Part shown: one piece after another, positions 1-64,000 of the stretch
Layout: each line of letters begins with the position of its first letter
How positions within the stretch are numbered: position 1 is the stretch's first letter
Assembly: GCA_016930515.1 (NCBI GenBank)
Contig: JAFGGO010000074.1
Coordinates: 1-64,000 of the forward strand
Direction: 5' to 3'
DNA length: 64,000 nucleotides
Source: Promethearchaeota archaeon
GTDB taxonomy: Archaea; Asgardarchaeota; Lokiarchaeia; Sigyniarchaeales; SOKP01
Notes under the pieces: model-generated
What the model saw: the letters and a program-made list of their open reading frames with translations, nothing else
Databases searched by the model: none
What the model was told of the DNA's origin: nothing
Made by a program: the position numbers and the translations under genes

Positions 1-17
1 AATAAAAAGAAAAGGAA

Positions 18-398
18 TTAGTCCTTTTTGAGTAATAACTTATTAATCGGTATATCTGCAAATTCGCCTGAAGGATATTCTCTTCTCAGCGTTAAAGGCA
101 ATATCCTCGACTTAAGCTCTACTTGGGCGATTTTTATGGGATCAATCATGTTTTTCGGTTTTTCAACCAAGATGGGTGCCCCGAAGCTTATTTGAAGGGC
201 TCTCGCACCGACGATTCGGGCTTTTTCATACCGGGTAAGAAATATAGAGCCAATCTCTTTCTTTAATTCGACTTCTTCTTGTTCGCCATCGATTGTTTTT
301 ATGTACTTTGGAATTTCTCGTAGATATTGCTTGACTTCGCGATATTTTTTTCTTAATTCTCTTGATTCTAAGAAACTTGACACGGTTAACCTTACCAA
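18..398 (-). CDS. rpoK: DNA-directed RNA polymerase subunit K (Rpo6)
   Basis: Signature LTRYEKARIVGARALQISFGAP; exact start (TTG 398 vs downstream GTG) uncertain. Confidence 0.95.
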   Translation of the reverse strand: MVRLTVSSFLESRELRKKYREVKQYLREIPKYIKTIDGEQEEVELKKEIGSIFLTRYEKARIVGARALQISFGAPILVEKPKNMIDPIKIAQVELKSRILPLTLRREYPSGEFADIPINKLLLKKD

Positions 399-520
399 AA
401 AAATAAGTGATTAATTATTTAAATAAGGCATGAGTTATAATTTTTTTGATTTTTAAAGATAAAAGTAAAACAGGAATAGTTCTAAACACTCGATTTTAAA
501 GAAAAAAAAATTATAAATAG

Positions 521-625
521 TGCGCAAGGAGGGAGATTCCATACGATCGGAAAGCGAGCGTATTTTTGAACCCTCGCCCTACACGGTGTGAGCGTGTCGT
601 TATAGCCTGGCTAAACTACTCGCGC
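521..625 (-). tRNA. tRNA-Val(CAC) with 30-nt intron in the T-loop (59/60)
   Basis: Reverse complement: GCGCGAG/CTTGCGC acceptor stem, D arm GTTTAGCCAGGCTATAAC, anticodon arm ACACG-CTCACAC-CGTGT, T stem GAGGG/CCCTC with loop TTCAAAT after removing 535-564; discriminator A, no encoded CCA. Confidence 0.93.
535..564 (-). other. BHB-type tRNA intron (30 nt)
   Basis: Bulges AA^A and TC^T flank central helix TTCA/GGAA (3 of 4 paired); outer helix is the T stem; inner helix ATACG/CGTAT. Confidence 0.9.
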
Positions 626-892
626 TTAATAATATTTTTTTCTTTTTAGATGTTGAGTGATTGATAGAAAATCAATGGAGCATTTTCGTTCAATTATGTG
701 ATAATAAATCAACAAAGCTATTTATATTTGGATGTTTCTTGATTAATGAATTTAAATGATGTTAGAGTTAAAATTGTTAATTAATCTCGATTATTAATCA
801 ATCATTAGAGTAATTTAAGAGAATCGATTGACTCTCATTATTTAAATTGATTGTACTTTTTCGTAACCAAGAAATATAAATATCGTTTTTTC

Positions 893-3244
893 ATGTGCGC
901 AAAGGTTAACAAAGAGGATTATTTAAACCATCCGTTAGTAAAGCAGAATATAGTAGTTCGTCGGGAATATCAAGAAAATATTTTCGTGAATTGTCTTAAC
1001 AAAGATGCTCTCGTGGTAATTCCCACGGGATTGGGAAAAACTATTATAGCATTAATGCTCGCAGTTCAGCGTCTAACTGAAAAACCGGGTTCGAAGGTAG
1101 TATTTTTAGCCCCAACAAAACCGCTTGTCGAACAACACTATAAATCTTTCTTGGATCTTACGGAAATAGCTCCCGATTCTTTGAAGGCAATCACGGGCTC
1201 AATATCTCCCGACAAGAGAAAACAACTATGGGAAAAGGTGATTATTGCCTTTATGACGCCTCAAGTGTTTCAAAACGACATAGTTTCAGCTCTTTATTCC
1301 ACGAGGGATGTATCGTTAATTATATTTGACGAGGCCCATCGTGCCGTTGGGGATTATGCTTATTGTTTTATTGCTAAAAAATACATAGAAAGCTCTCGAT
1401 CCCCCCAAATACTGGGCTTAACAGCCAGTCCAGGATCAACTGAAGAAAAAATAAGTGAAATTAAGAGAAACTTGTTTATCGAACATTTAGAGATCCGCAC
1501 TGAAAAAGATAACGATGTGAATCCTTATGTGCACGATGTGGAACAATTATGGATACGAATTAAATTACCCTATGAATTCTTAGAAATTAAAAATATTTTA
1601 GACGAAAAACTAAAATCTTGCTATAAATTTTTAAAAGAAAACGATTTGCTTTCCTCTCACGATATCAACAAGGTAACAAGAAAAGACATTTTGAAATTGG
1701 ATAAGGTAATAAGTAAGCGAATTTCCTCAACAAAAGACGATTCTGAAAGATTTCAAATGTTTCATGCTAAAAAAATATCAGCTAATGCCATTAGAATTTC
1801 ACACATGGCAGAATTAATCGAAACGCAAGGTATCAACGCCTTAAAGGAGTACATCGATAAAAACGAAGAAAAGATCGAGAAAAATACTGCTAATAAATCT
1901 TTAAAAGAATTATTTAGAGATAAAGACTTCAAATGCGTGAGAGAATTAACATATTTGTCCCAATCAAAGGGTTTAATCCATCCAAAAATTACGAAATTGA
2001 TTGAAATATTAGAAGAACAAATACAGAAGGATCAAAATTCAAGAATATTAGTTTTTTGCCATTTCAGGGATTCTGTTAATAATATCGTTCGGGTTTTAAA
2101 GAAAAGCAATTCAATTCGAGTTCATAAATTCGTTGGTCAAGCGAATAAAAGTTCAGATAAGGGATTGACACAAAAACAGCAAGTTCAACTTCTCGATGAA
2201 TTCAAAAAAGGAGAATATAACGTTTTAATCGGCACGAGCGTTGCAGAAGAAGGTTTAGACATAGCTGAATGTGATTTGGTCGTGTTTTACGATGTAGTTC
2301 CGAGCGCTATTCGTTCGATACAAAGACGGGGGCGTACGGGGCGCAAAAGAGATGGTAAAGTGTGCGTTCTGATGGCAGAAAATACCCGAGACGAGGGATA
2401 TTATTGGGCGGAAAGAACAAAAGAAAAAAATATGAAAGAAAGCCTAAATAAGATGAAAAAATACGAAAACGAAAAAAGTACTGGTCAATCTAACCTTTTA
2501 AATTTCATTTCGAACGAATCAAAAAAAATTGATTCTTCTAATAAAATAGATGGTAATTATTATGAATCAATTTCTCCTATTGAAGATGCAAAAAAGATAG
2601 AAATTACTTGTGACTATAGGGAAACATCATCTTCTGTCGTCAGGATTTTGTCTCTTATGGGTGTTAATGTCAAGTTGGAGCAGCTTAATGTTGCGGATTA
2701 TATTATATCAAATAGAACGGGAATTGAACGGAAATCTTCAAAGGATTTTAGCGATTCTATAAAGGATGGTAGATTATTTGAGGAATTATCGAATTTAAAG
2801 AAAAATTTCGAGCGTGCTATATTAATTTTGGAAGGAGATCCATTTACTAATTCAAGTGTGAATATTAATGCCTTGTATGGTGCAATTTCTTCCATTATTC
2901 TTAATCTGGGAATAGTATTATATAAAACTGAAGATCCAAAGGAAACGGCTTTATTTTTGTATCATATGGCAAAAAAAGAACAAGGAGAATCGAAAGGATC
3001 CTTAAAGCTCCGATTTGAAAAAGCACCATTGAGTACTTCAAGATTATTAGAATATATAATTGCAGGAATTCCGGGAGTGAATTCTCAAAGAGCTACAAGC
3101 TTACTAAAGAAAATGTGTACCTTACAAAACATTTTCAATTCAGATATTCCAGATTTAACTAAAGTCGAAAATATTGGCAGGAAAATCGCCCAAGAGATTT
3201 ATAAATTAAGCAGGTTTAAATATCTTGACGACTCGCAAAACTAA
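893..3244 (+). CDS. hef: Hef/FANCM-like SF2 helicase fused to ERCC4/XPF nuclease
   Basis: PTGLGKT, DEAH, TAS, QRRGRTGR helicase motifs; C-terminal ERKS..DF..SIKDGRL nuclease motif and HhH; ATG 893 preferred over TTG 851. Confidence 0.93.
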   Translation: MCAKVNKEDYLNHPLVKQNIVVRREYQENIFVNCLNKDALVVIPTGLGKTIIALMLAVQRLTEKPGSKVVFLAPTKPLVEQHYKSFLDLTEIAPDSLKAITGSISPDKRKQLWEKVIIAFMTPQVFQNDIVSALYSTRDVSLIIFDEAHRAVGDYAYCFIAKKYIESSRSPQILGLTASPGSTEEKISEIKRNLFIEHLEIRTEKDNDVNPYVHDVEQLWIRIKLPYEFLEIKNILDEKLKSCYKFLKENDLLSSHDINKVTRKDILKLDKVISKRISSTKDDSERFQMFHAKKISANAIRISHMAELIETQGINALKEYIDKNEEKIEKNTANKSLKELFRDKDFKCVRELTYLSQSKGLIHPKITKLIEILEEQIQKDQNSRILVFCHFRDSVNNIVRVLKKSNSIRVHKFVGQANKSSDKGLTQKQQVQLLDEFKKGEYNVLIGTSVAEEGLDIAECDLVVFYDVVPSAIRSIQRRGRTGRKRDGKVCVLMAENTRDEGYYWAERTKEKNMKESLNKMKKYENEKSTGQSNLLNFISNESKKIDSSNKIDGNYYESISPIEDAKKIEITCDYRETSSSVVRILSLMGVNVKLEQLNVADYIISNRTGIERKSSKDFSDSIKDGRLFEELSNLKKNFERAILILEGDPFTNSSVNINALYGAISSIILNLGIVLYKTEDPKETALFLYHMAKKEQGESKGSLKLRFEKAPLSTSRLLEYIIAGIPGVNSQRATSLLKKMCTLQNIFNSDIPDLTKVENIGRKIAQEIYKLSRFKYLDDSQN

Positions 3245-3352
3245 AATGGAATCAAGTGATACAAAAAACATTTTTAATCTTAACAGTTATAATATTAGTA
3301 TTAGTATAATTAATTAAGTGCAAAAACTATTATAATAACATAACATTATTTT

Positions 3353-3958
3353 TTGGCAGGAAAAAAAATGATTAAATTTAAAGTAGTAGTAGCAGGAGCA
3401 AAAAATGTTGGAAAAACGAGCCTGATTAGGCGCTACGCAACGGGAAAATTCGATAAGTCCACCCTTTCAACGATAGGAGTAGATTTTGAGACTAAAAAAA
3501 TTGTAGTCGACGATACAGAAATTCTCCTAAACATATGGGATTTTGCTGGTGAAAAGAAATTTAGGTTATTGCTACCTTCCTATGTATCAGGAGCATCAGG
3601 TGCACTCATGCTCTACGACATTACGAATAAGGAATCGCTTTCAGATCTCTACGATTGGATAAAAGTCATATCATCAGTTCCAAACAGCCCACATACCAAG
3701 TTACTACTCGAAGCCAAAGTGGATTTGGAAGAACAAAGAGAAATAACTACTGAAGACGCACAAAAATTATTCGACCAACACAAATTCCAAGGGGAAATCA
3801 TAAAAACTTCTGCTAAAACAGGAGAAAATATCGAGCACGCTTTTGAAATGTTAGGACGAGAAATTCTCAAGAATTCCTTAAAAAGGTGCCCAAATTGCGA
3901 TAATCTTTATCCAAAGGAATTAAAATTCTGCCAATACTGTGGAAGTAAGACCCAATAG
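3353..3958 (+). CDS. Rab-like small GTPase with C-terminal zinc ribbon
   Basis: G1 GAKNVGKT, TIGVDF, WDFAG, AKVD, TSAK; terminal CPNC...CQYC. Confidence 0.9.
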   Translation: MAGKKMIKFKVVVAGAKNVGKTSLIRRYATGKFDKSTLSTIGVDFETKKIVVDDTEILLNIWDFAGEKKFRLLLPSYVSGASGALMLYDITNKESLSDLYDWIKVISSVPNSPHTKLLLEAKVDLEEQREITTEDAQKLFDQHKFQGEIIKTSAKTGENIEHAFEMLGREILKNSLKRCPNCDNLYPKELKFCQYCGSKTQ

Positions 3959-4062
3959 AAAGGAATGGATATTTAAGATACTTCTCTATTATTTTATAGA
4001 TTTTTATTTAGTAAATCCACGCAGTAACGCTAATTATATTTTAATTCAATAAAATCTTGAAT

Positions 4063-4308
4063 ATGTATATCAAGGATAACTATGTCTTTTTCAAATGTTA
4101 TCATTGTGGTGAATGGTTTTATTCAAAAAATAAGATAAAAACTAAAAAATGTTGGAGATGTAATAGGTCTTTTCAAGTTAAAAATTCTTTAAAGTTTTCC
4201 AAAATGTGCTCAGGGGTAGAGGCAATAGCAATTATGAAGGAATTAAAAGTTAAAAATCGAGATTTTAAATCCTTCAATAAATCCATTTATGAAAAAAATA
4301 GTACTTAA
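4063..4308 (+). CDS. Small zinc-ribbon protein (DUF1922-like)
   Basis: CYHC...KTKKCWRC pattern. Confidence 0.65.
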   Translation: MYIKDNYVFFKCYHCGEWFYSKNKIKTKKCWRCNRSFQVKNSLKFSKMCSGVEAIAIMKELKVKNRDFKSFNKSIYEKNST

Positions 4309-4447
4309 TTTAAAAAAGAAAGATATTTATTATATTCTACCTCAATTCCTCTAATGGATAAAGATTTATCAGAATAGTGTAATTTTTTTTATTTAAATAG
4401 TTATAGAGTTATTTTTTATTACCCTAAAAAGAAAAGAAGGAAGTACA

Positions 4448-5902
4448 TTGAAGGAAATAAATGAAAACTTAAAAAATATTGACGATGAATTGATAAAAAG
4501 ATTAAATGATCTAGCTAAAGATAATTCTGAATATTGGGATTTGAGATGTAGCGCTTACGAGGGAACTTCTCTTGATTTTACAGACCAAAAAAGTAAGGAA
4601 ATATCTTCATCAAGCACCATAGAGTGTGGAATTCGGTCTTTTATTAATGGAGGGTGGGGTTTTGTTGTTCTAAAAGATCTCGATAGAAAGTCAATCGAAA
4701 ATGGTTTTCAAAAGGCTATTAAATTGTCAAAATTAACGGAATCCTTGAGTAGAAACAAGTTTAAAATTAATGAACGGGATCCTCTCATAGAACACTTCAA
4801 GATTGAGGAATTTAGCTCATTAAAAGAAATTGGAATTGAAGAAAAGATCGAATTAGTTAAAGAACACGAAAAAACAATGTCGTCTCTTTCAAGTCAAATA
4901 AAAAATACCAGAACGGTCTATATGGATAATGGCATTCAGAGTATTTTTGCAAATTCTTTTGGTAGTTTCATAACTCAAAATTATTCGGTATTAAGGTTAT
5001 TTAATTTAGCGTTTGCTCAGAAAAATGGATTAATACAAAGAGCTGTCAACTCAGTAGGAGGTGTGGGTGGTTTTGAGATCGTTAAAACAGAGCAAGCAAG
5101 AAGTTTAAGCCAAAAAACAGCAAGCGAAGCGATTGCCTTGCTTGAGGCTAAATCTCCCTTAGGAGGAAAATTCACGGTAATAATGGACCCAAAGCTAACA
5201 GGAACATTCGTTCACGAGGCATTTGGACACGCCGTTGAGGCCGATCTAGTATTAAATAAGGAGAGTATATTAGAAGGAAGGATTGGAGAAAAAGTTGCAA
5301 TAGAAGACGTAACCATCATTGACGATCCACGAATGGGTAGAGCAAAAAAGCTTAATTTACCATACGAACTATTCGGTAGCTATTTCGTGGATTCTGAAGG
5401 TATTCCATCTCAAAAGACTACGATAATAGAAGCTGGTATATTAAAAAATTATATTCATAGTTTGGAAACATCATCAAGAATGAATATTAAACCTAACGGC
5501 CATGGAAGGGCAGCATCCGATTCCTCCCGACCTCAAGTAAGAATGGGTATAACACTTCTGGAACCCAAGGAGTGGAAGCTTGACGAAATGATCGAAGATA
5601 CCAAAAACGGAATTCTATGCGAGGATTTTCAATATGGTTATACCGATCCAACAACTGGAAATTTTCAATTCAAATGTAGGATCTCCTACACGATTGAGAA
5701 CGGGGAAAAGAAAACCATGATGAGAGACGCTTCGCTTTCAGGTATGACCTTGGAAGTTTTAAATAAAATTACTGCTATAGGTAGCAAATCCGAAATGAAT
5801 ATTTCTGATGGGATGTGTGGAAAAGGCGGGCAAAGTGTAAGGGTGTGTGATGGTGGTCCGTTTGTTCGAATAGAAGACATGATCGTTGGAGGTTTGAGTT
5901 AG
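4448..5902 (+). CDS. tldD: TldD-family metalloprotease
   Basis: HEAFGHAVEAD zinc motif, C-terminal GMCGKGGQ. Confidence 0.92.
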   Translation: MKEINENLKNIDDELIKRLNDLAKDNSEYWDLRCSAYEGTSLDFTDQKSKEISSSSTIECGIRSFINGGWGFVVLKDLDRKSIENGFQKAIKLSKLTESLSRNKFKINERDPLIEHFKIEEFSSLKEIGIEEKIELVKEHEKTMSSLSSQIKNTRTVYMDNGIQSIFANSFGSFITQNYSVLRLFNLAFAQKNGLIQRAVNSVGGVGGFEIVKTEQARSLSQKTASEAIALLEAKSPLGGKFTVIMDPKLTGTFVHEAFGHAVEADLVLNKESILEGRIGEKVAIEDVTIIDDPRMGRAKKLNLPYELFGSYFVDSEGIPSQKTTIIEAGILKNYIHSLETSSRMNIKPNGHGRAASDSSRPQVRMGITLLEPKEWKLDEMIEDTKNGILCEDFQYGYTDPTTGNFQFKCRISYTIENGEKKTMMRDASLSGMTLEVLNKITAIGSKSEMNISDGMCGKGGQSVRVCDGGPFVRIEDMIVGGLS

Positions 5903-5903
5903 C

Positions 5904-7280
5904 TTGGAAAATTTAGATATTTTTAACACGGCAGATAAATGTTTAGAATTAAGTAAAAAGATAGATCCTAATGTGAAATGCACGGAAATTTACATAAAAA
6001 AAACAAAGTATATTAATATTGAAATCGAAGAAAATTCTGTAAAGAATAGCGAGTCGGGAAGCGATTTGGGAATATCTATTAGAGCATTTGATAAGCGTGG
6101 TTCCTTGGGCTTTGCCTTTACGAATAAGACAAATAAATTTTCCATTGAATCTATGATAAGAACGGCCATCAAGATGATGAAAGCCGGAACAGATGACCCC
6201 GACTTTGAGGATTTGCCCCTTGCACAAACTAATTATCCAACCGTTACGGGCTTATTTGATAAGACTATAAAAGAACTTCAAGTCGAAGATTCCATGCAAT
6301 ATGTAAGGGAATTGATTAATACATGTAAAGAAGACGAACAAGCCATTTCTCAAGCCGCTAATTTCACATCAAATTACTCAAAAGTATTAATTCTCAATTC
6401 TAACGGCTTAGAAGTTAGGGGAAAAAAAACTAATTGCATCGTTTCCTCAAGGATGATTGCAAGAGACAAGTTTAGCAATGATACATCATTTGGAGTGGAA
6501 TGGCAATCCGTGCGAAATTTAAAAGAAATAGATGCTATATTAATTGCCCAAAAAGCCTTAAAGAATGCAAAGAATAACTTAAACCGAAAAAAGATTAATA
6601 ATATGAAATGTCCACTCGTTTTGACACCTAATGGAGCCATTAGCCTTATTTTAGAACCATTAATATCCGCAATTAACGCAGAAACCTTCCAATATAATAG
6701 AAGTTTTCTTGTTGGAAAGCGGGGAGCTCAAGTTGGATCTATCTACTTGAATGTGGAAGATAAAGCTCTTATCGATAATGGTTCGGGATCGGCAGTGTTT
6801 GATGGTGAAGGAGTTCCTTGTAGGGATAAAATAATCATTAATAATGGAACTTTTTTGGAATCGGGGTTATTACATAATAGTTATACTGCCAATAAAGAAG
6901 GTACTATAAGTACGGGAAATGCTTCTAGATCTTCTTATAGTTCTGTTCCTTCAATCAATTGTACGAATTTCTTGTTAAATTCGGGTGAACATTCAAGTGA
7001 AGAAATAATTGAGGACATGAAACATGGAATAATACTCGATTATACGGGAGATTCTCCTAATATTGCAACGGGTGATTTTAGTGGGCTTATTTTGCAGGGA
7101 TCTTTTGTTAAGAACGGAGAGATCATTCATCCTCTAAATGAAACCATGCTTGCAATTAATCTCATAGATTTATTTAGAAAAATTGATGCCATTTCTAAAG
7201 AATATAGCGTATATGGTTCTTTTCAAGCTCCGTATGTTAGAATTGATGATGTGAATATCTTAGGTGGTGGTGATGTTTAG
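5904..7280 (+). CDS. pmbA: PmbA/TldE-family protein
   Basis: FDGEG, STGNASR, TGDFSG motifs, no HExxH; directly follows tldD. Confidence 0.9.
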   Translation: MENLDIFNTADKCLELSKKIDPNVKCTEIYIKKTKYINIEIEENSVKNSESGSDLGISIRAFDKRGSLGFAFTNKTNKFSIESMIRTAIKMMKAGTDDPDFEDLPLAQTNYPTVTGLFDKTIKELQVEDSMQYVRELINTCKEDEQAISQAANFTSNYSKVLILNSNGLEVRGKKTNCIVSSRMIARDKFSNDTSFGVEWQSVRNLKEIDAILIAQKALKNAKNNLNRKKINNMKCPLVLTPNGAISLILEPLISAINAETFQYNRSFLVGKRGAQVGSIYLNVEDKALIDNGSGSAVFDGEGVPCRDKIIINNGTFLESGLLHNSYTANKEGTISTGNASRSSYSSVPSINCTNFLLNSGEHSSEEIIEDMKHGIILDYTGDSPNIATGDFSGLILQGSFVKNGEIIHPLNETMLAINLIDLFRKIDAISKEYSVYGSFQAPYVRIDDVNILGGGDV

Positions 7281-7808
7281 ATTGATTCTTAAAAAAAAAC
7301 CATTTTCAACAAATAAGAATTCTTCGTGTTCATCAGAAAATATTTTCCAGATTTCGAATAAGACCATCTGATCGTTTCCTGCTTCGGAAAAAGAAACATT
7401 AACGGGCATGGGCCCCCATTTATGGCTTGAATGTATTGTATAATTACCTGTTGTATGAGCAAGAGTTGTATTTGAACAACCTAATGTAGTAGGATCGATC
7501 CAAGTATCGTTATTGCATGCTCCATATTTTATTCTAAATTTTAAATCATATCCAAGATGGTTTTCCATATAAAGATAGAATGTGAGATTTTCATCGACTA
7601 GTGCTTTTGTTGGATAATTTCCTAATTCCTCTTCTTCGTTTAAAACGGCAAAAACAATGAATCCTTCTTCGGGTGTTGTTAAATAATAGATAATGAAACC
7701 AAAAACGGTAATAATACCAATTAATAGGCACACCGTTAATACTTTTCCGAAACTCTTGGAGTTGTTGCTTGAAGAAAATTTATTTTTTATAATTGATAGT
7801 TTCTTCAT
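7260..7808 (-). CDS. Membrane-anchored protein, DUF1616-like
   Basis: Single N-terminal TM helix then EGF..FAVLN...GNYP...ENH pattern; overlaps the upstream sugar-nucleotide gene. Confidence 0.6.
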   Translation of the reverse strand: MKKLSIIKNKFSSSNNSKSFGKVLTVCLLIGIITVFGFIIYYLTTPEEGFIVFAVLNEEEELGNYPTKALVDENLTFYLYMENHLGYDLKFRIKYGACNNDTWIDPTTLGCSNTTLAHTTGNYTIHSSHKWGPMPVNVSFSEAGNDQMVLFEIWKIFSDEHEEFLFVENGFFLRINLNITTT

Positions 7809-8862
7809 AATCTTTAAACCACGCAATCGTCTTTTTTAAACCTTCTCGTAAAGGCGTCGTAGGGGTCCAATCTATAATTTCCTTGGCTTTTGTGAGAACG
7901 GGAGATCTTCTTAATGGATCATCTATTGGTAATTTGTGAAATATTATTTTTGAACTCGAATTCGTTAATTCTATTATAATATTTGCCAATTCTAATATTG
8001 TAAATTGTTTATCGTTACCTAAGTTGATAACTTCCCCTCTTGCTTTTTCAGAGTGGATTATCTTCAAGAATCCTTCGATTTCATCAACAACATATGTAAA
8101 CGACCTCGTCTGAGAACCATTACCAAAAACAGTGATATCCTCGTTATTAATCGCTTGATGAATGAAATTAGGAATAACCCTTCCAAATTCAGGTCCAGAA
8201 CGTATTCTTGGACCAGATGTATTAAAAATGCGAACGATCTTGGTGTTTATTCCGTGTTGGAGCTCGTAAGCCTTTACAAATGCCTCTCCCGCTCTTTTTG
8301 ACTCGTCGTAACAGCTCCTTGGCCCAACCGGATTAACATGTCCGTAATATGTTTCAGGAGTTGGAACCCGTTCTGGAGGAGGATTGCCATATACTTCAGA
8401 AGTACTCGTATAAAAAAAGATTGCGTTGTGAGCTTTCGCAATACCTAAAGCGTTCATGGTACCTAGAGTATTACTTTTAAGTATAGGAATAGGGTATTGC
8501 TGGAATTCAAACGGAGATGCCCTACTAGCCATATGCATTACAATATCTATTTTTTTGATATCACCAATACAAATACCATTTGGATGATGAGTAATCCCAA
8601 AATAAATAGGTACGGAAATATCGTGATTTATAAACCTGAAATTAGGCTTATCCTTTAAATGAGAAATATTTTCAAATCTACCTGAAGATAAATTATCTAT
8701 ACAAATGCAATTTGCTCCTTGCTTGACTAAAATATCGCATACCCAAGATCCAAGAAATCCTGCCCCTCCAGTAACCAAAATTGTCTTATCCTTAAAAGAT
8801 ATATTATCTTTTTCAATTCGATTTAATATTTCTTGTAAGTCCTCTTCTAGGTTATAGTGCAT
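7780..8862 (-). CDS. UDP-glucuronate decarboxylase-like extended SDR
   Basis: TGGAGFLG, STSEVYG, GPRSCYDESKR, RIFNT.GPR, GSQTRSF. Confidence 0.9.
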   Translation of the reverse strand: MHYNLEEDLQEILNRIEKDNISFKDKTILVTGGAGFLGSWVCDILVKQGANCICIDNLSSGRFENISHLKDKPNFRFINHDISVPIYFGITHHPNGICIGDIKKIDIVMHMASRASPFEFQQYPIPILKSNTLGTMNALGIAKAHNAIFFYTSTSEVYGNPPPERVPTPETYYGHVNPVGPRSCYDESKRAGEAFVKAYELQHGINTKIVRIFNTSGPRIRSGPEFGRVIPNFIHQAINNEDITVFGNGSQTRSFTYVVDEIEGFLKIIHSEKARGEVINLGNDKQFTILELANIIIELTNSSSKIIFHKLPIDDPLRRSPVLTKAKEIIDWTPTTPLREGLKKTIAWFKDYEETINYKK

Positions 8863-9080
8863 TTAATTCAACTCACTTAATTTTTGTTAGGAAATACTCA
8901 AATAGATTTATCTTTTTCTGAAAAATCCTTCTTATTTTCTAGTTCCCTTTCAAACATACTATAGTGCTTAAAATTCGATCAATGAATATTCTTTTAATCT
9001 GTTAATAATTAACATTGAAAAAAATAATATAGGATTGGCATTTATTTCACTTAAATGTTGAATTTTTATTCTATAAGATT

Positions 9081-10442
9081 ATGACACATAAGTTTATACA
9101 TCCAATAGAAACGCGATATCGCACTAAGATTGCAGACATTTTTACTGAAGAAAAGAAATTGGCAAATTGGTTAAGGGTAGAAGCCATTTTAGCAAGGATT
9201 CACGCAAAGTTAGGGAACATCCCAATAGAGGCTGCAAAAGAAATCGAAAAAAAAGCAACTTTAGAACATGTTAAGATCGAAAGATTTAAAGAACTCGATA
9301 GGGAAATTCACCACGACCTCATGGCAATGGTCAAGGCTTTAACAGAACAATGTGATGGAGAAGCAGGAAAATACATTCATTTAGGGGCCACTAGCTACGA
9401 TATTGAAGACACGGCACTTGCGTTGCAGCTTAAAGAAGCTTTAGAATATTTAAAAATATCTCTCCTGGGTCTATTAAAAAAGTTATGGTTGCTTATTGCT
9501 GAAAAAAAGAATTTAATATGTATTGGAAGAACGCATGGACAACACGCAATACCAACTACCTACGGAATGAGATTTGGTGTCTGGGCAAGCGAAATTGATA
9601 GACACATCGATAGAATATCTGAAACATTAAGAAGAGCAGCTTGCGGAAAGATGTCAGGAGCTGTAGGCACCATGGCAAGTTTTGGGGAAAAAGGAATCGA
9701 AATACAAAAGTTAGTCATGGAAGAGCTCGATTTATCTCCCGTTTTAATTGCAAACCAAGTAATTCAAAGGGACAGGCACGCAGAAGTTATTTTGTTGACG
9801 GCTTTGATAGGTCAAACGCTTTCAAAGATCGCTAGAGAGATTAGAATTCTTCAAAGGAACGAAATTGGAGAAATTTTTGAACCATTTAAGAAAAACCAAG
9901 TTGGAAGTTCGACTATGCCTCATAAGAGAAACCCCCATAAATCCGAAAGAATATGTAGCATAGCACGAGTTGTAAAGTCGAATGTGATTATTGCCTTAGA
10001 CAATATTGTGTTAGAAGACGAGAGAGATTTGACGAATTCCGCTTCTGAAAGGGTAATTTTTGCCGAAAATTTCGTGTTTTTAGATTTTATGATAATCGAA
10101 CTCACTTCGATTCTTGCAGGATTAGAATTTAATGAATCTCAAATCAATCGAAATCTTAATTTAACAAGAGGGGCTTGTTTGGCCGAACGTATAATGGTTG
10201 AACTCGTGAAAAGGGGTATTGGCAGGCAAGAAGGGCACGAGATCCTAAGGCAAGCAGCAATTCAGGCGAGAAAAGAAGATGTATTTATTAAGGACATTCT
10301 CATGACTAATAGAAGCATAAAAGAAAGATTTACGCAAGAAGATTTGGATGATTTATTAGATCCTAAAGGTTATATAGGTAAATCGATTGAACAAGTTAAC
10401 AATCTTTTAGATTATTTTGTAAATAAATACCACTTTAAATGA
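9081..10442 (+). CDS. purB: Adenylosuccinate lyase
   Basis: GSSTMPHKRNP, HLGATSYDI, GRTHGQHA. Confidence 0.96.
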   Translation: MTHKFIHPIETRYRTKIADIFTEEKKLANWLRVEAILARIHAKLGNIPIEAAKEIEKKATLEHVKIERFKELDREIHHDLMAMVKALTEQCDGEAGKYIHLGATSYDIEDTALALQLKEALEYLKISLLGLLKKLWLLIAEKKNLICIGRTHGQHAIPTTYGMRFGVWASEIDRHIDRISETLRRAACGKMSGAVGTMASFGEKGIEIQKLVMEELDLSPVLIANQVIQRDRHAEVILLTALIGQTLSKIAREIRILQRNEIGEIFEPFKKNQVGSSTMPHKRNPHKSERICSIARVVKSNVIIALDNIVLEDERDLTNSASERVIFAENFVFLDFMIIELTSILAGLEFNESQINRNLNLTRGACLAERIMVELVKRGIGRQEGHEILRQAAIQARKEDVFIKDILMTNRSIKERFTQEDLDDLLDPKGYIGKSIEQVNNLLDYFVNKYHFK

Positions 10443-11620
10443 AAATGGTTGACGACGACTTATATGCCAAATTAGGCGCTTCCTCGAAAAAGGAGGCCGT
10501 TCACGATGCGATTAAAACAATTGATAAAGGATTGTATCCTGGAGCCTTCTGCAAAATCGTAAGCGACATAAGCAATAGAGGGGAATACTGTTCAATTTTT
10601 CATTCTGACGGAGCGGGTACTAAATCAAGCCTTGCTTACATGTATTACAAGGAAACGGGAGATCCTTCTGTTTTCGAAGGAGTTGTTAAAGACGCAATTG
10701 TCATGAATATTGATGATGTGCTATGTGTTGGTGTAACAGATAATGTATTTATATCGAATAATTTAGGACGAAATAGTCGATATATATCTGGACAAATAAT
10801 ATCAATTATTATAAAGGAATACGAGCGCTATTGTAAGGAGTTAACTGAAATGGGAATGAACCTCTTATTATGTGGAGGAGAAACTGCTGATGTTGGAGAT
10901 CTCGTCAGAACGCTTATTATAGACGCATCCGTTTTTGCAACTATCCCTAAAAAGGATATTATTGACGCAAGTAAGATTAAATCCACGGACGTTATAGTTG
11001 GGCTAGCAAGCGATGGAAAATCAACCTACGAAAAAGAGTATAATAGCGGTATAGGATGTAATGGCTTGACACTCGCCAGACACGGTACTCTTTCCCATGA
11101 TTATTACAAGAAATATCCAGAAGCTTTTGATCCAAAATTAGAAGAAAAATATGCATTTTTTGGAACTCATTTCCTGCAAGACCCCATTAAAGATATCAAT
11201 TTAACTGTAGGACAAGCTTTGTTATCACCTACAAGAACTTATGCTCCTATAATATCAGAAGTATTAAAAGAAATTAGGAGTGAGATTCACGGTATAATAC
11301 ACAACACGGGAGGTGGTCAATTAAAATCGCTTAATTTTGGAACAGGAATAAAATATGTTAAAAATGATTTATTTAAAATTCCTAGCGTTTTTAATTTAAT
11401 AAAAGAATCGTCAGGTACTTCTTGGAAAGAAATGTATTCCGTATTTAATATGGGGCATAGGATGGAATTGTTCTGTGACGAATCAATTGCTAAAGAAATT
11501 ATCGAGATAGCAAACAAATATAGTGTCAATTCTAAAATCGTTGGATATTGTGAATCTTCGAACTCTAGGAAGAATTTATTAGCAATAGAATCTGAATATG
11601 GTAAATTTGAATACTCCTAA
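10439..11620 (+). CDS. purM: Phosphoribosylformylglycinamidine cyclo-ligase (AIR synthase)
   Basis: DGAGTKS, GGETADVGDLV, NGLTLARH, PTRTY, HNTGGG, VFNMGHR; coupled to purB. Confidence 0.9.
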   Translation: MKMVDDDLYAKLGASSKKEAVHDAIKTIDKGLYPGAFCKIVSDISNRGEYCSIFHSDGAGTKSSLAYMYYKETGDPSVFEGVVKDAIVMNIDDVLCVGVTDNVFISNNLGRNSRYISGQIISIIIKEYERYCKELTEMGMNLLLCGGETADVGDLVRTLIIDASVFATIPKKDIIDASKIKSTDVIVGLASDGKSTYEKEYNSGIGCNGLTLARHGTLSHDYYKKYPEAFDPKLEEKYAFFGTHFLQDPIKDINLTVGQALLSPTRTYAPIISEVLKEIRSEIHGIIHNTGGGQLKSLNFGTGIKYVKNDLFKIPSVFNLIKESSGTSWKEMYSVFNMGHRMELFCDESIAKEIIEIANKYSVNSKIVGYCESSNSRKNLLAIESEYGKFEYS

Positions 11621-11635
11621 AAAGAGAGAATTTCA

Positions 11636-12589
11636 ATGAAGACTTTTGATGTTATATCAATTGGGGCTGCTTTAGTAGATATGATTGCGAGTGTCGAGAG
11701 ATATCCGCTTGAAGACGACGAAGTGTATGTTTCTGACTTAAAAGTAATATCAGGAGGGGCTGCGGCTAATACGGCTTATGCCTGCGCGAAACTCGGGCTC
11801 AATACCGCTTTTATCGGCAAGATAGGAGAAGACGATGCCTTTGGTCAAAAGATCATCTATGATTTTAAATCAGTCTCTGTAAATATATCTTTGATTAAAC
11901 ATAGTACTAAAGTAGGTACCGGTTCTGCGTATGTTGCCTTAAATAAAACAGGTGATAGACGGATTTATGCCTATAGCGGAGCAGCTAACGAGCTTTCAAA
12001 AGAAGATATTAACGAGAAAGAATTAACTCTCTCAAAAGTAATATTTCTCAGTAGTTTGCGTAATATAGAGCCATTTTTAAAAGCAGCAAAAACTGCCAGA
12101 GAACATAATATTTGCTCGATTTTAAATCCTGGCATGTTGATTATTGAACAGGGTTTTGATAAAATATCTCGATTACTCAAGTATATAGATATTTTAATCA
12201 TTTCTAAAAGAGAATATTGTTGCTTAATGGGCTTAGAGGATCTAGATTTAGACGCTACTGTATTGAAGGAAATTCCTAAAGTTTTTCAAGATTTAGGAAT
12301 ATTAGCGCTTATCATTACTTTAGGTAGTGAAGGTGCATTTCTTCTCACGTGTAGTTATTCGAAGATCATTCCTCCTCGTAAAGTTGATAAGGTTGTTGAC
12401 ACAACAGGGGCGGGTGACGCGTTTTCAGCGGGATTTATTTATGGATTTAACCAAAACCCTGGATTTGAAATCAAAAAGCTGGAAAGAAACATAAAGATCG
12501 GTTGTATTGTAGCTACTTGTTGTATTCAGAGCTTGGGTGCGAGAAATGGGCTCCCTGGAGAGAAGGAAATAAAAAAACTTTTAATGTGA
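11636..12589 (+). CDS. PfkB/ribokinase-family carbohydrate kinase
   Basis: GGAAANTA and DTTGAGDAF signatures. Confidence 0.92.
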   Translation: MKTFDVISIGAALVDMIASVERYPLEDDEVYVSDLKVISGGAAANTAYACAKLGLNTAFIGKIGEDDAFGQKIIYDFKSVSVNISLIKHSTKVGTGSAYVALNKTGDRRIYAYSGAANELSKEDINEKELTLSKVIFLSSLRNIEPFLKAAKTAREHNICSILNPGMLIIEQGFDKISRLLKYIDILIISKREYCCLMGLEDLDLDATVLKEIPKVFQDLGILALIITLGSEGAFLLTCSYSKIIPPRKVDKVVDTTGAGDAFSAGFIYGFNQNPGFEIKKLERNIKIGCIVATCCIQSLGARNGLPGEKEIKKLLM

Positions 12590-12636
12590 AGGAAAAATTA
12601 CCATTATAAAAACTAATATATTCCAACTTGAGAGCT

Positions 12637-13692
12637 ATGATAGAGCAAGAGAAAAAAAGTTATAGTAAATTAGTTGAAGATAGAACCTATTTTTTTATTG
12701 AAATTTTAATTGTTTTCATCGTAACCATTTTTTTTCTCATACCATCATTCCTCGTTGAATTTTTTATTGATAACAACTCAATATTTTTTGCCCCACTATT
12801 TTTTTCGACTAAAGCATTAGGAATTTTATTTGGAATCCCAGTTTCGTTGCTAATAGTACAAAAATTGGGAAAATTTAGTACCGAAAGCCCGCGTTTTCAA
12901 TCAAAAGTTAATCTATGGATTGGACACTTGAAATTATTCAAAATTTCAAAAAGCAACGTAAAATTTCAGCTATTGTTTGGTTTGCTCTTACTTTTTCTAA
13001 TTTTCATACCTGTTGATTTTATTACTTCACTATTGATTCCTGAAGTATTGGATTATCAGGCGGTAATGTTAACATCAGATCCAAAAGGAAATTATTTCTT
13101 AGAAGACTTTCAAATATTTATAATATCAGCCATAATCATTCATATTTCCGTGGCAATTATTGAAGAATCTATTGCAAGAGGATTAATCGCAAAAAGAGGG
13201 GCTGAAAACTTACCGATAATCTCTGCCGTTTTGATCTCCTCTATTTATTTTGGATTAGGTCACTTTACATATTTATTAAATCCTTTAAGTTCTAATTATC
13301 CAATATGGTTCCCATTTATTTGGTTCGTGGAAACCTTTGGCATTGGAGTAATCTTGGCTTTATTTATTATTAAAAAAAAGTGGATTTTTCCAGTTATTTT
13401 TGCGCATGCTCTCAATAACATTATATCAGCATTTAGCATATGGTATTGCTTGCAAGGTTTCGAGTTTTTCTATCTTACAATCTTCATGTATGTTCCTTTA
13501 TTAGTTATTAGTATTATATTATTAGTAATTAATTTTAAACGCATAAAAGAAAGCATCAAAACTGGATTTAGCATGTTAGGAAATATTTCTAAAGACGAAA
13601 GGAAACCTAAATCATTGGATGTTTTAATCACCATCATGCTAGATTTTGTTTTTGCGTGCTTGATCTTCCTAGTTGGTATCCTTATTATTTAG
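12637..13692 (+). CDS. CPBP/CAAX-family intramembrane metalloprotease
   Basis: EE..ARG, FGLGH, HALNN motifs in a multi-TM protein. Confidence 0.85.
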   Translation: MIEQEKKSYSKLVEDRTYFFIEILIVFIVTIFFLIPSFLVEFFIDNNSIFFAPLFFSTKALGILFGIPVSLLIVQKLGKFSTESPRFQSKVNLWIGHLKLFKISKSNVKFQLLFGLLLLFLIFIPVDFITSLLIPEVLDYQAVMLTSDPKGNYFLEDFQIFIISAIIIHISVAIIEESIARGLIAKRGAENLPIISAVLISSIYFGLGHFTYLLNPLSSNYPIWFPFIWFVETFGIGVILALFIIKKKWIFPVIFAHALNNIISAFSIWYCLQGFEFFYLTIFMYVPLLVISIILLVINFKRIKESIKTGFSMLGNISKDERKPKSLDVLITIMLDFVFACLIFLVGILII

Positions 13693-13708
13693 AATGGAGT
13701 TAATCTTA

Positions 13709-14239
13709 ATGGTAAAATTTGGAGTATTATCTGATACTTTTATTTCAGATTCTGATGAGGTTAAAACTAGAGACCTATTGATACAAATTGCAAAAATTTT
13801 CAAGGGAGTGGATTATGTCTTGCATTTAGGGAATGTCTATGCCTCGGGATTTTTAGATGGTCTTAATCAAATGGCCCCTGTAAGATGCGTTCGCGGAGAA
13901 TTAGACGATATAAAACACTTGGTCGATTTCATTTCGTTCTCTGTAGGACCTTACAAGATTGGAATGATTCACCAACCTCCAAACGATTTAAACGAATTTA
14001 TACGTAAAAATCAACTTAGAATTCTCATTCACGGCAAAACTTGCGTGCCACTAATCGAAAGCACTTCAAGTAATGTTCTTATTTTGAATCCAGGTTCTCC
14101 AACTCATCCAAAAGCACCCCCACAAAAAAAAGGATTTAATAAACCAATAGCAAGACCGAGCGTGATGATAATTGAGATTAATGACAAGAATTACATGCTT
14201 TCAATATTTTTAATAAATTTAGAAGAAAAAAACTCTTGA
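13709..14239 (+). CDS. YfcE/Vps29-like metallophosphoesterase-fold protein with degenerate metal ligands
   Basis: GVLSDT, LHLG, VRG, IGMIH, LIHG.T, ILNPGS spacing matches the family; most ligands substituted. Confidence 0.8.
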   Translation: MVKFGVLSDTFISDSDEVKTRDLLIQIAKIFKGVDYVLHLGNVYASGFLDGLNQMAPVRCVRGELDDIKHLVDFISFSVGPYKIGMIHQPPNDLNEFIRKNQLRILIHGKTCVPLIESTSSNVLILNPGSPTHPKAPPQKKGFNKPIARPSVMIIEINDKNYMLSIFLINLEEKNS

Positions 14240-14309
14240 TGAGTTAAAATTAAATACTAAAGAAATTTTATTATTTATATCGTAATTATTTAGCGAGCAT
14301 GTGAATTTT

Positions 14310-14708
14310 ATGGTATCCAAACTTGAAATGATATTAAAGGAACTAAACGAGAACGGTAACTTTCGAGCATCGCTTTTTTCAACAGATACGGGCTTGGTAT
14401 TGTCTTCTCAAAAAGCTGATGATATTGACGAGAAGATCGTAGCCGCCATGGCAACCTTACTGAGCGACGCTGCCTATGCTGCTTCTGAAGACTTAAAATT
14501 ATCTGAAATGACCAGTATTAAGATAAAATATAGCGACGATTTAATCATTTGCCGGAACATATCCATGCCGTCTGCCGATACAAATTTCGTACTAGCAGTC
14601 TTGTCTAAATTGCCCGACTCGGACGATGTAGAAAAATACTTCGATTCCCTCTTAGATTGGGCGATAGAAAACAGTCAAGCGGATTTACAAAAGCTCTCAA
14701 GTATTTAG
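14310..14708 (+). CDS. Roadblock/LC7-domain protein
   Basis: About 130 aa; SLFSTDTGLVLSS...EKIVAAMATLL pattern. Confidence 0.8.
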   Translation: MVSKLEMILKELNENGNFRASLFSTDTGLVLSSQKADDIDEKIVAAMATLLSDAAYAASEDLKLSEMTSIKIKYSDDLIICRNISMPSADTNFVLAVLSKLPDSDDVEKYFDSLLDWAIENSQADLQKLSSI

Positions 14709-14719
14709 AAGCTTTTTTC

Positions 14720-15352
14720 TTACTTTTTATTTAATGATCCACAAAATTCAAGAACCTTTTCAGCAACTTCACTTTCGTAGCCCATATAAAGATGATCGGC
14801 ACCCTTTATAATGTGTTTAATTTTAGGTTCTTGATAAAAGTCGAAATGATGTTGAAAGTTTGAATAGAACGCAATCTGGTCTTTATCACCTTGTATGAAA
14901 AGTTTAGGTTTGGTGGTCTGTGAAAGTTTTTTATATTCTCCTCCCATAAAATCCCAGGGAAATGATATTGCTATATATCCCAAAACATTAGCGCATCTAG
15001 CAACTACAGAACATCCTATTGCGGCACCATAAGAATACCCACAGACGATTAATTTATCTTGATTTTTATTGTGTATCAAGAAATTCAAGCATGCAGTAAC
15101 GTCTTTAAGCTCGCCTAAACCAGCCGTGTGTATTCCAGTAGATAATCCTACACCTCGAAAGTTAAATTTCAGACAGGATATGTTGTTATTAATTAACGCG
15201 TCAAAGACGGCTAATACAACATTATTATTAAAATTACCACCATAGAGAGGATGCGGATGACAAATTAATACGGCAGGTTCTTTATTTGTCCGGGATTCAA
15301 AGTATCGTGCTTCCAGTGTTATTTTATCGTTTTGAATGAATACTTTTTCCAT
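14720..15352 (-). CDS. Alpha/beta hydrolase
   Basis: HPHPLYGG, FNFRGVG, GYSYG nucleophile, GDKD, GADH. Confidence 0.9.
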   Translation of the reverse strand: MEKVFIQNDKITLEARYFESRTNKEPAVLICHPHPLYGGNFNNNVVLAVFDALINNNISCLKFNFRGVGLSTGIHTAGLGELKDVTACLNFLIHNKNQDKLIVCGYSYGAAIGCSVVARCANVLGYIAISFPWDFMGGEYKKLSQTTKPKLFIQGDKDQIAFYSNFQHHFDFYQEPKIKHIIKGADHLYMGYESEVAEKVLEFCGSLNKK

Positions 15353-15390
15353 AGTTTTATTTAGGCTTTGAAACTATTAAATCTTGATCG

Positions 15391-16245
15391 ATGCATTACA
15401 ATAAAATCGTTATAAAACGCAAACTTAAGGAGTTTATCGAAGAAGATTGTCAATTTAAGGATTGTAGCTCTGATTTCATTCCTGAAACCGACACATCTTC
15501 GGCAAGAATAATTAGTAAAAGCGAAGGATACATCTCGGGTCTTGAGGAGCTTGAGATTCTATTTGGACTGCTTAAAGTGAACATATTGTTAAAAAAAAAA
15601 GATGGAGATAGCGTTTCTAACGGTGATTTAATCGCAGAATTAAACGGTCTTACAAGGAACATCCTTCTTGGAGAAAGAATTGGTCTTAACTTATGCACTC
15701 ACATGAGCGCAATCACTTCGACAACCAAGAAATTTACTAATATAGTTAAGGAAGCGAATAAAAATACAAGAATTGCCTGCACGCGAAAAACTCTTCCCGG
15801 ACTTCGCATTTTTGAAAAGAAAGCCGTTGAGATTGGAGGAGGAGAAACTCATCGGTTTTCATTAGACGACATGATTCTTTTAAAAGACACGCATCTAAAA
15901 TATCGAAACGGAGATTTAGCTGGATTGCTTGAGGATGTAAAAAAAAAAGCAAGCTTTTCAAAAAAGATCGAGGTTGAAATAGAAAAGATAAACGATATAG
16001 TGACTGCTGCAAAAAATGGAGCGGATATCGTCATGCTCGATAACATGACGCCTAAAGAGGTTAAGGAGGCTATTAACTTATTAGAAAATCAAGGTTTAAG
16101 GAATAAAATTCTTATTGAAGTGTCTGGGGGCATTAATTTCAATAATTTTAGGGCATACTTAGATGCAGAACCGGATATCATAAGCACGAGCGAACTAACT
16201 CAGAATCCGTTCTTAAGAGTTGATTTATCGCTTAGATTTAATTAA
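15391..16245 (+). CDS. nadC: Nicotinate-nucleotide pyrophosphorylase (carboxylating)
   Basis: TRKTLPG, HRFSL.D, KDTH, EVE, MLDN, EVSGG. Confidence 0.93.
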   Translation: MHYNKIVIKRKLKEFIEEDCQFKDCSSDFIPETDTSSARIISKSEGYISGLEELEILFGLLKVNILLKKKDGDSVSNGDLIAELNGLTRNILLGERIGLNLCTHMSAITSTTKKFTNIVKEANKNTRIACTRKTLPGLRIFEKKAVEIGGGETHRFSLDDMILLKDTHLKYRNGDLAGLLEDVKKKASFSKKIEVEIEKINDIVTAAKNGADIVMLDNMTPKEVKEAINLLENQGLRNKILIEVSGGINFNNFRAYLDAEPDIISTSELTQNPFLRVDLSLRFN

Positions 16246-16267
16246 TAAGATCTTTCAGATTTAAGAT

Positions 16268-16660
16268 TCAATCAATTATTATCTCGTGGATTGAACAAGT
16301 AACATCTCGGATATTTGATAATTTTTGGTGCAAATCCTTAATGATTCCAAATTCTCCTACGGTTAGAATGGTTTCGATTTTTTTTTCTGCAATCCTCCAA
16401 TCAGAAACTGTTTTAATAACAGAAGAAAATTGAGAAAATAGTTCGGTAATTTCATCAGTTGTTACCTCTTTCAATGGATAAACGAGGTTAATGGTCATTA
16501 TTTTATAACCGTCCATATTTTCGAAATTTTCGTGATTTTCAATAAAATTCACGATCGCACTCCTTAATGCCTCACTTTTTGATTGAAAGCCACTTTTTCT
16601 CCTAACAATCTCGAATCTTTCTAATAATTCGTCCGTTACTTGTAAAGATATGATCGGCAT
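16268..16660 (-). CDS. NikR-like ribbon-helix-helix regulator
   Basis: N-terminal IISLQV...SKSEALRSAI RHH plus ACT-like C-domain. Confidence 0.8.
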   Translation of the reverse strand: MPIISLQVTDELLERFEIVRRKSGFQSKSEALRSAIVNFIENHENFENMDGYKIMTINLVYPLKEVTTDEITELFSQFSSVIKTVSDWRIAEKKIETILTVGEFGIIKDLHQKLSNIRDVTCSIHEIIID

Positions 16661-16877
16661 TTATATTATCACTTGAAATGTTTTTTGAGATTAAGATTAA
16701 TAGTTATTTTAATGTATAGATAAAGTATTCCACATTTAATGAATTGATATATTTTTTTCTTACTAATTAAATACTTGATTGTCGATTTTTTTACATTGAA
16801 AAAGATAGAAGAAATTATTTAGCATAGTTTCCTTTACTATGGATATATAATCATATAACACTGTCAAGGCAAAAATT

Positions 16878-18395
16878 ATGTATATCGCAGCATTCGATTT
16901 AGGAACGACGGGATGTAGGACATTCATCTACGATATAAATGGTACCGTTAAGGCAAGCAGTTACAAAGAATGGAATAGCTATTTCCCCGCACCTTCTCAT
17001 GTTGAACAACTCGCTGGTATGTGGTGGACATCTTTAAAAGAAACTATTAAAAACGCCATTAAAAAGGCTAAAATTTTACCTTCCGAAATTGCCAGTTGTT
17101 CGGTTACAAATCAGAGAGAAACAATAGTACCTATTTCCAAAGATGGAAAACCCTTACATAACGCATTGGTTTGGCAAGATAGAAGAACTATTAATCAAGT
17201 AAAACTCATCGAAAAACAGGTAGGAGTGGAAAAAATATACAAAACTACAGGCCTTACTATTGATCCGTATTTCTCCTTGACAAAAATACTTTGGTTTAAG
17301 GAAAAGAAGCCTGAAATTTACAATAAAACCTGGAAATTCATGTTGGTTAGCGATTTTATCATTTATAAATTAACGGGTAAGTGCGTAAGCGATCACAGCA
17401 ATGCAAGCAGGACGATGTTATTCGATATTAGAACCCAAAAATATTCAGAAGAGATAGCAGCGGCAATGGAAATTGATCTAGATAAGATGCCCGAAGCTAT
17501 AGAAAGTGGAACGCTGGTCGATAATATTAATTCACCAGAATCAGGCTTGAATAAAAATACTTTAGTCATATCTGGATCGGGAGATCAGCAATCTGCTGCT
17601 TTGGGTGTTGGAGCAACCTCTCCAGGCGATATTAAATGCACGACGGGGACAGGAAGCTTCATTTTAGCATATTTAAAAAAACCGTCTTTTGATCCAAAAA
17701 GAAGAGTACTCTGCAGTTGCCATGCAATAAAAAACGCCTGGGTTCAAGAAGCAAGCATTTTTACCACGGGAGCAGCCTTGAAGTGGTTTCGCGACGAAAT
17801 CGGACATGTTGAATGCGAGAGAGCTGGAAATAACGAAGATCCCTACAAAATAATTGATAAAGAAGCGTCAAAATCTCCTTTAGGAGCAAATGGATTACTA
17901 ATACTCCCACATTTAGTAGGCGCTGGAGCCCCTTATTGGAACCCCCACGCAAGAGGGGTTTTGTTTGGTTTGTCCTTAGGCCATAGAAGAAGAGATCTCT
18001 ATAGAGCCGTATTGGAAGGCGTGGCTTATGATGTCAGGAGGAATATAGAAGTTTTTAAAGAATTAGGAATAATTCCATCAGAATTGAAATTAACAGGTGG
18101 GGGTGCTCGGTCGGATTTATGGAATCAAATTTTCTCAGATGTGATCAATGTTACATGTGTTAGAAATTCAATTGAGGAGTCAACATCATTAGGCGCTGCA
18201 ATACTGGCGGCTTACGGAGCAGGAATATTTTCTGATATAAAAAAAGCAGCAGGAGAATTGTGTAAGGTCGATAAAAAATGGTACCCAGACGAGAAATCCT
18301 TTAATAAATATTCTAAGTTATGTGATTTTTCGACGGAACTATTCGAATCCTTGATGCAAAATAACACATACAAGAAATTTTTAAATCTGATATAG
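16878..18395 (+). CDS. FGGY-family carbohydrate kinase (xylulose/glycerol kinase-like)
   Basis: DLGTT, TNQRET, WQDRR, SNASRT, GDQQ, TGTG, GAPYW. Confidence 0.93.
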   Translation: MYIAAFDLGTTGCRTFIYDINGTVKASSYKEWNSYFPAPSHVEQLAGMWWTSLKETIKNAIKKAKILPSEIASCSVTNQRETIVPISKDGKPLHNALVWQDRRTINQVKLIEKQVGVEKIYKTTGLTIDPYFSLTKILWFKEKKPEIYNKTWKFMLVSDFIIYKLTGKCVSDHSNASRTMLFDIRTQKYSEEIAAAMEIDLDKMPEAIESGTLVDNINSPESGLNKNTLVISGSGDQQSAALGVGATSPGDIKCTTGTGSFILAYLKKPSFDPKRRVLCSCHAIKNAWVQEASIFTTGAALKWFRDEIGHVECERAGNNEDPYKIIDKEASKSPLGANGLLILPHLVGAGAPYWNPHARGVLFGLSLGHRRRDLYRAVLEGVAYDVRRNIEVFKELGIIPSELKLTGGGARSDLWNQIFSDVINVTCVRNSIEESTSLGAAILAAYGAGIFSDIKKAAGELCKVDKKWYPDEKSFNKYSKLCDFSTELFESLMQNNTYKKFLNLI

Positions 18396-18513
18396 CCAGC
18401 AAACTCCACATAATTGAATTTAAAAAATGATTTAAGGAAACCATACTTAAAATTTTAATAGTTGTTTTCTAATAATATATTTACTTATCAAAAAAAAATG
18501 GTGCGAGAGATTC

Positions 18514-19104
18514 ATGGAAGAAATTGATGGAATTAAATATTCAAAACTGCAGATTCAGGCGGCAACATTATTTTATGTGGTCTTGGTTATTGCTTGCATA
18601 ACCACCATCGCAGGAGGAGTTTTTCTAATCTCAGAATTAATATTAGGACCTACGGGGAAATTAGCGTTGTTATTAAGCTTACAAAAAGGTTGGTTGATAG
18701 TAATTTTTGGAGCGTTATTTGCAGGATTATTTTTTCTTTTAGTATTGTTTTATGGCTTGTTTAAAAGAGGTAGGAATTGGATAATAATAAAAGCATTCAA
18801 ACCTAAAGTAATCCCCGATCCCCTGGCGAAAAGTAGAATAGAAATCAAGTTAGTCGTATATATACTTTTATTTTTCTTGGTTGTGGTTATATTTGGCTTA
18901 TTATTCGCTGTAGTTAGCGAAGTATTAAGTTATGTTGGAGGATCTACTACTTCTCTAGTTTCAAACCTCACCGTGGGACCATTACTATTGATTATAGGGA
19001 TCCTAGTTTTGATCTTTGACGGACTTTGTATCTTTGTTATATTTTTTGTAAAAAACGGTTATTACCTAATTCTTAGACTAATTGGAGGATTAGAAAAGGA
19101 TTAA
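18514..19104 (+). CDS. Hypothetical membrane protein (about 4 TM, two similar halves)
   Basis: Four hydrophobic segments; clean ORF with ATG start. Confidence 0.7.
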   Translation: MEEIDGIKYSKLQIQAATLFYVVLVIACITTIAGGVFLISELILGPTGKLALLLSLQKGWLIVIFGALFAGLFFLLVLFYGLFKRGRNWIIIKAFKPKVIPDPLAKSRIEIKLVVYILLFFLVVVIFGLLFAVVSEVLSYVGGSTTSLVSNLTVGPLLLIIGILVLIFDGLCIFVIFFVKNGYYLILRLIGGLEKD

Positions 19105-19225
19105 AAATCATTTTTCCTTTTATTTTTCTTTTTTTGTCAATTAGAAAATTCGCTCTCTTTCCTGACTTATTAAGGCGAGAACTTAATGTTTTCCTTAAAA
19201 TTGTTTTAAAATGGATTAGTTTTTC

Positions 19226-20740
19226 ATGAAAGATAAAATAGGAACCGTATTCAATTATAATCAATTACCGGATGTTTCGAGGTTTCCCTTCATAATTAGC
19301 CTTAAAAAAAAGCGAGGACTTGTAAGAAAAGGGCAATTTGTTTGTACTGAATCTGAGGAAGGTTTTTTAATGGGAATGGTTGAAAAGATCCTAATTTTAA
19401 ACGAATATTTTTCAGACGCCCTTACCATAAAGGCATATAACGACAATAATAATCCTAACATTTTAAAAGGTCTTTTTCCAAGCGAAGATTTTGAATTTTC
19501 CATAGCCATAGTTAAGAACCTTGGAATAATCTTGCTCGGAGATATTGATGATTCTAAAATTGAAAAAATAAATAGAATGACATATCCAGCTAGGCCAGGA
19601 GCGGAAGTATATTTAGTTAGTGATGAAATATTAAGCTCTTTTTTAGGATTTGATTTACAAAATGGTTTAAGAATTGGATCGTTGAAGGTATCGAATACTG
19701 AAGTAAAATTAAACCTAGATCGTTTATTAGGAAAGCATTTAGGAATTTTAGCAATCTCAGGTGCGGGAAAGAGTTATTTAACGTCCGTTCTTGTTGAGGA
19801 ATTGCTATCATCTAATAGTGGAGGATCTCCAGCGATCTTTTTAATTGATGTACACGGAGAATATACTTATTTAAAAGAAATCCCTGAATTAAAAGATAAA
19901 ATAATAGTACAAGATGCAAGTTTTTTCCAAATCGCAGTTCCAATCATGAATGCTCAATCTTTTAGAAAGGTTCAAAACGAAATATCTACAGTTCAGTTAA
20001 GAGAATTATCAAAACACATAAAAAAATTAAAAAAAACTAAAAAAAATTATTCCATTCCAGACATCATACAATATCTCGAAGAGGAACAAGAAGGCAATAA
20101 AAGCTCAAGGCAAGCTTTAATAGGATGGCTCGAAGAATTGCATTACCTACGATTATTTGGTCCGTCAGAAAACCCACTGTTGAAGAATATCATAAAGCCC
20201 CAAAAACTAATCATATTCAACCTTCAAAGCGAGATAAACATTAGGAAAAAACAAATAATGGTTGATTATATTTGTTCTCGCATGTTTTACATGAGACGTA
20301 TGAACGAAATTCCTCCATTTTTATTAATTATAGAAGAAGCACACCAATTTTCCCCAGAAGCAGCTCATTCAAAAGCGATTTCGAAATCAATAATTGAAAC
20401 TATAGCGCGAGAAGGGAGGAAATTTATGGCTTGTTTGTGCTTGATAAGTCAGAGACCCAAAAAATTAAGCACCACAGCTCTTTCCCAATTAAATTCCAAG
20501 ATGATATTAAATATCAAGAATCCTTACGACTTAAAACATCTCATGGAAAGTTCAGAAGCAATAACAAAAGATTATGCAGATATGATTTCGAGTTTAGGCG
20601 TGGGAGAGATGTTGCTGATGGGTAATGCCATTAATTATCCTGTTTTTATAAACATAAGACAAAGGTCATACCCCCCTAAAAATAAGGACATAAACCTATC
20701 ACAGGCTTGTCTTAATTGGCAAGAAAAGGAATTATTCTAG
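19226..20740 (+). CDS. HerA/FtsK-family ATPase (DUF87)
   Basis: HAS-barrel-like N-terminus, AISGAGKS, DVHGEY, EEAHQF, REGRKF, SQRP. Confidence 0.88.
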   Translation: MKDKIGTVFNYNQLPDVSRFPFIISLKKKRGLVRKGQFVCTESEEGFLMGMVEKILILNEYFSDALTIKAYNDNNNPNILKGLFPSEDFEFSIAIVKNLGIILLGDIDDSKIEKINRMTYPARPGAEVYLVSDEILSSFLGFDLQNGLRIGSLKVSNTEVKLNLDRLLGKHLGILAISGAGKSYLTSVLVEELLSSNSGGSPAIFLIDVHGEYTYLKEIPELKDKIIVQDASFFQIAVPIMNAQSFRKVQNEISTVQLRELSKHIKKLKKTKKNYSIPDIIQYLEEEQEGNKSSRQALIGWLEELHYLRLFGPSENPLLKNIIKPQKLIIFNLQSEINIRKKQIMVDYICSRMFYMRRMNEIPPFLLIIEEAHQFSPEAAHSKAISKSIIETIAREGRKFMACLCLISQRPKKLSTTALSQLNSKMILNIKNPYDLKHLMESSEAITKDYADMISSLGVGEMLLMGNAINYPVFINIRQRSYPPKNKDINLSQACLNWQEKELF

Positions 20741-21004
20741 CTCGTGCATTATTTCTTCTCTAATTTCCATATTGTTCTTATTAAGCACAATCATGTTTTT
20801 ATTCTTGCTAACTCGGAATACATTAATAATATTCCTACTTTCGAGTTTTAAGTAAATTTCTTCGAGCAGATAGGAATTTACATAAGGAAATTCTTTTTTA
20901 AGCAGTTCTTCTAATCTTTTATCCATAATTTCCCCCTTGTTTCGAATGAGCAGGTCAATAATTGTATTCACGACTGGTTTTTGATTCCAACGTTGCGATT
21001 CGAT
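20732..21004 (-). CDS. Small winged-helix-like protein, probable ATC start
   Basis: Frame extends upstream of GTG 20971 to ATC 21004, 6 nt after AGGTGA; helix-helix-helix-beta-hairpin pattern (LESRNIINV). Confidence 0.6.
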   Translation of the reverse strand: MESQRWNQKPVVNTIIDLLIRNKGEIMDKRLEELLKKEFPYVNSYLLEEIYLKLESRNIINVFRVSKNKNMIVLNKNNMEIREEIMHELE

Positions 21005-21096
21005 GATTAATCACCTAAAAATATGTATATATAATTATAAAAATAAGAAGTAGATCGTGATTTAAAGTATTTTAATCGTTATAAATTTGTGGTTTC

Positions 21097-23361
21097 TTAG
21101 ACAAATAATCCGTCTTGTTTTTCTTCACCTTCGATTCTTCGCCTCTTTAACTTTTCAGCAAAAGATTCGTACCATTTGATAACATCGGGAGTAATTGTTG
21201 GATGTATTTCCTCTCTTGCTTCAATGAAATGGTCGGGAGAAATCTTTCTTGCGCGAATGTTTTCTCGAAGTGCAATCATCGCAGCTTCGCGACACCATGT
21301 TTCAATATCTGCTCCTGAAAAACCATCACCAATCATTCCAGCTAAGGTTTCTACGGTGAGGTTTGATGCGAGTGGCATATTTTGGGTAAAAATCCTGAGA
21401 ATTTCGATCCTGCTTCGAACATCTGGTGCTGAGACAAGCAAGATCCTATCGATCCTTCCAGGCCTGATAAGGGCGGGATCTAAAATATCTGGTCGATTCG
21501 TTGCGGCAATAACCACAATGTCCCTTTTACTTTCTAAACCGTCCAATTCCGTTAGTAACTGAGATAATACCTTTTCCGTCACGCCCGAATCATTCGTAAC
21601 CCGTCCCCTGCTTGGTGCAATGGAATCAAACTCATCGAAAAATATTATACACGGAGAGGCCATTTTAGCTTTTCTAAACACTTCTCTTATGGCTTTTTCG
21701 CTTTCTCCTACCCATTTTGAAAGCAATTCGGGTCCTTTTATCGAAATGAAATTAGCCTTCGTTTCGGTAGCGACAGCTCTCGCCAGAAGCGTTTTTCCGC
21801 ATCCAGGCGGACCGTATAAAAGGATGCCTTTAGGGGGAGAGATGCCCATTCTCTTGAAGATCTTGGGATGAGATAAAGGCCAATCAACCGCTTCCATTAA
21901 TTTCTGTTTTAAAATATCCAAACCACCAATTCGTTCCCATGGAACATTTGGAATTTCAACGAATACTTCTCTTATTCCCGAAGGAAGTACTTCTTTCAAA
22001 GCTTCTTCAAAATCGTCCTTGAGCACTTCCATTTGTAAAAGCAATTCCTCTTCAATAACTTCGGATTCTAAATCTATTTGGGGCAAGTAGCGCCTCAACG
22101 CCGCCATTGCAGCTTCCCTACAAACGGCAGAAATGTCCGCTCCAACAAACCCATGTGTGATCCGAGCGAATTCATTAAGGGAAATTTTTTTATCAAGAGG
22201 CATATTTCTTGTATGAATCTGGAACACTTCTCTTCTTCCTTTTTCGTTAGGAACTTTTATTTCTATCTCTCTGTCAAACCTACCCGGACGTCTCAATGCC
22301 TCGTCCAAGCTATTAGGTCGATTTGTCGCACCAATAACTATCACGCGGCCCCTACTATGCAAGCCATCCATTAAAGCCAATAATTGTGCCACGACCCTTC
22401 TTTCTACCTCTCCCGTAACAGTTTCTCTTTTAGGTGCAATTGCGTCTATTTCGTCTATGAATATGATTGAGGGACTTTTTTCTTCTGCTTCAACGAAAAT
22501 CTTACGTAATTTTTTTTCTGATTCGCCGTAAAACTTACTCATTATTTCTGGACCGTTTATCGAAATGAAGTGAGCCTCACTTTCGTTTGCCACCGCTTTT
22601 GCTAAAAGTGTTTTTCCACAACCAGGAGGACCTCTCAATAAAACTCCTTTAGGAGGATCGATTCCAAGACGCTTAAATAGAGACGGGTGTCTAAGGGGGA
22701 GTTCTACCATTTCTCGAACGCGCTGAATTTCTCGATCTAGACCTCCCACGTCCTCGTAAGTCACATAATCTCCTTTAGGTTCTTCTTCAGGAGTTATGTT
22801 TTCGCTTATATGTATGACCGTGTCCTGTTTTATAACACAAATACCTCTTGGTTTAAGACTCTTGACCTTAAATAATATTTCTCGACTAATCCCAATTGAA
22901 ATGTGAATTATATCATCTATGGTTACGGGATAATTGATTAATTTCCTCCTAACGAATGTTTCAAATCGTGGGTTTGTTTTTATTTTAACCGTGGCAGGAG
23001 ATAATACAATATTCTGTGCTGATAATGCATTTACTTTTCTTATTTCGATAGTGTCATCTATACTGGTTCCCGTGTTTTTTCTCAATCGAGAATCAAAACG
23101 AACAATGCCTAAACCTTGATCTTGAGGATAACTAGGCCAAGCAATCCCAGCGCTTTCTTTCTTGCCCTTTATGGAAATGACATCACCTAATTGGATATTT
23201 AATTCTTCCATTATCTTAGAGTCAATCCTTACGATATTTCTTCCAATATCTCGTTCTTTTGCTTTTTGTACTCTTAGTGAAACCGATGGCCCGCTATTAT
23301 TTGATTCACTATTGTCTTTATTTCCGCTATTGTCATTATTATTGTTATTATTAGATGACAT
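21097..23361 (-). CDS. cdc48: CDC48/VCP (VAT) AAA+ ATPase
   Basis: Two AAA modules (GPPGCGKT twice, DEID/DEFD, RPGR twice) plus N-domain. Confidence 0.96.
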
Positions 23362-23445
23362 TTTTATTCACATTCTCTTTTTTGTATATGATTATTATTT
23401 AGTATTTATCATGTAAAAATTTTTCTATTTGGTTATTGTTCTATT

Positions 23446-24504
23446 TTATTTGTTTTTTTTAAAGAAATTATCCAATGAAACTTGTACTTTTGAGGAGTCC
23501 ATTTTTTTTAAACGCTCTAGCGCGTTCATTACTCGCTGTTTTGAAAAATTATGAGTCTCTATAAGGAGTTCCTCTACCTTTTCGTAATTAATTTTGTCCC
23601 ATTTAGGTTTTAAATAATCTTTTGAGACTTCAGGTTGAAGAAAAATCTGTTTTACTTTGTTTATTTGTTGAATATCAAGATCTATCTCACTTTTACCGAT
23701 CGAAACTTTATTTTTAATCAAATTTTCTATAGATCCATGTTTTTTTATCAAATCCAATGCCGTGTGCTGTCCAATACCTTTTATACCAGGAAAAAAATCT
23801 ACACCGATGAGAATTGCCATCTCGACTAACTGTTCGCGTGTTATATTAAACTTCTCAAGGACTTTTGCTAGAGTTATATATTCTATGTCTAAAGTAATCT
23901 TGGTATCCTTTACTTTCTTACTTCTACTTACAGCAAAATTACGGACTAATCTCTCACCACCAAACAAGAGTGTATCATAATCTTGTGAGGCAATGGCCCA
24001 AGCATCGTTATTTTCAACCAAATATGCCGATTGAGCTTCTCCTTCTGATAATGCTTGAATAATTGGAACGCCCAAATATTCGATTAATTTCTTGCTTTCG
24101 TTTAACATTTCTGAAGTTAATTTTGATGTTTGTTGGGCATATTTTCTTGCTTCTCTAAAGTCTTCTGTCTCTTGAGCAAGGACCATTTTTTTTTTTGCTT
24201 CTTCCTTTATTTCTTTTCTTTTTTGAATTGTATCTAATTTTAGTTCTGATGGTTTACCATCAAAAACATAAATTGGTTTAATATTGTGTTCGATAAAGTT
24301 AATTGTTCTATAAAAAATGCCCGAAAGATGAGAAGTCACATTTCCGCTGTAATCCTTTAAAGGAGTCCCGTCTCGTTGGCGAATAATCGCTAAGAATTGA
24401 TAAATCGTGTTAAAAGCGTCAATGGCTATGGCTTGATTGTGTAGATTTTCAAAACTAATAGTCCTTCTTGTTTCCTTTACGAGCTCGTTAATTTTTACGC
24501 CGAT
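23446..24504 (-). CDS. fen: Flap endonuclease 1 (352 aa, ATC start)
   Basis: Frame extends 55 codons above the ORF-track start giving (M)GVKINEL...IAIDAFNTIYQFLAIIRQRDGTPLKD..GNVTSHLSG; EGEAQ, SQDYD, GVDF, terminal PIP box QVSLDNFF. Confidence 0.95.
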   Translation of the reverse strand: MGVKINELVKETRRTISFENLHNQAIAIDAFNTIYQFLAIIRQRDGTPLKDYSGNVTSHLSGIFYRTINFIEHNIKPIYVFDGKPSELKLDTIQKRKEIKEEAKKKMVLAQETEDFREARKYAQQTSKLTSEMLNESKKLIEYLGVPIIQALSEGEAQSAYLVENNDAWAIASQDYDTLLFGGERLVRNFAVSRSKKVKDTKITLDIEYITLAKVLEKFNITREQLVEMAILIGVDFFPGIKGIGQHTALDLIKKHGSIENLIKNKVSIGKSEIDLDIQQINKVKQIFLQPEVSKDYLKPKWDKINYEKVEELLIETHNFSKQRVMNALERLKKMDSSKVQVSLDNFFKKNK

Positions 24505-24560
24505 TCATATCACCATTTTTTTCTTTATTAAACAAATAAGATCATTCCTATAAATTTTCA

Positions 24561-25103
24561 CTAATTTTTTTTTCTTCTAATTAGCTTTTGACCACATCGG
24601 TCACATAATCGGTCTAATTGGGTAGGGTCGTATAATTTCTTACAAAAAGGACAAAAGATTTCCCAAACTATTCCACCCGTGATGCCTTTTTTCCCAACAG
24701 GCGAGAATTCGAGTTTAAGTTGCAGGCATAGATTTTCCATTGAATAATCGTTCGTATAAACAACGATGTTTTCTTTGGTTTCCTCTTTTAATTCCAAGGC
24801 TAGAGTTATGACCTGTTTATCAGTTTTTGATAAAGCATTAAAATCTCCAGTTAATAAGGATTTTCTTTCAATTTCGTCGTAATATTTCTTAAGTGGCTTT
24901 TTAACGATCAATTTTTTTCTATCTATAGCCACTTGAATTCTCTGCAAAATCGTTCTGTTTTTCTCAGTATATTTTTCGACACTAATTTCCTTAATAACTC
25001 CAGGAGTGGTAAAGATTGTCCCTTTAATCAAATTGAAATCGATTCCTAATAAAAAAATATTTGTATCAAAAATAAGGATTTTACTTATTTGTCCCATAAT
25101 CAA
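24561..25103 (-). CDS. nob1: Nob1-like PIN endonuclease with zinc ribbon
   Basis: IFDTN, LSKTD, TNDYSMEN, CPFC...CDRCG. Confidence 0.88.
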   Translation of the reverse strand: MIMGQISKILIFDTNIFLLGIDFNLIKGTIFTTPGVIKEISVEKYTEKNRTILQRIQVAIDRKKLIVKKPLKKYYDEIERKSLLTGDFNALSKTDKQVITLALELKEETKENIVVYTNDYSMENLCLQLKLEFSPVGKKGITGGIVWEIFCPFCKKLYDPTQLDRLCDRCGQKLIRRKKN

Positions 25104-26014
25104 TACTCTTCTGGACTATCATCTCGAGGAATAGGTACTAAACCTATTATTTTTTTCCTCAGTCGTCTATAATAGCTTTCATTGAAACGTATAAATTTTA
25201 CTATTGAATTTGACTTACGAATCCTAATTATAGAATGAGGTTGTACATCTTTAAAGACTTTACGCCCATCGAGTAATATTCTTCCACTTAGGCGAGGTCT
25301 TAATAATTTTACATCAATTACGGTCTCCATTGGAAGTACGAGAGGTTTTAAACCCGAACGAGCAAAGGGATTTAACGGAACTATTTGCATTACATTTAAG
25401 GAAGGGTGAACAATCGCCCCTCCAGCACTTAAATTGTATGCGGTGGACCCCGTCGAAGTGGATACGATAACTCCATCTAAATAGCTCCTATTTAGGTGTA
25501 CTCCATTTATTTTTATGGCAATTTGCAATACCTTGGAATTTTTTGAGGATACGATCAAAACTTCATTTAGGCAATTACCTAGTTTTATTTCTTCTTTCTT
25601 CTCGTTTATGAGAGAAGTTGATATTTTTGAGCAGGTTTCAACAGTATAATTTCCATTTAAAATTTTATCAACATCGTCGAAAATCATCCTCCCGTTTGAT
25701 TCGTCCAAGAATCCCACGGATCCTATGTTTATTCCTAAAATAGGCGGAGGATCTGCCTGATCAACGCTCCCCGCAACTCTTAAGAGAGTTCCATCGCCTC
25801 CAATTGAAAGTACGAATTTTGTATTTTTGGAACTCATTTCGCTTAAATCTCTTGCACTTGTTGGAAGAATTTTTGGAGCAATTCTGGTTTCCAAATACAC
25901 GACCTGAGCTCTTTTTTTCACGAGAAACTCAAAGAGCTTTTTAGATAAAGCAAATGCCTTTTCGGAGTCCATTCTACAAGCTAAGGCAATTGATTTTTCT
26001 TCCATAAAAATCAA
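25100..26014 (-). CDS. nadK: NAD kinase
   Basis: GGDGTLL, GSVGFL, LNE, DG..VST.TGSTAYNLSAGG. Confidence 0.95.
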   Translation of the reverse strand: MIFMEEKSIALACRMDSEKAFALSKKLFEFLVKKRAQVVYLETRIAPKILPTSARDLSEMSSKNTKFVLSIGGDGTLLRVAGSVDQADPPPILGINIGSVGFLDESNGRMIFDDVDKILNGNYTVETCSKISTSLINEKKEEIKLGNCLNEVLIVSSKNSKVLQIAIKINGVHLNRSYLDGVIVSTSTGSTAYNLSAGGAIVHPSLNVMQIVPLNPFARSGLKPLVLPMETVIDVKLLRPRLSGRILLDGRKVFKDVQPHSIIRIRKSNSIVKFIRFNESYYRRLRKKIIGLVPIPRDDSPEEY

Positions 26015-26079
26015 AATTTTAATATAAATATTGTTAAATTATCAATTTATTGGATTAATCTAAAAAAAATTAAAAGTAA

Positions 26080-26508
26080 TTAGTTTAGGATGACTCTATT
26101 TATCAACGTCTTACCAGCAATTTCCCATATCTCTACTTGAGCCGTTGACAATTTCGCTGGTTCTGATTGTAATTCCTTGAGCTTGTTGACCAATTCCTCT
26201 TCAGTAGGCCATTCCACATCGATGGATTCATAAGATTCTAAATTCATGATGTTAATTGCATTCTCTTCGATAAAATTTATCTGAGCTGTACCTTTCAGAA
26301 TTTCAGGAACTTCAGTCAAGTGTCCCGAAGGAATAGTAAGAGATCTCTTGTTTCCATCGAACAATCCGACACAAACAACTCGTACTTTCGCATGACCATG
26401 CTTGCCACTTTTTGACCTTTCTGTTGATTTGATAACACATGGTTCGTTATCCACCATAATGTATTGTCCCGTTTTTAATTTTTGGACTTCGACTCTTTTA
26501 ATTGAAAA
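26080..26508 (-). CDS. eif5a: Translation factor aIF5A/eIF5A (non-canonical start, TTT 26508 or ATT 26502)
   Basis: Hypusination motif SKSGKHGHAK; conserved-looking N-terminus SIKRVEVQKLKTGQYI lies upstream of the first ATG. Confidence 0.92.
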   Translation of the reverse strand, partial: FSIKRVEVQKLKTGQYIMVDNEPCVIKSTERSKSGKHGHAKVRVVCVGLFDGNKRSLTIPSGHLTEVPEILKGTAQINFIEENAINIMNLESYESIDVEWPTEEELVNKLKELQSEPAKLSTAQVEIWEIAGKTLINRVILN

Positions 26509-26732
26509 AGCTTTCTCACCTTTCGTTCATTAATATTGTTTATAACAATTAATATTATCCCTAAAATTTATTTCTTGCTAATTAATGTAATATTTTCAAA
26601 TAAATTCATCAAGAATTTTTTTTAAATCATACACCTTAATATAGCTTTTTTTAAATTAAATACCACATTACTATTTTTAAGGATTTTTTAAAAAATTTTT
26701 AAAAAGAAACCACGACTCGTTGATGATATAAC

Positions 26733-28115
26733 ATGAAAGAATTCGGTAGAAAGCTCGAAGACCTGATGAGAAAGATTCGAAAACTACCTTCCATAAATAA
26801 AGAAGAAATAATGGCCATAATCCAAGATCTCCAAAGAGCAATGCTTGAAGCAGATGTTAAGGTGGATTTAGTCTTCGAGATGACAGAAAACATCAAAAAA
26901 GCAGCAATGAATACCACACTCCAAAAAGCAAAACGCAAGGACTTCGTCATCAAGCTTGTCCACGATGAGTTGATACGCGTTTTAGGGGGGAAGAAAGCAC
27001 CAATAAGGATCAAGCCTGGTAAAAAGAATGTTATATTATTAGTTGGAATTCAAGGTTCTGGAAAAACAACAACAGTTGGGAAACTCGCCTACCATTTTAA
27101 AAGCAAGGGATTCAAGGTTGCAGCATTAACCACTGATACTTGGCGACCAGGTGCTTACGACCAGTTAGTACAACTCACGAAACAAATTGGTGTAGAAACT
27201 TATGGCAATCCTAATGAAAATAATGCACTAAAAATCGCCGTGAAAGAAACAAAAAAGGCCATCAACGATGGAAACGATATTGTCATTGTAGATACAGCTG
27301 GCAGGCACAAAGAGGAGAAAGAACTCATCGAAGAGATGAAAAAGATCGAAGCTGCCTTGAAACCAAATGAAGTAATACTCGTCATTGACGGAACATTGGG
27401 ACAACAAGCGTTTAACCAAGCCCAAGAATTTGCTAATGCAACCAATATCGGTTCTATTATAGTAACCAAACTCGATGGTACTGCTAAAGGGGGGGGTGCC
27501 CTTTCTGCTTGTGCTGCGACGAAAACTTTCATAAGATTTACGGGAATGGGCGAGAAAATAGAGGAATTAGAGGAATTTGACCCAACAGGGTTCGTGGGAA
27601 GCTTATTAGGTATTGCAAATCTGGAGGCGCTCGTTAAAAAGGTTCAGGATTCAGAAGCGATGGCAGATCCAGAGCTTCAAAAAAGAATGCTTCACGGGAA
27701 GTTTACGCTTGACGACCTTTGCACTCTACTCAAGAACATGAAAAAATTAGGGAAGATGAAAAATATTCTTGGAATGATGGGTGCGGGCAACATTCCCGAT
27801 GCTCTTAAAGATGATGCGGAAAAAAATATTCAAAAATGGGAAGTCATTTTAAATTCACTCACACAACAAGAAAAGGATAATCCCTTAATTATCAAAAAGG
27901 AAAGAAAAAGAAGAATACACAGGGGAGCAGGAGTAGAATACGCAGAAATCAATCGAATGCTAGATCAATACAAACAAATGAAAAAAATGATGAAATCTTT
28001 TGGTAAAATGGCGAAGAAAGGTAAGGGAGGAAAAGGTCCATTTCCAGGTAAGGGACTTCCGCCAGGTTTTGGAGGAAAAGGCTTAGGAGATCTATTTAAA
28101 AAATTTGGTGGATGA
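26733..28115 (+). CDS. srp54: Signal recognition particle protein SRP54
   Basis: GIQGSGKTT, DTAGRH, TKLDGTAKGGG, M domain. Confidence 0.96.
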   Translation: MKEFGRKLEDLMRKIRKLPSINKEEIMAIIQDLQRAMLEADVKVDLVFEMTENIKKAAMNTTLQKAKRKDFVIKLVHDELIRVLGGKKAPIRIKPGKKNVILLVGIQGSGKTTTVGKLAYHFKSKGFKVAALTTDTWRPGAYDQLVQLTKQIGVETYGNPNENNALKIAVKETKKAINDGNDIVIVDTAGRHKEEKELIEEMKKIEAALKPNEVILVIDGTLGQQAFNQAQEFANATNIGSIIVTKLDGTAKGGGALSACAATKTFIRFTGMGEKIEELEEFDPTGFVGSLLGIANLEALVKKVQDSEAMADPELQKRMLHGKFTLDDLCTLLKNMKKLGKMKNILGMMGAGNIPDALKDDAEKNIQKWEVILNSLTQQEKDNPLIIKKERKRRIHRGAGVEYAEINRMLDQYKQMKKMMKSFGKMAKKGKGGKGPFPGKGLPPGFGGKGLGDLFKKFGG

Positions 28116-28140
28116 TAATAACGAATTTTCAAATTTCTCG

Positions 28141-28818
28141 TTGATCGATTTGACAACCTTCTTAATCTTTATAGATATTTTATCCAAATACAGTAAAAAG
28201 GATATCGACGAGGGAAAAACACCTCAGGATATATATAACATCTGTTGCACCCTAAGAACCACTTTCTGTACCTCATATGGCATAAATAAACATAACGATT
28301 TATACATTTTCATCTTTGAGAATAATACGATCATAAGGTTTGAGGGTAATAATTTAAGATATCTAGGACCAGATGAACGGAGTCAGGCTTTGCTTTTAAA
28401 AAAAGCCTTGGATAAATCTCAAAAATCTGTAGACTTCTGGATTAAATCCACACCGGGAATATTTGTTAAAACTTATCGAGAAGATTGTAATTTCATCGAT
28501 GTCTTAATTTCGTTAAAAAAACCCCAAATTGCTTGCATGTATAATTCTTCCTGGACTTTTCCCGAGGAAATTATACACTTAGACAAAAAGAAATTAGCTG
28601 AAATAGAGGAATTAAGTAATTTCAATGAATATATCGTCATTTTACCAATTAAAAGGGAGTTGTTAATTACATTCACAGACATGTTAGCTAAAATACAATC
28701 CACAATATTAGATAAGGTTATTTTTGTAAAGATAAATAGAATTAATAACTTGCCCGACAAAATTTTATATATTAACTATTTAATTGATAGAACGAGTGAA
28801 AAACATGATTTTAGATAA
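28141..28818 (+). CDS. TrmY-like SPOUT-family protein (divergent)
   Basis: FCTSYGI, LRYLGPDERS, STPGIFV motifs; C-terminal SAM-knot motif not recognisable; start uncertain. Confidence 0.65.
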   Translation: MIDLTTFLIFIDILSKYSKKDIDEGKTPQDIYNICCTLRTTFCTSYGINKHNDLYIFIFENNTIIRFEGNNLRYLGPDERSQALLLKKALDKSQKSVDFWIKSTPGIFVKTYREDCNFIDVLISLKKPQIACMYNSSWTFPEEIIHLDKKKLAEIEELSNFNEYIVILPIKRELLITFTDMLAKIQSTILDKVIFVKINRINNLPDKILYINYLIDRTSEKHDFR

Positions 28819-30193
28819 TCTAAGAGCATATATTGATGGAAAGATTAGAAATGCTACGATTTTTATACAAGAAGGAGTAATTAAGGAAATAAAAACTAAT
28901 CCTTTAAGAACAGAGGTTGATTCGATGGTAAACATGGATAAGGAGAAAAATTATATTGATTGTCAAGGAAGGATTGGCATTCCCGGTATCATAGACATTC
29001 ATTCTCATTTGAGAGATATGGAGCAATCTGAAAAGGAAACATTTCAATCGGCAACTGAAGCTGCAGCATTTTCGGGTATAACAACAGTATTTAACATGCC
29101 TAATACGATTCCACCAGCTACAACTGCGAATCAAGTAAAAAAATGGATGGAAAAGGCGAAAGATAAAATACATATTGATGTGGGTTTTATTGCAGGAGTT
29201 CCAAAAGAAATTAACGAAGAAGAGATGGAAAAAATATTGAGACTAGGTGTTATTGGGTTCAAGGTTTATCCACATGATTCATTATCCGGAATTGATTGGA
29301 TGGATCCCTTGAGTATTAAGAAAATCCTTTGTTTTTCCTCAAGGTATCAAGTACCGATTTTTTTTCATCCTGATATCCCCTTAAATAAAATTATAACACA
29401 AGAAAAATTTAACCAATATTTATCAGGGGGAAAAACACCTCTCATAGCCCACGATATGGTTCATAAAAAAGAAAACGAGGTTAAATTCATTGAATTTGTC
29501 TTGGAAAATTATTATAAGATAGTTTCCCAATTAGAAATTAATCAGAACAACTTACCAATCGTTCATTTTTGCCATGTAAGTACCCGGTCAAGTTTCAAGC
29601 TTTTGAAGGAAAGTATTTCTAAATTAGGGAATAAACAAAAGATTTCTTTTGAAATTACACCACATCACTTGCTTTTATCAAGAGAACAACAATTAAATAT
29701 TCCTACTTATGGAAAGGTAATGCCACCATTGAGAGCCTGCGAAGATCAGGAATTTTTACTTAATAAACTCAATTCTGGAGAAATTGAATTGATTGGTACG
29801 GACCACGCGCCCCATACAATCTTTGAAAAATCCAAATCTTTTCTCGATGCCCCTTCCGGATTTCCTGGATTTGAAACATACCCTTTTCTGCTTTTGGAGA
29901 GCGTACCGATAGAGATGTTTGTAAAAATTTCTTCGGAAAATCCTGCGAAAACATTTGGGTTAAAACACAAAGGATTCATCAAGAAAGGTTTCAACGCAGA
30001 TATTACGATTCTTGAAATGGTTTCAAGGTACACAATAGACGCTAAAAACTTTAAATCATTGGCAAAATTCTCACCTTTCGATGGTTGGGAAACTTCAATA
30101 AAAATATGGAAAGTATTTCTTAGAGGAAAGGAAATAAAGCAAGATGTATCTAATTTTAAAGGTCAAATTTTGTTTCAGACAATAACACATTGA
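28805..30193 (+). CDS. pyrC: Dihydroorotase
   Basis: DIHSHLR, MPNT, HFCHVST, EITPHHL, KVMPPLR, TDHAPH. Confidence 0.9.
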   Translation: MILDNLRAYIDGKIRNATIFIQEGVIKEIKTNPLRTEVDSMVNMDKEKNYIDCQGRIGIPGIIDIHSHLRDMEQSEKETFQSATEAAAFSGITTVFNMPNTIPPATTANQVKKWMEKAKDKIHIDVGFIAGVPKEINEEEMEKILRLGVIGFKVYPHDSLSGIDWMDPLSIKKILCFSSRYQVPIFFHPDIPLNKIITQEKFNQYLSGGKTPLIAHDMVHKKENEVKFIEFVLENYYKIVSQLEINQNNLPIVHFCHVSTRSSFKLLKESISKLGNKQKISFEITPHHLLLSREQQLNIPTYGKVMPPLRACEDQEFLLNKLNSGEIELIGTDHAPHTIFEKSKSFLDAPSGFPGFETYPFLLLESVPIEMFVKISSENPAKTFGLKHKGFIKKGFNADITILEMVSRYTIDAKNFKSLAKFSPFDGWETSIKIWKVFLRGKEIKQDVSNFKGQILFQTITH

Positions 30194-30333
30194 TAAAATT
30201 TTGACTATTTGAAAGAAAAAAGGGAGGAATATGCATATCATTGATAGATTCTTAATACATTTTTAGTAGAAAGATTCATTAGAATTAGTTGAATAGATCA
30301 TATCAATAATAATTACTTCAAAACCTACTAATC

Positions 30334-30969
30334 ATGTCATCCAAAGAAGAAGAATTTAGTATTGAAGAGGGTGCCTTGCTCGTTAAGTTTGCGCGAGAAA
30401 ATATAGAATATTACCTTAAAAACAAGCATAAGATGCCCGTACCAAACGAAATTAAACAAAAATTTAGTAATAAGTATGGTGCTTTCGTTACCTTGAATCG
30501 AGTAAGAATTTTAGGTAACCCTCTTCGAGGGTGTATTGGTTATATCGAGCCCCGCTTTGAATTGTACGATGTGATTCATAGAGTTTCAATAAGTTCTGCG
30601 ATCGAAGACCCACGCTTTACGCCAGTTATTTTGGAAGAAATGAACGAGATCGTAATAGAAATATCGATTCTCACGCCACCAGAATTAATCGTAGTTGATA
30701 AACCTGAAGATTACTTGAAAAAGATTCTTATTGGAAGGGACGGACTCATTGCCGAAAGGGGGGCAAGAAGAGGTCTCCTTCTCCCTCAAGTCCCCGTAGA
30801 TCACGATCGAAATTGGTCGGTCAAGGAGTTTTTAGACCACACATGTCAAAAAGCCATGCTCTCAAGCGACGCCTGGAAAGATAAAGATACTAAGATTTAC
30901 GCTTTTCAAGCGATATTATTCGAGGAAACGGAACCAAGAGGGAAGATCGTGAGAAAATTCATTTCCTAG
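30334..30969 (+). CDS. AMMECR1-domain protein
   Basis: GAFVTL, LRGCIG, DPRF, GRDGL, GLLLPQV. Confidence 0.93.
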   Translation: MSSKEEEFSIEEGALLVKFARENIEYYLKNKHKMPVPNEIKQKFSNKYGAFVTLNRVRILGNPLRGCIGYIEPRFELYDVIHRVSISSAIEDPRFTPVILEEMNEIVIEISILTPPELIVVDKPEDYLKKILIGRDGLIAERGARRGLLLPQVPVDHDRNWSVKEFLDHTCQKAMLSSDAWKDKDTKIYAFQAILFEETEPRGKIVRKFIS

Positions 30970-31026
30970 CCTTTAGTATTTTTCCTTGGTCTTCGAAAGT
31001 AAAAAATAAAAAATAGGATTTTGTTA

Positions 31027-31509
31027 TTACACAAATCCAGAAACGAGTGCTAAAACACCAGCAAAAATGGAAATCCAAAATCCAAAATAAGGATCAAAAA
31101 CTTCCCAAAATTCAACTTCAACAGTATAAATCCACCATTCTGCTACGACGAGATTTACACTCATCATCGATATATAATAAATAATGGGTGCAGCAATCAG
31201 CAATACACCAGAAATTACCCAAATAGCGGTACTATTAGATTTTCCTTTAGCCTTTGCTCCAGTTACTAATAATACTAGCATTGCAACAACGATTATTATA
31301 GTTGTTATCATGCTCCATGTTGTAAGGTCAGCGTTATTATCAAAGAAGCCAGATTCACTATTTGAATTACTTTTCCAATAATAGAGCGTCCATACCCATA
31401 GATATGTATCTACAGAAGCATCGTCGAAAACAAAAGGTGCAACAAGGGCAATTAAAGCCAAAATCCCCGCAAGAATAGCCAACACATATCCATTATCTCT
31501 AGTTGTCAT
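31027..31509 (-). CDS. Four-TM membrane protein
   Basis: Four hydrophobic helices; GAGGT SD before ATG. Confidence 0.7.
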   Translation of the reverse strand: MTTRDNGYVLAILAGILALIALVAPFVFDDASVDTYLWVWTLYYWKSNSNSESGFFDNNADLTTWSMITTIIIVVAMLVLLVTGAKAKGKSNSTAIWVISGVLLIAAPIIYYISMMSVNLVVAEWWIYTVEVEFWEVFDPYFGFWISIFAGVLALVSGFV

Positions 31510-31913
31510 ATTTGTTTACCTCGTTTTAAAAAACCAAGTTTTATAGATTTAATAAAATATTCACTTTATATTTAAAGCTTTATGATTTTATAGAATTATA
31601 TTTTTCTCCAAGATAATTTGTAAATTCCCTTCATTTGAAAAACATGAATCAGAAAGAATCAATAGAAGAATTTTATGTCATTTTACTCAAACTTGAGTAT
31701 GAAGGGAAAATAAAAATAATCTTCTCAAAAAAAAAGAGATTTTATTTAAATGAAAATTCTATTATTATTAGAAACTTTAATAACGATTGCCATTCTAATA
31801 TTATTTTAAGCGAGTTGAGAGTAATAGATAGTGTTCTTTTTATGTGTGAGTTACATTCTCTTGGAATAGTCAAAACTTATTAGCTTCTTATAAAAAAACA
31901 GAAAACCAATATC

Positions 31914-33962
31914 ATGTCAAAAATAGAGCAAATTAGGGGCATCATCTGTCCAACTATTACATTTTTTGATGAAAATTATAACATAAACGAAGAGCTGAAT
32001 TCTCTCCTTTTTCGACATGTTCTTTTAAACGGTGCAAATAGTCTTTTATTGTTTGGCACTACGGGTGAAGGACCTTATTTTTCAAATCGAATTGAAGATA
32101 AGATTAAATTAATTAGATTGGCTTACGAGGTTACTAAAGAAGAGATCCCCATAATTACAGGAATCTTTGGAAATAATTCAGATGTAATTTTAAACGAGAT
32201 AGAAACATTAGGAAAGAAATTCAAGTATCTTTCGTTCATGATCCCTCCACCAATGGAACCCATGGAAGAAGAAGGATTAAAAGGATATTATTCTGAGATT
32301 TTTGAAAACTTTTGTTTGGAGAACAAAATATTACTTTACAACAATCCAAATCTCTTCCTCAACAACAATATATCTCCATCTCTCCTCTCTTCCTTAAGAG
32401 AATTTCCAACTTTACTTGGAATTAAGGATTCTTCTGATAAATTTGGAAATTATAAAGGATATATTGAACACCTTGGAGAAGATTTCATGGTTTGTTGCGG
32501 TAGGGAAAGACAATTTTCTCATTTTCTGCAGTTAATCCCTAATAAATCAAGAAGATTTGCTGGGTTGGTCCCAAGCATTGGAAACTTGGTGAATATATGC
32601 TTGAAACTGTATCAGGCAGCTTTAGAGGACGATCCGCTACAAATCGAAAAATTCCAAACAGACATTAACGACTTCCGCGAGAAAATATTTGGTAATCAAG
32701 ACATTGCGGGAAAGCAACAGAGAGGTCTTAAATATGCTTTCTATCATTTATATAAAATATCAACAAAAACACCATTTGTCACTGCGATGACCGTATCACC
32801 AGATTTCAATTTTTCTTTAGAAGAAGTAGCAATGGACAGGATAGAAGCAACTGTAAGGTATCTTTTGAATTTAAACTACATTAATAAAATCTTTCCGATT
32901 GAGAATAATTATTATAGTTTTAGCGATATAAAGGCAATATTTTCAAATACAGATTTTCTCAAGGGATTAGGCGACTTAAAAAGACTTAGAGGCCCCTATG
33001 AGAGAATTGGGAGACAAAGCACGATTTTTCGTCTCAAACTTGACCAAGATATTGTCTTAAAATGTAAAGATAATAACGTCAAGGAGGGTGCTATTTGTGG
33101 GGAAAAGCTATTATTTCCTTTCCTAGATGGAACTCTTGACATAAATACATTAGAACTTAGGACGGAGATTAAAAAAATTGTATCTAAAACTCGAGGAAGA
33201 TATATTTTTTCTTCTCAAAAACCTCCCATCTTACCTGCAAGCGATTTGATTTATTACGATGAAAGTAAAGAGATATTGCCTTGTATTTATTCCCTACATT
33301 CCTATATTCAAGGAAAACCATTTTATTTCTACTTAAAAAGCGTTGATGAGGAAAAGATTGCCTTAGATTCACCAAAACTTGTTAATTTATTTAAAAATCT
33401 TGGAGTAATCCTGGGAACGCTTCACGGAATAAAGTTCAACGCTTTTTATGAACGGATTACAGATATTTCCAAGAAATCTGCTGAATTGGATTGGTCAGAA
33501 ATATTCAATAGAGAAATCGAAAATATCCTTCAAGGATTAAAAAATAACAAGTTTGAATATATTGATATAATTAAAGCCTATATTAGAGACAACTTTTCTT
33601 TAATTGAAGAAGAAAAAGAACCAATTGCTATTCATAACGATTTTGGTGAGAGAAATATCATCGTTAAGGAAGAGCCTACTTCAATCCAATTAAATGGAAT
33701 TATAAATTTTGATAATTGGAGAATAGGCGTAAAAGCCCAAGATTTTGTCCATATCTATCTAACTACTCGTTCTTTGTCCAATTGCAAAGAACTCAGAGCT
33801 GCATTTCATGAGGGATACGATAAAACAAGTAAATTAAACTTAAATCGTGATTTTCTAAAAAAAATCGAGATATACACGGTTAAATGGCAGTTAGAAGAAT
33901 TAAATAGAATGCCTAATAACGAACATTCCCTTCTTTACTTGAAAAATCTATTGTCACTATAA
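31914..33962 (+). CDS. DapA/NAL-family class I aldolase fused to an APH/choline-kinase-like domain
   Basis: N-terminal GTTGE, YNNP, GIKDSS; C-terminal LGTLHGI, HNDFGERNII, GIINFD. Confidence 0.82.
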   Translation: MSKIEQIRGIICPTITFFDENYNINEELNSLLFRHVLLNGANSLLLFGTTGEGPYFSNRIEDKIKLIRLAYEVTKEEIPIITGIFGNNSDVILNEIETLGKKFKYLSFMIPPPMEPMEEEGLKGYYSEIFENFCLENKILLYNNPNLFLNNNISPSLLSSLREFPTLLGIKDSSDKFGNYKGYIEHLGEDFMVCCGRERQFSHFLQLIPNKSRRFAGLVPSIGNLVNICLKLYQAALEDDPLQIEKFQTDINDFREKIFGNQDIAGKQQRGLKYAFYHLYKISTKTPFVTAMTVSPDFNFSLEEVAMDRIEATVRYLLNLNYINKIFPIENNYYSFSDIKAIFSNTDFLKGLGDLKRLRGPYERIGRQSTIFRLKLDQDIVLKCKDNNVKEGAICGEKLLFPFLDGTLDINTLELRTEIKKIVSKTRGRYIFSSQKPPILPASDLIYYDESKEILPCIYSLHSYIQGKPFYFYLKSVDEEKIALDSPKLVNLFKNLGVILGTLHGIKFNAFYERITDISKKSAELDWSEIFNREIENILQGLKNNKFEYIDIIKAYIRDNFSLIEEEKEPIAIHNDFGERNIIVKEEPTSIQLNGIINFDNWRIGVKAQDFVHIYLTTRSLSNCKELRAAFHEGYDKTSKLNLNRDFLKKIEIYTVKWQLEELNRMPNNEHSLLYLKNLLSL

Positions 33963-33990
33963 AAAAATATGAGTTCTGTTTTTAGGATTT

Positions 33991-34344
33991 TTATTCGTAT
34001 AAAACGCAGGCTACTAGCGAATAATTCCAAGGAGCTTTATTGCCATCGTAAATCAAGCTCTTTACTTCATCTAAGGGATCTTTTCCAGAATGTTTATTGA
34101 AAACTTGCCAACCCAGTTTACCAATGGAGTCCTCATCAAGCAAGAATTCTTTAAAGTTTTCTTTTATGCCTCCCCAATATATGGATTTTGAATCGATTAT
34201 CTCCTTTAGTTCTGGTAGGGTTAATAACCCTTCTTTTACCAAATTTTCGGTAACTTGTGGGAAAAACTCGCTAAATACGCTTGAAACTTCCTGGGGCGCA
34301 CCAATATTTCTATCGTATAATAATACAATTCCTATAGCTTTCAT
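33991..34344 (-). CDS. Hypothetical protein
   Basis: 117-aa ORF with protein-like composition, same strand as neighbours. Confidence 0.65.
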   Translation of the reverse strand: MKAIGIVLLYDRNIGAPQEVSSVFSEFFPQVTENLVKEGLLTLPELKEIIDSKSIYWGGIKENFKEFLLDEDSIGKLGWQVFNKHSGKDPLDEVKSLIYDGNKAPWNYSLVACVLYE

Positions 34345-34430
34345 AATGTTGTCGTCATATTTTTTAATTTTTTATGTAGTAATTACGATATTAAATTATG
34401 GATTATATTTTATAAAATCGGTTTGGACAA

Positions 34431-34841
34431 TTACATGTTATCAAAAAAGCTTTGGACTCTTTTTTCCGTGGATTGAGTAAAGAAATCATCGAAATCAGAA
34501 AAAAATTCAATATCATTATTCCAATTGCATAACACTTCCTCAGGATATCGTTCAAAAAACTTTTTAGATACATTTTCAAGTTCAACCATAACTTTTTTGT
34601 CCTTTAATTTAGGACTCGAAGTCGCAATAAATAAAAAACAGTTCTTTTTAATGATGCTAAAACGCTTGTCTTTGATTTCAAAATTAGAAAGTCCGCCTTC
34701 GGAAATCTCTTCAGCGAACGAGTTTAGAGCACTCATTAACATTGCAAACAATTGTTCGTCTAATTTTTTATCAAAGACTTTTTGGTATACGGCTACACCA
34801 CTTTCGGTTAATATCCAAATGTCTTGAATTAGTTGAGGCAA
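34431..34841 (-). CDS. Longin-like domain protein
   Basis: IQDIWILTESG...LFAMLMSALNSFAEE...KKFFERY...FSDF pattern of longin folds; TTG after GAGGT. Confidence 0.75.
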   Translation of the reverse strand: MPQLIQDIWILTESGVAVYQKVFDKKLDEQLFAMLMSALNSFAEEISEGGLSNFEIKDKRFSIIKKNCFLFIATSSPKLKDKKVMVELENVSKKFFERYPEEVLCNWNNDIEFFSDFDDFFTQSTEKRVQSFFDNM

Positions 34842-34947
34842 TGAAAACCAACCTCAGAGGTTTTTTTTCTTATTTAAATATTAATAGATAATTCGTCTAT
34901 TTATTTATTAGTTTATTGTTTTACGATAATAAAAAAAAGAAGTACAA

Positions 34948-35682
34948 TTATTGGGTATTTTTTTTAAGAAAAAGTTTTTTCATCCAATTTGGTAAGATGA
35001 ATCCTCCATAATAGCAAAACGCGGCTGCAATTAATATAATCCTAGTGACTGGCAGAAATTCAGGCGGAACAAATGATGCGGCATCTAGTAAGGCACCGAT
35101 AGTAAAAAGGGTAAATGCGACTATTAATATCTTCCCCTTTAACTTATGCTCGGGTTGGGAGGATTTTAAAGTAACCCGTCCAAATATGAACCCTGGAACA
35201 ACAAACACCATTAAGTTCACGGCGATCCAAACTAGAAATAGAGGCGTATATTCGACATCGACTATGGAAACGACCTCTCCTATAACCAATGTGTCAGTAA
35301 ATGCGAAATATAACAGGAGGATCTCAAAAACAATAGTAAAAATTGCGTAGATCCCAACGATGATCTTCTGCTTTTCCTTATAAAAAAGGCTCATCATGAG
35401 GCTTAACCATATTAATTGATTGATTGGCATCAATAGATTTCCAATAAGTAAATATATAACGGGATAGGACATGAGTCCGTCTGTATTAGTTATTAAAGCA
35501 ATTACAAACGAAATAGCGCTCGACCACCAAGATTCCGTAATTAAAATCCACACCAATCCAACATAAATATACATTCTTTCCTTGTTCTTCCGATACCCCC
35601 ACCCAACTCTGATTCCAACCAATATAGAAATGGATATAAAAATAAGGGAAAAAATTCCGTTAACAATAATATTAGTTTCCAT
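34948..35682 (-). CDS. Seven-TM membrane protein of unknown function
   Basis: About 7 hydrophobic segments, no soluble domain. Confidence 0.7.
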   Translation of the reverse strand: METNIIVNGIFSLIFISISILVGIRVGWGYRKNKERMYIYVGLVWILITESWWSSAISFVIALITNTDGLMSYPVIYLLIGNLLMPINQLIWLSLMMSLFYKEKQKIIVGIYAIFTIVFEILLLYFAFTDTLVIGEVVSIVDVEYTPLFLVWIAVNLMVFVVPGFIFGRVTLKSSQPEHKLKGKILIVAFTLFTIGALLDAASFVPPEFLPVTRIILIAAAFCYYGGFILPNWMKKLFLKKNTQ

Positions 35683-35741
35683 AATAAATCCTTATTTTAT
35701 TATTATAGTTGATTTATAATGATAAAATTTATATATAAATT

Positions 35742-36836
35742 TTAAGGTGTTTGAGTAAGAAATGGGGTGAGCGATTGTTGCATTTTGGTTACTTTTCGAC
35801 TAAAATTACTAAACTTAAGACCAATCAGTCTAACTTTTTTTAAGGGATTTTTATTCTTTTTTAATAATTTCAGCAGAATGTTGAAAGATTCTTTTTTATT
35901 GCGTGAAGGAAAATTAAGGGTTTGAGAGCGAGTTTGTGTTAAATATCCCTCAAATCTTATTTTTAAAGTGATGGTGCGATAATAAACATCTTTTCGCTCT
36001 AATTTTTCGTGGATTTTATCGTTTAATTCTTTTAATTTAGAATATAACACATTTAGATCGCTCGTATCGCTAAAAAAAGTTCTTTCCTTGCTTAAAGATT
36101 TATTGAAACCTTCTTTCTCTTGAACCTTTCTTTCATCAAGTCCCTTTGACACCTTCCACGCCCATAAACCATTTTTTCCAAATAATCTCTCAATTTCTTC
36201 GAAACTTAATGAAAGTAAGTCTCCTATCGTTGATATCCCTTTTTTGGCGTAAAAAATTCTTGATTTGCGTCCAATTCCCGGAATCCTCGTGATGTCCATA
36301 TTTTTGAGGAATTGTATTCTATATTTAGGTGGCACTATTGTTATTCCATTTGGTTTTTTATGATCCGATGCGATTTTAGCTAATGATTTGGTTGATGCAC
36401 AACCAATTGAGATAGTTAATCCTATTTCTTTAAAGATTCTTTCTTTAATTTTCTTTGCCAATGTTCTTGATTCGTTCATATCCGAGCAGTAATCCGTCAC
36501 ATCAAGATATGCCTCATCCAAACCAGCCTTTTCGAATTTATCTGAATATTCTTTTAAAATTTTCATTACTCGCTTCGAAACATATGAATATTTTTCAAAA
36601 TTAGGTCTTAAAAATATCCCATGAGGACATAATTCGAACGCTTTTGAGATGGGCATGCCAGACCGTAAACCAAACGCTCTTGCTTCGTAGGAACACGTGC
36701 TTACAACACCTCGCCCTTTTCCTCTTTTAGGATTAGCACCAACTATTACAGGTAATCCCTTAAATTGAGGATTATATAAATTTTCTACTGCCGCAAAAAA
36801 ACAATCTAAATCACAATGAAATATAATCCTCATCAT
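35742..36836 (-). CDS. dinB: DNA polymerase IV (Y family)
   Basis: HCDLDCFFAAVE, SYEARAFG, GLDEAYLD, AKIASD.KKPNG; PIP-like QQSLTPFL. Confidence 0.95.
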   Translation of the reverse strand: MMRIIFHCDLDCFFAAVENLYNPQFKGLPVIVGANPKRGKGRGVVSTCSYEARAFGLRSGMPISKAFELCPHGIFLRPNFEKYSYVSKRVMKILKEYSDKFEKAGLDEAYLDVTDYCSDMNESRTLAKKIKERIFKEIGLTISIGCASTKSLAKIASDHKKPNGITIVPPKYRIQFLKNMDITRIPGIGRKSRIFYAKKGISTIGDLLSLSFEEIERLFGKNGLWAWKVSKGLDERKVQEKEGFNKSLSKERTFFSDTSDLNVLYSKLKELNDKIHEKLERKDVYYRTITLKIRFEGYLTQTRSQTLNFPSRNKKESFNILLKLLKKNKNPLKKVRLIGLKFSNFSRKVTKMQQSLTPFLTQTP

Positions 36837-36959
36837 TCTTACAAGATCCTTCTAAATAGAATTTAATCACTAGTTGAGCAGAGTTTAGTTTTGTATTTAA
36901 ATACAAGGAGAATGAAGAATTATGAAAAATTTTTTCTTTCAAAAAGAAATAATGTAATT

Positions 36960-37634
36960 ATGGTTGTTGATAAAGAAGATTTGATTCGATCAGAAGTAGT
37001 ACAGGGAGCAAAAAAATTATACGAAAAAGGTTTATGTGATAATAACGAGGGAAACATTAGCATTAGGAACGGTAGAAAAGAAGAACTATTTATTACGCCC
37101 ACTGCAAATCAATACGATACTCTTACCAAGGATCAGATCTCACATGTTGATTTTGAAGGAAGCCTCATTAGCAAGGGTAAATTACCATCGTCAGAAATTA
37201 AACTTCATATAGCAATATATAACGCTCGTCCTAAGGTTCGTTGCGTTGTTCACACTCATTCTCCTTTTGCTACGACCCTTTCGATTGCGAGAAAAAACAT
37301 TCCTATTATAATGGAAGAACAAATAGTATATCTAGGTGGATCGATTGATCTTGCTCCCTATGCGGAAGCCCATACCGAAGATATTGGTTTAACAGCACTT
37401 AAAAGCTTAGGTGATAAGAACGCAACCCTCCTCTCAAATCATGGGGTATTATCATGCGGAAAATCAGTTATAGACGCAATAAAGTTTGCTGAACTTGTAG
37501 AGAAATTAGCAAAAATGTATTGGGGCGCCCTCCAGATAGGGGAACCGCATATATTCAAGAAAGAAAATCTGGAAAAATTTTACGATATGTACAATCGTCT
37601 TTTTGCGAATTATCCAAGAAAAAAGACAAAATAA
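36960..37634 (+). CDS. Class II aldolase/adducin family (FucA-like)
   Basis: GNIS, PSSE..LH, HTHS, NHG. Confidence 0.9.
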   Translation: MVVDKEDLIRSEVVQGAKKLYEKGLCDNNEGNISIRNGRKEELFITPTANQYDTLTKDQISHVDFEGSLISKGKLPSSEIKLHIAIYNARPKVRCVVHTHSPFATTLSIARKNIPIIMEEQIVYLGGSIDLAPYAEAHTEDIGLTALKSLGDKNATLLSNHGVLSCGKSVIDAIKFAELVEKLAKMYWGALQIGEPHIFKKENLEKFYDMYNRLFANYPRKKTK

Positions 37635-37663
37635 GAGCAAACCTTCATCATATTTTGATTCTT

Positions 37664-38365
37664 TCAGACATTTCGCAACTTGTTCGATCCACAGCGAGGG
37701 CAGATAATGTTTCCCAATCCTACAATGGAATAATTTTTTAATGCCTTAACCTCATAATTACATTTAGAACAACGAAGATTAGCAGTAGGGAACCATTGTC
37801 CCTTGATATTAGGCATTTTTTTAAGAGAGTCCATTAAGAGATCTTTTTTGCTCTTCTCAAATTGAAATACTTGCTTTTCTTCAACCAATGATTTACCTTT
37901 TGGTCCTAGAATCATAAGAAATTTTATCCTATTAGGAGCATTTAAAAGGGAAAGAGTTTTGACAATTGCTTTTTTTTCATGAACCGCAAAAAGTTTGGCG
38001 AGTTCTGGAGGTGCAAGAGCAACCAATACTCCTTGAGAGATGTTCTTAGTTGATTCCGTTTTTTGAAATAAGAATTGAAAGCTTCTTCCCTCAATATCAA
38101 TAGCCCAAATAAAACTAAAAGAGGAAATATCATAATCCTCGTTGTTCGGTCCAATTATGCGTTTAATCGTTAAATTCCATGTATAATGCGATTGTTTGTA
38201 AGCGTTTGAAACAAGATCGTCAAAAAAGTTTTTTTCAATAACGGGAAAGGAGTTAAAAACGCTTTTTAAGGACAATAAGGTGACTTGGGTTAACTGATCA
38301 GATTTGAGACCGTCCCAAGGCGTGAGCGTGAATACATGAAAATATTGATTTGACACAATAACCAT
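37664..38365 (-). CDS. Hypothetical protein with C-terminal zinc ribbon
   Basis: CSKC...CPRCG at C-terminus. Confidence 0.65.
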   Translation of the reverse strand: MVIVSNQYFHVFTLTPWDGLKSDQLTQVTLLSLKSVFNSFPVIEKNFFDDLVSNAYKQSHYTWNLTIKRIIGPNNEDYDISSFSFIWAIDIEGRSFQFLFQKTESTKNISQGVLVALAPPELAKLFAVHEKKAIVKTLSLLNAPNRIKFLMILGPKGKSLVEEKQVFQFEKSKKDLLMDSLKKMPNIKGQWFPTANLRCSKCNYEVKALKNYSIVGLGNIICPRCGSNKLRNV

Positions 38366-38454
38366 CTAATTGTTTTATAAAAATTAAAATTTACGATAAA
38401 CATAAGGTGATCCAATGATAAAATTTTATCTTGTTAAATAATACGAGTTGAGAA

Positions 38455-39696
38455 TTGTTGTTGGATTTCTTATTAGATGAAAAAAATCTGTTATTACGAG
38501 ACGAGGTTCGTACTTTCGTTAAGGAAGACATTCCTCACAGCTTGCTCAAACAAATGGATAAAGACGAGATCCAGTATCCTCAAGATTTTATTCGAGCTTT
38601 AGCAAAACGAGGTTTGATTGGTCTTCGCTTCCCACGGAAATACGGGGGTAGAGGACTTAACTGGGAATCTGAAGTGGTTGCTCTCGAAGAAATTGGCGTT
38701 TTAGGCATGGCATTAGGGTGTCTTTTTAGCCTTCCAAGCATTTGTGGGGAAGCTTTACATCATTTTGGAACGGAAAAGCAAAAAGAAAAATATCTGAAAC
38801 CATTATGCAACGGAAAGATTTTTGCAGCAGAGGCTCTTACGGAACCTCGAGGCGGATCTGATTTTTTTGGAGCAACAACAACCGCTGTACGAAAGGGAGA
38901 TTCCTATATCTTAAATGGGGAAAAAAGATTCGTAGTGGGGGCAGAAGGAGCCGATTTTTTTCTTGTTTACGCAAAAACCGATGAAAAAGCAAGACCACAC
39001 GAGTCAATTAGCCTTTTTATCGTTGAAAAAAGTGAAAATGTTAGCACTGAATATCTTTATGGACTCATGGGAACTCGAGGGGGTGGTGCTGGAAGGTTGA
39101 AATTTAATAATGTTGAAGTCCCCTCTGAAAATGTTATTCTTGAGGAGGGTGCGGGAGGGAGGATCTTCTACCAAATGATGGTTCCGGAGCGAATGACAAG
39201 CGCTGCGGGCATCCTTGGTACAGCTCGGGCGTGTTTGCGGATTGCTACAAAATATAGTTCAAAACGAAAAGCTTTCGGTCAAATCATAAAAAACTTTCAA
39301 GCAGTTAATTTTGCTATTGCTGATAGCATAACTTTATTAGATGCTGCCAGATCTTTGGTATTAAACACGGCAAGATTAATTGACACAGGAGCCCCACCAC
39401 AATTACAAAGAAGGATGGTCTCAGAATCAAAAAAATTTGCGACGGAAGCTTGTTGGAAGATAGTAAACAAGTCGATGCAGGTAATGGGAGGAATTGGGTA
39501 TACTACAGTATATCCCATAGAACGTCTTCTTAGAGACGCACGACTTTCGATGATATGGACAGGAACATCCGAGATAATGTCTGCTATCATACAAAAAGAA
39601 TATTACGACGAAATCTTGAGCGAAAAATGGGTTGGACGAGATATAGAAAAGGATGCAATAGACGCTGATGCCGAAGAAGAAAAGAACTATGGGTAA
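38455..39696 (+). CDS. Acyl-CoA dehydrogenase
   Basis: [31 protein letters not shown]...IWTGTSEI. Confidence 0.93.
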
Positions 39697-39797
39697 ATCT
39701 CTTTAATTTGAAACCGAATACCATTATTTCATAGATGAAAAATAATTAAGATTTTCGTATTAATTATATTATTATAAAAAGAAAAAGAATTAAAAAA

Positions 39798-41010
39798 CTA
39801 AGATTTTTTTTTTGATAAATATCTTATTTTGGTCATTAAGTCGCGCAGCTCAATGAGATCGCTATTTCTCTCAATATATTTCTTATTTGCACCCTCGGCT
39901 AATGGAAGAGAAATTATTTTATTACACTTGAGTGACACCATCTTTCCGAAATCTTCTTCTATGACTAATTTCATTGCTGCCAATCCAAATCTTAGCCCTA
40001 AAATTCTATCAAATGCGTTTGGGTGTCCTGCCCTCATCGTATGTCCCAATACGACGCTACGACACTCGTACTCGACATTATTTTTAGAAAATTCTTCCTT
40101 AAGATCTTTCCTTAAATTCAACTCTTCAATTAAAATCTGGGACATATTCAGGGCGGGCAAGACGGGATTTCCAAAAGCGTCTTTTGGCAGTTTATCAATT
40201 GTTTCTTGAGAAATGGTTTTAAAATCGTTTTTAAGCGATTCTGGATCGGGATATGCACCCTCCGAACATGCAATGATATGATATTTGTATCCTGCGTTTG
40301 CTCGCTTCTTGAGCACATCAAGTACATCTCTTTCCAAGGAAAAGGGGGTTTCAGGAATCAATATAATATCTGCACCGGTAGATAGACCACTATACAGGGT
40401 TAGAAAACCTGCGTCCCTCCCCATAATCTCTACGACAAATACTCGTTGATGTGAGCGGGCGGTTGTTGTCAGGTTATCCATGGAGTCAGATGCTAATTGT
40501 GTTCCACTCCAAAACCCGAATGTAAATTCGGTTCCTGCCAAATCGTTATCAATGGTTTTTGGACATCCTATAACTTTGGCACCGGTATATTTATGCATTG
40601 CATCCGCAACTCCGTTAGTATCGTCGCCCCCTATAACAATGAGGGCGTCTATACCGATTTCATCGAATTTATTTACCATCTCCTTTGCGACTTTTTCTTT
40701 AATCCTTTCTTTTTCCTCGTTTGATTTTGCCTTACTTACTTCTTTAAAAGGATTGGTCCTACTAGTGTATAATAAAGTTCCACCAATGGTATGTAAATCG
40801 TCGTGTTCTGCAATATTCAAGGGAATTGTTTCATTTTCCAAGAATCCCTTCCATCCCCTTAAAATACCCACGCATTCAATTCCAGCATCAAAAGCTTTTA
40901 ACATGATCCCATAAAGTACGGAATTGAGACCAGGGCAGTGTGCGGCAGCCGAGGAAAATCTCGAGCAAGACTCCGCCACCCGTTAGGATCCCTACTTTTT
41001 TAACAGCTAT
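39798..41010 (-). CDS. pfp: PPi-dependent 6-phosphofructokinase (PfkA family), two exons: 41010-40971 joined to 40939-39798, 393 aa
   Basis: Joined N-terminus (M)AVKKVGILTGGGDCPGLNSV; GGT.L.TSR, GGDDT (Asp, PPi type), PKTIDND, EIMGRDAG, LGHTMR. Confidence 0.9.
40940..40970 (-). other. Candidate BHB intron in pfk mRNA (31 nt)
   Basis: Insert TCTTGCTCGAGATTTTCCTCGGCTGCCGCAC splits Asp codon G/AC; central helix GCGG/CCGC, bulges AG^T and AC^A. Confidence 0.88.
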
Positions 41011-41126
41011 TTTTCATCGCCTTGTTTATTTTTGTTTCAATATTGACTTATTATAAAAATATCTATAAGAAAAATATTATTAATTAGCAAACTAATAAAT
41101 AAAATCTATAATACTATGATAAATCT

Positions 41127-41723
41127 TTATGAGATGTGAAAATCTTTTTCATTATTAGAAGCCTCGATGTTTTTCGGTTCAAATTCATAGGGGGTATCCT
41201 CTTGAGGGACGATGTAGCTTCCTCCTGAAAGATCTGTTATTTTGAGAGTGAATGGAAATTTTCCTTCCAGAGCTTTTTGTAAGTTAAGGATAATAAAATC
41301 TATTTCAGGGATTTGAGGGTCATCTTTCTGGAGATTATTTCTATATATTTTAACCGCACTTTCGAACCGCCTTAAAACCCCTTCTACATTTGTAAAATAG
41401 AAATCAGCATTGGGACCAGGCTCCATTACGAGCTCAAACTCGGGAATTTCAATTTTAGCAGTAGGTGCGCGATACAGTTTTGATTTTAAATCGTTTTCTT
41501 TATTAATTTTCATAGAAATTATTCCAGGTTTCATCTTTGAAGAAACGGGTACTACATCTTTACTAATATAACCACAATCACTGCATTCATATTTTAGAAT
41601 AAGAATTTGATCTCCATCGTGCGAATCGTAAATAGTTTTTTGGATTTTAATAACTCCACTTCGACAGGAGGGGCAATTGAACGAAAAATCGTCTTCCTCT
41701 CTCTCCTTGACATGATGCGACAT
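41127..41723 (-). CDS. ZPR1 zinc-finger domain protein
   Basis: CPSC...CSDCGY, IEIPE, PGP, TNVEGVL.RF, D.SGGS. Confidence 0.9.
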   Translation of the reverse strand: MSHHVKEREEDDFSFNCPSCRSGVIKIQKTIYDSHDGDQILILKYECSDCGYISKDVVPVSSKMKPGIISMKINKENDLKSKLYRAPTAKIEIPEFELVMEPGPNADFYFTNVEGVLRRFESAVKIYRNNLQKDDPQIPEIDFIILNLQKALEGKFPFTLKITDLSGGSYIVPQEDTPYEFEPKNIEASNNEKDFHIS

Positions 41724-41958
41724 TGTTATAGGAATAAATTATTGAATCTTGAAATTATTGACTATTTTTTAAAACAGAAAAATTTTTAAGATTTCTGACT
41801 TTTATCATACTAAATATATATTTATTACTTTATTAACAATACAAAGTTAGAATCATGCTACTCAGAAAAGAAAACGACTCAAAAATTCAACTTAACTTTG
41901 TATTAAGTACCATTACTGTGTTATTTTTGGTATTATTAGTAGTATTAATTTTATAATA

Positions 41959-41996
41959 GCAACCAATAAAATCTACTCTCTTTTTTTATTGGTTGC
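41959..41996. promoter_or_regulatory. 13-bp perfect inverted repeat upstream of the por operon
   Basis: GCAACCAATAAAA-N12-TTTTATTGGTTGC; function inferred from position only. Confidence 0.45.
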
Positions 41997-42031
41997 ATTG
42001 GTAATAATATGAAAAATCAAAAAGGAAAAAG

Positions 42032-42619
42032 TTGGAAAAATTGACGGAAAGCGAAAAGATAATTGAAATCTTTTTTCACGGCCGAGGAGGACAAACCGCT
42101 ATAACGGCAAGTTCTCTTTTAGCCGAGATGGCTTATGAAAAGGGATTTAAGGACACGATTGCCATACCAATTATTGGTGCCGAAAGACGAGGCGCTCCAA
42201 TAATGGCTTTCACCAAGATCTCCAAAAATAAGCAAATTAAAACATACGATGGAGTTCGGGACCCAGACTTCATGATAATTTTTGATACTTCCTTGTTGGA
42301 CATTCCTAAAGTAAAAGAAACGATTAAAGAAGGGGTAACCATTATCGTAAATAGTCCTAAACCCATAAATATGGAAGGACTACCCTCAAACATCAAGATT
42401 TTTATTGTTGATGCCACGGGAATCTGTATTAACAGGGGATTCATGCATTCGAGCGGACCAATCCTAAACATACCAATGTTGGGTGCTTTTGGAAAGGTTT
42501 CAGGACATTACGACCTCAATACCGTAGAAACTGTGTTGAAAAGAGAATTTGGTAATTCAAAACTCGAAAAGAATATGAATGTGGCAAGAGACGCATACGA
42601 ATCCGTAAAGGAGGTCTAA
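42032..42619 (+). CDS. porG: Pyruvate/2-oxoacid:ferredoxin oxidoreductase gamma subunit
   Basis: HGRGGQ, GAERRGAP, VDAT, NIPMLGA. Confidence 0.9.
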   Translation: MEKLTESEKIIEIFFHGRGGQTAITASSLLAEMAYEKGFKDTIAIPIIGAERRGAPIMAFTKISKNKQIKTYDGVRDPDFMIIFDTSLLDIPKVKETIKEGVTIIVNSPKPINMEGLPSNIKIFIVDATGICINRGFMHSSGPILNIPMLGAFGKVSGHYDLNTVETVLKREFGNSKLEKNMNVARDAYESVKEV

Positions 42620-42623
42620 ATGA

Positions 42624-42974
42624 ATGTCGGATACTGAAAAATGGAAAGACATAAATAAATCCAGGGAAAAAAGACCCAAGGTTCAAGAATATAAGAACTG
42701 GGAAGAATTGTCGCCCATTCCGATATCCCTACCCATTAAAGGGTCGATGGGTACAACTGGAGATTGGAGAACGTTCAGACCAGTGATAGATCAAGAAAAC
42801 TGCAATAAGTGCGGAATTTGTTGGATGTATTGTCCGGAAGGAACGATTATTAAAAATGAGGATGGTTCCTTTCGAATAGACCTCGTTTATTGCAAGGGAT
42901 GTGGTATTTGCGCAGAAGAATGTCCAACGAAAAACATAGAAATGATAAGAGAGAGTGATGTTTCTCATGATTAA
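42624..42974 (+). CDS. porD: Pyruvate/2-oxoacid:ferredoxin oxidoreductase delta subunit
   Basis: TGDWRTFRP, two CxxCxxCxxxCP motifs. Confidence 0.92.
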   Translation: MSDTEKWKDINKSREKRPKVQEYKNWEELSPIPISLPIKGSMGTTGDWRTFRPVIDQENCNKCGICWMYCPEGTIIKNEDGSFRIDLVYCKGCGICAEECPTKNIEMIRESDVSHD

Positions 42975-44223
42975 AACGCAAAAAGAAATCGAACAAGAAT
43001 TGGAAACGATGATTATAAAAGGAAACGAAGCTGCCGCCTACGCTGCAAAATCTGCAAGAGTGCAAGTAATTAGCGCTTATCCAATTACACCACAAACAAC
43101 TGTCGTCGAAAAATTATCCGAATTTGTGGATCACGGATTAATGCCTGGTACGCAATATATCAAGGTCGAGAGCGAGCATAGTGTCATGGCGTCTGTTGTT
43201 GGAGCTAGCATGGCAGGTACCAGGACATTTACAGCAACATCTGGACAGGGATTGTTCTACATGAATGAAATGCTTCACTGGGCTGCGGGAACGCGCCTTC
43301 CAATAGTCACAGCAATAGCTTCAAGAGGTCCGGCGCCTCCGTGGAATATCTGGGCAGACTTCACGGATGTAATTTCTCAAAGAGATACGGGCTGGATGAG
43401 CTCGTTCTGTGCGAGTCATCAAGAAATTTACGACGAGATACTCATGTCGTACAAATTATGTGAAGATTACGAGGTTTTACTTCCAAAGTTCGTTGCATAT
43501 GGGGGATTTATTTTATCTCATACTTCAAAACCAGTAATTATTGAAGAGCAATCAAAAGTCGATTCTTACTTACCACCACTCCCCGACGAGAAAGGTTGGC
43601 CTCACATATTCGTTGATCCTGAGAGACCAATGATGTTTGGAAATTTGATAATGCCTTCGGGTTTCTATTCGGAGTTTAGAATGAAAATCCATGACACGAT
43701 GATAAAAGCGAAAGAAAAGATTAAGATCGCAGCAAATGAGTTCGAAAAAGTTTTTGGTAGGAGTTACGGAAATGGTTTGATCGAAGAATATAAAATGGAC
43801 GATGCCGAAGTAGGAATGCTTATTTACGGTGATTTAGCCCTTCAAATGGAAGAGGCCGTTGATTTAGTTAGAGAAGAGGGATATAAGGTCGGTATGGTAA
43901 AGTTAAGGCATTTCAGACCGTTCCCAACTGAAGACATTATTGAATCTGCAAAGAAAGTAAGCGTACTTGGAGTAATGGATCGAGCTACTGCATTTGGATC
44001 GCCTACTGGAGGTCCCGTGAGTAGCGAAGTAAAAACAACACTTCACGGTACGGATGTGAACACGATCATTCTTCCAATGATTGGAGGTTTAGGGGGCAGG
44101 GAAGTCACTCTTGAACAACAAAAGGAGCAATTGAAAATCCTCGTTTCCATAAAAGAAACTGGAGAATTACCAAAAGATTTGCTCCACGGCACTCTTTGGC
44201 ACGGGAAATTGGAGGTGGAATAA
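42967..44223 (+). CDS. porA: Pyruvate/2-oxoacid:ferredoxin oxidoreductase alpha subunit
   Basis: GNEA, YPITPQT, VESEHS, TATSGQGL, RPFP. Confidence 0.93.
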   Translation: MIKTQKEIEQELETMIIKGNEAAAYAAKSARVQVISAYPITPQTTVVEKLSEFVDHGLMPGTQYIKVESEHSVMASVVGASMAGTRTFTATSGQGLFYMNEMLHWAAGTRLPIVTAIASRGPAPPWNIWADFTDVISQRDTGWMSSFCASHQEIYDEILMSYKLCEDYEVLLPKFVAYGGFILSHTSKPVIIEEQSKVDSYLPPLPDEKGWPHIFVDPERPMMFGNLIMPSGFYSEFRMKIHDTMIKAKEKIKIAANEFEKVFGRSYGNGLIEEYKMDDAEVGMLIYGDLALQMEEAVDLVREEGYKVGMVKLRHFRPFPTEDIIESAKKVSVLGVMDRATAFGSPTGGPVSSEVKTTLHGTDVNTIILPMIGGLGGREVTLEQQKEQLKILVSIKETGELPKDLLHGTLWHGKLEVE

Positions 44224-44224
44224 A

Positions 44225-45166
44225 TTGGCAAAAATCAAAGAAGTAATAGAAGACGAAATTGGATGTCAAGAATGGTTTCTCCCAGGAAATTCGTGTTGTG
44301 CGGGATGCGGCTTAGAAATTGCGTTAAGATGGGCAATGAAAGCGCTTGGACCTAATACAGCACTTGTTACACCCGCATCTTGCCTTAATGTCGTTATCGG
44401 GCTATGGCCTAAAACAGCACCAAATTTCCCGTTCACCAATATGGCTTTTGCTGCGGGAGCTGCTGCCGCAACGGGCATCTCTGAGGCCTTCAAGGCAAAA
44501 GCAGAGAGGTTTCCAGGCAAGGTTTGGGAAAAAATGACAACACTCGTGTTTGCTGGTGATGGAGGTACAACAGATATCGGAATTCAAGCACTTAGCGGTG
44601 CGGCAGAGAGAAATTCAAACATCATTTACACTTGCTACGATAATGAAGCTTACATGAACACTGGAATTCAGAGGTCATCGAGCACACCACACGGAGCTAA
44701 GACTACAACAACAGTGTTAGGAAAGGAAAGATATAAGAAAAACCTCCCAGCAATCATGGCTGCTCACGAAATCCCATATGTGGCAACATGTTCAATAAGC
44801 GAACCTCTTGATATTTATGAAAAATACAAGAAGGCAAAATCGATAGAAGGTTGTAAGTATATTCATATTTTAGCACCTTGTCCTCCCGGTTGGAATTATC
44901 CCAGCGAGAAAACCGTTGAGCTTGCGAGGTTGGCGGTAAAGACAGGAGTTTGGCCTTTATACGAGATCGAAAATGGGGTCATGACACTGCATAAAAAAAG
45001 TAAATCTTTGCTCAATCCCGAGAAACGATTGCCATTAATTGATTATCTTTCCAAACAGAAAAGATTTGCTGGCATGTCTGAAAAAACGATGATTGAGTTG
45101 CAAGAACACATCGATCGCGATTGGAAGGCAATTGCTAACAAGCTGAAATCCCAAGAAGAAGATTAA
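44225..45166 (+). CDS. porB: Pyruvate/2-oxoacid:ferredoxin oxidoreductase beta subunit
   Basis: CAGCG, GDGGTTDIG, DNEAYMNTGIQRS, PCPPGW. Confidence 0.93.
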   Translation: MAKIKEVIEDEIGCQEWFLPGNSCCAGCGLEIALRWAMKALGPNTALVTPASCLNVVIGLWPKTAPNFPFTNMAFAAGAAAATGISEAFKAKAERFPGKVWEKMTTLVFAGDGGTTDIGIQALSGAAERNSNIIYTCYDNEAYMNTGIQRSSSTPHGAKTTTTVLGKERYKKNLPAIMAAHEIPYVATCSISEPLDIYEKYKKAKSIEGCKYIHILAPCPPGWNYPSEKTVELARLAVKTGVWPLYEIENGVMTLHKKSKSLLNPEKRLPLIDYLSKQKRFAGMSEKTMIELQEHIDRDWKAIANKLKSQEED

Positions 45167-45220
45167 TTTTTAACCTTTTCTTTTATTTTAATAACCATTA
45201 TTATCTTAAAGATAACGACT

Positions 45221-45877
45221 ATGGGTCTCCTGATAAAATTTTCGAAAAATAAAGAGCAAGAACTCGAAACATACATTGATTTAATCGTGGATTACATATT
45301 TCAAGGAAAATTAATTGCTTTTCCAACGAATTCCGTATACGGAATTGGTGGTGATCCTTTCAATGTCGATCTCATAAACAGGATATATGATATTAAATAT
45401 AGAGATCCAAACAAAGGATTTTTACTATTAGTTAGCGATTTAGAGGAAGCTACTAAAATCGCAATATTCAACGATAATGCAAGAAGGATTGCAAAAAAAT
45501 TCTGGCCAGGCCAATTAACTATCATTTTAGAGAAAAATAAAGGCACTTCCTTACCAGCTGAACTCAACGCTTTTCAAGAGACAATTGGGTTAAGGGTTCC
45601 TGAAAACGAGACCATCCTAAGAATCCTTCAGGAGCTGAAAAAAAGGGGAAAACTTGGAGCAATTATAGGTACGTCTGCTAATTTTTCTGGAGAACCTCCT
45701 TCGATTAGCGGAACGGAAGTATCGAAAGCTTTTATGGGAGCAATTGATTTAATCATTGATTCAGGGAAAACCAAATCCAAGATACCAACAACTATTGTTG
45801 ATCTATCGACTAGCTCGGTAAAGATTTTACGTGCTGGCAAGATTTCAGAAGAAGAAATAAGAAAAGCCTTAGATTAA
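45221..45877 (+). CDS. Threonylcarbamoyl-AMP synthase (TsaC/YrdC, no SUA5 C-domain)
   Basis: FPT.SVYGIG, K.R, WPGQLT, GLRVP, TSANFSG, PTTIVD. Confidence 0.9.
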   Translation: MGLLIKFSKNKEQELETYIDLIVDYIFQGKLIAFPTNSVYGIGGDPFNVDLINRIYDIKYRDPNKGFLLLVSDLEEATKIAIFNDNARRIAKKFWPGQLTIILEKNKGTSLPAELNAFQETIGLRVPENETILRILQELKKRGKLGAIIGTSANFSGEPPSISGTEVSKAFMGAIDLIIDSGKTKSKIPTTIVDLSTSSVKILRAGKISEEEIRKALD

Positions 45878-45911
45878 TATTAATTTGTATATTATAAATT
45901 GGTGAAAGAAA

Positions 45912-46442
45912 ATTAATAACTTCAATCTCTTGATATCAACATCAAGGCACAACGAATCAAACGCAAAAGCAGAATTATGGTTTTCACTACTCATGTGTGG
46001 AGATAAATATCCAATAATCTCGAAACTCGAATATTCTGGTCTAATAGCTGCTTTAACAACAATAGATTCCAAGGAGGTGGTTCGTAATTTAGGAAATATT
46101 TTAAATTCTGATCCTATTTTTTTTCAATATATCTTGAAAATCATTCCTATTGATTACATTACGGAAACAGATATTAGCTCCATCACTTCAATAATATCGA
46201 AAAAATACGAAAAATTCATTCCCAGCGAAGAATCATTCAAAATTGAGTTGAATCGAAGGAAAAGTGATATCATTGAGAGACAGAGTTTCATTGACGCTAT
46301 TGCGAGAATAATCAATCGGAGTGTTAATCTCGATGCTCCCGATGTTATTGTTAGGTTTGAAATTTTAGGAAACACCTGTGCTATATCGTTTTTAAAGCGT
46401 AGCGATATTTTAGAAATCGTTAATACCTTTAATCCGTTTTAA
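45912..46442 (+). CDS. THUMP-domain RNA-binding protein, probable ATT start
   Basis: (M)NNFNLLISTSRHNE; LKIIPID, SFKI...RR, VNLDAPDV; ATT 6 nt after GGTGA. Confidence 0.85.
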   Translation: MNNFNLLISTSRHNESNAKAELWFSLLMCGDKYPIISKLEYSGLIAALTTIDSKEVVRNLGNILNSDPIFFQYILKIIPIDYITETDISSITSIISKKYEKFIPSEESFKIELNRRKSDIIERQSFIDAIARIINRSVNLDAPDVIVRFEILGNTCAISFLKRSDILEIVNTFNPF

Positions 46443-47119
46443 TTTCCGCTCGTTTTCTCAATGTTCAGTAAAGACATTTTTTCGCAAATCAAATCATAGA
46501 GCGCCATTGATTTTATTTCCAAATCGGATTTATCTTTTCTTTTAACCCTTTCATAGGAATTTAAAACTACCTTAATTTGTTTATCTGTAACTTCGAAGTA
46601 ATGCTTAATTTCATCAATTTTTTCCACATCATCATATTTAAAAGGGAAGTCAAGCTCCTCTGCATCAATTAAATCGGTTAATTCCTTATTTTTATCAACT
46701 ATATATCCACTTTCTGAAATTATGCAATATGATAATTTGCCCGCTATTAGATCGTCATTTTCAATGCCAAAAGCTTCAACAGCTTGATTAATCTGTCTAT
46801 TTGAAGATAAATAGAGGAGTAGCTCGAGATTTTTCGAATTTGAGATATTAATTCCAGAAGCAAACGCTTTTATCACATGATAACATGCAATAAAGAAATG
46901 ATCTTGACATAAGAGATACTTATCTTTAAAAAATTGGACGGTAGTTTTATCATTGGGTCCTTCCAAATCTTTACAAAGGTTAAATAGATGATTTAGAGCA
47001 TTTTTTTGATTCTTAATGTTAAATTTATTTAAAAAATTTTTGAAGTCTATTCTTATACAATTAATTCCTACAGAATACTCGAGATCAAGCTCTCGATTGT
47101 AAAATTCTTTTATTATCAT
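46439..47119 (-). CDS. cgi121: KEOPS subunit Cgi121-like
   Basis: NISNSKNLELLLYLSSNRQINQAVEAFGI; ATG overlaps the ecfT stop (ATGA). Confidence 0.85.
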   Translation of the reverse strand: MIIKEFYNRELDLEYSVGINCIRIDFKNFLNKFNIKNQKNALNHLFNLCKDLEGPNDKTTVQFFKDKYLLCQDHFFIACYHVIKAFASGINISNSKNLELLLYLSSNRQINQAVEAFGIENDDLIAGKLSYCIISESGYIVDKNKELTDLIDAEELDFPFKYDDVEKIDEIKHYFEVTDKQIKVVLNSYERVKRKDKSDLEIKSMALYDLICEKMSLLNIEKTSGN

Positions 47120-47880
47120 AGTGGGAAACTCCAATTTAGGACGATTAATTGACCAATATTGATTTGTATATAAATAAGAAAGATTAATAGCAAAATTAGG
47201 TATGCAGTAAAAAGCCAATCCATAATTGCATATTTAACGGTAAAGTAATGGGTTCTATTTTTCCTACTACCAAAGGCTCTGGATTCTAGGGCTTCAGCAA
47301 CATTGAAAGCTCTTTTGATTGAACATATTATTAAAGGGACAATTAACGGGAACAAATTTTTTATTTTATTTATCATACCACTTGCTTGTAGTTCATATCC
47401 CCTGCTTTGTTGTGCGTCCTTGATGTTTTCGGCTTCCATTGCTATAGTTGGTATGAATCTAAAAGCTAAAGAAAAAGAAAAAGCGATCTCGTAAGGTATT
47501 TTCATCGATATAAACGATAAAGCCAAATCGTTTGGATCAACCGTTTGGAAGAAAAGCGTGAATGCAGAGAGCATTATTATAATCCTTAAGACCATAAGCA
47601 GGGCAAAATTAAGTGAAAAAAAAAGCGTGTTTATGAGTATGATGAGCACAAATAAGAAATACATGTTTTTAAGATTGGTCAACCACTTTTTTAATTGCTT
47701 GCCAGAGATTACAAGTGGTATCATCGTTAGTAATATTAATAGCAATGGAATGATCTTTAAGAATAGAAAACTAAAAATAGAATAAAATATCGCCATGAGC
47801 AACTTGGAACGAGGATCCAAGCGATGAAGGAAAGTGTCTTTTTTAAGGAATTTAAAAGCTTCTAAGAACATGAGACTCAT
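47116..47880 (-). CDS. ecfT: ECF transporter transmembrane T component
   Basis: LHRLDPRSK, RFIP, AQQSRG, ALESRAF. Confidence 0.92.
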   Translation of the reverse strand: MSLMFLEAFKFLKKDTFLHRLDPRSKLLMAIFYSIFSFLFLKIIPLLLILLTMIPLVISGKQLKKWLTNLKNMYFLFVLIILINTLFFSLNFALLMVLRIIIMLSAFTLFFQTVDPNDLALSFISMKIPYEIAFSFSLAFRFIPTIAMEAENIKDAQQSRGYELQASGMINKIKNLFPLIVPLIICSIKRAFNVAEALESRAFGSRKNRTHYFTVKYAIMDWLFTAYLILLLIFLIYIQINIGQLIVLNWSFPL

Positions 47881-48758
47881 CGGTATTCAAATCTCCTTTT
47901 TTTAAATCGTAAATTTTCTTTTATATATTTGCTCAAGAACAAAATCATCTCATCCTTAGTCTTTATTTCTGTTGAGCACGATATTCCATTAGTGTTTAAT
48001 GCAAGGATAAATTGGAATACTTGTGGTAAGACTAAAGAAGATTTATCAGCTAAAAACGATTTAACGAGAATTTCATGAGTAGGCCCATCAGCCAAGATTT
48101 TTCCATTGGTCATAAGTATAGTACGAGGTATATATTCCATTGCAAATTCGACATTATGAGTGACTATTATAACAGTCTTACCCTTATTTATTTCCTCCTT
48201 GACTACTTTAACAAAAAAAGATATTTCTCTCCTATCTTGTCCTAGTGTTGGTTCATCGAATACAAGGAGTTCTGGATCTCTACATAATATAGACGCAATT
48301 GCTAACTTTTTTGTTTCTCCTCCAGAAAGAGTAAGGGGAGATCGGTTTTTATATTTGTTTAAGGTAAATTGAGATAAAGTTTCTTCTACTCTACTCTCAA
48401 TTTCTTCCTTTCTAAACTTTGAATTTTTTAAGGAAAATCTAATTTCTTCTTCTACCGAGTTTGAAAACAATTGATGATGTGGATTTTGAAACACTAAACC
48501 CACGATATTTGAGAGTTCTGCTATGGATTTATTACGTGAGTTCTCACCATTGAGAAATACATCTCCTTCGGTGGGTTTAATCAAACCGTTTAAAGTTCTA
48601 ATTAAAGTAGTTTTTCCTGCACCATTTTTTCCCATTATTGCTATTAATTCGCCTTTAACTACATTGAGATTAACACCCTGTAAAGCCACTGTACCATTGG
48701 AATATTCGTATTTTACATTTTTCATTATTACAAGTGGCAAGTTTTCGGAAATTGTCAC
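47877..48758 (-). CDS. ECF transporter ATPase
   Basis: GKNGAGKT, FQNP, LSGGE, DEPT.GQD. Confidence 0.92.
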   Translation of the reverse strand: MTISENLPLVIMKNVKYEYSNGTVALQGVNLNVVKGELIAIMGKNGAGKTTLIRTLNGLIKPTEGDVFLNGENSRNKSIAELSNIVGLVFQNPHHQLFSNSVEEEIRFSLKNSKFRKEEIESRVEETLSQFTLNKYKNRSPLTLSGGETKKLAIASILCRDPELLVFDEPTLGQDRREISFFVKVVKEEINKGKTVIIVTHNVEFAMEYIPRTILMTNGKILADGPTHEILVKSFLADKSSLVLPQVFQFILALNTNGISCSTEIKTKDEMILFLSKYIKENLRFKKRRFEYR

Positions 48759-49600
48759 TGCTGGCGAGCCTCCTTTAATAATTTTATTGCTGCTGGAATA
48801 GAGGAAGGAAGTTCTCGACCTAATTCATAATTTTGAGATAATTGTTCAAATATAGAATAAATTACAGGACGATTTATGCATAGAGTTTTAAAATTACAAC
48901 CATTAATCACATCTTTTGCCGCACCGTATTCAATAACTTTACCTTCTTTCATTAAGATTAAGTCATCTGCAAGAGGTAATACGATATCCATTCTATGCTC
49001 GCTGATTATTACGGTCATTTTTTTTTTAACTTGAATCTTTTTCAATAGAATTAAGATTTTTTGGGCTAGACCAGGATCTAATAAAGCAGTTGGTTCGTCA
49101 AGAACTAAAATTTTTGGTTCGAGAGCCAATATAGATGCAATAGCTACTCTTTGTTGCTCCCCCCCACTAAGTTCGAAAGGTGCTTTATCTAAGAGGTGAC
49201 CAATTTCTGTTAATTTAACAACATCGTCTATTTTTTTTTTAATTTGTGGAGCAGGTACTCCCAAATTTTCCAAACCAAATGCAATCTCGTGTTCCACATT
49301 CATTGCAATTAATTGATTTTCTGGATTTTGAAAAACTATGCTTGCAATCGTGGATAACTCCGCAATAGTAAATTCAGTATTGCTTTTTCCGTCTACTTGA
49401 ACGCTTCCTTTATAAAATCCAGGATAGAATTGAGGAATTAAACCGTTCAGGCAACGGATGAGGCTTGTCTTTCCCGAACCTGTTTCCCCGGCCAATAAAA
49501 TAAATCTATCTTGTTCGATCTCTAAATTTACATCGTTTAAAGCATATTCTTCGTTTCCTTTATAACGATAATAAAAACCAGAAAATCGAACTAGAGTCAT
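48755..49600 (-). CDS. ECF transporter ATPase
   Basis: GETGSGKT, FQNPENQ, LSGGEQQR, DEPT. Confidence 0.92.
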   Translation of the reverse strand: MTLVRFSGFYYRYKGNEEYALNDVNLEIEQDRFILLAGETGSGKTSLIRCLNGLIPQFYPGFYKGSVQVDGKSNTEFTIAELSTIASIVFQNPENQLIAMNVEHEIAFGLENLGVPAPQIKKKIDDVVKLTEIGHLLDKAPFELSGGEQQRVAIASILALEPKILVLDEPTALLDPGLAQKILILLKKIQVKKKMTVIISEHRMDIVLPLADDLILMKEGKVIEYGAAKDVINGCNFKTLCINRPVIYSIFEQLSQNYELGRELPSSIPAAIKLLKEARQQ

Positions 49601-49626
49601 TTTCTCACCAAATATGATAATGAATA

Positions 49627-50625
49627 TTATAATTGGTCATTAATTATTTGTTTAATTCTTTTCAATAATGTGTTTTGAGCCATATCGATGTCTTTTATAC
49701 CGGTCATTGAGGCCGCCCCTTCGTGTCCTCCCGCACTTGTTTCTAAGTTTGAAGCGATTTCTTGCATTAATTTCCCAAGGTGTAATCCTATCTTCGTTGT
49801 TATTTCTTTTCTTGCCCTTACAGTCATAATAGGATCCTTTTTTTTCTTTGAAATAACAATGCTAATATCGAATCCTATTGCTATTAAGGTGTTTGCTAGC
49901 ATGCTTTCAAAATTGCTAACACTAGAAAGACCTATTAATACATTTTTCTCTTGAATAAGCTTTAATCTTTGCAGACCTTTAATCCTCGCCATTTTTTCAG
50001 AATATTCTTCTTCAGTTTTCAGCAAAAGATATGCATCTTGAATTTTCAAATCATCGCTAAGGATTGAAGCAACTTTAATCATTGTTTTGTTATTTGCGTA
50101 TTTGAAAAATCCCGAATCGGTCATAATTCCAGACATCATAAGCCATTTCAAGGGTAAAGGAATATCGATATTGTAGGTGAAAAAGAACTCTGAAATAATT
50201 TCAACCGCAGAAGTGTAATCCTCCAGCACGATATTAAGGGATTTTAAGTTATTGGTATTTTTCTCGATATTTAACGGGTGGTGATCTATAAAAATGTGTT
50301 TTGTATCAGAAAGATTAATGCTTTTGATTAAACCGAGATTACTTGTATCAACGATAAGAACTATGTCAATTTTTTCCAAGTTACAGGTTTTTTCAAAACT
50401 AAAATCGTGATCTGGAAATTTTCTTGCCATCCTTTCAAGGAATATTTTTGAAATTCTAGTAAATTCTGGAAAATAAAGTCTTACATCATGAGAAGAATTC
50501 TCTAAGAAATACTTTAATGCAAAACCAGATGCCAGACCGTCAACATCGATGGGTTCGTGAGTTGTTATCAATATACGCTTGTTTTTTAAAAAAGTTAGAA
50601 GATCTTCGAACTTTGAAGTTAACAT
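49627..50625 (-). CDS. DHH/DHHA1-family phosphoesterase (NrnA-like)
   Basis: H...DVD, VDT, IDHH, TDSG.F, GGHEGAA. Confidence 0.9.
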   Translation of the reverse strand: MLTSKFEDLLTFLKNKRILITTHEPIDVDGLASGFALKYFLENSSHDVRLYFPEFTRISKIFLERMARKFPDHDFSFEKTCNLEKIDIVLIVDTSNLGLIKSINLSDTKHIFIDHHPLNIEKNTNNLKSLNIVLEDYTSAVEIISEFFFTYNIDIPLPLKWLMMSGIMTDSGFFKYANNKTMIKVASILSDDLKIQDAYLLLKTEEEYSEKMARIKGLQRLKLIQEKNVLIGLSSVSNFESMLANTLIAIGFDISIVISKKKKDPIMTVRARKEITTKIGLHLGKLMQEIASNLETSAGGHEGAASMTGIKDIDMAQNTLLKRIKQIINDQL

Positions 50626-50635
50626 GTCTATTCAA

Positions 50636-51004
50636 CTATTTTTGTTGAAGATCGGACTGCAAGGACTTTTTCATATTCTCAAGCGTTTGAAGGCTCCTTT
50701 CTTCCTTCTGTTTTACGGTCTTAATACGCATTTCAGTTGATATTTTCAAGCTTTTTTTCTCATCAAGCAATTTATCGCGAGTACTTTTTACTAATATCCC
50801 ACCAATTGACTTGTAAACAGTAGTTTCTGAAGTAGCTTTCTCCAACTCTTCTATAGCTAATTCAGTTTCGTTTTTTTGTGATTGCAAAAAGTCATGGGTA
50901 TTGCGCAGATTTTGCAATTGAATTTGAAGATTTTGAAGGTCAACAATTTTTTTTTTTACATTTTCGGGTAGATTATCATAATTTGCTCCCATATCCATAT
51001 TCAC
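50636..51004 (-). CDS. pfdB: Prefoldin beta subunit
   Basis: Coiled coils flanking VYKSIGGILVK; superoperon context. Confidence 0.92.
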   Translation of the reverse strand: MNMDMGANYDNLPENVKKKIVDLQNLQIQLQNLRNTHDFLQSQKNETELAIEELEKATSETTVYKSIGGILVKSTRDKLLDEKKSLKISTEMRIKTVKQKEERSLQTLENMKKSLQSDLQQK

Positions 51005-51096
51005 ATTTAATCTTTTTTTATGTTATAGTCTTAAATATTTCAAAAAATAAATTCTTTATCATAAATTATAGAATATTTGCCAGATTAAATCAGAGC

Positions 51097-51363
51097 TCAT
51101 TCCTCTTTCAGTTCAACTGTATTGGAAATTATTTTTCCAAGACCAATAATATCGCTTATCGTTGCCCTAAAGGCAGTGATATCAGAACATTCTATGGTAA
51201 AAAAAAGTGAATTTTCTTTTTTTTCCATTTGAACGAAAGACCTTTTTGTTTGAAGCTTCTGAAATTCTGGAAGGAAAGAATTGTAAGAAAAGTCTCTTAC
51301 TTGGGAATCGTTAAATAGCAGTTCAAGAGTTGATTTTATGGTAAAAGCGCTTTTTTTTAGCAT
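51097..51363 (-). CDS. pcc1: KEOPS subunit Pcc1
   Basis: PE...RS...IECSDITAFRAT; between rpl37ae and pfdB. Confidence 0.85.
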   Translation of the reverse strand: MLKKSAFTIKSTLELLFNDSQVRDFSYNSFLPEFQKLQTKRSFVQMEKKENSLFFTIECSDITAFRATISDIIGLGKIISNTVELKEE

Positions 51364-51647
51364 TATTGTTCAATTTCTAATTCGCGTTGTTTACGCTTCG
51401 CAACCCTGTATGACTCTGCGCCTCTAGGTGTTTCAATATAATATGCACCGCCGGTGAAGGTTGCGTCGCATTTCTTACAATGCCAGATTCCTACGGATTT
51501 TCTAAATACATGGCCCTTGGTTTCACAACGAGGACACTTGATATCGCCCTTCGATTTTTCCATTATCAAACGCCATTTTTTTCTTACATTTGAGCCGTAT
51601 CTAGCTTGGAATTTTCCAGAAATTCCAACCTTTTTCGTTTTTCCCAT
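51363..51647 (-). CDS. rpl37ae: Ribosomal protein L37ae (eL43)
   Basis: TKKVGI.GKF.ARYG, CPRC, GIWHCKKC, GGAY. Confidence 0.95.
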   Translation of the reverse strand: MGKTKKVGISGKFQARYGSNVRKKWRLIMEKSKGDIKCPRCETKGHVFRKSVGIWHCKKCDATFTGGAYYIETPRGAESYRVAKRKQRELEIEQ

Positions 51648-51707
51648 AATAATTCACACTCAAGTAATACAGATTGATGTTTATTTAAAAGTAGCATAAA
51701 ATAAAAA

Positions 51708-51730
51708 TTTTGGTGTTGGAACACCAGAAA
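51708..51730 (-). terminator. Short inverted repeat after rrp42, possible terminator or processing hairpin
   Basis: TGGTGTT-GG-AACACCA followed on the minus strand by a T-rich tract. Confidence 0.3.
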
Positions 51731-51755
51731 ACAAAAATTTAATTAATTTAGGGGT

Positions 51756-52586
51756 TTAGTCTTCTTTAACGAGGTATTGCCATAAATCAAGGTCTTTACG
51801 CAATTTTTTGCCTTTTTCCATTGCTTTCTTGGTTAACATCTTGATTTCCTCAATCGAGAAAGTTGCCGCACCGCTTTTTTGAATCGAAGTTACTTTATTT
51901 TCGCTCACTGAAATAGTTATTCGTCCATCGCTAATGAGCTCTTCGGACAAATTAGGATCCAAGAAAATTGTATCGTCGATTTTTGCAAATGTAATAGCAA
52001 AGGGTAATTCGTTTACAATGTCTTTTCCGTTCATATATTTTCCTGTCCATTTTAATCCTTCTTCAGTAATCTCTCCTTCGGGAATGTGAGCGCTAATTAA
52101 GCTTGCTAGAGCACCTACACCACCACAATCTATGAGATTGCCTCCGTAATTCATAACATACATATCAACAAACAAGATATATACGGCTTCTTTTTCTTTA
52201 ATACAGAGCTTTTTCTTGGTTTGAACGCAATCTGCGTGTCGTATTCCTCTATCGACAACCCTAGCAAGTTCAATTGATTGTTCATTAGGTGGACCTCTTT
52301 CAAAGAGAGGTGACGCAATGGGTAATAACTCGGCCATAACCGTACAAACGCCTTCGTTAGGAGTATCTGGAAAAGGAGCACCTACTTCGTATTTTAATCC
52401 TGAAATTATCCTTGATTCACCTAAAGAAACATCTGAAGATCCTTCCGCAGATTTTATAAGATCTGCCTTGACTGAAAAGTCTCTATAATCCCATAAATCT
52501 CTTCCGTCAATTCTTTTATCCTTTCTTAAATTATCCGAAATATATTTACGCTCAATTGCGGAAATGACTCTTTTAACATTCTCCAT
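51756..52586 (-). CDS. rrp42: Exosome subunit Rrp42
   Basis: RIDGR, AEGS, PFPDTPNEG, ELARVVDRGIR. Confidence 0.95.
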   Translation of the reverse strand: MENVKRVISAIERKYISDNLRKDKRIDGRDLWDYRDFSVKADLIKSAEGSSDVSLGESRIISGLKYEVGAPFPDTPNEGVCTVMAELLPIASPLFERGPPNEQSIELARVVDRGIRHADCVQTKKKLCIKEKEAVYILFVDMYVMNYGGNLIDCGGVGALASLISAHIPEGEITEEGLKWTGKYMNGKDIVNELPFAITFAKIDDTIFLDPNLSEELISDGRITISVSENKVTSIQKSGAATFSIEEIKMLTKKAMEKGKKLRKDLDLWQYLVKED

Positions 52587-52587
52587 A

Positions 52588-53370
52588 TTATTCTTCTCCT
52601 CCGTTTTCGTTTGACTCTGGTTGAGCGGTCCCTTCTTGGATATCTAAATATTTTTTCTTCAAGGCGGTGACTTGCATGTCGTAAATCTTTTTAAGAGCTT
52701 CAGTTGCAAGATCCAAGGATGAATCGATTTCCTCCAATGTCATGTCTCCATCGAATTGCAACAAAGAAAGTTCGTTGTTAAACCACGTCATTGCACAAGG
52801 TAAATCGGCTTCACCCGCTTTGTCTTCTATTCCTGACAAATCAACGACCAACTCTCCATCAATCTTTCCGCAAGCTACACTGGTCACCAAGCTTTTCATA
52901 GGAACGCCTGCATCGGCTAGAGCAAGCGCTGCTACCGTGGTGCTAGCGCATCTGGTACCACCATCTGCGTCAATAACTTCAATAAAAACTTCAAAACTCG
53001 TTCCGGGATATAATTCGAGGAATAATACGGGTTCTAAACAATCAGAGATTATCATTGATATCTCCTTTTCCCGGCGACCAGGAGCTGGTCTTTTTCGCTC
53101 AAACACCGAAAAGGTAGTCATTCGATAGAACACCCGCAATATTCCCTTATCAGGTCTTGCTAGATGGTGGGGATGCACATCTCTTGGGCCATATACAGCA
53201 GCAAAAATTTTATTATTCCCCCATTCTAAGTATGCAGAACCGTCAGCATTTTTAACAACGCCAACTTCCATTTTAATTGGCCTTAGTTCGGTTTTATCTC
53301 TACCGTCGAGTCTTTTTCCATCTTCCCGAAATAACTTTTTCGGGTATTCATCATTAATTACTAATGGCAT
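52588..53370 (-). CDS. rrp41: Exosome subunit Rrp41
   Basis: RLDGR, ADGSAY, VYGPR, RREKEIS, ADGGTRCAS. Confidence 0.95.
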   Translation of the reverse strand: MPLVINDEYPKKLFREDGKRLDGRDKTELRPIKMEVGVVKNADGSAYLEWGNNKIFAAVYGPRDVHPHHLARPDKGILRVFYRMTTFSVFERKRPAPGRREKEISMIISDCLEPVLFLELYPGTSFEVFIEVIDADGGTRCASTTVAALALADAGVPMKSLVTSVACGKIDGELVVDLSGIEDKAGEADLPCAMTWFNNELSLLQFDGDMTLEEIDSSLDLATEALKKIYDMQVTALKKKYLDIQEGTAQPESNENGGEE

Positions 53371-54168
53371 TTAGTTCAAACCTCTGTTTTCTTTTTCATT
53401 TTTTAAATATTCTTGAATTCTATCAGTTAATCCAACCGTGTGTGCTTCCGTTGCAATTTTATTTATGGCTTCAATGAGTAATTGCTCAGATTCGAGATTC
53501 TCTCCTTTAATCCATATTCGTCCATTTTGCGTTACGAAGATGTTGCAATTTGTCATATTTTTAAGCATTTTAATCATAGATCCGCTCCTACCGATTACCC
53601 GAGGGATGGAGTTTGGTCCGATTGATATCACCGAACCCCCCATTTTTTGTCCTAAATATTTTCCTACGGTGGTTAATTCTGGACTATTTAAGCGATCAGC
53701 CGAAAGAACTTTTACTATCAAAACATCTCCAATATCATATTTTTCTGTTGAATCTTCGTCTCGTGGGTGATGACCTCCTCCCCTATCTCCCGATCTTCCA
53801 AACCTTCCCTTTTCTTTTTTTATAGTATTCTTGGGTTTGAGATGACCGAGATCTTTTGCGTTTATGTCTATTTTATATTTAACGGGATTTTTTTCAACAA
53901 CAATACCTAAAACTTTATCACCAGGGCGAGGCGTATAAAACCCTCTAAGTGGGATGACATTTACATAGTTTTTCCTTATTTGTTTTAAGCCAATAGATAA
54001 AGATACAATTTTTGTCTTGTCTTTGTTAAAAATAGCACTTCTTCCAGGTAAAAAATTTTCTATGTCATCAGTTAATACTTCACCAGGTACGACGATTTCT
54101 CTCGTACTCGTATCTCCTTCTTCGTCGAAATCGTCTTCGCCGTTCATATCAGGCTCTTCATCTTCCAT
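53371..54168 (-). CDS. rrp4: Exosome RNA-binding subunit Rrp4
   Basis: VVPGE, YTPRPGD S1 domain, KH domain PRVIGRSGSM, QNGRIW, EAHTVGLTDRI. Confidence 0.93.
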   Translation of the reverse strand: MEDEEPDMNGEDDFDEEGDTSTREIVVPGEVLTDDIENFLPGRSAIFNKDKTKIVSLSIGLKQIRKNYVNVIPLRGFYTPRPGDKVLGIVVEKNPVKYKIDINAKDLGHLKPKNTIKKEKGRFGRSGDRGGGHHPRDEDSTEKYDIGDVLIVKVLSADRLNSPELTTVGKYLGQKMGGSVISIGPNSIPRVIGRSGSMIKMLKNMTNCNIFVTQNGRIWIKGENLESEQLLIEAINKIATEAHTVGLTDRIQEYLKNEKENRGLN

Positions 54169-54234
54169 CTAAATCACACTCTTTAATTCGTTTTTATTCA
54201 ATATAACATACGAAATCAATTAAAAAGACAATGC

Positions 54235-55020
54235 TTACGATTTCAAGAGTTTGATTTGTACTCTACCATGAGTAAGCTTGTTTAATTTATCAATTAACTC
54301 CATTTGTAAACCAGCGGGTAAACTCACGACTGAAACCCAAGAGCCGTCTGTTTGCCATTCTTCTTTTTTAATTTGAGCGTATTGAGCAACAATATTATAT
54401 CCTTTTGCCGTAAACGACGAGGGTAGCTTTATCGCGATGGTTGCTTGTTCCATACGAATTGGTAAGACGACTTGAAGTTGTTTGATGATGTCTTCTACTT
54501 GTTCTTCGGCGTTTTTCATAATGTCTATCTTGATGTTTGCTTCCTCGATTGCTTTTTCTATCCTCTGAGTTGGATGAGGTTTTTTGTTTTGTGGATTAAT
54601 GGAATTCTTGCTAATAATATTTATAATCTGCTTTAATTTTTTTTCTCTTTCTTCTTCTCTCTGCTTTTGGGTCCAATGAATCTCACCCTCAAGTAGTACA
54701 TGACCACTAACAATTCTTCCGTCCGTAGTGTCGAATACAGCCTCCATATCTCCGTCCGTGGCCTTTCGACCTCTTTTTAAATCCTCAAAAACCGTAAAAC
54801 TTTCAAAAATTAATTCTAAATCTATCTTGGGATCGTTTATAATATCGTTTACTAAAGGTCGGGATTTTCCAGCTTTTAGCCTATTGTTGATTTCTTCTCG
54901 TAAATATTTCTTCGCATCCCATGCTTTTTCGGGGTCCATAAGCATTTCAAACGACCTGCCACCCTTGTCGATGCGACCAATAATGTATCCTCCCAAGTCA
55001 ATTCTTGCTCTATCAATCAC
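54235..55020 (-). CDS. Ribosome maturation factor SBDS/Sdo1
   Basis: FEML, INPQNKKPHP..RIEKAIEE, EEWQTDGSW; GTG 55020 chosen as likely start. Confidence 0.92.
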   Translation of the reverse strand: MIDRARIDLGGYIIGRIDKGGRSFEMLMDPEKAWDAKKYLREEINNRLKAGKSRPLVNDIINDPKIDLELIFESFTVFEDLKRGRKATDGDMEAVFDTTDGRIVSGHVLLEGEIHWTQKQREEEREKKLKQIINIISKNSINPQNKKPHPTQRIEKAIEEANIKIDIMKNAEEQVEDIIKQLQVVLPIRMEQATIAIKLPSSFTAKGYNIVAQYAQIKKEEWQTDGSWVSVVSLPAGLQMELIDKLNKLTHGRVQIKLLKS

Positions 55021-55140
55021 GATATCTTCACAGCGTTTAGTTGAACTAATTTTTTCGTCATATACAAATGTTTTACTCGTAGTTACCAAAGATAAAAAAT
55101 GAAATTGTTACCTTGATGTTTACAACAAATTTTAATTATT

Positions 55141-55860
55141 TTACAGCTTGTTTAGCAATTCTTCTTTCTCTTCTACACTCAATAATTTAAACTTTCTATC
55201 TTTTTCCAGGATGAACGCAACATCACACGTGTTTTTATTTAAATTATCACCCATGATCTCCTTCAGTGTTTTTAAGGGTAATAACTTGAGTTCATCCTCA
55301 CTCATATCTTCCTTGTAGTTCTTCTCAAGAAAGGTTCTTGCTTCAGTTGCTCCAGATCCGATCGCAAAAGCGAAATACGACCATAGCGCCCCCGAAGGAT
55401 CTGTCAAGAAAAGCGAAGGTTTCCCGTCTGCATCTATTCCAGCAATTAAAAAACTCACACCAAAAGGCCTTACTCCTGCGTTTTGCGTGAAAGCTTGTTT
55501 GTATTCACAAATATTTAGCGTGCTATCTTTCACGCTAATTTTTTCATCGTAACTCAATAAATTTACTTGGGCTTGAATTCTTGCTCTATCAATGAGTACT
55601 CTCGCATCTGCGGTTAAGCCAGCGATTGCCACACCAATGTGATCGTCAATCTTGAAAATCTTTTCGGAACTATCCGTGTCTGCTTGAAGTTCAGACGACC
55701 TTTTTTCAACAGCAAAAACAACAGTTTTTTTATTCTTACATACTATTGCTGTTGTTCCTCTTCTTACAGCCTCAATGGCGTACTCTACTTGAAATAACCT
55801 CCCTTCTGGAGAAAATTGAGTAATAGCCATGTCGTAGCCTCTTCCCGCTTGCTGGAACAT
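55141..55860 (-). CDS. psmA: Proteasome alpha subunit
   Basis: YDMAITQFSPEGRLFQVEYA, GLTADAR, RPFGVS, TDPSG. Confidence 0.97.
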   Translation of the reverse strand: MFQQAGRGYDMAITQFSPEGRLFQVEYAIEAVRRGTTAIVCKNKKTVVFAVEKRSSELQADTDSSEKIFKIDDHIGVAIAGLTADARVLIDRARIQAQVNLLSYDEKISVKDSTLNICEYKQAFTQNAGVRPFGVSFLIAGIDADGKPSLFLTDPSGALWSYFAFAIGSGATEARTFLEKNYKEDMSEDELKLLPLKTLKEIMGDNLNKNTCDVAFILEKDRKFKLLSVEEKEELLNKL

Positions 55861-56060
55861 AATTTACATGACACCTGATTTTTTTTAATCGATTTGTATG
55901 TTTTTGTTTTTTTTTACTATTTTAATACTAATTAATTAATGTTAAAATAAATATTTTTTTTAAGCTATATTCGAATATCATAAATTCTTTTTTCAAAAAA
56001 AAAATAATAAAGAAAAATAACTCCTCTATTGATTGTAAATCTAAAGCAATGGGAGCAATT

Positions 56061-57086
56061 CTAATCTTTATTCGGAGGTTTTTCTTTTAATTTTGATTCG
56101 AGATCTTTAATTTTCTTTGCTTGTTCTTCGATCTTTTCTTCCTTCTTTTTTTCTTTAATTCCAGATATGGAAATATTTTTCAGATTCAGCAGTTTTTTAA
56201 TAAATATCCAAGAAGCAATTAGAATTCCCACGAGGTAAAAGATGTTTATCGTCCACATGTAATCATTAATCTCCTGATAAATCACGAAATTTACAAAAGG
56301 TAGTACGCAAGCAATAATTCCAACAACTATCATGGATATAAGCATTGCAACCCGTTCGTATTTTTTTTCCTCCATTCTGAAAAAAATATACACTCTTAAC
56401 CAATACATCACATAAATAAAGGTCATAGGCGTAAAAATGAAAGTTCCTAACGAAAATACTAGTAACGCGTTAATAGCAAACTTATTTCGCCACAAATTTA
56501 AAAATTCCTTTGTTGTTTTTTGGTCTTGAACCATGACTTTTGCGTGTTCGTCTCTTGCTTGAAATACTTTCTTTTTAACATTTCTCCCGAATTGTTTTAA
56601 TCCTTTTTTTGCCCACTGGGTTTTACCAATTTCAGCAGCTTCTCGAAACTTGCCCTTCGCTATAGGCCAGATATATAAATTTATCAGTAAGGATACAATA
56701 CCATATAAATAAATGATGTTGTTAATAAGAACATACACCCACGACCATTGGCTTGAGTTTCCAAAAGAAGCGCTCTTTCCTATAGCACTCGATATAATGT
56801 TATATAAAGCATAAATAATTAAGATGAATGGTACGATAATCTGAAATATTAAAATTGCTTTTGTACCTTTTTTACCAATTTTTTCCTTGCCTTTATTTAG
56901 GAGGAATAAAAAAGCTCCTGCGATTCCTAAGATCAATCCAAAGCCCGATAGAAACTTCAAAATCCAAAAAAAGATCAAGAACGAGAATGCCGTGATTCTT
57001 ATCCAGAAAATTATGATTAAGAACATTAGAATTGTTGTGACTAACAATCCAACTAGATAAATTATGTTAAATTTTTTAGAATCCAT
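56061..57086 (-). CDS. Hypothetical multi-pass membrane protein
   Basis: About 7 TM segments, Lys-rich loop and coiled tail. Confidence 0.7.
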   Translation of the reverse strand: MDSKKFNIIYLVGLLVTTILMFLIIIFWIRITAFSFLIFFWILKFLSGFGLILGIAGAFLFLLNKGKEKIGKKGTKAILIFQIIVPFILIIYALYNIISSAIGKSASFGNSSQWSWVYVLINNIIYLYGIVSLLINLYIWPIAKGKFREAAEIGKTQWAKKGLKQFGRNVKKKVFQARDEHAKVMVQDQKTTKEFLNLWRNKFAINALLVFSLGTFIFTPMTFIYVMYWLRVYIFFRMEEKKYERVAMLISMIVVGIIACVLPFVNFVIYQEINDYMWTINIFYLVGILIASWIFIKKLLNLKNISISGIKEKKKEEKIEEQAKKIKDLESKLKEKPPNKD

Positions 57087-57133
57087 TAGTAATAAGATTA
57101 TTCAAGGAAATATAAATAAATTCCTTTTATTTC

Positions 57134-57517
57134 TTAACCCCACGCTAATTTGTTGATCAAAATGGACCATTCAAGGAGTATGATTTCTGTTTCTTGTCCG
57201 ATGTGAGCTATGAGATAATCACCCTCGTTGGTGATGGATCCTACCACGCTCCCCATTCCGTCTGAAGTGTTTTTTGCTGCAAGTTGTATCTCTTCTTTTT
57301 TAACCATCGCGTATCTATAACCATTGTAAGCAATTGCGCTTTCCTTATTTTTCCAAGAACTTAGAAGATTTCTTGCTTCTTCAGCAGATAAAGTGTCTTC
57401 CCCGTGACGATAAAGAATCTCACCCGTCTCGTCGAGTAAGATCACCTCTAATATTCCCTTGTATACATTTAGATCGTCTACGATGCGGCTAAACTTTTCT
57501 TGTTCCATCACGCTCAA
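57134..57517 (-). CDS. Profilin-like protein
   Basis: ILLDETGEIL...IAYNGYRYAMVK...AKN..GMGSVVG pattern resembling Asgard profilins; paralog of the next gene. Confidence 0.7.
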   Translation of the reverse strand: MSVMEQEKFSRIVDDLNVYKGILEVILLDETGEILYRHGEDTLSAEEARNLLSSWKNKESAIAYNGYRYAMVKKEEIQLAAKNTSDGMGSVVGSITNEGDYLIAHIGQETEIILLEWSILINKLAWG

Positions 57518-57556
57518 CTTTGGTTCTTAATCATATACATTTTAAATTTAATATCC

Positions 57557-57925
57557 TCATTTCCAAGCGACCTTGTTGATGAGTACTGACCATTCCAAGA
57601 TCATGCCCTCGTCTTTGGTATGAGCCACAATGTAATCTCCGTCCTTGGTAATCGATCCTACGAGATTTCCTTTTCCTTGTGCAATGTTCTTTCCTGCCAG
57701 CTGAATTTCGTCGTTTTTTAGGATTGCGAACCTGCTTCCTTGAAACATCAAAGCTTTTTCCTTTTCTGTCCATGTTTTAATTATGCCCTTCGCTTCTTCT
57801 TCGGATAGCTGAAAATCTCCCGATTTATACTTGATGTTTCCTGATTTATCCAGAAGAAAAACCTCTTCAACAGCTTGGTTTTCTTTTAGTTCAGATAGCA
57901 CTTCTTTAAACTTATTTTCGTCCAT
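57557..57925 (-). CDS. Profilin-like protein
   Basis: FLLDKSGNI...LMFQGSRFAILKNDE...GKNIAQGKGNLVG pattern resembling Asgard profilins. Confidence 0.72.
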   Translation of the reverse strand: MDENKFKEVLSELKENQAVEEVFLLDKSGNIKYKSGDFQLSEEEAKGIIKTWTEKEKALMFQGSRFAILKNDEIQLAGKNIAQGKGNLVGSITKDGDYIVAHTKDEGMILEWSVLINKVAWK

Positions 57926-58071
57926 TTCAATCGTTAAGTTTTTTAAATTCTCTTTTATTCGTGAAGACAATCTTATCATTTAAATGTTTTTTTAACCAAA
58001 CACAGTAGGAAAAATTTTTTACGCTCCAAACATTTAATTTTTCAAGTGCTTCTTTTTTATGGTTTATTTAT

Positions 58072-58860
58072 ATGGTTAAAAAATTAGTTTTATTCGATAA
58101 AATTCACAACATCACCTCGGAACGGGCAAAACGAGAAACATTCTCAAGATATTTGAAATACATTAACGAATTCACGAAAGGATTTGATAGAACGAAAGTA
58201 TCCCTGAAGAAATTGCGAGAATTCGACAAGCGATACGCCGTTGAAATACTAGGACCGGAAGAAATATTTCTCTCAAATATCTTGAAGAAAGAAATAGGAA
58301 CCATAACCGAGTTCAAGGAAGTCAAGGTTGGCACGGAATTCAAGGGAACGATGGTCGATGTTGGTAAGGTCGGATTTGGTATTTTTGTGGATTGTGCAAT
58401 CCTTAACCCGAAAGTTGATGTTCTACTACCTTTGGTCACCTTAAGGGAACAATTATGCAACGATAGGGATATCTCGACTCGCGATATCATTAAAACATAT
58501 GAATTCATCGAAAATTACCCTGTATACATTAAAGTTGTTAAAATCGATGTAGATAAGCAGACGATTCAAGGTGAATTATCGAAAAGAACGCTTGATATCT
58601 TTCACAAGATCGTGTCCGAAAACATTGAAGGAATTATTGCGAGCGGTACCACAAAAAACCAATTAAAAAAAGCGCTCGTGAATTCCGGACACCTACGAGA
58701 TATCGTATCGACAGAGAGGTTTTCTTTTTTAGAACACTTGGTCTTATTGAAAGATAACACGGACGCCCCTGGAATCATCGTAAGTATAGGAAAAAACTTG
58801 AAACGCTGCAAATTAAGCGCCTTAAGAGCAAAGAAAATAAGTAAACTCTTAGCTATTTAA
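58072..58860 (+). CDS. DUF2110-family protein
   Basis: G.MVDVGKVGFGIFVD, GHLRDIV..ER, TDAPGII..IG. Confidence 0.8.
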   Translation: MVKKLVLFDKIHNITSERAKRETFSRYLKYINEFTKGFDRTKVSLKKLREFDKRYAVEILGPEEIFLSNILKKEIGTITEFKEVKVGTEFKGTMVDVGKVGFGIFVDCAILNPKVDVLLPLVTLREQLCNDRDISTRDIIKTYEFIENYPVYIKVVKIDVDKQTIQGELSKRTLDIFHKIVSENIEGIIASGTTKNQLKKALVNSGHLRDIVSTERFSFLEHLVLLKDNTDAPGIIVSIGKNLKRCKLSALRAKKISKLLAI

Positions 58861-58971
58861 TTCTTAATTTATTCTTGGGATAATCTATTTAGAGGATGAT
58901 TAATACTCCAGAAAATATTACAGATCAATAAAATCTAATAAATTTCTCCAGATATCTCTTAAATTCTTCTA

Positions 58972-60465
58972 CTATTTTTTAACTATATTAAAATAATTTA
59001 GAAAAAAATCTGGTATCGAAATTTTATCTTTCTTCAATTTTTCAAGAATTAAATTTATATCTACTAAATTATTTTTAATTGTTTTTGTAAAATCGTCAGT
59101 ATCAGTGAATTTAGTGAAAATATCAATCATGTCCAATTTCAGTTTATCGATTTTGGCAATATCTTTTTCGTATAAATTTATCTCTCGCTTATATTTCTTG
59201 ATATATTCGTATAAGTTTTCACAAAAAGATTCAAAATTGTTAGAACTGAACTCAATCCCTTTTTTATTTCCCAAATCAAAATAACCCAGATTTTCATCAG
59301 TTAAATCAATTTGATTCAAATCTGTCCAGGTTAAATCTAATCCTTTAATTGGAATTATTTCAATATCGTTAGATATTGCCAAAGCAATTTCATGCTGGCA
59401 GGCACTAGATTTTATTGAATTATTAGTCCCAATAAATATTAATAACTGACTCCTGGGTACTTTTTCGTCCATAAACTCTTGAATATCCCCAATAAGGTCT
59501 TCTTCACAGACAAATACTTCGTAAATTTCTTCACGATTTTCTAAATAAACGCTAAGATCTATAATGCGATATAATTCTTGATCGTCCCAAGCATGACTGA
59601 TAAATACGGTAATATTTGCTTTTTTTCTACAATATTCTAAGATAGCGCTCTGATCTCGTTCTAAGATATCAATTGAATCATTATCTAATGGATTTCCATT
59701 TAGGTATATTTCTTTAAGATTCTTTAGTGGCCAAATAATACCTGGAATTGATTTGAAATTATTTTTTCTTAAATCAAGAGTATTAAGTGAAATTAAATGC
59801 TTAAAGGATTCAGGAAGTGTAAATAATTTATTTCTTTGAAGTTTGAGAACATGTAGCGATTCTAAATTTCCAATCGATTCTGGAAGGATTTCCAATTCAT
59901 TTAAATCTAAATTTAACTCTTTAAGGTGCTTTAGAGATCCAATTGATTCCGGGAGAATTGATAAATTATTTTGAAACAAATTTAATTCTTCTAACGACTC
60001 AAGTTGTCCAATTTTTTCAGGTAATCTTTCTAAATTATTTTTAAAAATATCCAATTTCTTCAGTGATTTAAGATCACTAAAGGATTCGGGAAGTTTGTTT
60101 AGTAAATTATTGCTAATTTGAAGTATTTGAAGTGATGATAAATCTCCGAACGATATAGGCAATTTTTTTAACAGATTTTTATGAAGAAAAATTTTTTTTA
60201 ATGATTTAAGGGTACAGATTGTGTCTGGTAGCAATGTCAATTCATTATTAGATAATACAATCGTTCTTAACGATGTTAAATTTCTAATAGTATCTGGAAG
60301 CACTTTTAAATTGTAGTTATAGAGACCTAAACCTACGATGTTATTATCTTCAATTTTAACTCCAAACGCCGTATCGTGAATCTTTTTTATTCTAGGGAAC
60401 TTCCTTCCAATTTGTTTTTCTAATCCCTCTAAAAATTCTTGCTGATCTTTTTCTAAATATCTCAT
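58972..60465 (-). CDS. Leucine-rich repeat protein with C-terminal TIR domain
   Basis: Nine 23-aa LRRs, then VFISHAWDD...SSACQHEIALA...IIPI. Confidence 0.87.
   Translation of the reverse strand: MRYLEKDQQEFLEGLEKQIGRKFPRIKKIHDTAFGVKIEDNNIVGLGLYNYNLKVLPDTIRNLTSLRTIVLSNNELTLLPDTICTLKSLKKIFLHKNLLKKLPISFGDLSSLQILQISNNLLNKLPESFSDLKSLKKLDIFKNNLERLPEKIGQLESLEELNLFQNNLSILPESIGSLKHLKELNLDLNELEILPESIGNLESLHVLKLQRNKLFTLPESFKHLISLNTLDLRKNNFKSIPGIIWPLKNLKEIYLNGNPLDNDSIDILERDQSAILEYCRKKANITVFISHAWDDQELYRIIDLSVYLENREEIYEVFVCEEDLIGDIQEFMDEKVPRSQLLIFIGTNNSIKSSACQHEIALAISNDIEIIPIKGLDLTWTDLNQIDLTDENLGYFDLGNKKGIEFSSNNFESFCENLYEYIKKYKREINLYEKDIAKIDKLKLDMIDIFTKFTDTDDFTKTIKNNLVDINLILEKLKKDKISIPDFFLNYFNIVKK
59689..60309 (-). 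repeat. Nine tandem 69-nt LRR-coding units
   Basis: LxxLPxxIxxLxxLxxLxLxxNx consensus repeated nine times. Confidence 0.88.
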
Positions 60466-60486
60466 GATTTCTATAATAATGTGTAA

Positions 60487-61080
60487 TTAAATGTTTTTTT
60501 TGCTTAAAAATGACGCACCGATCATGTGTGCAATTCTTATACATTCGGGACTGTTAGAACGCTGGCTCGTTTTAATAAAGATTTGTTTAATTATATCTGC
60601 TGTTAAATCTCCAACGGAATAATGAAAAAACAAGGGTTTACTATTGGATTTAATCGTTACTTGCTCAATTCTAACTCGAGTAAATACGTCCCATCTTGTC
60701 TCCCAATCTTCAAAATGTTTTTGTAATGCTATTTTTATGGAATCAAAATTAGGATTAGTATCAATGACACTAATTGTCGGTAAATCCGTTAATTTTGCCA
60801 GTTCGTCAATATCAACAATATTAAATCCACCAAATGTAATGCCATTGAGCATTATCACGCGTATTTGACCGTAATGTTTACTTGTTCTAATCATTTCGGC
60901 TAACTTTTCAGTAGCGTCCGTGCCATCTATTTCGATTTTTACTTGCTCTATTCCTTCAATGTTTTGATTTCCCCTAGTAATTACACCAAATACCCTAGTT
61001 TTTCCTTTTGTATGAGGGATGAACGGGGCGTCATCAATACCTATAGCTCTAATTTCATCCTTTATTTTGGTTAATTTCAT
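60487..61080 (-). CDS. DUF99-family protein (endonuclease V-like fold)
   Basis: IGIDDAPF, DGTDAT, GITFGGFNIVD, PE.IRIAH.I. Confidence 0.88.
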   Translation of the reverse strand: MKLTKIKDEIRAIGIDDAPFIPHTKGKTRVFGVITRGNQNIEGIEQVKIEIDGTDATEKLAEMIRTSKHYGQIRVIMLNGITFGGFNIVDIDELAKLTDLPTISVIDTNPNFDSIKIALQKHFEDWETRWDVFTRVRIEQVTIKSNSKPLFFHYSVGDLTADIIKQIFIKTSQRSNSPECIRIAHMIGASFLSKKNI

Positions 61081-61273
61081 ATAAAGCCTGCGTTTTTTGA
61101 TGAGTGTTTTAATTTTAATAATTATTGTAATTACAATCAATCATCATTATAAAATTCAACTAAAACTATTAATCATTAATTATTTCCTTTATATGAAATT
61201 AACCAAATTAAATAAAACTTAATATACTTTTGAAAGCAGTTCAAAAGGGAATAAACTATAAAAATATGGTTAG

Positions 61274-61300
61274 TGAGCCCAGGGAGGGTCGAACTCCCGA
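61274..61300 (-). mobile_element. tRNA 3'-end fragment, probable att boundary of an integrated element extending rightwards
   Basis: Reverse complement TC-GGGAG-TTCGACC-CTCCC-TGGGCTC-A = T arm, acceptor 3' strand and discriminator, with no 5' half nearby. Confidence 0.7.
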
Positions 61301-61411
61301 AGGATAGGACTATCTTTATTTGAAAAAAAAAAGAGACATTTAAGTTAATTTTATCACATCCTTTACTACTGATAGTTTTTTGTGTGTTTTTATTTTACCA
61401 ATTCATAATGT

Positions 61412-64000
61412 CTACTCTAACAAATCCTTAAATGTATGAAGATTTCTTTTCAAAAGATGGTTAATATATTCAACGACTTCTTCTTTAGCATCTTCGTTGC
61501 CAGATTTTAATATGGTACTGAGAACATCTTTAAATTCGCTTTCGAAGAGAATGAATCCATAAGAGATGTGCTTTTCGCCGATAATTTTTAAGCATTCGAG
61601 CGTTTGAACGGGAAATTCGCTGGCGTATTCCTTTAAAATATCTATGATGTAATAAGAATTCCCGTTCTTGGCAAGTCGGAGTAGTTCCAAGTATCGATCG
61701 ATCGTCCAATCCTTATCGAAAATGGAATGTTTAAACCAATAAGAAAATCCTTGTAGTTCTTCTTGATATTCCGATGGATTTCCGGTTCTCACGCACTCTA
61801 ATCGAAAATCAAATAGATCCATGAGGCGTTCCTTGATTTTTTCAAAATCCTCTTCCTCTTTATATTTTTGTAAATTAACTCCTATGTTTCTTACAAGGAC
61901 TTTTCTGACATCATCAGGAGCGTTTTCAAAAAAGCGACGAATCAAGGATTTCTCGTCCTTTACATCTTCCAAGCCATCAATGTATGAGAGCGTGATGTGA
62001 CTCGCCAAATATTCGGTCGGAATTGGAACGAGCTTGGGCTCATCTTTTATCTTTTCTATGGAATAAAGGTAAAAGGGTCGAAGTAATTCAAAAGAGTTAA
62101 TGGTAACGCGATTACGATGAAGGTATCCGGACCACGCGGCTTCGAAGAAATCCAGTTTTGCGTCTTCTAAGGGAAAAATTTCGTTAATGTTTGCTTCTAC
62201 CCACCCTGGATTTATGTCATACAAAAATGTGATGTGATATCCGATAATATAACTTGTAGTGTGAAGGGGTTCTTGAAACAAGCTTTCGAGTAATTTTAAC
62301 GCTTTTGAGTAAAATTCTTGATTCCGATCGGAATCTTTCACCCACGATAGGTATGAAAAAACGCACTCTAATGAAACACCAAAAACCGAACTAAGGCGCG
62401 TCTGCCAGGGCATCCAATTTTTCCCAATGTCTTGGATCTCTTTTTCGATGGTGAGGCTCCGCTCTTTCAGAAGCGTTTCGATGATGGCCCAAATTTTAGT
62501 CTCGAAATCGAGCAAGATTGCGTCAGAATACAAGCTCACGCGAAGGAAATCAGCAACGGACCATAGGATGTCTCGCCTATGATTGGCCTTAAATTGGCTC
62601 GATTCTTCGCTAATTATCAATTCTTTCGTGATTTCCTCGAGAATTTCAAGCAATTCTTTCAAGTTTAAGGGTATTTCTATTTTCAAGGAATTGTTCAAGC
62701 CATCAATTACAAAAGAGGCGTACCTGTGAAGCTTCGGTTGTTTTAAAGACGCGTCAAGTAATTGAATGAACTTGTCGGGGTTATTGGGAATGTGATCTCG
62801 AATTTGTCTTCCTAAACCTACTTTAGACGATTGAAAGAGTTTTTTATCCTCGTAAGCTACCAAGAATGATTCCAGTTCTTCAAGCGATTTTTCTTCGAGT
62901 TCGCTGTCGGTGAGCGGGCTAAAATCGCCGATAATGACGCCCTCGTCTTTAAAAAGTTCAATGGATTCTATCTCGCTTATTGAAAAACCTAATTCTGCGA
63001 ATGATTCTCCATCTAGATATTTGTAAATGGGTTTGAGCAGCTCTTTTTGCCGATGTTTGATGTAGTGTTCAATCACTTTTTTTGATGGTTTTTCCTCCTT
63101 ATCTTCCCAGAAATGCTTGATTTCGGCATCTTGGTTAACAATAAAGTCAACGTAATCACTTTGGGTTTTCTCGGGCATGTTTTTAAATTGATTTTCCATT
63201 AAAAGGAATAACTCGAAATTTTTTTCGATGTCCTTAAATATTGCCTTACTAAAATCGATCTGGACCAAAAAGTCCTCGGATAAGCTTGGAAATTTTCGAT
63301 AAGCGTGATATTCCAAGCGCCTAAATATGAGGTAATTGTACTGTTTGAGTAAGGTAATAACATCTGGAAAGCTGTCCTTAGCGTTTTTTCCAACGTGTTC
63401 AATGCCATCTCTTGCAAAATCCACCAAGATGTTTCGAAAATTCAAGTGAATCGGTTTTTCGTCGATTCTTTTGCGCCAGTATAGGGACTGGTCGTTAATC
63501 GATGTTTTATCCCTGTTTTGCAAAAACAACGAAATGGATACTTGGAGGTTGGTCAGTATGAGTCGAATGGTTTTTAATGGGTATTTATTTATCATCTTGG
63601 GAAATAAATCGTTTAGCATTGACCTGTAGGAGTAAGATTCCGTTTCTTCTTGAAAAGAATCCCCTAAATTGAAATTCGGGTATCCGTAAAACGTGCTATG
63701 GTCTTTATCAGTTAATTCCCAGTATTGATTGAATTTTTGGTCTAATTGTGCCTGTAATTTTTGGTCGTGTTCGATGATCTCGCATTTGATTTCCACGATT
63801 GACCAAATCAAGTTGAATGCCTCTTTTTCGGTTCCTTCTTCGATGAGTTTTAACGCCAAGTTTTTTATCACGGAATAAATCGAAGGATCGTAAGTGGGCA
63901 GTTGGCCCATCCACTTTTTTATTTGCTTGATCATTGTTTTAGCGTGTTTTATGGGCATATCAATGAGGCATTTAATGAAGTAAAAACGAGCACCAAGATG
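61412..64000 (-). CDS. Large helical protein, 5' end beyond the window; resembles C-terminal regions of Dsr1/DUF4020-type or STAND defence proteins
   Basis: Frame open from 64000 (HLGARFYFIKCLIDMPIK...); motif FLYDINPGWVEANINEIFP...EAAWSGYL; family call tentative. Confidence 0.6.
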   Translation of the reverse strand, partial: HLGARFYFIKCLIDMPIKHAKTMIKQIKKWMGQLPTYDPSIYSVIKNLALKLIEEGTEKEAFNLIWSIVEIKCEIIEHDQKLQAQLDQKFNQYWELTDKDHSTFYGYPNFNLGDSFQEETESYSYRSMLNDLFPKMINKYPLKTIRLILTNLQVSISLFLQNRDKTSINDQSLYWRKRIDEKPIHLNFRNILVDFARDGIEHVGKNAKDSFPDVITLLKQYNYLIFRRLEYHAYRKFPSLSEDFLVQIDFSKAIFKDIEKNFELFLLMENQFKNMPEKTQSDYVDFIVNQDAEIKHFWEDKEEKPSKKVIEHYIKHRQKELLKPIYKYLDGESFAELGFSISEIESIELFKDEGVIIGDFSPLTDSELEEKSLEELESFLVAYEDKKLFQSSKVGLGRQIRDHIPNNPDKFIQLLDASLKQPKLHRYASFVIDGLNNSLKIEIPLNLKELLEILEEITKELIISEESSQFKANHRRDILWSVADFLRVSLYSDAILLDFETKIWAIIETLLKERSLTIEKEIQDIGKNWMPWQTRLSSVFGVSLECVFSYLSWVKDSDRNQEFYSKALKLLESLFQEPLHTTSYIIGYHITFLYDINPGWVEANINEIFPLEDAKLDFFEAAWSGYLHRNRVTINSFELLRPFYLYSIEKIKDEPKLVPIPTEYLASHITLSYIDGLEDVKDEKSLIRRFFENAPDDVRKVLVRNIGVNLQKYKEEEDFEKIKERLMDLFDFRLECVRTGNPSEYQEELQGFSYWFKHSIFDKDWTIDRYLELLRLAKNGNSYYIIDILKEYASEFPVQTLECLKIIGEKHISYGFILFESEFKDVLSTILKSGNEDAKEEVVEYINHLLKRNLHTFKDLLE

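Follow-up and report, generated by a model that had tools for sequence, protein, structure and literature searches.

Near-cognate codons behind strong Shine-Dalgarno sequences as probable translation starts in an Asgard archaeon

According to reviews, archaeal translation initiation uses AUG, GUG and UUG (PMC7531240, PMC4705826). The window analyzed here, a stretch of 64,000 nucleotides from a Promethearchaeota archaeon of the order Sigyniarchaeales, raises the question whether other codons serve as starts in this lineage. A first-pass annotation had pointed to five genes within 26 kb in which an unusual codon follows a GGTGA-type Shine-Dalgarno (SD) site by 5-7 nt and precedes the first ATG, GTG or TTG, and had proposed recurrent initiation at such codons. 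All five sites exist with the described positions and spacings, and so do the two canonical sites used for comparison (around 49600, GGTGA-GAAA-ATG; around 51647, GTGTGA-ATTATT-ATG; both on the minus strand). The relevant features are as follows.

23446..24504, minus strand: fen (flap endonuclease 1), 352 codons; proposed start ATC at 24504..24502
24510..24514, minus strand: SD of fen, GGTGA(T), 5 nt before the ATC
20732..21004, minus strand: small conserved gene of 90 codons, labeled 'wHTH-like'; proposed start ATC at 21004..21002
21011..21016, minus strand: SD of the wHTH-like gene, AGGTGA, 6 nt before the ATC, complementary to GGATCACCTCCT, the 16S rRNA 3' end of genome G012
45912..46442, plus strand: THUMP-domain gene; proposed start ATT at 45912..45914
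45901..45905, plus strand: SD of the THUMP gene, GGTGA, 6 nt before the ATT
40971..41010, minus strand: exon 1 of pfk (ATA AVKKVGILTGGG plus G); proposed start ATA at 41010..41008
41017..41022, minus strand: SD-like AGGCGA of pfk, differing from AGGTGA at one base, 6 nt before the ATA
40940..40970, minus strand: 31-nt insert of pfk, whose removal restores GILTGGG-D-CPGLNS
39798..40939, minus strand: exon 2 of pfk, a match to profile PF00365, stop codon included
26080..26526, minus strand: open frame of aIF5A, lacking a canonical start in its first 23 codons
26526..26524, 26508..26506 and 26502..26500, minus strand: the aIF5A candidate starts ACG, TTT and ATT, respectively
26516..26520, minus strand: SD of aIF5A, GGTGA, 7 nt before the TTT

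The predicted N-termini would read (M)GVKINELVK for fen, (M)ESQRWNQKPVVN for the wHTH-like gene, (M)NNFNLLISTSR for the THUMP gene and, after splicing, (M)AVKKVGILTGGGDCPGLN for pfk.

In fen, a TGA lies directly upstream and the first canonical codon is a GTG 55 codons downstream (codon 56), inside XPG_N; a start there would cost the protein 55 residues of this domain. Positions 2-338 of the TIGR03674 profile fen_arch correspond to residues 2-348 of fen, which places Met1 on the ATC. Relatives have ATG (14) or TTG (2) at this position, and fen of genome G009 has the same SD spacing in front of an ATG (GGTGA-TCATC-ATG). The ATT of the THUMP gene directly precedes the conserved motif (K/N)NFNLL and is aligned with ATG in 13 relatives, TTG in four, GTG and ACG in one each and ATT/ATA in four. 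The next canonical codon, a TTG six codons on, encodes the second conserved leucine of this motif. The wHTH-like gene had no match in Pfam or NCBIfam, so that 'wHTH' is a label only. It contains no canonical codon for 11 codons after the ATC, and in 17 relatives of the family the codon preceding E-S-x-R-W-N-Q-K-P is ATC in eight, ATA in two and ATG or TTG in seven; two relatives have a stop (TAA or TAG) two codons upstream.

None of the five genes offers an in-frame ATG, GTG or TTG between the preceding stop and its conserved N-terminus. In-frame coding sequence upstream of the first canonical codon had been noted for all five genes. This holds for fen, wHTH-like, THUMP and aIF5A but not for pfk, where the ATA belongs to a short 5' exon: the insert 40970..40940 shifts the frame, so that the ATA is out of frame with the long ORF in the DNA as read. 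Excision of the insert yields GILTGGGDCPGLNS. The ATA lies six codons ahead of the glycine of GILTGGG with a TGA two codons upstream, and 12 relatives start at the identical position, 11 with ATG and one with TTG. G010, G006 and G015 carry an insert of the same size at this position, that of G008 is one base longer, and 18 other relatives lack it. The cbf5 pre-mRNA of Crenarchaeota carries a bulge-helix-bulge (BHB) intron. Like this intron, the pfk insert is a brief intervening stretch that disrupts the frame within a coding motif, and it is common to several genera. However, it resides in another gene and another lineage and its fold is not distinctive: in the minimum free energy structure the 3' junction falls in a 3-nt bulge, and the energy is not better than that of shuffled sequences (z = -0.43).

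Met1 alignment with orthologues from up to 23 related genomes, seen for fen, pfk, the THUMP gene and the wHTH-like gene, thus speaks for recurrent non-canonical initiation, as does a tally over the whole genome (G000, a metagenome-assembled genome (MAG) of 190 contigs with ~5% contamination). ATT, ATA, ATC or ACG, in frame and at least four codons ahead of the first canonical codon, with GGTG 6-8 nt upstream, occurred 48 times genome-wide versus 12.9 expected (p = 4e-18); these comprised 24 ATT, 10 ACG, 8 ATA and 6 ATC. Among in-frame pre-canonical codons, these four types made up 20 of 24 where GGTGA stood at 6 nt, compared to 7 of 89 where it stood at 0, 3, 9 or 12 nt (Fisher p = 9e-13). The gene calls came from a codon-usage model made for this analysis, not from a validated finder; a count independent of gene calls gave 29/87 versus 30/333 (p = 1e-7). 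The proposal that the start position is set mainly by the SD is borne out as well, as an unbiased scan of 4-mers by spacing put GGTG (7 nt) and GTGA (6 nt) at the top. ATT behind GGTGA had a sharp spacing peak at 6 nt, canonical ATG a peak at 5-9 nt. The signal persisted in 848 kb from which the contig of the window was left out (10 observed, 3.0 expected). ACG was a 10-fold enriched start type genome-wide, and TTT behind GGTGA was not enriched. The existence of the odd-codon pattern is confirmed and far beyond chance.

Near-cognate starts would affect about 35-50 genes or 1.2-1.6% of all genes as a lower bound, and account for about one in five GGTG-led starts. Pfam domains begin upstream of the first canonical codon in nine of ten further genes checked, including those for XPD, a cytidylyltransferase, a radical SAM protein, a phosphodiesterase, a P-type ATPase, rubrerythrin and a SUI1 protein. 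The expectation that standard annotation truncates proteins therefore stands, and its 'many proteins' amount to 1-2% of genes by strict count, perhaps a few percent.

The suggestion of a lineage trait agrees with the test for near-cognate codons behind GGTG in other genomes. It was positive in a genome of the same family (7 observed, 1.4 expected) and weak in one sister-family genome, with no added hits in a further 263 kb of G024; two more genomes of the order gave a negative result. In relatives, near-cognate codons recur in independent assemblies at the start of the wHTH-like gene (ATC or ATA in 10 relatives), aIF5A (ATT in five) and aIF1 (ATT or ATC in 12).

The TTT proposed for aIF5A fared differently. 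Position 3 of the IF-5A profile corresponds to residue 9 of the ORF and thereby puts Met1 on the TTT, and the family start position carries ATT in five relatives. Yet TTT has two mismatches to AUG and is not near-cognate, and as a start type it was rejected by the genome-wide count; since TTT lies on Met1 but is not enriched, it is unsupported as the start of aIF5A. For this gene alone we give even chances to a start at ACG 26526 or at ATT 26502, the latter 13 nt behind the SD. The congener G003 shares the TTT and has an in-frame ATG aligned to the ACG, a codon that belongs to the enriched types. On the other hand, the ACG has no SD ahead of it. The two congeners agree throughout GGTGAGAAAGCTTTTTCAATT but show four differences in the 10 nt surrounding the ACG, a pattern resembling non-coding sequence that leads up to a conserved SD. 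Moreover, the family profile and 18 relatives starting with ATG, TTG or ATT put Met1 on the TTT position. Any relaxation of start-codon stringency would be limited to one-mismatch codons (ATT > ACG, ATA, ATC) and leave out TTT.

Given the missing canonical starts, the Met1 alignments, the SD at fixed spacing, the genome-wide enrichment and the recurrence in relatives, fen, pfk, the THUMP gene, the wHTH-like gene and others are very probably translated from near-cognate AUU, AUA, AUC or, elsewhere in the genome, ACG codons placed by the SD. We deem it highly improbable that translation begins at the first downstream ATG, GTG or TTG behind a leader that is open by chance. Such a codon is present in every gene, only 6 codons away in THUMP and 11 in the wHTH-like gene, but the codons ahead of it encode conserved protein sequence (fen_arch from position 2, XPG_N, GILTGGG of pfk) and the TTG of THUMP is a conserved leucine within NFNLL. 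In addition, nine of ten other genes would lose domain N-termini, and a downstream start offers no explanation for the enrichment at SD spacing. It is also very unlikely that the unusual codons stem from faulty sequencing or assembly, from a mosaic of strains or from recent mutations that turned the genes into pseudogenes: the same codons appear in independent assemblies (10 for wHTH-like, 5 for aIF5A, 12 for aIF1), a preference for one-mismatch codons at precisely 6 nt after GGTGA would not result from errors, no ORF is disrupted and all of these are core genes. Still, the source is a MAG of 190 contigs with about 5% contamination, and the ATC of fen and the ATA of pfk were each found in this assembly only among the relatives searched, so that a base error or recent disabling mutation is possible at those two sites.

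A further alternative is a start at a nearby out-of-frame ATG or GTG combined with a frameshift, or reinitiation by ribosomes that stop at the in-frame TGA. Indeed, fen, aIF5A and pfk each have an out-of-frame ATG 4-7 nt upstream that opens a mini-ORF of 4-6 codons, with ATGA directly upstream at fen and aIF5A, ATG-AAAA at pfk and a GTG inside GGTGA itself. We nevertheless hold this to be no more probable than a downstream start. ATGGTGA occurs at 8 of 29 near-cognate sites, which does not differ significantly from 10 of 73 canonical SD sites (p = 0.15), and most near-cognate sites have no upstream ATG; upstream out-of-frame ATGs or mini-uORFs were therefore dismissed as a general feature. Termination-reinitiation coupling was rejected because near-cognate starts are not found in excess within 15 nt of the end of an upstream same-strand gene (4/48, versus 20/139 canonical starts). 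The boundary stop in relatives is TAA or TAG, not TGA. Least probable of all is a TGA that is read through or recoded, with a true canonical start further upstream. The in-frame ATG GTG ATA ahead of the TGA of fen would suit it, but the resulting M-V-I-X extension would displace the N-terminus of FEN-1, which is M-G in 16 relatives. The upstream frame of aIF5A reads TAA TGA in tandem and orthologous boundaries carry TAA or TAG, on which grounds stop-codon reassignment and TGA read-through were discarded.

For near-cognate initiation we infer a mechanism in which the initiator tRNA pairs with one-mismatch codons while anchored by the SD. (A)GGUGA(U) would act as a strong SD which, by base pairing with the 16S rRNA 3' terminus, sets the P site of the small subunit 5-7 nt downstream, with 6 nt as the modal distance. 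There the ordinary initiator tRNA with anticodon CAU would pair with a codon one mismatch away from AUG, and a strong, optimally spaced SD would offset the weak codon. The protein would presumably still begin with Met; the first residue and the exact start of the near-cognate genes are what we infer from sequence. The data may fit relaxed stringency and ordinary stringency offset by strong SDs alike. Inspection of the initiation machinery for unusual substitutions had been proposed, and none were seen in the compared segments of aIF1, the initiator tRNA candidate or the anti-SD of G012. The only initiator tRNA candidate found (C31:4088-4185) is ordinary, with anticodon CAU, A1:U72, a GGG/CCC anticodon stem and a 22-nt intron, and an unusual initiator tRNA was accordingly rejected. 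ARAGORN by itself did not report this tRNA. As 16S rRNA is absent from the G000 assembly, the anti-SD is that of a relative: the 16S 3' end of G012, of the same family, is the standard GGATCACCTCCT, and an unusual anti-SD was dropped as a candidate. Comparison by eye of the conserved RKWG(R/K) and ASGGT segments of aIF1 revealed no changes specific to the near-cognate-rich family.

The gene of aIF1, whose level would govern how efficiently near-cognate starts fire, itself has a weak start, an AUU retained throughout the family.

G000, C31:21080-21415: aIF1 gene with start ATT

In relatives, aIF1 starts with ATT (11) or ATC (1), and with ATA in two genomes of genus g17; the start is canonical in g14, g20, g21, f3 and f4. 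A TAG lies two codons upstream in three relatives. Sulfolobus aIF1 rejects AUU in vitro (PMC4705826, PMC6237735). It is conceivable, though in our estimate rather doubtful, that the AUU of aIF1 and some 50-100 SD-led AUU, AUA, AUC and ACG genes, among them aIF5A, fen, XPD and pfk, form a translational regulon whose output rises as aIF1 activity falls. A first hint comes from a match across five genomes between enrichment and a weak aIF1 start: near-cognate codons are enriched in G000 (ATT) and G012 (ATA or in-frame GTG), weakly in G024 (ATA), and not in G026 (TTG) or in G027, where aIF1 was not found.

Among the closest precedents is infC of E. coli, the gene of IF3, whose AUU start behind an SD is subject to autocontrol of translation (Butler et al. 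1987, cited in PMC4705826). Both systems would share a one-mismatch AUU behind an SD, the initiator tRNA and an efficiency tied to a fidelity factor, and the aIF1 gene likewise keeps AUU. In contrast to the handful of special cases in E. coli, around one in five GGTG-led starts would be concerned here, including housekeeping genes, and the factor is aIF1 of the eIF1 family, unrelated to IF3, with a feedback that is at most putative. In eukaryotes, as summarized in PMC4705826 and in refs 54-56 of PMC6237735, near-cognate initiation (CUG, ACG, GUG, AUU) is set by the levels of eIF1 and eIF5, and eIF1 is autoregulated via an AUG in poor context. Common to both are a SUI1-family factor that polices codon-anticodon pairing, the one-mismatch class and a weak start on the mRNA of the factor itself; the difference is that the start would be placed through pairing with the SD, not by scanning and Kozak context, and that the spectrum is AUU/AUA/AUC/ACG rather than CUG. 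Among archaea, about 30% of putative alternative initiation sites in ribosome profiling of Haloferax volcanii are near-cognate (PMC7261190). These signals likewise fall on near-cognate codons, but they are alternative or internal and were set aside by the authors as possible false positives, whereas here conserved proteins could be made at full length from the near-cognate codon only. For the Asgard tubulin atubA, a 'rare ATT start codon' at a plausible distance from the RBS restores the missing first beta-strand (PMC13394414). That case concerns one gene of another Asgard family, described in a methods section with no genome-wide or comparative analysis. Apart from this anecdote, we found no systematic report of AUH or ACG starts in Asgard or other archaea in the literature.

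Gene finders restricted to ATG, GTG and TTG would cut or mis-start at least 1% of proteins in these Asgard archaea, FEN-1, XPD, aIF1, aIF5A and phosphofructokinase among them. Such start errors spread to databases, structure predictions and expression constructs, and atubA needed this kind of repair (PMC13394414). With around a fifth of strong-SD starts being near-cognate and an AUU on the gene of a fidelity factor, tunable stringency becomes testable in archaeal relatives of eukaryotes. Tunable start-codon stringency via eIF1 is a hallmark of eukaryotic translational control. If true, the putative aIF1 regulon would represent a prokaryotic, SD-based counterpart, and possibly a forerunner, of the start-codon stringency that eIF1 controls in eukaryotes.

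Five genes in the window lack a canonical start codon (ATG, GTG or TTG) at the head of their coding sequence and have an unusual codon there, 5–7 nt behind a Shine-Dalgarno (SD)-like pentamer. Inspection of the sequence confirmed all five sites at the positions assigned to them in the first-pass annotation, as well as both canonical sites used there for comparison. The window covers the initial 64 kb of its contig (C126), part of an archaeal MAG (G000) of 4.0 Mb in 190 contigs with approximately 35% G+C. The five start regions, written as SD, spacer and putative start codon, are:

fen: GGTGA - TATGA - ATC at 24504; an in-frame TGA adjoins upstream
wHTH-like gene: AGGTGA - TTAATC - ATC at 21004
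THUMP: GGTGA - AAGAAA - ATT at 45912
pfk: AGGCGA - TGAAAA - ATA at 41010
aIF5A: GGTGA - GAAAGCT - TTT at 26508

Comparison with orthologues from 30 related genomes of the same genus, family and order supports the proposal that the odd codon is the protein start for fen, pfk, THUMP and the wHTH-like gene, where it matches the start position of the relatives; aIF5A is the exception. The ATC of fen corresponds, codon for codon, to ATG in 14 relatives and TTG in two, and the TIGR03674 equivalog model (positions 2-338 aligned to fen residues 2-348) likewise places Met1 on ATC. The first ATG/GTG/TTG of fen follows 55 codons after ATC, and a protein beginning there would lose 55 residues of the XPG_N domain. 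The ATA of pfk lies six codons ahead of the Gly in GILTGGG, at a position occupied by ATG in 11 relatives and TTG in one; AAA is the sole other sense codon following the in-frame TGA. In THUMP, ATT immediately precedes the conserved (K/N)NFNLL, and the next canonical codon, TTG, codes for a conserved Leu inside this motif. Relatives have ATG (13), TTG (4), ATT/ATA (4), GTG (1) or ACG (1) at the THUMP position. Of 17 family relatives, 8 have ATC and 2 have ATA ahead of E-S-x-R-W-N-Q-K-P in the wHTH-like gene, with (G)GTGA at a constant spacing of 6 nt; the remaining 7 have ATG or TTG. TAA or TAG stands two codons upstream in two of the relatives.

The codon at the THUMP Met1 position is ACG in G017 (L116), directly following TAA and behind GGAGGAG, and ATT in G016 (L123), so that several types of weak start occur for one gene across genera.

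In nine of ten further genes checked against Pfam, the domain begins before the first canonical codon. These ten include the following, each with the residue at which the domain match begins and the position of the first canonical codon:

XPD helicase (DEAD): residue 15; +33
Cytidylyltransferase: residue 7; +13
Radical SAM: residue 19; +53
Phosphodiesterase: residue 9; +76
Rubrerythrin: residue 7; +101
P-type ATPase: residue 14; +20
Zn-ribbon: residue 3; +99
aIF1/SUI1: residue 29; +54, counted from the proposed ATT
Arf/Roc GTPase, the sole exception: residue 125; +37, the matched domain lying downstream of the canonical codon and being uninformative here

Separately, 15 called genes of G000 have at least 75 codons ahead of any ATG/GTG/TTG (a simple composition estimate gives ~0.2), for example C101:44074-45615, C177:6243-6683, C5:3923-4372 and C172:14645-15295. 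Some are SD-led ATT/ATA/ATC starts (rubrerythrin on C15, Zn-ribbon on C54, phosphodiesterase on C168); for the others, additional split genes, introns or SD-less weak starts are conceivable.

For a genome-wide test, 2,964 upstream-bounded genes were called with a codon-usage model, and the in-frame codons ahead of the first canonical codon were tallied, excluding the three codons just before it. With GGTGA at 5–7 nt, 29 of 44 such codons were near-cognates (ATT, ATA, ATC or ACG, one mismatch to AUG), which account for 14% of pre-canonical codons overall. Nineteen permutations of GGTGA gave nothing comparable, except the overlapping AGGTG (12/37) and a lesser excess at GGGAT (8/31). ATT had 13 matches at 6 nt and 0-2 at each other spacing; the spacing of canonical ATG peaks at 5-9 nt. 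The cleanest control is the comparison across spacings that put the TGA of GGTGA in frame: near-cognates accounted for 20/24 codons at 6 nt versus 7/89 at 0, 3, 9 and 12 nt (p 9e-13). A count independent of gene calls gave 29/87 versus 30/333 (p 1e-7), and when every 4-mer was scanned at every spacing without bias, GGTG at 7 nt (28/44) came out on top together with GTGA at 6 nt. Overall, the tally reveals enrichment of near-cognate codons: GGTG at 6-8 nt precedes ATT in 24, ACG in 10, ATA in 8 and ATC in 6, i.e. 48 genes compared with 12.9 expected (p 4e-18). The same motif precedes a canonical codon in 164 genes. Near-cognates thus account for about a fifth of the starts led by GGTG and for 1.2-1.6% of genes, which is a lower bound; among the five window genes the strict criterion captures just fen and THUMP. 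The signal persists in 848 kb without the window's contig (10 observed, 3.0 expected). TTT, AAG and AGG showed no enrichment as start codons in the genome-wide tally, and CTG was observed 3 times with 0.4 expected.

The proposed TTT start of aIF5A holds in alignment: position 3 of the IF-5A family profile matches ORF residue 9, placing Met1 on TTT, as do 18 relatives with ATG, TTG or ATT directly ahead of S-I-R-R. The congener G003 has the same TTT and an in-frame ATG six codons upstream of it, which is ACG in G000. Since 4 of the 10 nt around this ATG/ACG differ between the two genomes while the sequence from GGTGAG onward is almost identical, the region upstream of the SD appears to be non-coding. 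TTT mismatches the anticodon at two positions and lacks genome-wide enrichment, and for this reason ACG (26526), TTT (26508) and ATT (26502) are all retained as candidate starts. In five genera (G017 L025, G010 L030, G008 L032, G013 L033, G011 L034) aIF5A has an ATT start with the SD at an aligned 5-6 nt, and G017 and G008 lack any canonical codon in frame that could serve instead. Weak starts are found repeatedly in two translation factors, aIF1 and aIF5A.

Sequencing error was set aside as a general explanation. The near-cognate starts are a lineage trait and not an assembly artefact: independently assembled MAGs have them at the same genes, as comparison with related MAGs, proposed in the first-pass annotation, demonstrates. 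The wHTH-like gene has a near-cognate start in 10 relatives. The aIF1 gene of G000 is:

C31:21080-21415 (L069:501-836), plus strand: aIF1/SUI1; ATT precedes K-D-D-D-I-C-P, 57 codons without a canonical codon

Among family relatives, 11 have ATT at this position and one has ATC, and in three of these TAG stands two codons upstream; the two genomes of genus g17 have ATA. Canonical TTG or ATG occurs in genera g14, g20 and g21 as well as in families f3 and f4. For fen and pfk the start deviates in G000 alone, and an individual base error is possible at these two sites. The fen relatives with ATG mostly lack a GGTG SD, and this pattern looks like turnover between ATG and ATT/ATA/ATC where a strong SD is present. 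Frameshifting or mini-uORFs from nearby out-of-frame ATGs were tested and set aside (p 0.15, not significant). Read-through of the upstream TGA, termination-reinitiation coupling and initiation at the downstream canonical codons were likewise tested and set aside.

The near-cognate tally was repeated on sequence from four other genomes.

Near-cognate starts in related genomes
G012, same family, other genus; 400 kb: 7 observed, 1.4 expected; p 1e-4
G024, sister family, genus g17; 663 kb: 5 observed, 1.6 expected; p 0.013, weak
G026, sister family, genus g14, complete genome; first 800 kb: 2 observed, 0.9 expected; not significant
G027, family f4, 54% G+C; first 400 kb: 1 observed, 1.2 expected; not significant

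The searched sequence held 48 canonical-SD genes in G026 and 49 in G027. With G012 positive and G026 and G027 null, the trait is strong within the family of G000 and not general to the order. Being so few and so closely related, the five genomes give no more than a hint that the excess loosely tracks the type of start codon of aIF1 itself.

Two other features of the window were recorded:

40970..40940, minus strand: frame-breaking 31-nt insert in pfk, splitting GILTGGG / D / CPGLNS within the GGGD-CPGLN motif
21097..23361, minus strand: CDC48/VCP-like AAA ATPase with an Asn/Ser-rich low-complexity N-terminal tail (23 letters) ahead of the conserved N-domain

Removal of the insert restores both frame and motif of pfk. 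G010, G006 and G015 share an insert of this size at the site, that of G008 is longer by one base, and 18 other relatives are without it. Its computed fold is not distinctive; the insert is a candidate mRNA intron.

According to reviews, archaea use AUG, GUG and UUG (PMC7531240, PMC4705826), and our literature search yielded no systematic account of AUH or ACG initiation for Asgard or other archaea. Partial precedents are the near-cognate alternative sites detected by ribosome profiling in Haloferax volcanii and set aside by the authors (PMC7261190), and an Asgard tubulin gene repaired using 'a rare ATT start codon' (PMC13394414).

The first-pass annotation had proposed relaxed start-codon stringency and inspection of aIF1, the initiator tRNA and the 16S anti-SD. 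The SD is complementary to GGATCACCTCCT, the 16S 3' end standard in archaea, as found in G012 of the same family; G000 is without a 16S. One initiator-type tRNA was found in G000, with no unusual feature:

C31:4088-4185, plus strand: tRNA-Met, CAU, A1:U72, GGG/CCC anticodon stem, 22-nt intron after position 37

ARAGORN misses this tRNA; its output for the whole MAG is 21 tRNAs, 14 with introns. The conserved loops of aIF1 are common to near-cognate-rich and near-cognate-poor lineages. Ordinary machinery is the simplest reading: a strong, optimally spaced SD may hold the 30S subunit in place for the time that Met-tRNAi needs to accept a codon with one mismatch. In vitro, Sulfolobus aIF1 prevents 30S complexes with AUU mRNA (PMC4705826; PMC6237735), and near-cognate starts should therefore be gated by how much aIF1 is present. 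By analogy with infC and eIF1, the conserved AUU of aIF1 itself may then provide a similar feedback.

Follow-up and report, generated by a model that had tools for sequence, protein, structure and literature searches.

A candidate BHB intron within the active-site motif of the sole phosphofructokinase gene of an Asgard archaeon

Results

A phosphofructokinase gene interrupted within its active-site motif

The window analyzed here is a 64,000-nucleotide stretch of a Promethearchaeota genome (G000). Its minus strand carries a gene of the phosphofructokinase (PFK) family in which a 31-nt insert lies between GGGD and CPGLN, that is, within the active-site motif. The earlier note, made from the letters alone, had placed the organism among Asgard-type archaea; this is borne out by the nearest public relatives, which are named Promethearchaeota MAGs, with one labelled Thorarchaeota, and Promethearchaeota belongs to the Asgard kingdom Promethearchaeati. 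The parts of the gene are as follows.

41008-41010, minus strand: ATA, aligned with the ATG start codon of relatives; a non-canonical start, or a lesion or variant
40971-41010, minus strand: exon 1, ATA GCT GTT AAA AAA GTA GGG ATC CTA ACG GGT GGC GGA G, 13 codons and 1 nt
40940-40970, minus strand: candidate 31-nt BHB intron, 5' UCUUGCUCGAGAUUUUCCUCGGCUGCCGCAC 3', with motif-restoring BHB cut sites and same-site inserts in relatives, single-copy in the genome
39798-40939, minus strand: exon 2, AC followed by 379 codons and a stop, PFK domain with GGDDT and PKTIDND
40977-40979, minus strand: false GTG start of gene callers, product MAESCSRFSSAAAHCPGLN...

Exon 1 aligns codon for codon with the ATG ACA ATT AAA AAA GTG GGA ... 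of intronless relatives, and exon 2 resumes directly after the 31 nt (minus strand) as AC TGC CCT GGT CTC AAT. When the insert is kept, the frame from the ATA at 41010 encodes IAVKKVGILTGGGVLLEIFLGCRTLPWSQFRTLWDHVKSF and stops after 40 codons; the read-through translation with the intron retained is IAVKKVGILTGGGVLLEIF...KSF, then a stop. When the 31 nt are removed, the product has 393 amino acids, 13 from the intact codons of exon 1, one from the split codon GAC and 379 from exon 2, and the first 49 residues match Pfam PF00365 at positions 1-44 (E 4.4e-11). The unspliced ORF matches this profile at positions 9-276 only (E 2.5e-81), all from exon 2. The position, length and sequence that the earlier note had given for the insert are correct to the base, and its account of the frame, a stop after 40 codons or a 393-residue protein, holds as well, with the profile matched from its first position. 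It had also predicted that gene callers would start at GTG 40979 with a false N-terminus. The ORF from that GTG likewise encodes 393 amino acids, and NCBI nr contains exactly this false product among its called proteins.

No PFK-family match other than the split gene occurs in the genome. PPi-dependent PFKs are distinguished by Asp at GGD(G/D) and Lys at (G/K)TIDND, and the GGDDT and PKTIDND of exon 2 would fit such an enzyme. NCBIfam assigns the protein to PFK_mixed / NF002872, a mixed ATP/PPi subfamily, and it also scores above the cut-off of the 'ATP-dependent' subfamily model. The name PPi-phosphofructokinase, used in the earlier note, is therefore supported by the signature and no further: PPi use is unproven, and which phosphoryl donor the enzyme takes is unsettled.

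Evidence against an assembly artefact as the source of the insert comes from an independent Logan assembly of SRR13394437, in which the encoded protein is identical and 222 nt again separate the upstream gene from Met26 (compared at the protein level, with the DNA unread). A second Logan contig encodes a 94%-identical protein.

The start codon

A TGA at 41014-41016 (minus strand) lies in frame two codons upstream of the ATA, and between this TGA and the codons for GILTGGG there is no in-frame ATG, GTG or TTG. Five nucleotides upstream of the ATA is an SD-like GGCGAT, with AGTGAT at the same place in relatives; the SD role is inferred. Since the SD-like sequence stands at the usual distance, the ATA may act as a weak start. 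Without a canonical in-frame start, the gene may be only weakly expressed or recently damaged, and we cannot exclude that the ATA is a fresh lesion or a strain variant.

An ATG at 41015-41017 (minus strand) lies in another frame, where it begins an ORF of 5 codons (MKNSC and a stop); it would come into frame if the A5 run were one A shorter. In an intronless ortholog (G021, L009) the ATG position holds ACG, and a GTG five codons downstream could serve. The start codons of pfk in the family, which include ATG, TTG, ATA and ACG, seem unusually variable.

Geometry and folding of the BHB motif

The insert and the exon sequence on either side of it can be folded into the following elements.

40933-40981, minus strand: whole hBHBh' motif, made up of outer helix, central helix, two bulges and inner hairpin
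40977-40981 with 40933-40938, minus strand: outer exon-exon helix, GGGUG / C(U)GCCC, 5 pairs and one bulged U
40973-40976 with 40942-40945, minus strand: 4-bp central helix, GCGG (exon 1) / CCGC (3' end of the intron)
40970-40972 and 40939-40941, minus strand: 3-nt bulges, AGU and ACA
40946-40969, minus strand: inner hairpin, with a C-G pair beside the first bulge, then a small internal loop, then a stem of 6 pairs that contains one bulged U

By an established rule, the cut sites of archaeal EndA lie after the second nucleotide of each bulge (Marck & Grosjean 2003, as cited in PMC11291895). In silico, the junction predicted by this rule, GGAG/AC, is the sole junction that restores both the frame and the motif GGGDCPGLN. 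The geometry is thus the one claimed in the earlier note, in which the cuts AG^T and AC^A coincide with the motif-restoring junction. With a bulged U in the outer helix and an internal loop in the inner one, the BHB is relaxed and not of textbook form.

Minimum-energy folding placed the BHB-constrained fold of the window genome 1.7 kcal/mol above the minimum, and the BHB conformer was never the minimum-energy fold among the copies folded (1.7-8.2 kcal/mol above). The folding-energy z-score is -0.95, which is unremarkable. Folding energy alone is unconvincing, and the case for a BHB intron rests on sequence comparison. RNAalifold favors a different helix, GGCGG/CUGCC, that is invariant, pairs exon with exon (40973-40977 with 40934-40938, minus strand) and rivals the BHB central helix; this could be relevant to folding kinetics or a mere reflection of codon constraints.

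Distribution and covariation of the insert among relatives

The comparison used the exon 2 protein as query, a search that is blind to the intron, in 41 related genomes, 40 of which have one PFK ortholog each. Upstream of these matches, with no intron pattern used, 6 of 25 family genomes have an insert of 31-32 nt at the codon that is split in the window; it is absent from all five other genomes of the genus, and the public MAG LW60_4 has a same-site insert too. A pattern search then recovered the insert at this site (site 1) in 22 genomes out of 154 from the order. Within the host's own Promethearchaeota family, of which 135 genomes were sampled, a looser pattern recovered it in at least 28, and the reversed-pattern control gave no match there. 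Outside the family there were 3 matches in 265 genomes, which look like chance, as the reversed-pattern control also gave 3. All these counts are lower bounds, since the search pattern fixes part of the exon sequence.

Across 18 distinct copies the central helix is paired without exception (100%), the 5 pairs of the outer helix h and the 9 pairs of the inner helix h' are each 92% paired, and 93.9% of all cells are paired. Six inner-helix pairs show compensatory change with both sides altered. None of 500 shuffled controls reached the observed pairing, and sliding the 3' partners by 1-3 columns lowered it to 28-54%. The covariation is seen in a 7-sequence version of the alignment as well as in the 18-copy set. 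The earlier note had proposed aligning Asgard pfk orthologs for presence or absence of the insert and for covariation of its stems, and both were found. In two genomes, G092 (C97:529-580) and G144 (C2:84730-84781), GTGG/CCAC takes the place of the GCGG/CCGY seen in the central helix of the other copies; the exon change is synonymous and is compensated inside the intron. The junction codons GGC GGA GAC TGC occur in all 7 intron-bearing genes that were found without a pattern and in 0 of 19 intronless family genes; synonymous exon sites are thus under selection only where the intron is present.

A second insert in the same gene and the history of the first

Some relatives carry a second BHB intron in the same gene, at IGG/DDT, which in G015 and G018 is a 30-nt insert of the form GGT GGA G^...^AC GAT.

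L023:2307-2373 and L025:2304-2370, minus strand: site-2 intron, in frame and carrying TAG/TAA stops

It is predicted to form an outer helix of 5 bp (TATCG/CGATA), the central helix GUGG/CUGA and a hairpin of 10 bp; the bulges are AGU/AGA, or AGA/AAA in the variant of G052. We count it in at least 10 related genomes, and its hairpin varies in a compensatory way, for example ATAG/CTAT in some and ATGG/CCAT in others; the window genome is without it. The exon context GGNGGAG^AC is common to both pfk sites; the intron sequences are unrelated.

On the PFK tree the site-1 intron requires 4-5 changes, at least 3 of which are forced by strongly supported branches. The copy in the window is about 71% identical to its closest sampled counterpart, that of G054 (a count from the sequences), and has compensated pairs of its own, so it is old in its lineage and not a recent import. 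In a sliding-window identity comparison, the first 60-90 nt of the gene were slightly closer to intron-bearing alleles (84%) than to those of genus mates (76-78%), an excess that BHB-imposed synonymous sites can explain, and no clear recombination patch was seen around the intron. Most likely the intron is old in the family, with repeated loss or lateral spread since; many precise losses and an older lateral spread are equally open as its history.

Splicing enzymes encoded in the genome

The genome encodes two EndA paralogs of about 200 amino acids (contig C83, 8.5 kb, and contig C30, 14.4 kb), each with PF01974 and PF02778 (N- and C-terminal domains). One has the catalytic Tyr, His and Lys, and the other lacks the His, as read from their sequences, a pair that corresponds to the alpha/beta arrangement. 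Asgard archaea are reported to have an (alpha-beta)2 EndA with a broad-specificity L1 loop (PMC5829648). A search for RtcB (PF01139) gave no match in the 94%-complete G000 assembly. As RtcB is present in 10 of 12 relatives, its absence here is probably due to incompleteness.

Discussion

A proposed splicing pathway for pfk mRNA

We propose that the pre-mRNA folds so that GCGG of exon 1 pairs with CCGC of the intron, forming a 4-bp central helix flanked by the two 3-nt bulges (AGU, ACA), the inner hairpin and the exon-exon outer helix. A heterotetramer-type EndA made of alpha and beta would cut after the second base of each bulge, and an RNA ligase, which in relatives would be RtcB, would join GGUGGCGGAG to ACUGCCCUGG and probably circularize the 31-nt intron. 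The spliced mRNA would encode the 393-residue PFK with an intact GILTGGGDCPGLN motif and the predicted N-terminal peptide VGILTGGGDCPGLNSVLYGIMLK. Without splicing, only the 40-residue peptide or an N-terminally false protein would be possible. Cleavage, ligation, circularization and constitutive splicing are all inferred, with no RNA-level evidence.

With these reservations, we think it very likely that 40940-40970 is a genuine BHB intron in the sole PFK gene and that the mRNA is spliced as predicted, a judgement that draws on the observed sequence, geometry, conservation, covariation, selection and presence of EndA. Since the only PFK gene is split within its active-site motif, its mRNA almost certainly needs splicing. 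The core inference of the earlier note, that tRNA-splicing enzymes remove a BHB intron from this mRNA, has strong comparative support and is joined by the EndA alpha and beta genes; a demonstration at the RNA level is lacking.

Alternative readings of the insert

The earlier note had gone further and suggested a post-transcriptional switch, in which conditional removal of the intron would tune PFK synthesis as IRE1 controls HAC1/XBP1. Active enzyme cannot be made from unspliced mRNA, the intron lies about 40 nt from the start codon, an arrangement in which splicing is inferred to compete with the first round of translation, and in Haloferax HVO_1309 a BHB intron of the 5' UTR affects expression (PMC7714728). 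However, the intron is missing from five genus mates and about 80% of the family, where PFK is equally conserved; it shows no conservation beyond the needs of the BHB fold; and no sensor or condition is known. An element this patchily distributed looks dispensable, which argues against an essential regulatory switch, and we consider regulation of this kind unlikely. Most likely, the intron is a tolerated element that is constitutively removed, and probably not a dedicated regulator.

A less favorable reading still is that the hairpin insert is junk that has inactivated the gene, making it a pseudogene or an incipient one. The broken frame, the ATA at the start-codon position and the false N-terminus of the called ORF could all be read this way. 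The gene itself does not look like one that is decaying. Compared with its intronless sister on the PFK tree (G003; SH-aLRT 98; 88% amino-acid identity), it has a dN of 0.073 with synonymous sites saturated, the G000 branch (dN 0.04) is much like that of the sister (0.03), and omega among genus mates is 0.035-0.053. The earlier note had listed other inactivating lesions among the findings that would refute an intron, and there are no further lesions in the 379 codons of exon 2. By these measures the gene is functional and under strong purifying selection. Together with the retention of the insert at one site in at least 28 genomes, with structure-preserving substitutions, and the lack of any other PFK gene in the genome, this leaves very little room for a pseudogene.

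Ribosomal bypassing of the 31 nt, of the kind known from T4 gene 60, has a superficial likeness to the gene 60 gap in its favor, in that a hairpin follows the GGA codon, but we give it practically no credence, as the take-off codon GGA has GUC and not a stop behind it, a matching GGA landing codon is absent at the 3' end of the gap, and conservation tracks BHB pairing, including exon-intron pairs that bypassing would not need.

Several other kinds of element were considered for the insert and rejected. A group I or group II intron or another RNA family has no Rfam match in the window at gathering thresholds, and 31 nt is far too short for one. An intein was likewise ruled out, as was a repeat or mobile element, with the intron and its motif single-copy in the genome and no homing-endonuclease-like gene flanking pfk.

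Relation to known introns and meaning of the pfk intron

Returning to the reading of the insert as a spliced BHB intron, the precedent named in the earlier note, crenarchaeal cbf5, agrees with the literature searched: cbf5 of Crenarchaeota is the only archaeal coding sequence reported to contain a BHB intron (PMC2738675; restated in 2020, PMC7714728). One haloarchaeal case in a 5' UTR is also known (PMC7714728). Work on Asgard introns concerns tRNA genes (PMC11291895; bioRxiv 10.64898/2026.10.13.758758), and the bioRxiv study mentions protein-coding genes only as neighbors. In the literature searched, we found no report of BHB introns in pfk or other Asgard mRNAs. With cbf5 the sole reported coding-sequence case for more than 20 years (PMC7714728, 2020), a second gene is of note.

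The cbf5 pre-mRNA intron of Crenarchaeota (Watanabe 2002; Yoshinari 2006; Yokobori 2009, PMC2738675) is the closest parallel. Both are short, BHB-like introns in an archaeal coding sequence, are associated with a hetero-oligomeric EndA in the host, have been lost in related lineages and were missed by gene callers. In contrast to cbf5, which encodes an RNA-modification enzyme (a pseudouridine synthase), pfk belongs to central metabolism and the host to the Asgard archaea (Promethearchaeota). The pfk introns are also much patchier, occurring in about 20% of one family, with up to two per gene in relatives, and splicing has been demonstrated experimentally only for cbf5.

The structure itself resembles the non-canonical tRNA introns of Asgard archaea and Thermoproteales (PMC11291895; bioRxiv 10.64898/2026.10.13.758758; Marck & Grosjean 2003). 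The shared features are the 4-bp helix, the two 3-nt bulges, a cut after the second bulge base and a size near 30 nt; in both, too, the flanking helices are relaxed, introns have been gained and lost repeatedly, and the enzymes are presumed to be the same. Unlike these, the pfk intron sits in an mRNA. The exon half of its motif must also encode Gly-Gly-Asp-Cys, so that synonymous sites bear the structural constraint. The 5' UTR intron of Haloferax volcanii HVO_1309 (PMC7714728) is likewise an EndA substrate in an mRNA, but it lies in the leader and leaves the frame uninterrupted, whereas the pfk intron breaks the coding sequence. The splicing of eukaryotic HAC1/XBP1 mRNA by IRE1 and RtcB is also comparable, as it is independent of the spliceosome, combines a protein endonuclease with RtcB-type ligation and changes the frame. 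It differs in its nuclease and RNA motif, which consists of paired stem-loops and not a BHB, and in being stress-regulated; the pfk intron shows no sign of regulation.

If pfk mRNA is spliced as we propose, the Asgard tRNA-intron expansion spills over into mRNAs, and the host gene would be a central glycolytic or gluconeogenic enzyme of Asgard archaea with up to two introns in relatives. Standard gene callers emit a false N-terminus at this locus, and metabolic reconstructions of these MAGs therefore rest on mis-called or 'truncated' genes. The intron also raises the question of how, with transcription and translation coupled, ribosomes are kept off the unspliced message when the intron is 40 nt from the start codon.

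A broader hypothesis and a genome-wide scan

We can also speculate that the pfk intron is one of a lineage-wide set of protein-free mini-introns in Asgard coding genes, which would be removed by tRNA-splicing enzymes and gained, lost or moved between similar GG-rich sites. This is a tentative proposal that we hold to be somewhat less probable than its opposite. If true, there would be an mRNA intron system in the closest prokaryotic relatives of eukaryotes, and translation would have to wait for RNA processing.

A genome-wide ab initio scan combined BHB geometry, an ORF-rescue test and constrained folding energy. It did not discriminate, as controls with cut sites displaced by 1 nt gave equal counts. 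One threshold excluded even the pfk intron, and the scan yields no count of mRNA introns. Its best matches in the window were rejected as ordinary gene junctions, in SRP54 / RNA methyltransferase / amidohydrolase and in the exosome operon.

Other features of the window

Scans of the 64-kb window for tRNAs and Rfam families gave no match. The neighbors of pfk are a gene for a ZPR1-type zinc-finger protein directly upstream (41127-41723, minus strand) and one for an acyl-CoA dehydrogenase. The window also holds an exosome operon with Rrp4-, Rrp41- and Rrp42-like genes (51756-54168, minus strand) and the gene for SRP54 (26733-28115, plus strand).
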